DNA of 57,444 nucleotides, counting the filler, from Sluysia triapertura (Eukaryota), in NCBI GenBank assembly GCA_046118255.1. It is 4 parts of 4 records of this genome, joined end to end, with 100 filler letters (N's around TTAATTAATTAA, not from the genome) between each part and the next. Parts side by side here need not be neighbours in the genome. Positions count along the whole stretch, not along the records: positions 1 to 18,903 come from JBJNIA010109757.1; positions 19,004 to 33,224 come from JBJNIA010002782.1; positions 33,325 to 45,041 come from JBJNIA010177140.1; positions 45,142 to 57,444 come from JBJNIA010121638.1. One strand, written 5' to 3'. Of the stretch, positions 1 through 57,444 are shown piece after piece. Position numbers and translations under genes: made by a program. Numbering within the stretch: position 1 is the first letter of the stretch; each line of letters opens with the position of its first letter. The notes beneath the pieces were generated by a model. That model had not been told where the DNA came from. It saw only the letters and a program-made list of their open reading frames with translations, and searched no databases.

Positions 1-247
1 AATATTATATTAAATAATTTTTATAAAATTTAACAAGCAAAGCTAAAATGTCATTTAATATATTATAATTATACTAATCCACAACAACCGTTACACATAA
101 AATATTAATTGGTGTAGAGTGCATGGTATAACTAACACAATAATAGTTAAAATTTACTGTTATTACTTAATGTTGAGTACTATTATAAAATACTAAACAA
201 TTAAAAAGTTTAAAAATTAAAATTGTTAGTGCAATTAAAATCTTTTT

Positions 248-1123
248 ATGAATTTAATGAATGAATTTACGAACGTGAACGATTTAGATAAAATTGAGAT
301 GACTCAAAAGATACGGAATATTTCAATAAGAGGAGATATAATGAGTCGTATTAACAATAGTGATCTAATTCAAAAATTAAATTTCCCACCAATAGTTACT
401 AGTATAATTCATGATTACTCTCAACTATATAAGAAAGTTCTTGCAACTGCTAATCAGGATGTAATAAGACTTGGTTTTAACATAGAAAAGATCCAATATT
501 TCGAGATTGTCTAGAAATCTAAAACAAAAATTAATACAATACAATATTATACTAAATCCTTCATACAAATCAAGCTGTGATGATGAAAATAATGATAAAA
601 GGAATTTTGAGAATTCCCAATTAGTAGTTTCATTCCAAACCCACCAAGACGTAGCTGCGCTGTTAGTATAGATCGAGATTTCAATTCGTTTAACTTTAAT
701 ACATGTTTTAAAGTGGCTTTCTGTCCTTACTAATCTAATCAGGAAGGTCAATGTTTAAAGTTGGGAACTAGATGTAATTATACACATACAACTGATCAAC
801 TACAAGGACCAGAATTCTGCTATATCATCCAATCGTCACATCACAATAGGTTAAATGATCTTTTGTCAAGCATTCCTACTCGGTTTATTAAGACCGCTGA
901 TTACCCGAGCACAAAGTCATTTCAAGAAAAGTATAACACTGAGAGTAAGATTTATAAATTTTATATCGAACTTATATCACTTTTGTATTTTTATTTAGGT
1001 TTAGAAACAGGCTATCGAATAAAATGGCATATTCTAGATCAAACAAAAACATATAATTTCGATTTAATATTTTTCAATAAATTTAGGTGTCTTAATGACT
1101 TGTTTCTGAATTATTTATCTTAA
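248..1123 (+). pseudogene. Disrupted ORF chain ending in an Unkempt-type CCCH zinc finger plus a conserved helix (family copy 1)
   Basis: Frame of ORF 761 read from 707: FKVAFCPY*SNQEGQCLKLGTRCNYTHTTDQL = C-x9-C-x6-C-x3-H with one TAA at 731. Followed by HHNRLNDLLSS, shared with the copies at 34667 and 35206. Confidence 0.65.
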
Positions 1124-4100
1124 AATTAATGTTTTTAATTAATTTAAATCAAGAAACTTTCTATTTTATAATTTTGAACAATTTTAATAATTTAATATTT
1201 AAATTTGTTCCTACAGACTCACTTTGTTATTTGGTTTCTTATAGAATTGATTTATTCGTTTATTTGTTTTTAAGGTTTTACCAAAATTTCGTTTGCATTA
1301 AGGCGACAATAAATTTTAAATTTAACATCATTTTCAATGATTTTAATTCTAGCGAAATAAAATTCAACATTTATTTTCAATTTGCTAATTTTAGTGCCTT
1401 GAATTGCATTAATGAACGACTGAATTTTAAGATGTCGAAATTTAATTTTAATATTTGAAAAAAATAAATTTAATACTAAATTTAATTTAATTACTAAAGA
1501 ACCCTTTTCATCTAATGACTAGATTGAATGATTGGTGAGGAAAAAGTTGATTATATTATATAAAAATTATATTTTATGTGTATGTGTGTTCATTCAATTT
1601 CATGTAATAATAATTTAATGAGTTTTCTTCAAAACAATGCAACTATTTTGAAAAAGTATTTATAATAATTTTTTAATTTTTAAATAAAATTGGTAAATAT
1701 GTTAAGTGTTTATAAAGTAATAATTATTATTTTTATAATAATTTAAAACTAATTTTGATAATAAATCATTAAATAATACTTAAAGACTGGAACTTCAATA
1801 AACACTTCAAAATTCAACAAAAATAGAAGAATATGTACACGCTGTAGTCATTTTTGAAATTTGGCTAGAATTTAGAGAAATTATTGACGAATGATGATCA
1901 TATAGACTAAATTTAGAAAAAGTCGCAAAGGTAATAATAATTTAATTATTAGGGACAGTAGTCTGATTAGGTTTCTTATTAAACATAATTTTAATCTTGG
2001 TAATAAGAAAGATTTAATTAAGAAATAAAGCTTTAATTAGTAAATCTGTTGTTACATGTAAAAAATATAGATGCACTGAGTACTTGTTATATAAAAAAGG
2101 TGAATTAAATATTAATTAATTAAACAATTTTAATTTTTAACATTTTTTATAACATATTTTACTAATAATAAAAATTGTCTATCTTTCAAGGTTAATTAAT
2201 TAAAATCGTTAAATTTTTTTACTTTTGAAATTAAATTTGTTTATTTTCATTCAAAATCCTACTATAATTAATAAATATTTCAGAATTTACAAATAAAACT
2301 TGTCAATACGTTATGCACTTGTCAATACTTTATGCTAGTTAATATCATTACATATTATTGTTTTGCTAAGATATTCTATCGATGTATTTATATCCACCTT
2401 GCTAGTTAGTATTGCTTTGTGTTTGTTAGTATTAATTTTTTTAGCAAATTCTCCATATTTTATTGAAATCAGATTTATTGAAAGCTAATTTAATATTATG
2501 GATTCAAGCTTTCTTTCCTCACATTCATTTTTTAATTTCTAGCTTCTATTTTGTCATATAAAGTGTTTCGGAGTAATTTTAAGAGTTGTAAATTGAAAGT
2601 TTGTGGAAATTTAGATAATTTTATACATTCTAACATAAGTTCGACAGACTTTTATATAATTTTATTTGAAATAATTCTTTTTTCTAATTATTTCAACATT
2701 GTTTGAAATATGTATCGGTCTCACAATAATAATAAAAGCAATACTAATAATGATAGTGAAAATTGTAACATTTTTATAATAAAGGCATTGATCATATAGT
2801 ACAATGAAATTTGTGAAGGCATCCAACTGTGCAATATCTTTAATATCGCTTTTCAACATTATTGATCATATTATTAAATTCCCTATTAAATTATTAAAAA
2901 TTATTATTTAAATTTTTAAATTATATAAATTATTATTTTTTAAAATTATTATTTGAATTATTCTACTACGCCTTTTTTTAATTATTTTATTGTAAATTGA
3001 AAATATAAACCCTTCAATACTTAAAACACTTTGATATTTTACTGTTACACGCAGAAAATAATACTTTCTGTTTAAACTAATAATTATAAATCTCTTTATA
3101 TAGAAGAAAAGTTGATTTCATCTATTTCATTGTTTCACTAGTTTTATCTATTTATATTGTAGTTTATTTACAAAGGAAGTTTATTTTAAAAGGTACGGAT
3201 GTTGCTGTTCAAAAATCTATTCTATTGACCAATACAGATTGTAAAGTTTAAAGTTTTTTAGTTGTCATTTTGATAAAACCCAAAATTTATCTAAAATCAT
3301 CAAATTTCTTTGTGCAATACAAATTTTTTATCAAACAGATATAACTCTCCATCTTAGTAACTTTACATGTGGTATAACTGAAAACAACGTTTTTTATTAT
3401 TAGGTATTCTAATTCTACTTATTATTAGTTAAAATCCGAATAACATTAAAGACTAAAATGTCTATTTTTGAAGTTATTGTAAAACAATCTAATCCAAAAA
3501 TCATATCAACGTTTATTTAAATGGTAATTGAAACAATAAAATCGAATATTTTATTCAAAATGATTAATTTTTTAAACAAAAAATTAAAATACATAAAATA
3601 TTATACATATCTCATTCCACATAAATTATAGACTAATAATTGTACCATAAAAGTAGTTTAAATATTTTTGCAAACTGAAACTAAATCAATTTAGTTTGTT
3701 AAATTTTTCCTGTTTTTCCTTAAAATATTTATTAAAAATTGAAATTTAGAAGACATAATAAAAAAACAATAATAAAATAATAATAATAATAATTAGAAGT
3801 TTAATTATAATTATAATAATAAATATTAAAATATTTCATACTTGCAATAAACACGAACAGTTATAAATGTTTAGATTTACCTTTTTTGTAAAAAGTTTAT
3901 ATAAATAAGTGATCCTCTACCACTCTGCTGCCTCTACTAGCTTATAAATCCATTGGGTTGTTCGGAAAGAAAGTTCGGTTTTTCCCAACAGAGAACCAAC
4001 TTGAAACTTAAGCCGTATAATCTTTACATATTTTGACACCTGACACAGTAATGCTTGTTTGTTAAAAATTTTGTCAGCAAGGATGAAAAATTTTATGAGC

Positions 4101-4384
4101 AAAATGTATTGGACGAAAATGGAAAATATATATAATTTAGTAAAATGTTTATACACTCTAAAATATCGAAAATAAAAAAACGAAATTATTTACTGAACAA
4201 CCCAATATATACCGTTTACGTCAACATATAATACAGGTGCATTATTCAATGAATCAAGTGAACTTCTTTTAAATTTATCTTATTGTTATTAAAAGTTAAG
4301 AATTGTAATGTTAATTGTTGATTTAACTAGATATAATGGTAAAAGTTTAATCTTAATATTGTTAAATGAGAATAATTTATTTAG

Positions 4385-5017
4385 TGTCACTATATTTGGA
4401 TTGGAACTAGGTCATGAATACAAATTTAAAGTTATATCAATAGGAAGTCTTTGGGAACAATACCAAAACACATCTTTAAGAAGTCAAACATCTATTTATT
4501 TTAAGTTACCAAATACTGCTTCAAAAGAACTACCAGTAATAGACAAAATTAATTTGGTGTATTTAGAAAATGCTACATTTCTTGTTACCTGGCAACCACC
4601 TTTATTGATAACTGATTCTAATGATTTATTAGTGGTTACAAAATATCAGTTACAAATAAAAGTTACATTTCTTTTAAATGGTACTACACATGTTCGATAT
4701 TATTATCGATATTGTACTAAAACGCATTTTATTTATATACCCACATTATTGGTCTTACAGTTGCAGATAAAAATACGTTATCAAATAAATGGTGCTTGGA
4801 GTAAATATTCTGCAATAACAGAAACATCGACATAAATTCAGACAATGAATCAATTGCATGATGTAACATCATCCATGACTTTAGGAAAATCTATTTTTAT
4901 TATGTTTCCCAATTTAGAAACAATACTTTTATTTATATTCTCATCCATCTTAATAATGATTGTATTTCTGATTGTTGTATTTTTAATTCGAAAATTTGTC
5001 TACATTAATTTTAAAAG
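4385..5017 (+). pseudogene. Fibronectin type III repeat + transmembrane receptor exon with one in-frame stop
   Basis: VTIFGLELGHEYKFKVISI, FLVTWQPP and QIKIRY..NGAWSKYS are FN3 strand motifs. ORFs 4308 and 4845 are in the same frame, separated by TAA 4833-4835. Hydrophobic TM segment ILLFIFSSILIMIVFLIVVFLI followed by RK. AG acceptor at 4383-4384, GT donor at 5018. Confidence 0.7.
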
Positions 5018-6951
5018 GTTCGTTTTTAATTATATAATAAAATATTTTTATGAAATACTATTTTAAGATACTTTTATATTGTACTAAATTTTCTGACTGA
5101 AAAATAATTCATTATTGATATAATTATAAATCATTATTAATCATTAATAATTTATTAATTAACTATAATATATGAAATTTGTTTCAAATTTTTATGAATA
5201 AAAATGTATTTGAGTTTTGAAAAGAAAAGCAAAAAAATAAATAGCATTTTTGCAAATAAATATCAAAATGATATCCTAAAGCCTAAACTTTTAAAAATTT
5301 TATATTTTATTTTACAAAAATATTTTTTTGACCTAGATTTAAGTTCTCACGTAAATGTTGGGTTACGGTACTAATAATAATAAAATAATTGTAAATATTA
5401 CATACTAAAAAGAGTAAAAATATAAATAAAGTAAATACGCTAGTATATTTTAAAATACATTAAAATTAATATTATTAGCAATAATTCGTCGCCATCTTGT
5501 TTAATTTGTTGCAGCTTGTGTGGAGGGCAATAAATATTTTAATTTACAAAATCTATTATTATTTTTATTTAATTTTAATTTTTTATCAAAATTATTTACA
5601 ACATTAATCAAACAAAAACAATTTAACTTTAATTCAATTATGTTTAACAAAATAGGCGTAAGGCCTGTAAAATTTAGGAAATTTAACATAACTACAAAAT
5701 TTTATTATTTAAAAACACTAAAAAACAAGAAAACAAGTAAATGGTTAATATTAATAAAACTAGCTCGATGTTCAATAATTTCAATACACGATAATGTGAT
5801 ACTATTTTACGTATTGTTTTCAATTGTATTATAATTCTTGTAACTACATTTATACATTCAATACGCAACATTTTCATGCCATAATGTTGACTACTTTCTA
5901 TAATTATGTACAACAAAATTGATAATTCAATTTGTAAAGAAGCGGCGGATTTTTTTGTTGGTATCTCTGAATAACATGTGAAATGGGCACTACTGCATAA
6001 GCATATAAATATTCTCCATTTTTTTGGTGGATAACAACATTTGACATTAGTAAATCACTACAAAGAATAAATACGACGATAGTTTATTATAAAATACTGG
6101 TAAAAATAACATTAGTTTTAATTCTTCATTTGTCATTAACAAATTTTTATCAAATGTATAAATACTCCAAAACATTACTGAAACAAACATAGCCAACATA
6201 AATAATACAGAAAATGCTAGCTTAAATGAATTACTTCTCATATATGATCTACCAATCTATGCTTAACGAACAATATATCCCAAAACATGTTTGGAAAATA
6301 AGATTTAGGAACATTAGATGTTGGTACTTGAATTCAGAACATTTAAAATGTTTTTTCTTTTGCATCATTATAGGCTTTGAACTTTTACGTTACTTAAACA
6401 TAATAATTATTGTTAGAATTGTTATATTAATTTGACATCATATAAATATTGATTTTTTTAATAAATCAATAATTGATTTTTTTTATTTTTTAAATAATAA
6501 ATTTCTATATTATACGTTTTTTGCTGTTTAGTTGTTATCAACGATAAATTTATGCATAAATAATCTTAGTCAAGTCAATTTTTAAAATGTCCAAAACTTA
6601 GGTTAAATAAACAAAAAGTATCTGATTAAATTAATTAGGTTTATCCATTTTTCATTTCTGATTTATTGTTTGTACTTATGATGTACAATTCATTGTGATC
6701 TTAAACGATTTTTATAGAACTTTAAAGTTTTAAAAAAAGTTCAATAAAAATGGAAACGTAAAAATCATTATCCAATGGAATTTATACTTTACAAGTTTTT
6801 GTCATACTTTTTTTTATCTACATTCAAGAAGATCATCACAACGTTGTTCGACAGTAAAACAATAGCCACATGTAAGTTTGTCGCAGCTAGTTGGTAAAAG
6901 GTAAGTGTCCTTTTGTTGTCTTGGAATCTTCGAATTGTGCAGTGACATCAT

Positions 6952-7159
6952 TTATGCAGTTTTAAGCAGTTTCGATGCCTGCTGATTAGCATTTTTTAAA
7001 CGACTTTCATTATTGATGGCCTTATGATTGATGCGATCGATTTGTTGGTTCTGTTGTGAAATAGAACTTCCCAATATCCGTATTCTTCAAATTACCAATC
7101 ATACCAGCTACTTCGGTTATGTTTTGATCAATTTCATCTTCTCTGGCATCATTTGTGAT
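6952..7159 (-). pseudogene. SNAP25: SNAP-25/23-like C-terminal t-SNARE domain fragment, frameshifted
   Basis: Manual translation ITNDAREDEIDQNITEVAGMIGNLKNT.DI / GSSISQQNQQIDRINHKAINNESRLKNANQQASKLLKTA* follows the SNAP-25 second SNARE motif (TNDARENEM..N...V..IIGNL...DMG.EI..QN.QIDRI..KA..N..RI..ANQRA.KML). One frameshift near 7070. Confidence 0.88.
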
Positions 7160-7699
7160 TGTGTTTTAAATGATGTTTTGAGCGTTTGCTTGCTGCTTCT
7201 AATTTGTGTCGTATTGGGGAAAAGCATTGAGGAAAAACAAGAAAAATAGAAAGACAGACTGATAATAAGTATAAAAGAATTAATAATAATGATAACAATA
7301 ACATAGTTATTATATTTATTAATACTGAAGTGTTGATGTTGAAATTTATTATAAAATTTATTATAAAATTTATTATGAAAATTATTATAAAAGTTATTAC
7401 TTGATAATCATATCATATAACAATAAAGACTATAATTATTGTAAATGACTAATTCATTTAATTTTTAAATTTTATTTTTATTAAAAATATTTTATTTTTT
7501 AATTTTAATTAAAATTATTATTCTTAACGTGGTCCTATAAATTAATTATTCAAAAATTCTAAAATATATTATTTTGTTTTAATCAAAATACGATAATCAA
7601 AACGCATAAAAATGAACAATAAAATTTTTGCTTATAAATTTATAGAATAGATTTTGTTTTTAAAATTTTAGCTTGGAAAACAGTTGTCAAAAGTTTTAT

Positions 7700-8258
7700 T
7701 CAAGGATCACGTTAGGTTAATTTTCTTATAAGGTTAGATATTCATTGAATATCAAAAGTAAAAGGACTTAAATTCATTAATTTTTATCTGGATCTTGTAA
7801 AGATCTAAGGAAAAATATTATTTAAAATATCTTTGTAAATAAACTAATTGTATTTAGTTTGACGTTAATTTACTATTTTATTATTTTATTCTTTAATTTA
7901 TTGTTCATGTTAATTTTTGCTAATAAAATGTTAACTTGTTATTTAAATTTCTTTAGTATGGTTTTAAAATCATAGAATTAATTGATTTTGAAAGCTTTCG
8001 CACACTAGAAGTTAATTCTAGTTGGTAAAATCTATTTTTCTGATTCCATATAACGGAATCCACGTAACATTATCATTTAAATTTGTTACAATTGATATGT
8101 AATTAAATTTCCAAAACATTTACCTCCAGAATTAAGGTGTTAGGTAAAATCGCTATAGTTTAAAATTCAAACATCTTTTCTTACATTGAAATCCACGGCT
8201 GGCCCTCGCTGGTAAGTCCAGTACGTTGGTGAACTCACGTTAATTTTAATTTATTCTA
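7700..8258 (+). repeat. Dispersed repeat, copy A (inverted relative to 16771-17290)
   Basis: 50-bp core 8189-8238 matches the reverse complement of 16792-16841 at 46/50. Looser collinear blocks (cctccagaa, aaggtt(a)gatat, tggatct) extend for about 0.5 kb. Confidence 0.8.
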
Positions 8259-10619
8259 TTTTCTAACTTTTCTTACAAAATGAATAAAACAGTACTTTTT
8301 GAAATAAAGCAAGAGACACGAAAACTTTAAATATTCTATCACGCCTGCTGAATTGAGAAACAAGACAAAAAGAAAAACGGATACTCATAGTAAGACGAAT
8401 TCACCCAACAACACACTATGAAGAACTTAAAGAGAAACTCAAGATTCAATATCAAAAAATAAAATCCTATAACCGTGTACATGCAAATTATGTTAATGAT
8501 GAAACTCATTCGAAAACTTAAACGGAGAATATCGTTTTCACCAGTGATCCTAGTATTCTGCACGTTAACGTCGATCTTGGCGAAACATCTGATATCAAAA
8601 CCGACAATCTATGTATAAATCTTAACATTTTTGATGGTCTAGATAATTGCCGTTATGAATTTTTTCCAATTACAGGACATTCATGGGGAATTTTAGATAA
8701 GTTTCAATCATCGTTTAGTTACATGGAACATTATCACAATTTATAATTCACTTACAATTTGAACAATTCAATAGATTAGTAGTAATTTGTATTTATTATT
8801 TATTTAACTCAAACTATACAGTGAATTTTTATTTATTTAGTAAGATAGGTTTTCATTATCAATGGCATATTCAAAAAATGACAGACAATTTATTCGTAAA
8901 TTATGATCCTGTTGAAATAAATAAATTTAGAGTTTTTCATTTGTTATTAATTTTAGTTCTTTTCAAAAGATTAAAATTGAATTTTAATACAATAAAGTTA
9001 TTGATTTTACTTATTCTTAGATTAAAATTTGTTATTTTTATAATGAATTCAAATTTGATAAATAAAAGTTTTACCAATAGTCGTTCATAAATTAATTTGG
9101 CTAACATCATTTAATACTAACATTTCAACCAACTCAACATCATATTTACAAGCCCAAACTCAGTGGTCTTCAAAATCGTTCACAATATGACAACACTAAC
9201 TCTCGCATAGTTAGTAACCTATTACTAAAAATAATTTTGATTTGCTTTATCCATGATCATGACTTTTGTCTCTATTTATTATTTTTTAGGATTCCACAAT
9301 TGAAACTACTGGCACCACAAAAATTAATCAAAATTTTTCGATAATTGCAGTTAAAAAATTCATATATTATACTTTTGGTAATAAAATTTTATGTTATTGT
9401 TTAATTTATTATGTACATAATAATATTCGTAAAGAAATTCTTATTTTAAATTTAATAAAAACTAATTTTAACAATATTGTAAATGCTTATAATTTTTGTA
9501 ACGATGATTTAAATTTCTATAATTTTAAAAACATAATCATCATAATTTTAAAACCTTTAACCCAAAGTAAATATTACTAGATCAATATTAAAATATTTTA
9601 CTTATATTTAATTTTAAAATTATTTCTTATGAAAATATTTAACTAACGATTAGTTTGTTAAATGTTGAAAATTCGAATATTGATCTGTCGATTAATTTTT
9701 TTAATATCGAAAATAAAATTGATGAAGACAAAATTGAAAATTTTCCTTTATGCGTGTTTTTTGTTGTACAATTGAGAAAATATAAATTCTCAAAAATTGT
9801 AGCAAACGAAGTTAAGTTGATTATAATTGTAAAATTATGGCTGAAAAATTCTAAAATTAATAATTCTATTTAAAGTTTTTGTTGACCCTGACTTTATTTA
9901 CATACATAATCGGCGTTGAATTTACACATTCCAAAATAATTTTTTAATTTTAAATAATTTTTACATTAAAATATTGGCAACAACTATTTATTTAATTCTA
10001 CATAAGTTTTATTTACATTATTTAATTAAACATTTTACAAAACATAACTTAATATATTTTACAATAAAATTTATATTACACATTAATCTCTTAACGAAAA
10101 AATTAATGTTTAATTCCGTGTTTAATGTTGCTCTTAAACAACTTAAAGTTGCTTTTAAAATTGAAATTATAAATACGAAAATAATGAAAATAATTTTATT
10201 TATGTTACAAATAGTGTTTATAATCAAACTGTCCACAGGTCACTTTTGGATAATGTTGAATAAAAATTTTAGTTACTACGATAAATTTACTAACAATTGC
10301 CTTTATACTGAACGTGAGTAATTTCCGCTTAGGGTTGGAAGAACAGCAACATTGTCCAGTCTTCCGACAATCCTAGGTTGGAATTTTAAATTTATTTAAA
10401 AACTTACAAAATCTTCATTTTAAGAAAACACAAACAAGAATTAATTAAATCTGCAAATTTGTTTTGATTTATAGGAACATCATATTAATAAAATATTTCT
10501 ACGCAAAAATTAAATCTTCGATTCCCATTCATTAATTTGATATTTAAAATCTATAACATTAATAAAATATTTATAGCAAGTAGTTTCTACAAAAAATGTT
10601 TTCTGATAATGAAAAAATT

Positions 10620-10945
10620 TATGCTGTGGCACACACCAAATTTAGCAATAAGAGAGTTCATTAAGAAATTCCAAAATTCGCAAATTCATGCATCACAAAT
10701 ACATTAAACGTAGGACTGATAAAAAAATTAACGTAAAAATTCAAGAAGAAAGTTGTGATAACAGTGCTTTAAGTAAGTGACGAAAATCCAACAATATTAG
10801 TCAAATAAAAGGCCTGTGAACTAAATGTAAAGTAATTAACAATTCAAGAAATCAGATATTTTGAAAAGATAAAGCCGTGAAAATTCCAGACTGTGCAAGA
10901 ACTTATTGAAAGGGATACTGATAGAATGCAGTATTATACAAATGG
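10620..10945 (+). mobile_element. Degenerate IS630/Tc1/mariner transposase N-terminal (HTH) fragment
   Basis: Pieces AIREFIKKF, ENP..., ELNV and KFQTVQELIERDTDRMQYY resemble the 'YKxQxVQELxxxDxxRRxxFC' motif of invertebrate mariner-like transposases. Many indels. Confidence 0.55.
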
Positions 10946-12802
10946 CAAGTTTCGCTAACTTTTTCAATACTCGTACTGTCAGATAGGGCAACATTTCATC
11001 TTCCTGGTGCATCATCTAAATTACTAATCAATTAATAATCTTCATGCTATTATTGAAAGGCCTATAAAAAACCAGTAAATAATGGATCGAAATTTGATAT
11101 AATATTCTATTTATACTAGTTAATAGTTTATTAATCATTTTTCGTAAATAAACTTCAAACCTTCGCTCATTTAATTTGGGTGATTTTACATTCAAATTGT
11201 GGCCTAACTTAATAAGCTAACAAATTGCTATTTCAATGTGAGATAGTGTAACGGAAAACGTCAGTTTGGATTTTATAAAGATCTTACACTGTGAAAAGTA
11301 CTATTTGTATTTTTCACTTTATTTATCAAATATTTTCCCAAAAAAACCTAAATTAAAAAAATTATCTGATTTTAAAGGATCTGAAAATTGATTTTCTGGT
11401 TGCTTATTTGAATTACCATTATCCCTGTCAACAACAAAAGCAACATAGAAATATATACAAGAATTAAAACAACTTTTACGAATGAGAAACAATTATACCA
11501 CAGCTATTGCATGTCATAAGTATACAGAAAATACATCTTGCGGTTGACTGATACAATAATTTATAATTAAAATTTAAAATCACAATTATTACTTGCAACC
11601 CATACAAGAACGATATCTCGACTTGGTTTCCAAAATAATGGTATCAGAATTAAAGTATAAATTACGGTTTTACGCCAATCGTCAATCCACATGATACACA
11701 ACCAGCAATCAGCACATCGGCCACTCTCTCTAAATAATATATAATCATTATCGTTAATATGATAATTTGGCCATTTACAAAACAACGAAGCTCCTAAAAT
11801 ACAAATTTCAATTATTATTACTCGGTTTGAGTAGCATAAATAACGGAGTCATAAAAATGTTGACACTACAATATTAATATCACAATTCTGATTTGCATTT
11901 TTACTACTACTATTACAATTTGACTTAATTATTATTATATTAATTATTGCTTGCTGTCATCGATAATTAGTAATGATAGACAGATTTCTGCTATAATTAC
12001 AATCACAAGTTATTTGATAAGTACTTATTATTCTCCAATCAACTGGCGACTTGAACCAACCAAATTATATTTTAAACCGATTATAATCAAAATCAAGAAG
12101 TTAATAATTCATAAAGATTATCTTAATTTTTATAAGAGGTATAAAAATTGACTCAAACTACTATTTTAAAGTTGGTCCCAGAATCAACTACAAAATCCAT
12201 TTAAAATATCGAACTTTCGAATAAAGCATTAAACACTTTATCCAATAAACTCTTATTTTTATTATAATCATTAATTATTACTGGTTTATTTTATGTCTTG
12301 CTAAACATAAATATATTTATTTTATTGAATCATATAGTTGGTAATACAATGTAGCTTGTTCAATACAATTTCGTTGTTAATAATAAGTTCATCACATTAA
12401 GATATTAAGGCTGATTATTTTGATTAACGATTAAAAAACTGATATCGTAAGATAAATTTGATCATACATTCACTTATCGTTATTTTAAGTTGATCATTTT
12501 GTGGTTACAACAAATAAGATAAATTTGATTATTGTTGTAGTCTCGACCAAATATACTTTCCTTAATTCGTTGCCTTATTTCGTTGATTATTTTAGTGATT
12601 ACGACTAATATAAATACATTAAACATTAATTTTTTAATTTTATAATAAAATTATAAAATATAGAACAAGATTTATCGTTTTAGTCACACCTTTTAAGTTC
12701 ACTAATAAACATTTTAGTAATATTATCAGACCCTCGAAGATTCGAATAAATAGAACTTCCTGTCAGTCTTTTTTACTAATTTAACATTTGTAATTATTCA
12801 CG

Positions 12803-13030
12803 TTGTAGTGTCACACTACAACATATATCATATATTTCATTCACTATCACCATCAATTACACCAACTCATCACAAATAAATCACATCAAAATAAAACAAG
12901 TTTAAACATCCGCAGTATCACATCTTATCTCAGATAGATTAAAATACATAATAAAACCTTTTCATCAAAATCATTTTACTAATACCTTTTAACATGTAAC
13001 GCTTATTGCCACTCCATCGACACTATTGCA
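12803..13030 (+). repeat. TTGTRGTG-headed C/A-skewed module (short copy, head is a 21-bp palindrome)
   Basis: gttgtagtgt-c-acactacaac at 12802-12822, followed by G-depleted, C/A-rich sequence and then broken ORFs at 13026-13479. Confidence 0.55.
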
Positions 13031-13479
13031 CTACCTTTTATTGTACTTTTTATTGAAATTTTATAACGAATACGATGACAATCACCGTGATGATTATGAA
13101 GGTTTACTCACGTCAAGTACAATAAACATGAACGATGATCTTAATATGGTTTTTCTAAACAACACAACAAAAACAAAAGTAAAAATTTTCCACAATAAAT
13201 TTAGTCGATCAAATTTAGTTGGCACAATTACGTATAAAGTCATTTAATCATCCTAACGAAAATAATCTCATATCAATGCTGAAAGACTCAAATAATGATG
13301 TAAATATAAAGTTATTTAATCATCTTGGTGAAATTAATCCCATATTATTTCTGAAAGATTCAAGCTCCAGTAATCCGGACGAAGCTACAATGGGTGAAAA
13401 GATCAGAATTCCAAATAGATATAGCACAATTATTATTGATTCAAATACGAAGCAAGATCCGTTAAACATTCTAACCTAG
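13026..13479 (+). pseudogene. Two overlapping ORFs of unknown product downstream of the module
   Basis: ORFs 13026-13247 and 13219-13479 have protein-like composition and overlap as if frameshifted. No family recognised. Confidence 0.25.
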
Positions 13480-16400
13480 CTTTATATGGCGTCAAAAAAG
13501 GCTTATTGATTCTTATGCTTCTTTATGCTACCATTACATTTGTCAGTGAAGACTAAACTAAGAAACTATGTTAAATACCTCTACGTTTTATGATGTATCC
13601 TATTATATAAATTATTGGTCTCTTAATCAAATACATAACATAATACATGTATCTATTTCTAATTCAGCAATAATAATTTTAAGTAAACATTTCATAGTTG
13701 TCATGTTTTTTCACTACTCAATACCAAATAAATGTACCTTAAGCTAGCTTAATATTTTGTCCATACGTAATGTTAAGTTATAAATCATCACTGAATAAAG
13801 ATCAAACTGCAATTTTTATCAATACAATTTCACAAAAGCATACATGTTAAATAATCGTTGCTATGACTAGAGACACAAGTTATATGTTTCAAGCTGTGGA
13901 TTTTAGTCAAACCAATTAAGATTACTCATTCTGATAGACTATTTATTTTAGAAAAACAGCAGCAGAGCCGAAATATTCGGCCATTATGAGTTTTATATTA
14001 TTTATTTCTTCAAATTCTCTGTGTCGCATCGAAATAAACAGACGGTAATCTGACAGATCAGTACTTGGACTAAAACTAGAATGTTGCAGGATTCTCAAAT
14101 TCAATTCTATTAAAACTTGGAATTGTGTAATCTTGAAAATTTACACCTTCTCTATTCATCAGTGCTGGCCCAACTTCTGACATTTTCTGTCATAAGCGAT
14201 AATTTGCAAATAATTTGTATTATATGACTCACTTTCATCCCATCAAGCACACAAAAAAATCTTTTAGTCGGTTAGTTGGTTGACTTTAAATAGTCACTGC
14301 CTTTTGCTCTTATACTTGATAGATGACAAGAATTTGGGAGGATTTTCCAGTAAAATTCAAGTGAAATTGAAGCTTGTGATTTTGCGTTTTCATTAAGCAA
14401 AGTAACATTTTTTACTAAGTATTTTCTGACGTAATTGTTGATAATTGATATCAGACGACACATTTTTACTTATTTTCAATTTCCACTTCGATTTGATTCA
14501 ACGATTGCTGTCAAAATGACATTCCCCAGTTCTGAAGGTCTATCCGTCAACAATTATAAGGCTTACAAAGTATGGATATATTTCGAAATTTTTCATTGGC
14601 TTTAGAACCAACACTGTACTCGAAAATGACATGATGTCATAAATCATCAAAAATTAATAAGTAATAATAAAATAAATTTCTATCTGAAATTATTAAACGA
14701 TTTTGATAATTATAAAGATTATTTAAACTACACTTTGTTAAATTAGAGCTATTCAAAATTCAAACAAAACTTTTCTAACTTCGTTATAGCAATTTAATAC
14801 TAACAATATTGTTAATTTAATTATATAAATATAATTCTAATTCTAATAATTTTGAATTTGTACATAATTCTGTTTTTTTCTATCCCTAACTGACTTATTT
14901 CTGTGATAGAACGATCAATTTAATTTATATTATCTAATTTTCTGCTAAAACGCCTATGCGGCCACATTATATGTGCACACACATTAATATTCATTTATTT
15001 TGCAATTATCTGTCGTTTTGAATTTGTTAGTATTATTTCTTCATTTCAATTTTAATCGTATTTTTAACGAATACAGATCTATATTTCTCATTTTGTTTCA
15101 TTTACATTGATTTTACATGTTTGTAAGATTTTTATTTTGAAATTGTTATGGTGTGTTTAGATTTGTTTTTATTAATAATTTTATTTTAAGATTTTCAAAA
15201 TGGTTTTGATGATCTTAGAACCAACTTATAATTATTAAAATTTGTTCTATTTAATTAAATTCATTGATTTATTAAAGAAAAAATTGTTTTATTGTTACAC
15301 TGTTTAACATTATTGTTACTAAAAAATTTTGCTTTTTCATTTGTTTTTCAAAGTATGCATAATGCAATCATTTATCATTCTTTTACCAAGTTTTGTAAAT
15401 TTTTATCAGTAGAAATCTTGTTGAAACTTTTCTTCCACATCATTCTGAAATTTAAAAATGGATATCAATAAATAAAAATTTCCTATAAATATTTGCCTTT
15501 ATTAAATAATTTGGTTTCTGCATATCATTATGTGTAGGAGATATTCAGGATTTTCTTTGCGTGAGCATTTATTTAGTACAATAATTTTGAATACTACAAG
15601 AATACTAATGATGAATTTTTTACAATCTGCAACTGAAACATCTTGTTGAAAATAAAATCATCGATACAAAACTAAGTAAAGATTTGCATGTCAATTAACA
15701 TAATATATAAACAGTCTGTTTTTCACTATCTGAATTGTAAAATAGTAGTTTAAACAAAAATGATTTGTAATTTTTGGTAATTTTGGAATTCTTACATAAA
15801 CAATAATTGGTAAAAACTTCAAAAACATAAGATTTAGGCCAAATATTAGTTGAAAATTAGTTCCAAAAATAGAAAATTCGATTAAATATTTTTCATTTTT
15901 AAATTAATTCTTTTCGTTATATATTTATAGAATTATTTTAGAAATTAAACATATTATTTTAATTATTTATTAAACAAAATTATGTCAATGCATAAAACTT
16001 AGAAGCTATTGATATACAAGATTAATTATTATTTTACAAAAATAACTTCAAGGTCTAATAGCACAATAATGTAATTTTCATATAAATTCGCGTTAATTAA
16101 AACAAAATGTTAAATGGTGAAATAAATTATATATAAAATTAAAATAAATCTTTTGATAAATGTAGAAAAATATTAAAATTGTATTTAATATATAAACACT
16201 CTACATAAATATAAAATCCGATTTTTATATTATATTATATTTTTATTAATATTATATTTTAATCTTTCTCTAGTGAAAATTGTGACAAGTAAATATTGAC
16301 AAAGAAGAAAAATGATCAAAATGATTAATGTATAATGTAACTAATTATAATTCAAGTTGATATATTTATCAGTTTCTCGTTACATTAAATTAAATGTTCC

Positions 16401-16770
16401 TGTTTTAAGTTTTGTATAACAAAACTTAAAATAATGCATTTCATATTCAATTAATTTTGGATCATTGTTCAAAATCAAATCAAACTTGTGGAGATTTAAA
16501 ACCTAATCTATAGCTTGAAACATAATAATACAATATTTAAACAATCACAAGAACTTTTAATTCACATTCATTTAGACAATGTTTCATCTTCCTTTCTAGA
16601 CTCACTTCTGCATTTTCAATAAATTTCCCTACATTAAAACGTTAAAGTTACATCAATTATCAAGGCCTATTATTTTAAATATTTTATTCTTAATTTCAAT
16701 TATGAAATTATAACTCGCTTCGAATATTGATGATTTAAATAATATTGTGAGAAATATAAACGTAAAGCTA

Positions 16771-17290
16771 TAGAATAAAAACTTAACTTAAGTGAGTTCT
16801 CCAACGTACTGGACTTACCAGCTAGGGTCAGCCTTGGATTTTGTAGATAAGAGCTACGACGTTAACTGAAAAGGAAATCTTCTCTAGTGAATCCTGCTTT
16901 AAAACTTTAATAGTTCTGGAGGTTTTGTAATTATATTTGATATATTGCGATGATCCTGTGAAAAGGATCATTAAAAAATTATTTTACGAAATTGGAATTA
17001 AATTCAATTATAAAAACCTATCTTAATAGTGAAAATTTTATAATTAAAACTATTTGAAAGGAAAAGTCGTAATAGTTGAAGTTTTATTCAATACAAATAT
17101 AATAGTTACAGTCAAAAAGAAATAATAATAGAAATTTTATTTTAGAATTAAAAATAATTCTAATTTTAATATGATTTTAATAACTGAGTTTACGTAGATC
17201 CAATAAAAGAACAAGGAATAATATTGGTTGATTTTTCCTGTATTTTAAGGGGATATCAAAATGATATCAACCTTACATAAATAAACTAAC
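16771..17290 (-). repeat. Dispersed repeat, copy B
   Basis: Reverse-complement match to 7700-8258, core at 16792-16841. Confidence 0.8.
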
Positions 17291-18450
17291 GTTTAAGAAA
17301 CAAAAAACTGTTCAAGGACTCTGTATTGCTTAGTCTTCAGCATTGTTCGTAGAGAATTTTTAATCGTTTTTACTTGTCCTTAATTATGAATTGTGTATTT
17401 TAAATCAATTATGTTATGTATTTGTATAAAAAATTTTTGTTGTCCTTGACCAGTTTTAAGACATGATTTAAAAACAAAATTTTAGAAATGCAAAATTAAT
17501 TTTAAAAATTAAAAAATAGTATTAAAATTTTAAAAATTAATAAAAATAAAACGTACTTTTTTAAAAAAATTAATTGAAAATCCAATAGTTTGAAGAATAA
17601 AGTCTAGTAAAAAATTTTTACAATAATTTATACAAAATTAATTACAATTATAATCAATACAAAATTAATAGTTTTCGAATCGTCAAAATAAATCAATAGA
17701 TCATAACAAAATTGAAGCACACAACATAAAATAATGAATCATAATCATTACACTAAATCGTCATAATGAATCATAATCATAACAAAATTATAATAATATA
17801 TAATAGTCAAATAACAATAACAATGATAATTTTCATAATTAAATGGCAATTATAATAAAAAAATAATTAATGAAGAAAAATAATTTAAATAATAATAAAA
17901 TATAATAATATTCAGATTAAATAACACCAAAGGTCCTAAGTACAAGTATACTTACTTAATTATCATTATTAAAGACCTTTAGAATTACGTTTAGATAAAA
18001 GAACTATAAATAGTGCTTACTCAGTAAGTTAAAAATTCAATTATTTTAATAATTTGTTATCACACAAAAAATAAAATGTACAGCATTTTCAAAAAATCGA
18101 TTTGTTAAAACAATATAACTTTATGAGAAACTTCCACAAGCTATTTTATTTGGCAAAAGCATAACTTAATTGAATTGATTAAGTCATTATAAAATTAAAT
18201 TCTGCTTTAAATTAAATAAGAAACTTTAAATAAAAAAGTTTCACGATTTAAATTATTTATAATTTATTAATAATAATTATTATTAATAATTTATTTAAAT
18301 TATTGGCACTATTGTTTGCTTAGTTACGTTATTTACAGGACTAATTTCGATTACATTTTTTGGATTGCAACATTTTTCGTTAGATCACGTTAGATTTTTA
18401 TTAGTTAGTTTTAATGTACGTAATCGTAGTTGAAATTTTTTAGACGACCA

Positions 18451-18452
<2 letters not shown>

Positions 18453-18508
<56 letters not shown>
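18453..18508. repeat. (TTA)n microsatellite
   Basis: Uninterrupted TTA run, about 18 units. Confidence 0.95.
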
Positions 18509-18903
18509 GTAAAATTTTATTATAAATTTTATTTTTTTAATTTGGTCCAATAATACTTATCAAAATAAAAACATTGTCTGGAAAAGAAATCGAAAGTAAA
18601 GAAAGAGTAGAAGAAAGACATAGTATTTTCTTGAAAGCAGTATCATTTTGTTTTAGCTCTACGAAGTGGTTCCAAAATTAATATTTTAATTTAAATGTCA
18701 TTTTTTCTTTTACTGAATTAGTGTTTAAATAAAATACGTAATCAGTGTAGTGAGGGCTTTTTGATAATTTAAGTTATCGTTAACACCGCTGTTTTGAATG
18801 GGTTTAATCAACGTTCGAGTATGTTGAAGTTCTTCTTTTTCAATGTTGAAGGTACAATAATAAGTAACTGTTTTTCTAGAACGAACTAGTGCTATTTCAA
18901 AGT

Positions 18904-19003
18904 NNNNNNNNNNNNNNNNNNNNNNNNNNNNNNNNNNNNNNNNNNNNTTAATTAATTAANNNNNNNNNNNNNNNNNNNNNNNNNNNNNNNNNNNNNNNNN
19001 NNN
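18904..19003. other. Assembly gap with artificial TTAATTAATTAA linker
   Basis: N-run / TTAATTAATTAA / N-run totalling 100 nt. Same structure at 33225 and 45042. Confidence 0.95.
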
Positions 19004-19506
19004 ATATATAATCAGAAAAAAAGATTTTAAAATACAGAAAAAAATATCAAGTATTCGAATGTAGATATTTTATAAGATAATAACCGATTCAAGCACTTCC
19101 AGGAATAATACTACCAGTTTTTTTGGAGTTATTATAAATGAAAACAATCACACCGGATCAATTAAAATTAACAGGAAGGCTACGAACATAATTTGAAAAA
19201 CACAATTATACTTATTGATTTTTTCGGTAAAATTCATACGTTTTGTTAAATTTAGGTACAATCTTTTTACGCTAACTTAAAGTTAGTAATAAACTATATA
19301 TATTCTTTTATTTTATTATTTTGATTGTAATTAGTATGTTTATTTCGTGCAATCGACTGAAAAGTCTTACTTATTATTGATTTTATCAGTAAATTGTAAA
19401 TAAGTTATTATAAAACATTTGTTAGTTATATTAGTTAAAGATAATAGTGAAACTGTCATAGCGGATCCAATGTTTAGAACATTTAGAAATAAGAAATACA
19501 GTATAT

Positions 19507-19735
19507 TCTCAAATTGGCCAAGTTAAAAATTAATTTTATAAAAAATTTGAAATTTTATTTATATTAAAATTTTTGTTTAAATTTTTTTAAAAAACACTAT
19601 ACCTCGTTTTTTCTTTAGGAGTATCTCAGAATTCTCATTATAAGTTTAAAAATTATATTAATTTTAAAATTTTTTTCAATTAGTTCTTTTCAAATTGGCC
19701 AAAAAATAAAAAAACCCAGGTTGGCCAATTTGAGA
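19507..19735. mobile_element. MITE-like element with 15-bp inverted repeats
   Basis: tctcaaattggccaa (19507-19521) and ttggccaatttgaga (19721-19735) are perfect inverted repeats. A third internal tcaaattggccaa lies at 19690. Confidence 0.55.
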
Positions 19736-20324
19736 GAAATAAATGTATAACATATAAATACAACAATAAAATCTTATTTTTCGTCCTAGCTTAAAAATGG
19801 ACTCAAGTATACTATTTAAAATTAAACTATCGGAATCTAGAAAATAATTCCTAAAGAGTTAGTAAAAGTTCAACCAGAATTCACGTAGAAAACTACGTAA
19901 AATTAGCAAAGTTTATAAGATTATCGCCTTTCGAGTGTCGAATTTTACTTTACTCCAAGAAGTACGCACTTTTTTGTAAAGTTATAAGATTACTATGATT
20001 AACTGTTCGACCTCATTTGACTATTTTACATTTAAATCCTTGGACGATCTTTTGGAAGTATAATGTTTATGAATGTTGTCATTATAATTATTATTAAATT
20101 ATTTATTACTTTATTATTATTACTTTATTATTATTTATTATTTATTACTTTAAATTATTTATTACTTCAAACAATTAGAAAAATACAATTTATTCTAAAA
20201 TTTTTATTAAAAATTATAAGTTTAATTGAATCTTTACTAACAAACCAAAATTTATGACTAAATAACAAAAGAAAATGACAAAATGATGACATAAATTTAT
20301 CTGAGATATGATTGAATGTTATAT

Positions 20325-21460
20325 TTAAATTTGTAACAGAAATTGTTGCTTATATCCAATCTCCGGGTCCGTTTGTAGGCATGCTATCGGCAACGTCAGT
20401 TTGCGAATTCTGAAATAAAAATAGTCAACATAAATTAATTTGATAGTAATATGGTTAAAAATTACATTTAATAAAAAATTATCAGAAATAATGTTCGGTC
20501 TAATGTTATTAGGTAGATTCTTTTTAAATTTGGATTCAAATTCGTGAAATAAAAATGTATGACTATGTTCTAGAGTAAATTTTACTTCTTCCACATTCAA
20601 TGTTTCTAATACACCTATAACTGGTTTGTAAAATACAAAAATCGAATTGATTGAATTATCAGTTTCATCTAAATCAGAGTCTTTCAAATTTTGACGTATT
20701 CTTTTATACTGATTATGTAGGAAAAGTAAAACAGTGACAAAAAGCGTTTTAATTTGTTCAAACTTGGGTTTAAACGCCACAGTTTTATATAATTTCAAAT
20801 AAGTTAGCACATTAAAAATTAACAAACAATTTTTTATTTCTACGTTATATATGTCCATATTAAATGACGTAAAATCATCAGCTAATACCAAATCAAGAAC
20901 CGAACGACGTTTTTCTAACAAATTAGACTTTCGAAGAGTTTTACTTAAGCATTCATTAAAATTATTACCTGATTTGATTTATTTCGATCGTTCTAAATTC
21001 TGAAAACAGTTTTGTATTCTTCTATCCACTTTCTGTTTCATTCCACTATGAAATTTGCTGTTATACTCTTAAATAATTTAAATAACCTTTAAATGATATT
21101 GCTTCTTCATCCTTTTCAATTTCAATATTAAATCGACTTAATATTCCCTTATTATTTTTGTGGACAATTCTAGTTTCATAAGAAATACAAATATGACGAA
21201 ATAATCTATCCAAACGTATTGGAAATGGTATTAATTGTTTTGTCAATACATAACTCCTACCAAACTTCAAAATCATTCTGTTCAGGAATCTTCTTAAAGA
21301 ATCTAAACCTAAGAACTAAATTACAATCTAAATTTTCTTCTGGTAAACTTTCATTACTAATTTCATTAACATAAATTAACATATATTGCGGTTGATCTAA
21401 AAAGAATTTACTAATTTTTGACATATTTAATGTTATCGTAGACATCTGGAGTACGAGCAA
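20325..21460 (-). pseudogene. Frameshifted ~1.1-kb coding region of unknown product downstream of the 22620 module
   Basis: Three consecutive minus-strand ORFs (67, 71 and 198 aa) with protein-like composition, starting just after a CCAAT/TGTCA-rich segment. Confidence 0.45.
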
Positions 21461-21599
21461 TTATGATTTAGTTATTTGAATAGAAAATGTTCAACCAATA
21501 TCAGCAATCAAATGTTTGTTCCAATTATTTATTTTTTTAACTCTTTAATTCTTGTCAAAAAAATTTTTCAATTTGTTGTTACTTTTAAAATTTTTTAAA

Positions 21600-22620
21600 A
21601 TCACTATGTACACAGTAAACTGTAATTGTGTAATTCTAATGCTGCATGTTTCCTTTTACTCTAGACATGCAAATGAATAATGAATTTGATTGGGTGACCA
21701 ATCGTTTGATATTTGTAATGCAGAATAAATAAGATATCACAATGTCACTCGTCAACCAATCAAAAGTGAGAGACATAAAATTTAATTGAATTGTAAAGAA
21801 AGCTGGCAACAGTCATAAATTTATGTTAAATTGATTATTTGTGTTAAACTAAATTAGAAACTGTCAATTGATGACGGTTACAGGGGTTAGTAACAATGAC
21901 TAACATTGCTAAAAATTAACAATTTTAATTATGTAAAATCGCGTTATGAATAAAAATGATAATAATAAAAATTAGAAAAATTACGAAAATTACATAAACC
22001 TTTTATTATCTTAAAACATGAACTTGATTCTTTTGTAAATTAATCTCTTTTCTTTACATATTATTTCCTTTGAATAAGATTTGTTGGGCGACTAGAAAGA
22101 TGTGAATTATATAAAGAGCTGATAAGGGAATACCTAAAGGAAATAATGGATAACTAAAATGTTAAAGGAATATTATTTTGATTGCAATGTCCAAAAATAG
22201 TTTTAAAATGTTAGGTTAATATTTTTCGATGATATTAGAGATTGAATGTTAAAAGATTGTAAGCTTGAAATGTTTTGGATTGAATTTAAGATGTGTTTGA
22301 TGATTTAAGGTGTAAATATGGTTTTAATGTTATTAAATAATGTATAAAAATGTTTCTAATGAATTTTTTAATGTACGTTGATAATCTGAAAATGAATGTA
22401 ATTTTAATGATATAAAGTTATGAATTAAAAATGTTTTGAGAAGGTAAGAATAAAGTTTGCAATATTTTGAATTACTTTTGTAGATCTTTGATGATTTTCG
22501 TTAATGAATGAAAATTTGATGTTGTGAAATTTATGTCTAGAATGTTTAGAGTTATTATGAGTTATAAAATGTTGTGAATTATTAGAATAGAATTTCGAAT
22601 TATTGATTTGGCCACCACAA
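21600..22620 (-). mobile_element. TTGTRGTG-headed module, full copy (minus)
   Basis: Reverse complement starts ttgtggtggcca, then about 550 bp of C/A skew, purine block aaagaaaagagatt...aaaaggtttatgtaatttt, and a TGTCA/CCAAT-rich segment at 21690-21900. Confidence 0.65.
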
Positions 22621-23802
22621 AACCCTTAATTATGTGAGACTCAGATCATAATTTAGAACTCTTAAATTATTAAAAAAGCAATTGCAATTTTAGGCTTTAA
22701 AGCCGTGTTTAAATAATATCATTTACACTGATATACACATCACCAAACCTCACCTTGAACTTATTTCGAATATAAAACTAATAAACATCAGCATTTAGAC
22801 CTTCCTTTCTACATAACTCAAAAAATTATTCCTTTTTTGTTACTAAGCTAAAAGATAATAACGTGAAATTAATTATAAATATATTTACATGCATTATATT
22901 TATGTATAATGAACGAAGATGTGAAGTTGATAATCTTACATGATGATACGGATAGTGATACTTGTAGAGAAATTGCATATTTATTGCAAAAATATATTAA
23001 TGAAAAATCAAATAAAATAAATTAATAAAAAAGGAACGTGCTCTTAATGAACAATTTAAACCTTCACGACGGTTCATCCGACGCTCAAATAACTCATGTT
23101 CGTGGAGTGTCAATTGCATTTACTATTAATGATCGATCTCTGTGTGTTTGCTTTAAATTAGTTTGTTAATTTTGTATCAAGAGATAATTATTAAGAATGA
23201 TTTCGAATAAATTAAAAGTATATTACTCAAACTGCAAGATTTTGCTTTCATCCAGACTTTACGAACAAAAGCAATCTGAGCATGTTTTATAAATCAAAAG
23301 AATTTGTTACTATTTAAGCAACGACGAATTTTCTACGGAAAAAGAAAATCTGTAGTCTTCATCGGAGCTTTTAACACGACTTAAATCAACTTGGTGTCGC
23401 GAAGAAATTTATCACGAAAATTCAAATCTATATGTTCGACGAGAGAATGCCATATGAATTTAAAGAGGATGTAAGTAAACTTATCGGACTTTTTCTGCGC
23501 ACCGTGGAAGATATAAATTATATTTATGTTTCGTAACTCCCAGTTCCCTTCCGATTGTACTCGCGGGATGTCCTACAATGTTCATGTTTTATCTTGTGTT
23601 TTGGAACAATAATTTGTTATTTAATGCCTCTACCTTAGATTGTCATTTAATAAATTTTCGTGCGTATTTTGATTTTAAATTTAAATTTGAAAATAGTGCC
23701 AAGTGCCTTAAGTACCTTTTCAATCGATTTTATAATTTGAATAATACGCCATTACAACTAAAATAGCATTCAATTATTACCTTATCAACACCGCATCTCA
23801 TA

Positions 23803-25050
23803 TTGTAGTGGTCAACACTCACAACTTAAAATTCATTAAAACATTTTATTCAACACCCATAATTCAAATTTCATTAAAACATAATATCTAAAGCAATCAC
23901 ACTACATACTATCGAACTACATCGACTCAATCATCATAAACAACACTCGACATTTATAATATCTCATCAACTCATATATACCAACAATTCGACTAACACA
24001 CTCAACCATCCACTTCACAGCATACTCTGATAATTAATCCCGAATAATCCACGACATTCACTCAAAAGCTATCTTATCAAACAAACCACAACCATAATAT
24101 ATAATACAGAAACTATAAATACACAAACACCACTTTAACAACATTAACAAGTACCTCAGACATAGAAAACATTTACGTTAAAATCTTGAATCAACTACAC
24201 CAAACTAAACCCACTTCATTTACACATGTTCATTATCAATACTCATTTTAACGACACTACAAATACGCTAGGATTTATTTCGTAATCGTCTTTAAAATTA
24301 AACAAACTACAACCTTTCAATAAGCATCTCAAACTATCATATTCAAGGAATAAATCTTGTTTTTAATTACAAACCATTATTAAATTTCAGTAATTTATTC
24401 TAACATTCTTCGTTTCAAGTACAACTCAAATCATTTCTTTTATCTTTTTAAATAAATATAATAAAGCTTTAAAGAATTCATTATTTTAATATGAAACAAC
24501 AACGATAACCGAGACGTAGTATACCTCGTTACCGTTGCTCCTTCACAGTATGCCATCTGTTTTTAATTCTCTTTCATTTTATATGTAGGAAATCAAAGAA
24601 TTTAAAAGAAAAGATTGTTATTTCAAGAAAAAGATTTATGTAATTTTAATTTATTTAATAATAATATTAATAACAATATTATTATTAGTACTATTATTAC
24701 TAATCATAAAATAATTTAGTAAAATCAAATTATCTCAGTTGTAGCCATCATCAATAGTGACATTTCATTCATTATTTTTATTTGCATGTCACTATTGATG
24801 GTGGTTCAATACCATAAAGTAATTAATTTCATCCATATTCAATCACAACAAAAAATGGCACATAGTATTATAGGAGTCGTGATTTGATAACCAATTGTAA
24901 GTAAAAACATATTTTTGTTAACAAATCGTAGTAGAGCTTGTAAAATTTTGATGTAATGATTTCATCATAAAAATTTTATACAATGACGATATATTATTAA
25001 AAAATACGGATAAACAGTGAAAAATTAAAATTGTAGAATTTAATTTAAAA
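23803..25050 (+). mobile_element. TTGTRGTG-headed module, full copy (plus)
   Basis: ttgtagtggtca head, C/A-skewed to about 24480, purine block aaaagaaaagattg...aaaagatttatgtaatttt near 24590-24650, AAT tract, 19-bp-arm hairpin at 24745-24804, then ATG at 25051. Confidence 0.65.
24745..24804. promoter_or_regulatory. GTGACA/TGTCAC inverted repeat upstream of cargo ORF
   Basis: ccatcatcaatagtgacat ... atgtcactattgatggtgg (18/19 paired). Homologous to 37135-37201. Confidence 0.5.
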
Positions 25051-26219
25051 ATGCAACAAGAACCATTGCTAGATGATTTTGGATTTAATTTAACTGAACA
25101 CTTTGATCCGTCATCTGCTAACAACTTCCATTCAACTTATTCAAAAATATTAAAAAGACAGAATTCTGTGCAGATTAACGAAAAATTACCACCATATAAG
25201 AGTGAAATGAAAAGATTGGTCAGAAAAGGATTACCGAATACTTATAGACCGGAGACCGTCTCCATGTTTAATCAAATCAGACCACATCTATCCTCATATC
25301 ATGACAATGATGGTTTTATCAGTACTCCCGATGATGGATGTCCAAATCCGATTCCCGGTATCTTCAATAAGATAACTAATTATGAATTGATCTTACCACA
25401 TTCATCAATAATAGCTATTTTTGTAAAATTTGGAGAAAGCCAATTCCTATTAGTCACATCTTCAATTACGTTAAATAACGAACAACAACTTTCTGACACT
25501 GGTTTTCAAGGTAATGTTGTTCAAGTAGAACTTGCTGTTAATACGAAATTTCCAACGCAAGAATCGGCAACACATTACAATATACTTGCTACTAACAACT
25601 TTATGTTAAAAAATTTAAATTATCTTCAAGATAAAGATCGCTACATTATGTTTGCTTTTATGTTTGATATGTTTGCTTTTATCAGTTTGATATTGATAAA
25701 GTTGATTTTGACCTTATTAGTAGATTTTCGTCAAGAAGTTATTCAATTTATTCGGAAACTTCCTTACACTCTCAAGACAATAATGATGACCATGCGGAAT
25801 CAGACTTTAAACCATACTTGTTAGAAGCAGAACGATTATGGCACGATAATACTACAGATACGCTTAGTAATAATGATTCTACTCGTGAAAGAATAGATAA
25901 TTTCAATGAAACTAATGAAATTATAATGGTTTATGTTATTACAGAGTACAAAAATGTCGATTCTAGATATTTGAATGCGAAAACCATCATGGTGGCCCAT
26001 ACTATGTTCCTAACTTCACAGAAGTTCATATTAACCAAACTAGTACTAGTTACAAGAGTAGATAAATCAATAGAAGACTTTGAGATTAATACCTCTTTAG
26101 TAATTCAACAACCAATGTCATATAACACCAACTGTGACCATCTGAACTTCATTAACGATGTTAATTATCTGGTTAGATTAAGTCCATATTGGACTACACT
26201 TTGTCAATACTCTGAATAA
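25051..26219 (+). CDS. GRTP1: Chimeric ORF: GRTP1-like TBC RabGAP N-terminus (aa 1-68) fused in frame to unrelated sequence, continuing after a frameshift
   Basis: LDDFGF..EHFD....NFHSTY.KILKR...MKRLVRKGLP..YR follows the GRTP1 pre-TBC motif (IDPYGF.RPEDFD...KF.SSYL..L.RR...VKRYVRKGVP..HR). Similarity stops before the conserved W and no TBC catalytic motifs follow. Longest ORF in the window (257 aa). Confidence 0.7.
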
Positions 26220-26918
26220 GTATCTTGGTCCCAAGTTTCAATATGTAAAGTTACAGCTGAGGAATTTGAAGTATTTAAGAATAACAATATACTCAATATT
26301 TTATACTCAATATACTCAATTTTATGTATTCATTAATTTTTGATTTAGTTTATAAATGTCTTAGTTGGGTCGGTGAAGTACAACAGGAAATTTCGTGGAA
26401 CGAAGGGGCTGAATATGAAGAAATAAAAATAAGACTTCAAATTTTTATATGATCAAATTAAATTTTAAGTTTATGGTGGTTTATTATTTAATAAATTTTT
26501 GTGTTAATATTTGCAAAATGTTATTTTTTTATGCAATAGATAAATTGACGTGCATATGTTCCGTTGAAATGAATAAATACAAATCTATTAATGAACTTAA
26601 AATCAAATTAATTAAATTCATATGTAGATATATTAAGACCAAAAACTCGTTTAAATTTCATAAAACGAAGAAAGCTAAACATCTTAAAAACGATAAGAAA
26701 ACATTGTTGAATCCTAATCCAGTTCTATATATAAGTCAATTTAATCATAGTAGAAATAAAGTAATTTCCGACGTATTAGGCCTTCTTTTGAAGTTCGATC
26801 GGAATAGTTGCGAAAAGACCTACACCATGTCCTTATCTGAAAGAAAACTTATTAAATTGACATTAAAATTAAGATTAGATGACAATTATAAACGCCCCAA
26901 ACCAACTGTATCCCCAAA

Positions 26919-26919
<1 letters not shown>

Positions 26920-26981
<62 letters not shown>
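26920..26981. repeat. (TTA)n microsatellite
   Basis: About 20 TTA units. Source of the poly-L and poly-I ORF artefacts. Confidence 0.95.
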
Positions 26982-27738
26982 TTTATTTTTATTTGTTGAA
27001 AAAAAGAATTTTCAAGATTTTTCCGGCTAAAGAAAATAATGAAAGATAAGGAAAATGTTTTGTCCAATCACAAGACAAGAATTGAGTGAAAACAAATTGA
27101 AGCAAGACTCAATCAATGCTGACCACCTAATTGTCTCGATGTAATTATTTTAATTATCAGCAACATTCGGCTTGTAGAACTGTAGACAAATTGATCTATG
27201 CTATTGAAAAGGCTTTTTCTGAAATTAATTCGGATATTTCTTTCTCACCAACGGTGATTGGTTGAAACCATGAAAAAAAGAACCTTTTACAAAGATTTGG
27301 TAAGCTTCCAAATGACTCAAATGACTCCTAAAACCGAACCGCAAACTTAAATAAAAATTATATATCAAAAACGACAAATGTAATTTCTTTTATGTCATTT
27401 TATGTTATGATCTTATTGATTGTGTTCTGACGTCACTGCTTGATTTTTGTTCAGCATGCACTTCTGGACTCTCATTCTTAAAAATTTAGTGAAGGATTTT
27501 AGATTTAAACAAACGTATCTTCGTTATTAAGAATTACTATGCAAGGACTAGATAGAAGATGGGAAACAAACTTCAGAACACCTGTACCGAGTAAATTGAC
27601 AATGTTCAATCTTGTATCCAAATTTGAAAGAACCGTTACCTTGATATGCTGATCTTCATTTTCAATAAGATTGAGCACCTGTGCACTACACCAAAGGTAT
27701 TCGATAATTGTTTGATGAAACATTTCTTGGATGTTGGA

Positions 27739-28040
27739 ATCCCCGATTTTACACCGACTGATTTTTTTCTATGGGGAGTTCTAAAGAATGCACTTTATGC
27801 TAAAAGAACCTAGAACAATTGGTCAACTAAAACAAAGTATTCAGCACGAATGGAACGAAATTTCAGAGGAAACTTGCCAGAAAGTATGTCGCAATGTTGT
27901 CAAAAGATGTCGTGCTTTTATTGAAATTCAAGGTGGACATTTTGAACATTTGTAAATACTAAATATACCTATTATATTTTTCGTTTTTGATATATATTTT
28001 TTATTTAACTTTGCGGTTCGGTTACTTCTGGGACACCCTA
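27739..28040 (+). mobile_element. 3' end of a Tc1/mariner-superfamily transposon with right TIR
   Basis: PDFTPTDFFLWGVLKNALY ... CRAFIEIQGGHFEHL* (stop 27953-27955). Terminal gttacttctgggacacccta followed by TA is the reverse complement of a CAGGGTGTCCCA-type TIR. Confidence 0.85.
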
Positions 28041-28598
28041 TATATAAGTAAATTTTTCTACATAATAATAGATTTTATTCTATAAATTTATCTACATTAA
28101 TCTTGTTTCGACTAGCATGATAGTAACGTAATGAATAATAGTGCCGTATTTGTAAATCTAACTACAGATAATGCATCTGTTTAATCATAATAACTACATA
28201 GAATAACCAATACTAACACACAAACAAACACCAATACAGTAATACATTAATATCTTGCATTACTTATGACTCATCCTGTACATTACATTATCGTACTTGA
28301 AAATGTCAAACATTCTTAAATACATAATAACTTGTTAAAAAAACTCACCAAAAAATTTATCTATTTTATCTATTAAATTTACATTACCAAAATAGTGTGT
28401 TTATAATTGGGCTATGAAAAATATCTAATGAAATTATTTAACCGTTTTTTGATACAACTGTCATTTTGATTATTTTTGAAAATTCAAAATCATCTGCATC
28501 TTTCAATTTCTTATTTGCCAAATTGACTAACGAATCACGTAAATACAAACCATTCTAAAATATATAAAGTGAGATTTATTATCACATAATAATAATAA

Positions 28599-29710
28599 TA
28601 GGACACACCCTATTTTTGCTGTATATACAAACACAATTTATATTATAACAAATTAACAATACTATTTAATAATACTATTTATAGTTTCCAATTTGAGTAC
28701 ATCTTAAATTACTATATTGCATTTAGTTAAATAAATTTCGTTTTAAAAGTATAGGACACATTATACAAACTTTTTATTTAAGAGACTATACAGCGTATTG
28801 TACAAAATTAGTATTTTATTGATGTTCCTGAGTTTTTCAATACATCTACGCACCTTTTTGTCGTCGAATTTATTTATACTTTTTATTTCAATCTTTTCCC
28901 AAGCATCCAATATTGCATTTTTTAACACGGATATATTGTTATACTGTTTTCCTTGACTAAGATAATTGAGATAATAATTGAGACCATACATTTTCTATTG
29001 GATTGAGGTCAGGAGATCTTGCTGGCCACTCTAACACTTTTAATCCCTCTTCACTGAACTTATTAAGTGTAGTTTTAGTCCCGCTGAAAGATGACATTGA
29101 TATTTTCTGGAAGTTTGACATACGGAAATACTACTTCTTTTATCAATTCATAGTACTTATCACCATTAAGAGTTGATTGAACCACACGTAAATTATGTCA
29201 CCCCATACCATAAATTCTCTTAGAAAATATTTCTTTTGAATCCTTTAGATGATGCCAATAGTATTTATAACCATCCAAATTAAATTTCAGTGTGGTTATT
29301 AATATGATTTTCGGCAAAGTTAATTCTTGCTCCTTTATGAGCATCAGTAAATGGAGGTTTAGCAACAAGCATTTTAATGAATTCAACATCACCACTATTT
29401 TTTAAGTGCAATTACATTGATTAATTAGATAACAAAAAGGTGTGTGTAGAGGTATTAAAAAACTCAGAAACATCAATAAAATACCAATTTTGTACAAATA
29501 AAAAGTTTGTATAATGCGTCCTATACTATTGACACGAAATTAACTAAATGCTATAGTGTAATTAAAAGTGTACTAAAACTGGAAACTATAAATAAGTAAT
29601 AGTTTATTCGTGTTTTATTTATTAAATAGTATTGTTAATTGGTTATAATATAAATTGTGTTTGTATATACAGCAAAATTAGGGAGTGTCCTACACTATTG
29701 AAACAGGATG
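28599..29710 (-). mobile_element. Internally deleted Tc1/Tc3-like transposon with ~260-bp IR-DR terminal inverted repeats
   Basis: Minus strand VLEWPARSPDLNPIENVW and KFNLDG-YKYYWH (Tc3-type). 28599-28860 is an inverted copy of 29432-29692. Each TIR has two gtcctaYact direct repeats. Right end followed by TA. Confidence 0.9.
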
Positions 29711-29869
29711 TATATATTTAACCATTTCGATACTGAATGCGCTCTCCATGACCGGACCATTTCACTTACGACATAAATCTTTATCAACGAACTTCACTGA
29801 GCGCCCATGGTACTAAAAGGGTTAAATTATACAAACTGAAAATGAGTAAATGTTCACATAAAACAATAA

Positions 29870-30790
29870 TCTCAATACTAACCATAGTCATAGATACTAA
29901 TCGAATTCTTTCAGTCGACGTCAATGTTTCTTCTGAGTTCTTCCAATAATTCTTGTTAATAAGAATTGGAAATCGACTCATCTGTGTATTGAATTTCTTT
30001 ACTAACAGTTGAACTGCTTTTTTGTCATTTTTCAGTTCCAGCATAGCTGCTGAAATTTCATTAGTCCAATAATAATGAAGTACGGCATTACAAATTTGTG
30101 ATGGATACTAAATATAATCATTATAAAACAAAATAATGTAATAAAATTATTATTATTAATTCCTAACAAGGTATCTAATTTAAGTACTTCATATAATTCA
30201 ATAGTACAATTTTCTAGAATGTTTATGATTGGATAATAAGAAATGAGAAATTAAAATTCTGATTTACTGATGAGTATTATTATAATTATACAATTTTAAA
30301 TTGTAATAGAAAATTGTCACATAATATAATTTATTTATCAATTTAACTAACTTTTTTCACCAAATCTTCCATATTATCACAATTTTCGATATATTTTATT
30401 CCCTCTTGACTAGCTAATTTCAACGATTCGCCAACTTCATGTTTAATATGGCTCAAAAATTGCACCACATCATCGCCAGCAATTATTTTATTATTAATAG
30501 TAACTTCATCTTTGGTTGGACTGATTACTTTTGTTACTTCAATCTTAATTAACAATATTCGAAATATTAAAAGAAAATTAAATTAAAGCAACGTTAAATT
30601 AAGAAAGAAATATTTCGAACAATGCATTTAATCTAAAAAGAATGAAAAACATAAATACTAGCAGATAGATAAACACAACCATCAAATAAATTATAATATA
30701 ACCAAACTAATATTGTAGGAAAATAATAGAAATTAATTATACAGAAAAAACTATTGGCTATAGTACAATATCCGAGAAAAGTACCGTACA
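29870..30790 (-). pseudogene. Axonemal dynein heavy chain fragment (linker region before AAA1), introns retained
   Basis: Exon 30543-30352 IEVTKVISPTKDEVTINNKIIAGDDVVQFL, GT-AG intron 30351-30108, exon from 30107 YPSQICNAVLHYYWTNEISAAMLELKNDKKAVQ...LTSTERIRL matching the DHC 'FPAQ.....WT' and 'L...ER.K' motifs. Upstream NLFDGCVYL remnant. Confidence 0.8.
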
Positions 30791-30793
30791 CAG

Positions 30794-31100
30794 TTGTGGT
30801 GACCCAGCCCACACCTCTCCACATATCACATGAACCATTTACGTAAATCTCAACACAAAAAAATACACCGTAAAATATTTTACACTATCATTCACAACAT
30901 TACACTACTTATTATTATAATATCACAAATACCTGGTAAAATTTCTTTTATTAACAATTTTTAATCAAACAATATTAAACCCAGTGTTCATTGCCATTTC
31001 TATTATCATTGTGACACGCTATCTTTTTTCTATTGTCTCCCGATATTTTATTTTTTATCCTTTGTTGCAACTTATCTGCTTGAGCATTCTCAACAACTCA
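30794..31100 (+). repeat. TTGTRGTG-headed C/A-skewed module (short copy) truncating the dynein fragment
   Basis: ttgtggtgaccca head, then C/A-rich tract, gtgaca at 31011. Confidence 0.55.
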
Positions 31101-31123
31101 TATGCATGACCAAATTAAAATGG

Positions 31124-33147
31124 AACAGACAAATAATCTATCTGAATTAAAACACAACAGAAACAGTCATTAATCGATGGTACTTTTGAAAAAGCAAAAA
31201 TACCACTAAACAATATGAATTACACACCGATTACACCCACCAGGCAGCACAGTGATTCAAGTGCAATATCGATTGTTTCAAATAATAATAATAATAATAA
31301 CAGAACAATGTAATTCCACCTTTTGAGCCTTTGCCAAAGACTCCAAATATTTCATATAACCTTGTATCGTCAAACATTTCACTCAATCAGTCACAAACTA
31401 ATTCAAATATTCTAAACTCAACCTCAAATGAAAATGGTGATTCAACACATAATAATAATAATTATAATAGTAATAATAATACGAATAATAGTAATAATAA
31501 TAAAGCAATCCAAATTATTCTATTCAAGTCTATAGTTCAAGTGATTTGATCACTGCGAGGATTTTAACTATTCAAAATCCAGACAAAACGGTAACTATGT
31601 CACTGATAATTCTGGATCTAATTTCGAATCAGTTAATGATATTACTAATACATCAGATCATCGTAGTTGTACAAATACAAACGGGAATACTCAAGATTAT
31701 GTTAGAATTAAAAAGCATCCCATTGATTATGGTAATGGCTGTCCTAAGTGCCGAAATTATGTTTAATTTTAATAATATTTGATACTACTTATAAAAATGG
31801 TGGTAGTAGTAGTATTCATGATAATAATAATTATGATGATAATGATGATACAGATGATAATAATGATAGTGATTATGATGATACAGATGATACTTATGAC
31901 GGTGATCATGATGATAATGATGACGATTATAAATATAGTTACGATGACGATGATGATTATGATGATAATAGTGTTTGATCCAATAAGGTTTTATGCAGAT
32001 GTGTGTACACTATATAAACATGAATTCAGTAATTTCAAATTACAAAGTTAATTTTAAAATAATTTGAAATGATAAGTATTATGTATGAAAGTGAACAATC
32101 TCGAACCCAGCCTTTTTGAACACAGTAATGGATATCAACTACGAGACCGTTATGAAGGTTCCAGTTAGAGATCAGATCCGAAAGCTGCTTAGATGTAATG
32201 AAGAGATAACACGTGATGACTTAATGTCAACGATGGTATTAGTAAATAAAACGACTGATAGTACTACGTCAGTCATATGTAATTCAGCCAATAATGATAT
32301 GTATCTTCATAATAAGCTTAATGTTAAAGTATTAGTAAATTAAATGACTGATAGTACTATTTTAGTCATATGTCATTCAGCCATTAATGATATGAATCTT
32401 CATATTAAGCTTAATGTTAAAGTATTAATAAATAAAAACCACTGATAATACTACGTCAGTCATGTGTAATTCAGCCAGTAATGATATCAATCTTCATAAT
32501 AAGCTTGATGTTAAAGGATTAGTAATAGTGACGAATGATAGTACTATGCCAGTCATACATCATTCAATTAATAATGGCATGAATTTTCATAATAAAATTA
32601 ATATTAAACAATTAGTAATAAAGAAGACTGATAGTATTTTGTCAGTCACACGTCATTCAGCTAATAATGCTATAAGTGTCCATAATGGATTTAATGTTAA
32701 AACATTTCTAATAAAAACGATTCTTTCTACTTTATCTACGTTGTATCAGTTAATAGATAATATTATAAGTTTTCATAATCAACTTAATGTTAAAATATTT
32801 GTAACAAATGGACAGCTGGTATTAAGTCAGTCATGTATCATTCTTTTGATAATGTTATATATTGCTCATTTGATGATATCCCATCTACTCATGATGACGT
32901 TAATGTTAGAAGCACATATGTGCAAACATGTGCATCCGGATCCAATTATAGAGCAATGTCCACGGACAGAAGTGCATTAGAAAGTAGTAGACTTATATAT
33001 CACCTATATATGTGTAACCAGATTGCTCCAATATATATCGACGGAGAAACGGTGTCAAGAATCTTAAGTATTATTCTATGGCATAACAATCCTGATCTGT
33101 TCGGAATCACGATGAATCGTCTAGAGTACCAAAATTGTTCGTTTTAA
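31124..33147 (+). pseudogene. Broken low-complexity (N-rich, D-rich) coding region with internal 31-aa repeats, product unknown
   Basis: Chain of same-strand ORFs 31331, 31748, 32116, 32462 and 32833 joined by frameshifts and stops. Confidence 0.4.
32236..32845 (+). repeat. Tandem repeat, 93-bp (31-codon) unit, about 6.5 copies
   Basis: Units start at 32236, 32329 and onward. Consensus peptide VLVNKTTDSTTSVICNSANNDMYLHNKLNVK, diverging toward the 3' end. Confidence 0.9.
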
Positions 33148-33224
33148 CTCATTTACTATAACTGTGTGTTAAGAATGATTATAAATACAAATTTGTGGAT
33201 AAAGAATAAATTTATGTTATATTA

Positions 33225-33324
33225 NNNNNNNNNNNNNNNNNNNNNNNNNNNNNNNNNNNNNNNNNNNNTTAATTAATTAANNNNNNNNNNNNNNNNNNNN
33301 NNNNNNNNNNNNNNNNNNNNNNNN
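33225..33324. other. Assembly gap with TTAATTAATTAA linker
   Basis: Same 100-nt structure as 18904. Confidence 0.95.
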
Positions 33325-33609
33325 GTTGTGATACTTCAATTTAGGTTGCTCGTCACAAAATTTAATTGTATCACTACTGGTTGTCCAACAAGAGTGAATT
33401 TCATCACTATTTTTATATTCCTCTGGTTGTACGGCCAATCAAGATGATTGAAAATGAATTGTAGTCAAAATTACTAAAAATAATTAGTAAGATTAGTGTC
33501 ACAAAAAATTTATCATAAGGACAAAAAAATTTGTGATTTACTGATATTTACTGATAATTAGTATAAGAGAGTTTCGTTCAGAATTATCTAACAATTGAAA
33601 AATAACGAT

Positions 33610-34975
33610 ATGATTTTCGAGCTAATTAATCAAAAGGTCGATCTTATTAATTTATCTTTATCAATAACTTCTGATTATTTCAAAAATCATTTTAGTACGA
33701 ATTCAAATATTAAAATTAGCAATTTTCAACGAGATGAATAAAATATTATTAAGATTTGTAATAATTTTCATGTTAAGGATATTATGTTAACGGCAATTGA
33801 TATTATGACAATATTAGATGGTGCGGAATGTCTAGAAGTGAATGGAAAAGTGATACGCGTAAAAAATTTATTGATCATATAGTTCATCAAACTAAATATT
33901 TCTATGACATTGAATATCTGGTTTATTTAGTCAAAAATACATCGAAATATAATATTCATTATAAACAATTAAAAGAAAATACTCTGAATTTCGTAATCCA
34001 AATTAGGCCATGTCAGTATATTTACTACAAAATATCTCAAAAGAGTTATATTTGGAAGATAAGTTAATACCTACATCCACACCAAAGCTGCATTATTCTT
34101 CTGTCATTAAACTTATACATATGAAACTAAATGATGTATTGGCAAATCCGTGGCGGATTATATTCATACAATATTTCTCAAACTATCCTACGATGAGACA
34201 AATAATCGTGACAATCAAATTGAGAATGAATGTCTAAGTTCATGTGAAAGTCTTAATTATGATTACCACAATACAAATAATCTGAAAATGGGGACAACGA
34301 CGGAATTTGATAAATCACCAGTCCTTAATAAAATTGTAGAACCTTTATCGGATCAAATAAATAGAGGAGTGCATATTAGTGTAGAAAGATCGAAAGACAT
34401 AATAAATTTTCGTGATTACAAAGATGTTAATGAATCAATTGATGAATTAATCAAGTCGAAAGGAATTGACGTTGTATTAATCTATTATAACGTTTATTCT
34501 CATGTCACTAATTACACTATACATGATAAAGTTTCAAAAGAAATCAGATCTGAAAGGATAAATCAAAAGGCATAATGTTCCGGGAAATGACTTACGAACC
34601 TATCAAACCAATGTTACAAGTTATTCTGAAGATACACAAAATACTCATGCTACCAAAATTAATCGAATGCTATGTCCTTATAAATCGAATTTCAACGGTC
34701 AATGTCTAAAATTTAGAGCTACGTGCAGATTTGCAAAGAATATCAACCAACTTGAAGAACCAATACTCTCTGGCAGCTTCCCAACATCACGTAGAAACAG
34801 ATTAGAACAGTTATTACTCTCCATGACGAAGAAATCAATAAATATGGAAATTGTCCCGAAGACGAAATTCTCGTGTCAAAACTACGAATCGGATTCAAAT
34901 AAAGTAAAAAATTATAAATCTAATAACAATTTTTTATTATTTATGACTTTTATTTTAGACGTCGGAACTTTATAG
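33610..34975 (+). pseudogene. BTB/POZ-like N-terminus ... Unkempt-type CCCH C-terminus (family copy 2), disrupted
   Basis: DMIFELINQKVDLINLSLSITSDYFKNHF has the BTB spacing D-x20-SDYF, and IMLTAIDIMTILDGAECLEV resembles the BTB C-terminal helices. C-terminal LCPYKSNFNGQCLKFRATCRFAK + RRNRLEQLLLS. Confidence 0.55.
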
Positions 34976-35205
34976 AACTTTTATAAAGTTGGAAGATTCA
35001 ACTTTAATTCATGTTTTAAATTTAATTATCAATAAATTTGAGGAATTTTTTCTTTTAGTTTAATCAATTTAGAAGTCACTTTCATAGCAACTGTTAAGTT
35101 TAAAGCTTTAATTTTTAAATTTCTTAAAAATTTTAGTAAATTAAATAAATTTAATAAGATAACGATGTTGTAATGTTAAATATAATTTTGATTTTATGTT
35201 AAAAT

Positions 35206-35969
35206 TCAATTTTCATTATAATAAAAAGATACATATTTTTGAGATTTATTTTTTAAATTCAAAATGAAAGCTAACAAATAACAATTACATAAAACTTTAT
35301 TTATTACATAGATAAAAGTTAAATATGCTGTCCTGAAGTATGCGACACGAAAATCTCCCGTTCCGTTATCTAAACAAAATATAAAAATTATTATACTATT
35401 ATTATCGGTGTATAATTTAATTACTTTAATTTCGTTATTAATCGTATCGTTATTGCTCGCGTTCAGATTAGAAGTTTCAAATGATCTTAAGATATTTCCG
35501 ATTCGATGAAGATGATTGATGTTTTGTAAAGAATTTGTGTATGAATTCATCAGTTCTTCTACTGTATGGACATATATACAGCTGTTCCCATATTTGACAC
35601 AATTTTCTTGTTTGTCGATATTGAATAGGTGCATTGCTCTTTTGATGCCATTACCAGGATCCACATTAGGCCAACGAGTTTGGCAAAAATTGTTTTGGAA
35701 TTCATCATCTTATAATGGTTAAGTTTGCAATCATCACCTTTATAGTCATTAAATTTGATGTCATCATCTTTATAATTTTTAGCTTTATAATCATTAATTT
35801 TAGAATCTTTAAGTTCGTAATCATTATTTCTATAATGGTTAAGTTGGTCATCATTAATTTTATAATATTTAGCTTCACACTCATCAATTTTGGCCACTTC
35901 ACTGAGTTTAAATAATATAAACATTTCGTTGATATTTTGGATACATAATGAAAAACATATAGGAATCAT
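35206..35969 (-). pseudogene. D/K/N/Y-rich ~10-aa repeats followed by an Unkempt-type CCCH (family copy 3)
   Basis: IKRAMHLFNIDKQENCVKYGNSCIYVHTVEEL (first Cys replaced by His) + HLHRIGNILRS. Upstream repeats DDQLNHYRNN/DIKFNDYKGD/DCKLNHYK. Frameshift near 35712. Confidence 0.6.
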
Positions 35970-36272
35970 ATTTCCTTTATGAAACGTGTCTAGATTAGTG
36001 AAATAGGATTTTTACGAGTGAGACTTTTTATTGTCGTACAACGCGTTTTAATTTATTTATTAAACAAAGAATCTAATTAAATAAACGAATTACTAATATC
36101 AATTGCGATTTCAGCCTTATCATTAAACTGGTAACTATTAGAAACATTCTCGTCATTGTTCTCTAGTTGTTCATTTAGACAAGGCTTTATCCATATGATT
36201 ATGCATATGTTGCACCTTTTCTGATTACATCATTTGACGTGTAAATACTTTCTTGGAAGACCTTCAAGCATA

Positions 36273-36794
36273 CTAAAACATGTGTTCCTTAATTTGTATA
36301 TCAACATTATAAATAGGATTAATACGTAATAACCTTTTTATTTGTCGGAATTCATCCATCATCTTTAGAACATCTTGAAGTGTGTAATTAGAACTTGAAT
36401 CAGAAATCCATATTGGATTCATTTGTCCGACAGACTTTGACATTCCAAAATCAGTTGTCTTTATCAAGCGATTACTAATTGCAAGAATATTAGCAGGTTT
36501 CAATCCTTTGTGTATCATTGCAGACGAATGGATGTAATTATGACCATCAAATATTTGGTACGTAAAATAACGCATATGATCACCAGAAAATTCTAGGATA
36601 GATGATATTATGCGATGAAAGTCTGTTTCCATTACATTAAATACTAATGATTAATTTAAACTAGAAGTTTGTGTAAGAAATATATCAACATTACTAATAA
36701 TTTTCGGGTGGTTGAAATGATTGATAGCTCTGATCTCACGTATACTTCTAATTAAATTTATTTTACTTTCAAGCAGATTTCGGATCTTTTGAAT
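36273..36794 (-). pseudogene. MAP kinase (ERK5/MAPK7-like) fragment, catalytically dead
   Basis: IQKIRN...RSIREIRAINHFNHPKII..*..METDFHRII....SGDHMRYFTYQIFDGHNYIHSSAMIHKGLKPANIL...IKTTDFGMSK. HRD is changed to HKG, there is one in-frame TAA and no TxY loop. DFGM is typical of ERK5. Confidence 0.85.
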
Positions 36795-36799
36795 ATCAT

Positions 36800-37885
36800 A
36801 ATATTGATAATTAAATTTTATTCTTCACTTTAAATACTGTGACAAGGCAGTTACATTTAAATACATAGTCAAGTGTGATATTTTATCGAGATTTGTTAAT
36901 TTTCATAATTGTTGTTATATTATTTTTAACGTTATTTTTCCGTAAACATGAAATTTTAATATTGTGGTTATTGTTGTGGTTATTTTTTAATAAGAGAATT
37001 TGTAATGAAGTGATTATTGATTTGTCATACAACCAGAAATGTTTTTTATGATAATAGTAGTACTTCTTGTTCTGGTTAGATGACCAATATAAATTAACAA
37101 CAAAATGAATAGTTATTGAATTACACTGTGATGCCAACCATTATCAACAGTGACATCAAATTATAAATGTAAATGAAAAATGTCACTTCCGATGATGGTT
37201 GCTACCCAGTTAATTAATCGTCTAAATTGAGTTAGAAATAAATAATGAAAATTAAAATGGTAATAGTAATAATAACAAAATATTATTATTACTAACTACA
37301 TACACCCTTTGTCTTTTAAAGCTTTCTATACGATCTTTCTTTTCTACTCTTTATTTTCTCGACATATTTGAGAGCTAGAGTTAAAATTATATGTATTAAA
37401 GTGTAAAAAGTTATGATTTAAGTACTTTAGAATAGTATGAATGTTACAATCGGTGATAAATGTGCATTGGTGTTTGGAAAGAAGTCGTGTTTGATTGTTA
37501 GGATTTAATGATAAAATATCGTGAGTTTAGAATTTTTGGAATGATTTGAAAGTGGTTGTAGTTTGATTGTTATGAAATGTCGAGTAACATCTTTTTGATA
37601 ATTAACTTAGTGTAATTTGATGGTATTAAATGTTATGAGATTGTAGATTTGAAGTGTTTTAAAAAGTGGAAGTTCATTTTGATGGATCTGAAAAGAAATA
37701 AGATATAAAAACGATAGTGGCGAATTCTGTGAGGTTGTTGTGTGATGTTGAAACGAGTATGATTTTAATTATTTTATGTTAGTTGTAGACTTTGTAAGTG
37801 AATGTTATATTGAAGACTTATGTGAAAGGATGTTTTTATGGATTTTTTAATAAAATTAATTAAGATAATAGGGTGGCCACCACAA
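36800..37885 (-). mobile_element. TTGTRGTG-headed module, full copy (minus) upstream of the MAPK fragment
   Basis: Reverse complement starts ttgtggtggcca, then C/A skew, purine block aaagagtagaaaagaaagat...aaagggtgtatgtagtt, AAT tract, and hairpin 37135-37201 alignable to 24745-24804. Confidence 0.65.
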
Positions 37886-37920
37886 ACGAACATAACATCA
37901 TCACATTTACATCTAAGTAT

Positions 37921-38280
37921 GTAGGCGGACCCTAACGTTATATATTTGCAAAGTTAAATAAATGTATGTGTAATTGTCATGCCAGAAGTTTTAGTGCTAA
38001 TAAAAATGTTTTACCTAAATGTGATTGCGAACATAATACTTTTGGCCAAGATTGTAAAGCTTGTGATGGTTTTTTGGCAAAAGGTTACTATTAATAAGCT
38101 GTTTGTTTATAAAATAAGATTGGCAATTCATTTCTGTTTTCTTCAATAAAAATTCTGGTAATTCCGATAGAATTTGTGTCAATTAGCAACACAATACCGT
38201 TGATACAAATTGTCATTAATTTCAAGATAGATTTTGTCATGATTGAACAAAACAACTATATCATCAATTTGCCTGTAAAA
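37921..38280 (+). pseudogene. Netrin-like laminin-EGF repeats fragment
   Basis: VGG..KCMCNCHARS.....KCDCEHNTFGQDCKAC and GNSDRICVN*QHNTVDTNCH*FQDRFCHD*TKQLYHQFACK follow netrin EGF1/EGF2 (VGGRCKCNGHA...[39 protein letters not shown]..ACK). Several stops. Confidence 0.8.
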
Positions 38281-40099
38281 GTGATGCTTCTAAACCAACT
38301 TTTGTAAATCAATCTACTATTCATTCCATTACTTCGACCACTAAAGAAATTGTTATTATTATCGGTCCAATGGTTAATAAATATACCAAAAAGAATCGAA
38401 ACAGAAGAAATTCGAGACAGAACGTGTAAGTTATCATTCCATTGTTATGTTGACTATATTAAAAAATATTTTTCTAATATGCTTACGTTATATTAAAGAA
38501 AATTTGTTGTGTAATTGATCAATTTCTTTCTTATTTTGGATATATCCAACTTCCATTAATATTAAAATTTTATTATTACGCCAAAATATTAAAAATTTTA
38601 TAAAAACAAGATCTTTTTGCGATATACATTCAGACATTAACAGAATGAAATGAAACTATATGAATATAAAACTATATTCATATCACGAATATATTTATGA
38701 TAATATCATTAAAATATGATTACGTCAAGAATTTTAAATAACTTAGTTGAGGCTCTACCAAACTTGACAGAGTTCATTTAGCTAGATAACATTGCATTCC
38801 AAACTCATACTTCAACAATAACTTTAAGGTGCACTAAAATAAACCAATAATTTATAATAACACAAAAATAATTTTTAAAGTTAATCAATGTTTAATTCAT
38901 AATATTTTTATAAATTTATATATTTATTTTGTTTATATAGTATATAGTATATAGTATATTCTAAACAAAAATAAATGCTATATGATTAAAAAATAATATC
39001 AATTTTATAAAACAATCACCTAAGAATTGCTATCAAAAAAAGAAGAAAAAATGTCAATATTTGAAATAAAAAATAGAAATAAAGATGTGTGTTTAATTAA
39101 CTTCATTTTTATATGATAATTTGATTTTTTTTCATGAAAAATTAATAGTTTTTTAAATTGTTTTAACTTTATCATTTACTTGATTACAACTATCTGATAT
39201 TAGATAACAAATTTTAAAAAGAAACAAAAGTTTTAAATGGTCTAACTTAAAAAATAGTTATTATAATTAAAAGTATAACAAAAAAATAAAACAAAACATT
39301 ATCACTTGAAATAATTTACATTCAAATTGTATGTCAACGTATTTGCATTTGAAATTTAAAACAAAATCTAATTATATAGTTCTCGAAAAATATAATGAAG
39401 TTAACATTTTCCACTTCACTTAATTACTATATGTAGGATATTTTGTTAATTTTTATTAGATATTTTATAAGAATATATATTTTACACTTAAATAATTTAG
39501 TTTGAGATTAATGTAATATTATGATAAGCGTAATAGTTATGCATAATTTACTCTTAATGTAATAGGCAATTTTCCTTATGAAAGTGGTTATTGCTTAAAT
39601 ATATATTAAATTTATTAATAAATAATACGTAATTTATGAAATATATACTAATTTTAATTGCAAGTGTGGATTGTACGGAATATTCGAATTAGGTGAATGA
39701 AAAATTATTTAACAGGGAAAGTTCTGAATGTATAAATTGTTTTCAATTTTCCGTTTATCTAATTTCTTATTAATTCACTTGTAGAGCAGCTTAAATTTTT
39801 AGTTTCTTTATTTTTTTAATAACATATTTTAAATAAATTTTAAAGAAATGAAGTGATAATTAATAATGTAAAAATGCAAAGATTATATCAAAATGCAATA
39901 CTGTTGTAGAAGAAAATAATGTAAATACATATTCTGTTTCCGCAAATGTCTAAACATGAATTATGTGGAAATAAATTAAATCCTACAAATATAATGCTGA
40001 ATTTTAATGATATGTATTTAATGTCTGAATAAATGGTGAGCCACTAATAGTATGTATGCTCATAAAATAAAATACTAATTGTTTGTATTATAATTAAAT

Positions 40100-40638
40100 T
40101 GTGAATCAATAATGTCACCACTGGTAGCGATAATTACCAAATAGTTAATTATAAAGAATAATAATAATGATAACAATAATTATTATTATAAAAATTAAAT
40201 AAAATAAAAATAAAAACATCAATTTCTGCTTATTATCTCTACACGAACTTTCAATTTAAAACTCTTATTCTTTTAACATATTAAAATTTCTTTAAAAAAG
40301 CTTGAAATTTAAATCCCTTATACACATATCGTAAAAGAATATTTAGATATAATTGATCATTTTAAATGAACGTTTTTGAAAGAAAGTGGACTGAAACTTG
40401 AAAATATATTAAATTCGTTTTAAATGTATATTTGATGGATGTTTTTTAAGATGTAAATTTTAGCTCTAATGTTGTGAGATTGAGTTAAATGTCTTAAATG
40501 ATATTTAAATGTGTAATAATTATTTTAAATGCTAATCGATGTGAGTGTGGTTATGAGTGAAATGTTTTTAATGAATCTTTAAAATGTAAATTATGGGTTC
40601 TGAAGGTAAATGTAAGAGTAACAACCTGACCACTACAA
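40100..40638 (-). mobile_element. TTGTRGTG-headed module (minus)
   Basis: Reverse complement starts ttgtagtggtca, then C/A skew, purine block atatgttaaaagaataagag, AAT tract, tgtcac at 40113. Confidence 0.6.
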
Positions 40639-41073
40639 CCGAATTTGAAAATAATTATAAAGCAAAAGACAAATAAATGAAGTAAATGTTTGTATTGACA
40701 ACAAAACATTTGTAAAAATTGAAGTTTTAATTAAATAATAAATAAAATAATCATTCAAATTTTGTTCCTTAAAAAATCAAAATATTATAATAATTAATAA
40801 CTAATTCATGAAACGATTAATTATAAAAACTTATATTTATCGTCATCTAAAAGATTAGTTCATACAAGAGTATATTTCTTACCACATCGAATGATTAAAG
40901 AATCTTCTTTCTTATTTGCCATTAAAATAGTCGACGTTTCACTTTTCTTTATGTGGAATCTGAGTTTTCCTTGTTTAATTTGCTGTATATTCTTCTTTTC
41001 TTACACCTAAGCAAAATATAAATTAATGTTCTGGGTCCGTTTACAGTCTACGGCCTACTATTCAAAGATGGAC

Positions 41074-41400
41074 TTGTGGTGTCACAGTCACATATGACGA
41101 CCTTTCCCATTTCACAAACAAAACCAGATAAATTAACAAACATTTTAATACGCTAAACATTTTAAAACATTTCGATAGAGCCAATATTGACTTTAAACCT
41201 CATAGTAAACTGTAAGCTCCAAAACAACTTCTTTTACTACCTAACAACTAACAGATCGTCCTACCTCCTCACAAGTTACTAATCCATCATATTCAGCAAA
41301 GCTACAATTCATAAAACTTCGAACCATAAAATTTTATGAAATAATTAATGTAACCATATCAAAATCATAATAACCAATATATTTTCCTTTTGTTTTAATA
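41074..41400 (+). repeat. TTGTRGTG-headed C/A-skewed module (short copy)
   Basis: ttgtggtgtcaca head followed by about 300 bp of G-poor, C/A-rich DNA. Confidence 0.55.
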
Positions 41401-42083
41401 TGATCTAATACGTTTTTTTGTACGGTATCGTTCCCGTTCCCATTAATAGTCACATTATTATTGTGTTATTGTGATTATCGTTTGATTATCTTTTTTCTTC
41501 TTATGGTAATATGGAAACAGTTTGCTCGGTGATTCAAAACCTCTTAAAACAAGTTACTCATCGTTTTTAGCACATTAGTCACTAACAACATTCGATATAC
41601 AAACGTCTTAATTGTGTAAATTTACGCAAAATTAGTTATAGTTTCATCTATTGCAAACATTCATAGTAATCAGCGTAATTCTTTTAAATAAGGTATACAA
41701 GACCTTCCTTTTAACGGAAAATTCTGATTTTCTTTATATTTTATTGTTTTAGCAACATTTAATATTTGTTTAAATATCGAATTTTAAATAACGTTGAGGC
41801 CAAGCCTTTCTTGGAAATTTCGATACTCAAAAGATTTTATATCTAGTGAAAGTTTAGATGATGTATTAAGAAAAATAGAAATGTCAGAAAATAGAATTAT
41901 GAAAAAGTCACACTAAATGGTTATTGTGTGTGTTGAAGAATTGGAACAAGTGCATAGAGACATTTTTACTTCGTTGAGTGGTGTCTCGTCAACCAATTCT
42001 ACATCAAAAGCGATACATAAGAAGAGGAAAGCAGATAAACGATTCCTAAAAATCCAAAATTAAGACAGGAAACTGCTTTATAA

Positions 42084-42275
42084 TGGAATCGTCGGTTCGC
42101 TTTATTCGAACGATTCGATGAAGGCATTTTACTAGATCGAGAATCATGATTTAGTGTTACTCCAGTATGTACTGCTAAAAGTTATACTACATTTTGCAAC
42201 GAAAATGATGTGGTTTTAGATGAATTTTGTGGTACTGGTGGAAATATAATCCACTTTTTAAATAAAAATATTTGA
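42084..42275 (+). pseudogene. TGS1: Trimethylguanosine synthase (TGS1) fragment
   Basis: *WNRRFALFERFDEGILLDRES*FSVTP...DVVLDEFCGTGGNIIHF matches TGS1 YW.QRY.LFSRFD.GI.LD.E.WFSVTP...DVVVDAFCG.GGN.IQF. Stops fall at the Y and W positions, and it is truncated after the SAM-binding motif. Confidence 0.9.
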
Positions 42276-43099
42276 CATGGTTTGCAAAATAATTCAGGTA
42301 TCAAGAATTTTATTGCGTTGGATTTTTTGCTAATTAATTTTTATGAAGTTTCATTTAAAACATGTTTTTTTAATGGAATCAACCATTTTGTTTTTCATTT
42401 TATGAAATAATTTGTTTTTTAAAGGACTTTAAGTCGTCTTTTAATTTGAATAAAAATTCTTGAAATTTTGTTTAACTTAGCAATACATTTTAAATGTTAA
42501 AAAGGAAATCAGATAGATCGTTTTCATAATGAAACCACGTTAAATTTCAAACTAAAAGTGTAGCCATAATGTGGTAATAAATAAATTCTTAAAAACTTTC
42601 ACTTAACTTTGAGGGTTTATTACAACTTTCACTTATTTCATTTTATTTATCTTAAATCAATAATTCGATAACACACGAAGGTTTATTATAAAAACTTAAA
42701 AATATAAATGCACAATTAGCTTTAAACAAAACTATAATTACTTAAAAGTATAAACGTATAATGAATTAAATATTAAAAGATGTGTAACTTGATTTCAAAC
42801 AACAATTCACCAAAAGTATATGTAATAATCTAATATTACTCCAATATTGATAAGATAAAGCTTAAAAGAATTTAAGATTGTGTTAACACAATCGCTGAAT
42901 TTATAGATATTGAGTGGTTTACTTCTCATCTTTTTTGAGCATGATTGTAGATAGTCCTTGCATAGTAATAGGTAAGATACGTTTGTTTAAATCTAAAGTC
43001 ATTCGCTGCATTTTTAAGAAGCGCACCCTGAACAAAAAATCAAACAATGTTGTCAAAACAAAATCAATAAGCTATTGAAAATGAACTTTATGTGATAAG

Positions 43100-43332
43100 A
43101 TTTACTACGAATATTATGCTTAACTGACCTAGAATTGAAATGTTTTAACTAATAACTTTGTGTGTTAAATAGTTTAGTAAGTTTTGTAGAAAGTAATAGT
43201 GTATTTCCAAGGTGAGTCTGGCGAATTTGTGATGTGTGATAATTCTGTTTGAAATAAAATTCGATATGTCTACAAGAGTTGAAAAGTTGTAAAATCATGA
43301 TCAGTTATGATTCATTGTGTAGTAGACCACAA
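43100..43332 (-). repeat. Possible short/diverged module (minus)
   Basis: G/T-skewed plus strand ending gaccacaa (reverse complement ttgtggtc). Confidence 0.4.
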
Positions 43333-44502
43333 AAAGGTAATGTATGAATTAATTTGCAGATGTTTGTCTATAAGTTGTTTGCTACAGAATTTGAATATTA
43401 AATATAATTCATCATCTAAGTACATTATTAAATAAACTTGATATTTATAAATTTGATAAATAAATGTCTGATATTTGTGTTAAACTGTATAATGTAATTA
43501 CAAATATTTCTAGAATATAAATCTAGATTATATAATAAGATTTGCTTGATTAAATTATAAGTAGTATTTACTGTAGAATTTGTATAAACAGAAGCAAATA
43601 ATGTAAATTCATTTTTCAACTGTCATTTTTTGTTCTAAATTTTTAACTTATATTCTATAATAATATAAATAAAAAAATAAAATTAAAATGAATATAAATA
43701 ATTAAAGAACTAATAATAAATTAATATGCCTTACTAAAGTTACGTTAAATTTATTGTTTTTTGACGTGAAGAATGTACTATTTATTTATTTTTTAAAAAT
43801 TATTAAATATTGATTTATTTCTAAATTGTTACATCTTTAACATAAAATTACTTTTTCGTATTTTATTAGTTTATTACCAATACGTTATAGATCATGGACG
43901 GAATATTAAAGTATTTATTATTGATAACACTAAATTAATCTTAATTGTTACTAAAGACGTGACAGAGGTATTTCTTAAAGAAATAAAGAAATCTACAATC
44001 ATAAATGAAAACTAAATCTTAATGAGTTCGCCTGTGATCTGCGTTCTTCATTTAATTTATATTTTCACACTTGCAAATAAATTAGATCCCGTGTTCGCCT
44101 ATAGTGGTCGTTTTAAACTACGTGAAGAGACGTAAATATAGGATTTATTAAATTAAAACTAATATACCGAAGAATCAGATGGATTTCATCAATAAATCAA
44201 TCATTCGATGTGGTTTTACCTTTACCTTAGTTTCCTCTTAAGAAAATGTCAAATAGATATAAGTAAGAAGCTGTATTATTAATACGAAATCGTGTAGTGA
44301 TTAAAATCACGAATCATAAATTATCACTAGATAACAATAGTACAACTGCGAATATTGCCTTTATCTTGAAGGTATAAATACTAGTTGTACATGCGGAGTT
44401 GTATATTTATATTCTTTACAGTGATTAAATATCATTGGTGATCTGTTACAGTCGTAAATGAGAGTTGGTATATTTATATTATTAGTATTGTAGAATCTAG
44501 AG

Positions 44503-45041
44503 CAAGGATCAGCAACCTACGACCTACGAAGAGATTTTGACTAGTTTATGAAGATATTTGACTGGCCCATGACCACATGTTAAATAACGATAATAAATTC
44601 AATAAACAAAATTGTATTAATATTCATTAAAATTCAATATTTAAATTTTAAGTTAACCCATGAATTCAAAGGTCAGAAAAGTAGATAGCGTGTGCGGAAT
44701 TTTTCATGATACTTGGGCGTTTGATTATTTTTTTTATCGAACAAAATGGAAAGCCATCATGTCTTATTTGTCTTGAAAAAGTTTCTATGAATAAAGTAGC
44801 AAATATCAGGCGCCATTACATGACCCACAATTTTGCTAATTTAAAAAAATACTGGACAATTAAAGAGAGATTAATTCAAGGTTTGAAAAGCACATCATTT
44901 TTTACAAATAACAGAAATGAATGTGAAGCTAATACCAGTGCAATCTATGAAGTGTCGAGACTTATTAAGAATACAAACCACAAAATCCAGAAATATTTGT
45001 GAATATGATAACAGATTTTAAGAATGAGTTCTCATCTCATT
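44503..45041 (+). mobile_element. 5' end of a hAT (SPIN/GTF2IRD2-like) transposon, cut by the gap
   Basis: Left TIR caaggatcagcaacctacg preceded by atctagag (nTCTAGAn target consensus). From ATG 44660: MNSKVRKVDSVCGIFHDTWAFDY / FFIEQNGKPSCLICLEKVSMNKVANIRRHYMTH (BED-type finger), frameshift in the poly-T. Confidence 0.88.
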
Positions 45042-45141
45042 NNNNNNNNNNNNNNNNNNNNNNNNNNNNNNNNNNNNNNNNNNNNTTAATTAATTAANNN
45101 NNNNNNNNNNNNNNNNNNNNNNNNNNNNNNNNNNNNNNNNN
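45042..45141. other. Assembly gap with TTAATTAATTAA linker
   Basis: Same 100-nt structure. Confidence 0.95.
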
Positions 45142-45182
45142 GTCTGCGCAGTCCGACTGCTCTACCACTGAGCTATCAGCCC
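45142..45182 (-). tRNA. 5' half of a tRNA or tRNA-derived SINE head (Cys-like), truncated by the gap
   Basis: Reverse complement GGGCTGA-TA-GCTC-AGTGGTA-GAGC-AGTCGGACTGCGCAGAC: canonical D-arm and A box. Anticodon ambiguous. Confidence 0.7.
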
Positions 45183-45913
45183 CGTCTAACAATTTCATTT
45201 TTAATATATTCAATTATATTACTTGGCACCTTTTAGGCCTTTTACCACAACATTACATTTATGCCTGGACAGAGGACTAGAACGTGAAAATTGCAATGTC
45301 GAGGCTGCATTGTATAGCAAGTAAGTAAGTAAACCTAACATCTTAGACCACGGAGTCACAAAATATATTTCATACCACGATGAATCAATTTTGAGTGTTG
45401 AATACTTTCATGCACCAGATTTAAATTCACTGACGTATCATTGTAAAGATTATTAAAAAGAACTAAATTCTGTGACTGTCTTGACATAAAAAGTACTTTA
45501 CTCATATGATTTAAAATGTAAGAATGATTTCTATAATAAAGCACAGTAACTTAAGCCTAACTCGTTATATAAACAATCTAAAATATGAACCATATCTTTA
45601 ACTAAGCTGTGAACCAAATCAATAGTTAGCCCGACATCTTACTGACTATTTAACAACAACGCATGGTTTCGAAATTGAGTTTCACATAATTCGTATAATG
45701 AATTGTAGCATTTTGTGCATTTAGTAACACTATTAATATTAATATTGATTAATTAACAAATTCAAAAAAATTATCTTTTAAAAAACATTCTAAAGTTGTA
45801 TAGTTTTTTATTTTTTTAATTTCTTTTTTAATGCACAAAACTTTAACAATCATTAAAAATTCTTCATTAGTAAAATCATTATCTGCAGAATGTTCTATTT
45901 TACAATTTAATAA

Positions 45914-47561
45914 TTAATAAAACCGTCAATATCAGCATTTCTTAAAACGATTCTTGAAAAAGATGACAAAGATGTAAAAGCTTGCGACTCAGTGAAAATA
46001 CTGTTAGCAAAAGAATAGACGAAATGAGTGAAGATATTGAAAAACAACTTGTTGAAAAGCTGAAAACAAGAAAATTCTCAGTGCAAATGGACTTTGAGAG
46101 ATAATGAGGCAGTATTGATAACTTTCATAAGATATATTGATAAAGGGCATTTTGCAGAAGAAATGTTGTTCTGTAAAAGATTAGAAAACGCCGCTACTTC
46201 CAAAGATATATTTAATAAGCTAAAAAAACTACTTAGATGTCAATGATATACCAATAAAAAAATATAACATCTTGAGCTGCAGATGGTGCTCCTAATATGA
46301 CGGGCAAGAAAAATGGCTGCTTAAAATTGATGAAAGATGCGCATCCAGAAATGATTCTTGTGGATTGTGTTATTCATAGGTAAAACTTGGTAACTAAAAA
46401 CATCTCGCCTGTTCTAAACGAAGAACTACAAACTGTAATAAAATGTGTTAATGTTATTAAAGCTAGTGCCAAATGTGAGCGTCTTTTCAAGCTATTTTGT
46501 GAAGAACGAAATGAAGACCATGTGAGGCTTTTGCTTCATACTGAAGTAAGGTGGCTATCTCAAGGAAACTGCTTGAAAATATTTAGGGAACCGTTTGATG
46601 CTCTTAGTGATTGTTTAAGCGACAAACCAGAAATGAAGCATCTATTAACAATCGATGGCAAAGCCTTTGTGAGTTATTTAGCCGATATCTTTGAAAAACT
46701 AAATATATATTAAATAAGCAACTTCAAGGAACAAATAAAACTCGTGTCGATGAAAAAGCGAAAATAGTCGGTTTCATTACCAATATTGAGTTATGTCAGA
46801 AACATAGTAACAACAAAAACTTTGAACAGTTCCACTGGCTCCAAAAATGTGAAGTAACTGAGACCGCTTTACTTGTTATTGTAAATCATTTGAATAATTT
46901 ATCGGCCAATTTAAAAGAAAGATTTTTAGATTTAAAACAAATTGATTTTCCAACATGGATGATGCAGCCAATGTTAGTGGATTTGTCTGATATATCAAAT
47001 ATGCAGTATCAAGTAGAACTCGCTGAATTACAAAATGATGCTCAGTAAAAACTTTATTTAGTATAAAAGGTGCAATGGCATTGTTTTGTGAGGAAACGGA
47101 AATCAAATACCATAACTTAACCAAACTTAACTATTACTATCGTTTCCATCTTCATTTTTGGCTGAATGTGGATTTACTGATAAAAAAGAAATAGGCTGGA
47201 TATAACACAAACTGGGAATTTGAGACTGAAGCTAACCAAATTGGAACTAAATATAAAATCTCTCTGCAGCAAGCTTCAAGCGCAAGGATCTCACTAAATT
47301 AAAATAACAAGTTAATATAGAAAAATCATTATTAAAATTATTTGGATTTGAATTTTAGTTTTGCATTATATGTTTTGAAATTTTACTTACTGTGTTTTGT
47401 TAACAATGTGATAGTGATTTATTCCTAGAATCCATCATTTATGTTTCTTAAGTGAACAAATCAATTTTTAATGTTAAATATTATGTATGTTACATAGGGA
47501 GGGCATAAAAACTTTAGAAAGGTTAAAGTGGAGCATGGCACAAAAAAGTTGGGAAACACTG
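45914..47561 (+). mobile_element. 5'-truncated hAT-Buster (SCAND3/ZBED8-like) transposon with right TIR
   Basis: RIDEMSEDIEKQL..KFSVQMD, AADGAPNM.GK, CVIHR, LLLHTEVRWLSQGNCL and terminal AQGSH* (stop 47295-47297). TIR gttgggaaacactg at 47548-47561, followed by ctttataa (nnnTAnnn). Multiple stops and frameshifts. Confidence 0.93.
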
Positions 47562-49525
47562 CTTTATAAGATTATTCAAGGCTTCAGGATTACTTAAAGA
47601 TATTAAGTGATTTCACCGTTCACAAGTACAGGGTACCTCGATGCCTCTTGACGTTTTCTAAACCTAACCCAAGCCTCCACAGGATACTCCAAAGTATTCC
47701 TTATACTCAACATTGAGAGGGTATCACTATTTTCTAAAGTTTTTCAAAAATTATGAGTATATTTATTAATTAATTTAAGTAAAATTGTTTGGAAATGATT
47801 TTAAATCAATGTTTGCATATGAGCGGGTATCACTTATAATAAAATACAATTATGAAATTTATGAGTGTCACAAACACCGAAATAGTGCGAAACGCGTTAA
47901 CGTAGTAACGTAAAATCATCAGTTTTAATTAATTTTCTTTATTATAAAGTTAAAATCTTACGTATTATAATGAGCATACATAGTAAACGTATATATTAAA
48001 TTGATGCTCATTGAAAATAACCTGTAAGGTACTGTTAACTTGTTACGCATTGTTGAAAATAAGTTTTATATTTGAATAAATTTATATTCATTTTAAGCTA
48101 TCGACATGCACAATAATTAAGTTGAATTCCCGATTATCTAAACACTGTATAAAGAACCACATTTTTCTACCATTGCAGCAGTAGTGGCTAACACGGAATG
48201 AATCTTACAGAATCTTTAAGCCAACTTATTTATGGTTAGTTGGGTCTCGAGTTCTTATTTGGGGTACTAACATTTATATATGTTGCGTAGCTCCTGAAAT
48301 TGAGTATGGTAATTCATTTTTATTTATTGAATTATTTAAGATTGATTTATAATAAATTGTAATTAATTGCCGTAAATAGACTGGATTATATTGAGTTAAT
48401 TATTATTTGACCTCAATTGTAATATAAATTGTGATATAGATATAATATATTGATATTCAGACTCACTAATTTGTGTTTTATAATTATCGTTGTTAATTTA
48501 AACGATATTAAAAAGATAAAAAACAACATTTTCATCTTCATCATTCTTAATCCAACAATATTTATAATCTTGTATCAATTCTTCTTTCATTTTTTAGTTC
48601 TATATGTTTCTTACTCATCCCTTGTTCCAAAGTTGAGCAATTTCAACAAGAAATTGTAACTAATATAGTGTTGCAATTGTTGGTTAAATTTAAATGTATA
48701 AGCATTCAACTTTTTTGACAAAACGATATTATTTATTTATTTTTATTATTTTTAACACAATGAATTCATAATTTTCCATGAATAAACCTTATATTGAAAC
48801 TTTAAAGTTTTCTTTTATTAAAAATGTTAATCTTTATTTTGAAGATAATTACCGTTATACCATTATTACTCGTTTTTATAGATGTTTCCAAATAATTTAT
48901 ATAAAAATAATTTATTAATAAAAATGTCGTGTTATAAACATGTCTGGTGTTTACTTGTTTAATCATCTATCAAAAGTTTTTAAAATGTTTTTTGTTTTTA
49001 TTGCACATGGAAGTGGCTCATGCATATAATATTTAAAAATAACAAATTTTATTCAAACGTGACTGTAAAATTCAAAATTGTATAATTGATATTATTAATT
49101 GTTCGCTAATTACGAATATTTCATGTCACCTCTAATTAAATTAATCGATTGTTCAATTTTTTGAAAAGGTTTTGCTATGAAAACAATTTCGATGAAATTA
49201 CAAATAAAAAAGTGCTTATTGTTTACAAAAAACGAGGAAAAAGTGTATTTTGTAAACGGAAATTTTTTTATTAGTTTTAATTAATTATTTTTATTAAAAT
49301 TTATAATTTAATTTTTCGTAAATTTGTTAAATTAATTTAACTTTGTTAAACCATAAACGAGAAATAAAATTAACCAATCAAATTTTAAAGCTTAATATGG
49401 ATAATATATTCCTAATAAGAATTATTATTTATATTCATAATAATTTAAGTCATTTTATTATTAAAACAATGTAAAATTTAAAAAATTAATAATTATTATT
49501 AATTAATAAATAAAATTAATACTTA

Positions 49526-49697
49526 CCACTTCTTTGTCATAGATAATGCGACCTTATTTTGATTTTGTTTTGTATGGAAACGATTTAGATGGTGATATTG
49601 TAGATAATTCAGGAACAGATAGTGAAGTTGTTGGTACAGTATATCAGTCACTAGCTTGGACTGCGAAGGGATAATGGAAGTAATAATCGTACATGCC
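49526..49697 (-). other. Isolated exon-like segment, product unknown
   Basis: Polypyrimidine-TAG acceptor, GTAAGT donor, higher GC than the flanks, one open frame. Confidence 0.3.
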
Positions 49698-49984
49698 TAA
49701 AAAGGAAATAATAGACATTTTTGTTTATATATAGAATTTTTAAATAATATATTAATAAACCCAAAAGACTTTGAAATATCTTTGAAGTATAACATTGATT
49801 AATTAATTTTATTAATTAACTAAATTAAATTAATTAAAATAGCTTTTGTGAGATAATTTTTGATCAAAATAGTATTATTAATGAAAAACTTTGAGTCTTG
49901 TAATACAAATTAATGGAATTATTATTTTAATTATTATAAAAAGGTTTAAGTAATTGAATATAATGAAACATTGTTAAGACACGA

Positions 49985-51045
49985 TTCCGAATGTATAACG
50001 TTGACGATTTATGCTTTGAAAATGATTTTCCTGTATTAGAAGTGAATAAAAATAGAGAAGATCATATCAAAAGTTAAGTTGATGGTTATATGAGGAAATA
50101 TATTTTAAAGTTAAACACAAAAATGACAATGCTTGTCAGACTTAATTACGTTGATTTGACAAATGGTTTTCGGCTAAGTGAAAACAATCAGAGTGTTTTG
50201 ATTGATAATAGATTAGAAAATTGTCTTAAATTCCAATTTTTTTAAATGAAATACAATTTATAATAAGTATCATATTGTTGTTAAAAGTAAATAAAATGTT
50301 AGTAATTTTAACAAATTATTTGTTTTATTTAAATAATACTTTACTTTTATTGGATGTTGAATACTAAATACTTATACACAAAAATAATTTGGTTATTTTA
50401 GTCACATGTTAGTTTTTTTGTTATTTGTTTTTGCTAAGTCATTAAAAAACTTTCATTTACATTTATAGATAGTTTACAATATTTACTGGGAAATTCAATT
50501 AGCACGCAGTCAGTAATACAATTAGCAAGTGAAGTATCTTCAAATAGTGTTGCTAAATCAAAAGATATTTTTCTTTATCTGTATACTACAAAATATTGAA
50601 TAATGATTTAAATAGTAATGATTATAATAAGGCTTTAAAAATGTGACATGAATTAAATTGTGATATTTGCGATTACATGATGACTTACTTAAAACTAGAT
50701 ACATATTTAATGGCCAACATTTCTGAAGAATTTATGAAAATATCCATAAATGAAGATCAGCTAGATCCGGTCAACTTTTTATCATTACGTTTAATTTGGA
50801 CTTTGTCACTTAAATCAAAAGATGATGAGTTTTAACTGATCCTGATATGTTTGGGTTTTTTGAAAATGATGAATTCCCATAGTAATACTAGTTTGTTGTA
50901 TGTAGATATTAATAATTGATATTACTATATAACGGCTTCGAATGGATTTATGATGTAAATAAATTAAATAATTTAATTGTAAAGGCAGATACTCTAAATA
51001 GTAGAAAAGTGTTATATATTCGAAGTTATTCGTATCATCTTGTGT
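49985..51045 (+). mobile_element. Decayed protein-primed family-B DNA polymerase (Polinton/Maverick or adintovirus-like)
   Basis: DYNKALKM*HELNC.ICDYMMTYLKLDTYLMANISEEF......LDPVNF, LTDPDMFGFFE, SLLYVDINN and NGFEWI follow the pPolB motifs (DY.HA..VW..F...LGDY..LYLK.DV.LL.DVFE.FR...LDP; LLTD.DM..F.E; YLDANNLY; GFEW) in the correct order. Confidence 0.75.
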
Positions 51046-51344
51046 ACATGATAAATGAGATGATTTACCTTTAGCTTCAAATTCAAAACTTAAAAAATTT
51101 TAATTAACTCATGAAACTAAATTAAATTATATAATGCATTACTGTAACCTACAAATGGATACGAAATTATACGAAATTAATAGTAAAATGCGTAGAGTTG
51201 TTTAATTTAAAAAATATTTTGATTAAATTCAAATAAGAGTAGTCAATCAACAAAAAAATTCCAGAAAAAATTTTACAAGTTTAAAAACAATTCTCTTTAC
51301 AGTAAGATTGTTTAGAAATTAAAACATCGTACTAATATAATATT

Positions 51345-51895
51345 GTGTCGTATAACTAAAAAATGAATTATTTATGCAATAGTAAAGCCAATTTTAAAAA
51401 TTCGCTTACGTTAGATTGTCATCACAACCCTCTAAAATCATCTAAAATGATTTTTAAAAAATCTTTTAAAACCTTTGAAATCACTTTAAAAATATTTAAT
51501 TTCCAAAAAAAGAAATTATTTTATGAAAAAGAAAATTCGCTTCTAGAAGTAGAATAGAAGCTTCTAGAATTTTTTTAGAACATTCCATCGATTCCCATTG
51601 GCTTATGACTAGTATATAAACTTGTATCAGTTTAATTAGAATCGCCATTTCTAAAATTACTAGTTTCATTTTCATTTTAAAATTCTATTGATTTTAAAAT
51701 TCTATTGCTGTTTTGGTTTTTTCTTTGTTGCTTGAAATGGATTATTCAAGTTTCCTTCAATACTATTGGTATATCTATTCAGAACCTGTTTTTATTCCAT
51801 GTTCACCATAAATTATTATTAATAATATACTAGTATCAAAAAATCCACTTAAATATTTTTATTTTAAGTAAATATTTAGTACGTTTCCTCGATAT
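51345..51895 (+). mobile_element. Possible solo-LTR-like repeat
   Basis: Starts TGTCGTA, has clustered ttctagaa motifs and a TATATAAA box at 51614. 3' end and TSD not clear. Confidence 0.3.
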
Positions 51896-52256
51896 GTTGA
51901 GGGCTAAAATGCACGTAAAATTATTAAACAAGTAAAGACCCTTAGTGGTATTAATTTTAATATAGTATCACTACCTTGTTACTAACCTAGTCTATCTTTA
52001 TAATATTATTTAATAACTCAATATTGTTAATTTATTGTTAGAATTGTGTGAATTTATTATTTTTTAGTTTAGATTTTAGTAAATTAAAAATAATGTCAGC
52101 AATTTAATTGTAAAATTGAAATCATGGATGATGATACTGATAATTTCTTTTCTAAATGATGATTATTATGATACATTTTTTTAGTTTTCTGTTTTTTCGG
52201 ATTACATGTAATAAATGTATATAATTTTCTTTACTTGTTTCAGTTTTTAATATTAA

Positions 52257-52328
52257 CCCCTTAACGCGCAGAAACGTATTAACACGGGCGTGCATTAAGT
52301 TTTTTTAAAAAAATTGTGCATTAAGGGG
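52257..52328. mobile_element. 72-bp piggyBac-type MITE
   Basis: TTAA|ccccttaacgcgca ... tgtgcattaagggg|TTAA: 12/14 TIR match with TTAA target duplication. Confidence 0.8.
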
Positions 52329-54260
52329 TTAATAAATTTTTATACCACAAACATACATTTTTACTTATTAAGCATGTGAAGGCAAGTGTTTATTGTTCTT
52401 AAAATTTAATCCTAGTTTTAAATATACAAGTCTGGTAACTTTCTATTATTATTTGCTAATAGATAAAATCAACATTAGTTTGATATCATTTTGAAATGGA
52501 GATACCTTCGGATTGTCATACAATTCATTATAATCAACATCATTATAAGATTTGGCATATGTTAATGTATGTAATCCGTGATAATTACAGAATTTTCCCG
52601 TGCGCAATCATGGTAACCAGTTTTGTGGATTAAGTGATGGTAAAGAATAACTTACCTTTCTAATCAGTTTATATTGTATTTGCTTCTGATTATAAATAAA
52701 TAAATTAATTTGTTATTATTGTTACTGCGATTTCAACAATAATTTGGTAACAATAAAATAACACTCCATATATTTAGTAATATTAAAATTTTATATATTT
52801 TAAAAACCTTAATCTTGTATATAACAATTAAAAATAATAAATTATTCGATAATATTTCAAATATTTCACTGTCATAACAAATCTAATTAATTCACTGTCA
52901 CAATATCTTACATGAAATTGCTTTTATTGTTGTAGAAAAAAGGAAACAATTTATTTTGTAAACGAAAAGTATTTATTAATTGATTTTGTTTATATTTATC
53001 ATTTAAATTCACTTAAATTTATTAAATCATAAACAATAATTTGAATATAAACTAATATTAGATATAAATTTATTTCAAAAAACGATTTACTAACCATTAA
53101 ATTTGTAAAAATCAAATTTATTTTCTCGAAGAAAGATAATAACTTTTAATATGTAGATGAAAATAAAACGAATAATGCATTAAGTGTCTTCAATCCTTGA
53201 CAGTAAATAATGAAGTACAATGCAGTAGTAAAGATGACGATTAAAATAGGATTTAGAGTATTTAAATGAAAGATGATTAAATATATTTTATTAAGAATAA
53301 GACGTAATCTGCAAAAATGTATTGTGATTGGAGAAATCGAGTTGCAACTTAACTCATTCTTTATGAATGGTTTAAAAATCTTAGTTTTTTGACGTATGTA
53401 CTTACTGAATGGACTTACAATTTTAATTACAACAATTTTTTATGTTTTACTTGCTCAAAGTCTATGTCTAAGTTTGAATTAATTTTTATAATAATTAAGA
53501 AATCACGATTAAAGTTTATTGCTATTATATTTTATTTTAGAATTAAATTTCTTCATTATTTTATCAGAATCCTTATTAAGATACATTAAACTTAAACATT
53601 TAACCAAATTACTAAAGTCTATTATATTCTCAGACTTTAATTTTTTATTAATAACATAAAAAGGGTGAACTACCCATAAAAGAAACAAAAGAAAAGACAC
53701 GGACTTCATAGAATTGTAAATTTTCAGTAAGATTCCGTTGAGACTATCTTCTGGGCAATTACCAAACGAGAAAAGCTTTTTATTAATGACGGCAAGGAGT
53801 AATTAATCAGCAACAAGGACGATATTTTGTCTCGACATCTTCTTTAGGTCAATGAGGTGAGTAACGTCTTGAAATTTGTCATTGTACTTAACATTCACGT
53901 CTTTATTATTGCAAGATTTTAATAGGATTTACATTATGAAAAATGATTCGCGATCTTAGACTTATACACTTAGGGGCTGACTCGTAAGTATCAGCAAGAA
54001 TAATTTATAGATTAATGGAGGTTTAATTTTAAATCTTAAACTAGTTTACAACTGGTTGTTTGTAACTGATGCTTAATGCTAATATGAAGTTTTAAATTTG
54101 TTTATAATTGATTTTTTAATAATCGGTATTTTACTACTGTGTAGTTAAAAAAGGTATCATTACCAATTCAGTTCTTTTTGATAAAATTTTACGTCCTTAC
54201 TAAAAACGGCGTTGCTTGAAACAATTTTTCAATGATTAAAAAAATTTGAATAACTAAAAG

Positions 54261-54404
54261 NNNNNNNNNNNNNNNNNNNNNNNNNNNNNNNNNNNNNNNN
54301 NNNNNNNNNNNNNNNNNNNNNNNNNNNNNNNNNNNNNNNNNNNNNNNNNNNNNNNNNNNNNNNNNNNNNNNNNNNNNNNNNNNNNNNNNNNNNNNNNNNN
54401 NNNN
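54261..54404. other. Assembly gap (N run, no linker)
   Basis: Continuous Ns. Confidence 0.95.
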
Positions 54405-56511
54405 TAGTATATAATCTTTTGTAGCAAAATTTTCAATTTAAAATTACGACACCTGATTGAAAGGTTCATTGGAAAAGTATAAATAATTTTAAGTATGATT
54501 TTACGACCTATTAAAAAGGATTTAACTTAATAAATATAATCTAAAGATTAATTAAGTAGAACTGCGTTATGTATCCTCCGTCAAATAAATCACAAAGTGT
54601 TCTCTGTTAAATGAATAGTGAAGTGTTCTCCGACAAATAAATTTGTTCCAAATCCACTATTACTTGAATACTGAGAAGCCAATAAGACGATAAAATTTTT
54701 AAAGAAATTTTGAAAAATGTAATTTGTGTTGAACTTTATATACTTTAAGCAGAAAGAATACAGTTTCCAACTAATATTGACAATGATTTTGTGTAAATCC
54801 TAAAATACTATTGTCTAAATGCTTGGATGAGTCTCGATGATATCGGAGTTTTGATTGTTAATATTTGTAACAGTTATCATGATCACAGTATTGGCAATCG
54901 GAGACAAGTGCAATTCTATTATTCTTGATTACATAATACCGAAAATAAGGTGGATAAATATATGTTAGCACAAATATATTTTCTATTTAGAATTATGAAA
55001 AGATAATGAAATGAATATGAGATAATTGCTATTAAAGAAGATAATGTAGAAGTGAGCTTGAAATTTCTGTAGAGTGGTTTGTTTGAGATTAAGATCCTCA
55101 ATCATTTGAAAATTGGTTGAATTCTAAAAACTAAAGTTAAATTCATTATTTTTATGAATGGTGTTAATATTAACGATTGTTATTTTAAGGTGAGAAGTAA
55201 TTTAAGTAAAAATAGATTGACTAAATCAGAAGAGAATGATGGTTAATCATTAATCAATTTTTGTGCTTTGTACTTAATAAAGTTTGACAGATCGTACTTG
55301 TAATTGTTATTGTCGGTCTAATTCTCAAAGAAAGTTCTGATGATTTGTGTGAGATAATGTTGGATTGTGAAACCCGGGAATGATTGGATGATGAGAATGT
55401 ATATAAGAGAAGAGTTAGTAATTTTAAGTCAGAAAAAAATAATTCAACAATATGGGAATTTTAACTTTTATTTATCATTAATTTAATTTACGTTAATTTA
55501 TTTTTTGGGGCCTATATAATTTTTATTAAAAATTATATTTATTTTTGAGGGATTATAATATTTTTTATTGATATTTTATTATTGTTTGGGAATCATCTAT
55601 TATTTTAAATGATAATATTGGTAAATTTTTAGGGATTCCGCTCGTTATTTTAATTCCAAATTTTGATTATTTTTGTTGTTATAGAAGAGAATTTAGTTTG
55701 AAACAAAAAATTAATAAATAAATATTTCACATTTTTAGTAAGTGATGATTTATTTTTGCCAGTGCGTCACCCTTAGTTTTTCGATTAAATTATTGTATTC
55801 TGAATATTATTAAAAAATTACTGTTAATTTGAGATTTAGTCATTTTTAGTTAATCCATTTGTGTTATTGTTAAAGTGAAAGCTGATAGTAACGATCCGTA
55901 TTTGATTTGTAATTATTAAATTATTGTGTTGTTATTAATTTAAACTGAAAAACGTACATGTTGGTTTTAATAAATACTATTGCTAAAATAACACATTTTG
56001 TAATAATTTATATTTGATTTTATAGTTATTAAATTTATTGAGATTCTCTAAACTAAACTAACTTGTTATTAACTTATTGTCAAGAATATAAATAAAGATG
56101 CAACAATTTTAATGTTTTAAATTCCTAGATTCTCAAAATGTTTTTCTCTTCATCATTCTTACTCTAACAATGTTTTATTATCACGAAAGTATCACTTTTT
56201 TTAAATTTTCAATTTTACATATTCTTCATTCATTTCTTATCCGAATAAGGTCGTCCCAACAAAATCACAAATAACGTAATTAAAGTTGATATCCAAATCT
56301 CGATAGAATTAAATTTTTCAAATCATTTTTTCTTATTCTTTATTACTATTCTCTGCATTCAGATTTTATAGCTAATAAATTTTAATTTTTTTTCGTATAA
56401 GGTCCTCCTCGTAATTATTTTCCTTCTACATGATATTTCATTCTCAGACTAATTTACTTCTATAATATGTTACTTCTGGTGAAACTGATACTAATGCTAG
56501 ACTTCATTAAA

Positions 56512-56540
56512 TGGACCTACCTGGATTCAACCCGGGTCCT
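56512..56540 (-). tRNA. 3' fragment (T-arm and acceptor strand) of a tRNA-Ala-like gene
   Basis: Reverse complement AGGACCCGGGTT-GAATCCAGG-TAGGTCC-A: degenerate B box, with U70 and A73 as in tRNA-Ala. The 5' half is replaced by the module starting at 56540. Confidence 0.5.
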
Positions 56541-57444
56541 TATGATGGCCAACCTAAGATCTTAAAATTTTAACTTAAATGTACACATAAAAACCACTCC
56601 TCACAATATTCAATAATTCATTTCTCTTGAGATCTTTTAAAATTTTCAATACTTCAGATCATTTTAAGTTCACAGTTTCATAACAATAAAACCATAATTT
56701 ACATCCAAAAATTTCAATCATGCATTGCGAAATTGATTCAAAACATTTAAAGTTCATAATTCTTTAACATTCAACCATTAATATCATTAAAAAACAGTAA
56801 ATTCACACTTTTAAACCACTTTTACATTCAATCTTAACATCTCTAGAACTGCGTGTTATTATTCTTTTGCTTATTCTTAGACTTTTAATAGACAATCAGA
56901 CATAATTAGAAGAATTTGATTTTAAGAAGAAAGATTTAATTTTTTATTCAATTGTCACTCATTATTATCATCATTTTTATGTGCGGTATATTAAAATTTT
57001 ATTAAAAACAACTTCAAAAGAACCATTTTAAGAAAATTGTTTTTTTCAGAACAATGTAAAGGTATCAAAAGAAAGATTGTGTTAAAAGAATAAAGAACTT
57101 ATGCATTTATTTTATTTAATTTTAATATTATAATTATTATTCCATTTATTTACTTTATTATAATTATTATTATCGTCATTTTTATTATCATTATTATTAC
57201 CATTATTATTATTCTTTATGATCATTAGTTACTAATGACAGAATTTCATTAAAAACTTCATTACCTGTCACCATTTCACACTATGCAATCATTAACTTTG
57301 AAATTTCTATGGTGACAGGCACACATTTACTAGTACATACATTGCATACAATGCTTGGTGTACATTTTACATTTTGATTTGACATCCAATCATTTCTATT
57401 CTTGATATATTTATTATCTTCTCTCATTGGATATCCAATCAGAA
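56540..57444 (+). mobile_element. TTGTRGTG-type module, full copy (plus), runs off the window
   Basis: Diverged head ttatgatggcca, C/A skew to about 56850, purine block aaaagaaagattgtgttaaaagaataaagaacttatg, ATT tract, cctgtcaccat/atggtgacagg inverted repeat at 57264-57319, CCAAT boxes at about 57386 and 57434. Confidence 0.6.

Follow-up and report, generated by a model that had tools for sequence, protein, structure and literature searches.

The question raised by this locus is what the short motif TTGTRGTG marks. It recurs in a 57-kb window (the whole stretch of DNA analysed, from the AT-rich genome of the animal Sluysia triapertura), and an earlier, sequence-only reading took nine such heads for the termini of a gene-capturing, promoter-donating element. 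All nine heads were found where that reading had placed them. The motif occurs 12 times in the window against 2.8 expected, and none of 100 shuffles gave 12 or more occurrences. The C-skewed DNA said to follow each head was present for eight of nine (C skew 0.50-0.76 over 300 nt, the top 1.4% of windows) but weaker at 43332 (0.26). Strong C-over-G skew follows 7 of 17 TGTRGTG sites against a background of 1.4% (binomial P 2e-9, with a threshold picked after looking), confirming that motif and skew are associated above chance. The other 10 of the 17 sites, among them five exact octamers absent from the earlier reading (6063, 9320, 11871, 12821 and 24262), have no strong C skew downstream.

Five heads (23803, 22620, 37885, 40638 and 56540) open long arms which, judged by their sequence, form one family. 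In leave-one-out tests a profile trained on four arms recovered the fifth as its best non-training match in 5/5 cases (E 8e-8 to 0.014), and the arms are about 50% alike in alignment columns. The fixed order claimed for these copies was upheld, running from skewed body through purine block and AT tract to hairpin zone. The purine block occupies its place in this order, but searching with this block alone recovered the withheld arm in only one of five tests (threshold E<0.05). The arms and their parts are as follows.

21909..22619, minus strand: long arm (leave-one-out E 8e-6)
23804..24719, plus strand: long arm with TGTAGTGG end, C/A-skewed body, purine block and AT tract
24640-24719, plus strand: AT tract of the 23804 arm, with GT...AG ends
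24743..24806, plus strand: hairpin with two inverted GTGACA/TGTCAC sites (fold z -7.3)
24891, plus strand: CCAAT after the hairpin of the 23804 arm
37222..37884, minus strand: long arm of a candidate unit, 35166..37884
37200-37136 and 37088, minus strand: hairpin, then CCAAT box, after the 37884 arm
40114..40637, minus strand: long arm with no detectable cargo or CCAAT box
56541..57444, plus strand: long arm, truncated where the window stops, with diverged head and three CCAAT boxes
57264-57319, plus strand: hairpin of the 56541 arm

The TGTCAC/GTGACA-rich segment reported for these copies proved to be a strong GTGACA...TGTCAC hairpin in three of nine folded stretches (z -7.3, -4.1 and -2.9) but not in the other six. 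From its sequence, the hairpin may be an RNA fold or a pair of DNA sites; in the two sequences compared, both sides changed in 0/19 pairs and one side in 4/19. CCAAT boxes lie 3' of the hairpin in four of the five long arms, a motif that is common anyway (1.9 per kb). The stretch after the gap, from 33325, aligned with none of the arms.

The arm profile of the long family misses all four short heads (12803, 30794, 41074 and 43332). Their pairwise z values are mostly below 2.5, with the exceptions of 12804/30795 (4.8) and 23804/30795 (4.0). The claim that all nine heads belong to one family thus stands for the long arms, whilst neither profile nor pairwise z demonstrates a link for the short ones.

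12804..13035, plus strand: short arm with terminal hairpin; frames of no assigned origin downstream
30795..31090, plus strand: short arm, followed by frames of low complexity and of 93-bp repeats
41075..41387, plus strand: short arm; TGS1 fragment 3' of the arm
42559..43331, minus strand: short candidate unit of 773 bp, TGTGGTC...GGCTACA, with 5-bp duplication CTTTT

Copy number was read as the summed depth of contigs from one public run, with coverage limited to 20300-26880. The 23804 arm showed a depth of 31,000-62,000 compared to 33 in the flank bin, a roughly thousandfold rise that begins at the TGT, and contig joints run into 23804. The flank itself is single-copy (a 671-bp contig with 0 differences, depth 17). 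This depth jump confirms that a highly repeated element ends sharply at the head. Depth falls again before or at the hairpin of the arm, to 173 at 24873 and 21 at 24919. Because the latter value is single-copy, arm and cargo do not form one constant repeated block. The cargo of this unit is nonetheless multicopy (depth about 600-1,300), the arm being about 50 times deeper. At 22619, depth is 2,300-4,800 in the arm, drops to 292 outside the head and stands at 650-1,080 in the cargo.

Host gene fragments were confirmed downstream of the heads, in the same orientation as the arm. Stop-free frames of at least 100 aa number 12 on the arm strand and 1 on the opposite strand, against 0.3 in local shuffles. 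The cargo previously named MAPK matched MAPK7 (ERK5) (E 4e-17), that named TGS1 matched TGS1 (E 0.0035), and the repeat-protein cargo is present as an ORF of 93-bp repeats. The CCCH cargo was matched at E 0.002-0.027, although under the Pfam cut-off. The label of GRTP1 chimera was not confirmed, with no match in repeated homology searches; a short stretch may resemble the beginning of TBC domains. No arm-strand frame of at least 70 aa lies downstream of the 40638 arm, and no Rep/helicase, reverse transcriptase or integrase was found among the 32 longer frames scanned in the window.

20325..21315, minus strand: cargo of no assigned origin, frames of 84 and 217 aa, intron-like stretch at 20465-20410
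25021..26427, plus strand: cargo with two long stop-free frames, intron-like stretch at 26271-26348 and AATAAA; homology searches returned no homologue
36273..36650, minus strand: broken MAPK7 (ERK5)-like kinase fragment, HRD motif reading HKG
42084-42272, plus strand: TGS1 fragment behind the 41075 arm

Three units share a 3' end consisting of a CCCH-finger exon, an intron-like stretch and AATAAA.

35206..35709, minus strand: shared tail in which an Unkempt-like CCCH finger precedes an intron-like stretch of 55 nt, a short last exon and AATAAA, the last of these 140 nt short of the proposed unit end
34670..35160, plus strand: second copy, its own head uncertain owing to the gap at 33225-33324
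720..1215, plus strand: third copy, CCTACA 140 nt past AATAAA, head outside the window

Arms and tails keep intron-like stretches at corresponding positions, and the read-through frame is open over the tail intron in four of five copies. A profile of the shared tail found no additional copies in the window, and the CCCH frame had zero matches among 5.8 billion proteins and zero among viral contigs.

What is observed is thus one sharp end, a family of five related arms, cargo in multiple copies, frames running with the arms and a 3' module common to three units. The reading we prefer, whilst holding it somewhat more doubtful than probable, is that arm, cargo and shared tail make up a non-autonomous TGT...ACA unit, arranged like a solo LTR that encloses a gene. 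The heads would then be the sharp outer ends of highly repeated arms fronting broken host-gene pieces, each arm, cargo and tail likely forming one mobile unit. Transcription would probably start in the hairpin/CCAAT zone, and mobilisation would probably depend on a Gypsy-type integrase supplied from elsewhere. Host sequence may have entered the middle of the unit by template switching on RNA or by DNA repair. Recombination among very many copies would account for arms and tails that have lost their matching flanks. Excerpts of the literature give TGTNR as the end pattern of Gypsy LTRs and Ginger (PMC2836005) and describe LTR machinery building multi-gene chimeras in animals (PMC5131818). The retained intron-like stretches count against an RNA intermediate, which should lose introns.

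The far end of this solo-LTR-like unit, an ACA with a 5-bp duplication, is only suggested. One whole unit is a candidate, its significance depending on criteria set after looking.

35166..37884, minus strand: candidate whole unit of 2,719 bp, TGTGGTGG...TTACAACA, with 5-bp duplication TCGTT

An exact 5-bp duplication with a YNACA far end was found for two of eight heads, 140 and 129 nt after AATAAA, and for none of the other six. When AATAAA is required, a condition itself adopted after looking, 1.6-9.7% of controls close in this way (P 0.007-0.18). Without that condition, the heads show no excess of duplications over TGT sites used as controls (P 0.27-0.78), and a second null gave P 0.55. The end of the 37884 unit coincides with that of an aligned paralogous tail (1215), also CTACA 140 nt past AATAAA. 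This 140-nt rule fails in the 23804 unit, where a depth of about 1,150 persists up to 26880, 450 nt beyond AATAAA. Candidate far ends match the head at only 4-5 of 6 nt. Closure of a single unit in the manner of a solo LTR is therefore suggestive only. No second direct copy of any arm was found in the 57-kb window, nor, judged by eye, a primer-binding site or polypurine tract at the flanks. As for the Ginger- or LTR-like ends first proposed, the TGT[AG]G start fits the TGTNR pattern as given in excerpts of PMC2836005 (TGTNR opens eight of the nine heads), but the ACA end is a candidate only, at two of eight heads.

The main rival is Helentron-type rolling-circle capture, a possible though rather unlikely explanation. 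Here a non-autonomous Helentron (HINE/DINE-1-like) would be copied from a fixed head, overrun its stop and carry downstream DNA with its introns, giving variable far ends and mosaics. Such copying agrees with the single sharp end, the much greater abundance of arm than cargo and the retained introns. A T directly precedes TGT in 9/9 heads, partly as a product of the earlier choice of motif. In other copies there are tandem duplications close to the head and an AT microsatellite of variable length. A terminal hairpin is present in four of nine heads (P 0.007-0.06 against shuffles). These points agree with features given in excerpts of PMC4067079, which describe Helentrons, HINE and DINE-1 with a T boundary, very high copy number, a microsatellite, occasional terminal hairpins and capture of gene fragments. 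The T before TGT and the asymmetry of the two 5-bp duplications fit a Helentron-type TT target better than an LTR unit. By contrast, five of nine heads lack the terminal hairpin, one contig joins the head after A instead of T, and the TGTNR start and the two duplications themselves speak against a Helentron. Rep/helicase matches numbered 0 in the 32 longer frames, and 27 inverted-head candidates inspected by eye showed no convincing 3' subterminal repeat with G+C-rich stem-loop. Compared to the Helentrons of those excerpts, the promoter-like zone and the fixed tail are further differences.

A host family of CCCH-finger genes is an unlikely explanation. Segmental duplication would have spread these genes with their promoter and an independent upstream repeat, host fragments later joining single copies and the arm alone being mobile. 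The steep fall in depth before or at the 23804 hairpin is in line with this, as are the ordinary intron-like stretch, last exon and AATAAA of the tail and the one arm without cargo. However, five arms that agree in only about 50% of alignment columns share one order of parts as far as the hairpin zone, the repeated DNA ends at the head without including the flank, and copies are scattered on both strands among old host-gene exons.

The two-armed Pack-type DNA transposon originally proposed, with long inverted termini and inward promoters (Pack-MULE, foldback or Ginger-like), is now improbable. Inward-facing pairs do exist (12804/22619, 30795/37884, 23804/40637 and 41075/43331), 23803 and 40638 have a perfect 12-nt inverted end in common, and two CCCH tails face each other tail to tail near 35160. 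Yet a target duplication of at least 4 bp was found in 0/5 inward pairings, partners are poorly alike past the head (z 1.3, 0.5, 3.4 and 1.2), and the ends that can be proposed are the short ACA of a one-armed unit. Captured host gene fragments (MAPK7-like, TGS1) are a feature in common with Pack-MULEs and Pack-TIRs; cargo between paired inverted termini with a duplication is not. Excerpts of Bao et al. 2010 (PMC2836005) give Ginger1/Ginger2 and Gypsy LTRs the TGTNR start seen here and the YNACA end proposed here. The same excerpts ascribe to Ginger inverted repeats of 40-297 bp, 4-bp duplications (Tdd 5-bp), a target preference for CCGG or RTATAY, and a transposase; we saw none of these. The best inverted match between heads is 12 nt, and neither CCGG/CCGT nor RTATAY lies in the flanks of eight of nine heads, whilst 23804 is preceded by ATAT.

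That several unrelated TG-starting repeats were lumped by a short motif and base composition is very improbable, being true in part for the four short heads but refuted for the five long arms by the leave-one-out tests and at odds with three homologous tails. A CACTA/EnSpm end was rejected: the reverse complement of the head reads CACTACAA, but such elements extend inward from the CACTA end, whereas here the repeats are on its opposite side. A tRNA-derived SINE was also rejected, as no tRNA was found and Rfam gave two sub-threshold matches only, and ribozyme-bearing Penelope repeats had no such Rfam match.

Among known systems, excerpts of Tan et al. 2016 (PMC5131818) describe LTR retrocopy chimeras that likewise hold partial host sequences, sometimes of several genes, inside a non-autonomously recopied element. 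Their cargo lies between two LTR-element halves, whereas here we saw no second LTR, primer-binding site or polypurine tract, the CCCH tail is fixed and intron-like stretches persist. Pack-TIRs of animals, Ssk-FB4 among them (Tan et al. 2021, PMC8277862, in excerpt), also multiply host sequence with a long transposon end, but with paired inverted repeats and duplications, a median cargo of 224 bp and rare multicopy cases; here there is one arm, kilobase cargo and many copies. Cassandra, Helenus and Ajax (excerpts of PMC10886601) are non-autonomous LTR elements with foreign host-derived sequence, namely small-RNA genes in the LTR. The planarian Gypsy elements Burro (excerpts of PMC6431247), likened by description only, have unusual extra domains in the internal polyprotein and thousands of copies. 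Compared to these, the candidate here is a single TG...CA unit that encloses a spliced, protein-coding cassette. The literature searched held no matching description; the arm family may already have a name in a supplementary repeat library. Exact-pattern scans gave 0 matches in prokaryote genomes and one chance match in viral contigs (L002). Of two metagenome scans, one gave 0 matches and the other a single chance match, in an unrelated phage-like contig (L001) that otherwise does not resemble the window.

If the solo-LTR-like unit with a spliced gene is real, it would fall outside the usual layouts of LTR elements and DNA transposons. Multicopy gene capture by transposons is reported to be rare in animals: of 370 Pack-TIRs from 100 genomes, 4 were multicopy (PMC8277862, in excerpt). 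Many different host fragments held in many copies between a fixed promoter-like arm and a fixed RNA-binding-finger exon would generate chimeric genes, as well as false gene models, on a large scale, and would offer a testable case of how gene capture happens. A further reading, which we regard as doubtful, is that of an undescribed class of animal mobile expression cassette. Its promoter arm and spliced CCCH-finger tail would stay fixed within a single TG...CA unit, whilst fragments of host genes replace the middle; it would remain translatable because its spread requires the act of translation and not the protein made. The cassette would act as a genome-wide exon-shuffling machine; translatability is suggested by the long stop-free frames and the open read-through frame of the tails.

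Two minor observations concern repeats within the units. An AAACAT subrepeat reached P<0.05 in two of nine arms, and the 42559..43331 unit contains 150 bp also present at 27412-27578.

The motif TTGTRGTG, taken in the sequence-only reading to head a recurrent leader module, is over-represented in the window (12 occurrences against 2.8 expected). Without its first T it occurs at 17 sites, 7 of which are followed by a C skew of at least 0.5 in the next 300 nt, a value reached by only 1.4% of windows. The other 10 show no such skew, and the motif alone is thus not diagnostic. The heads at 56540 (C skew 0.59) and 43332 (0.26) are diverged, as had been described.

Read depth placed a repeat boundary at the head. 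Contigs of the public sequencing run X1, possibly the source of the assembly and so not independent of it, were placed on 20300-26880 at 80% likeness. Depth was 33 in the bin before 23600, and 23077-23747 was covered by a 671-bp contig without difference at depth 17. In the arm, the C-skewed repeat behind the head at 23804, depth rose to 31,000-62,000 (23820-24699), then fell to 1,905 (24700-24919) and to 21 at 24919, with about 570-1,340 over the unit's cargo up to 26880. Summed contig depth is not copy number, as the tool itself warns, but the contrast between arm and flank at 23804 spans three orders of magnitude. The 22619 arm had a depth of 2,300-4,800, against 292 and then 111 outside its head. 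Two of the joints listed enter exactly at 23804, indicating that the repeat therefore starts at TGT. Other copies among the contigs carry AT-tract length variants and small duplications near the head. The motif as the end of a CACTA element was ruled out, the repeated DNA lying on the opposite side of it.

The proposal that all arms form one family held for the five long arms (23804, 22619, 37884, 40637 and 56540). A profile of four copies ranked the left-out fifth first in all five tests (E values 2.8e-4, 7.6e-6, 5.7e-7, 0.014 and 7.8e-8), and z exceeded 3 in 8 of 10 pairwise comparisons. The four short heads (12804, 30795, 41074 and 43331) share motif and skew with the long arms but were missed by the arm profile; of their 26 comparisons two stood out, 12804/30795 (z 4.8) and 23804/30795 (z 4.0). 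The purine block proved too weak as a family mark by itself, finding the left-out copy at E<0.05 in one test of five. A 1-kb stretch of strong C/A skew at 54941-55964 (-) lacks the head motif and stood out in comparison with one arm alone, that at 23804 (z 3.8).

Behind the purine block, ATG(T/C) and an AT tract follow in all five long arms. The tract reads like a 78-126-nt intron (GT or GC ... AG) in four, a pattern seldom expected by chance (17 of 1,131 GTA donors). Inverted GTGACA/TGTCAC sites come next, folding strongly in three copies, with no two-sided changes between the two best-folding copies. CCAAT boxes, a common motif, occur in 4/5 long arms. In nine unit stretches delimited by hand and totalling 17.9 kb, the arm strand had 12 stop-free frames of at least 100 aa and the opposite strand 1, against 0.3 in local shuffles.

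Variation of cargo among copies was borne out for a MAPK7-like piece without the catalytic aspartate motif, a TGS1 piece and a 93-bp repeat frame; for two further cargos, homology searches found no homologue. A tail is common to three places (720, 34670 and minus 35625): a CCCH finger, an identically placed intron-like stretch of 54-55 nt, then a short last exon with AATAAA behind it. The finger matches Pfam zf-CCCH_UNK below cut-off and CCCH proteins in the PDB weakly, and left-out tests recovered two of the three copies. In the 22619 and 23804 units a similar intron-like stretch occurs late, with no clear finger. Because the frame stays open across the tail intron in 4/5 copies, these stretches may represent either retained introns or plain coding sequence. 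Ahead of the 34670 finger, the cargo at 33801-34067 has a weak Ribonuc_2-5A (KEN) match (E 0.013). In place of the CCCH tail, the last exon of the 22619 unit (20335-20410, -) reads GPGDWI, which we take to resemble the start of a RanBP2-type finger.

A looser search for the far end closed the 37884 unit 2,719 bp away with TTACAACA followed by TCGTT, the same five letters that precede its head. This candidate end lies 140 nt past the tail's AATAAA, a spacing at which the paralogous tail at 720 carries CCTACA. For the 43331 head the closing sequence was GGCTACA with CTTTT, 773 bp away and 129 nt downstream of an AATAAA. Among control T|TGT sites, 13-32% had such an end (P 0.27-0.78 for 2/8 heads), or 1.6-9.7% when AATAAA was demanded (P 0.007-0.18). 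Since the AATAAA condition was picked after the first case was seen, and 6/8 heads in the window lacked such an ACA end with duplication, TGT...ACA units with a 5-bp duplication are a lead.

Long terminal repeats run from TGT through a skewed control-like region, CCAAT, a transcribed part, AATAAA and a short tail to ACA, and the proposed units have the same order of parts. TGTNR is given as a Gypsy/Ginger end in the accessible text of PMC2836005. On this layout and end we tentatively favour a non-autonomous TG...CA unit, which a Gypsy-type integrase would move and whose middle would take in host gene pieces. Against it stand the retention of introns, the lack of a primer site and of a purine tract, and the T that always precedes the head. 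All of these fit a Helentron-type rolling-circle element (accessible text of PMC4067079), a rather unlikely source whose own end structure was looked for and not found. Duplication of a host CCCH gene with an independent repeat upstream would fit the arm being fifty times as abundant as the cargo, as well as the drop to single-copy depth at 24919, and is somewhat less likely still. The originally proposed Pack-type element, with paired long termini and inward promoters, is improbable: it predicts duplications around inward-facing heads, yet 0/5 such pairings had one of at least 4 bp and partners were not especially alike. Each of the two closed units lies in antisense orientation within a different unit's 3' end, some 105-130 nt beyond the AATAAA of that unit, and this nesting would account for the look of inward pairs without a two-armed element.

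Gene capture is known for LTR elements, Helitrons and TIR elements (accessible parts of PMC6431247, PMC8277862, PMC5131818 and PMC4067079; also drawn on in part, PMC11410931, PMC8532177 and PMC10886601). The arm-cargo-CCCH cassette had no description in the literature searched, which lay outside Repbase, Dfam, most subscription papers and supplements. The observation holds as real and probably concerns gene-capturing non-autonomous elements; the window adds a read-depth boundary, a negative inward-pair test and a candidate for a complete unit, both ends included.

The window has a G+C of 17-33% and contains short intron-like stretches, animal gene fragments (laminin EGF, fn3, MAPK7) and DNA transposon relics.

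Gaps and transposon relics in the window
18904, 33225, 45042, 54261: assembly gaps
19497-19746: small MITE-like element, inverted ends containing CAAATTGGCC
27332-28023: second relic, 53-bp inverted ends
28599-29692: Tc1/mariner-type relic, 74-bp inverted ends, longer degenerate inverted arms, DDE_3 match inside

The last frame of the 27332-28023 relic resembles, in our judgement, a mariner transposase tail, with no match in a Pfam search; its part 27412-27578 recurs within the 43331 unit. A broken transposase at 44685-47300, which we assume to be hAT-like, has a Spin-doc zinc-finger match. At 29790-30540 (-), a pair of exons flanking a 244-nt intron resembles, we believe, dynein heavy chain, with no match in homology searches; it suggests that old host exons surround the units. 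A decayed laminin-EGF fragment (37987-38450) lies between the 37884 and 40637 arms, and at 4293-5066 a stop interrupts an fn3-like frame that leads into a hydrophobic stretch. A short repeat is shared, in opposite orientation, by 8188-8238 and 16792-16842.
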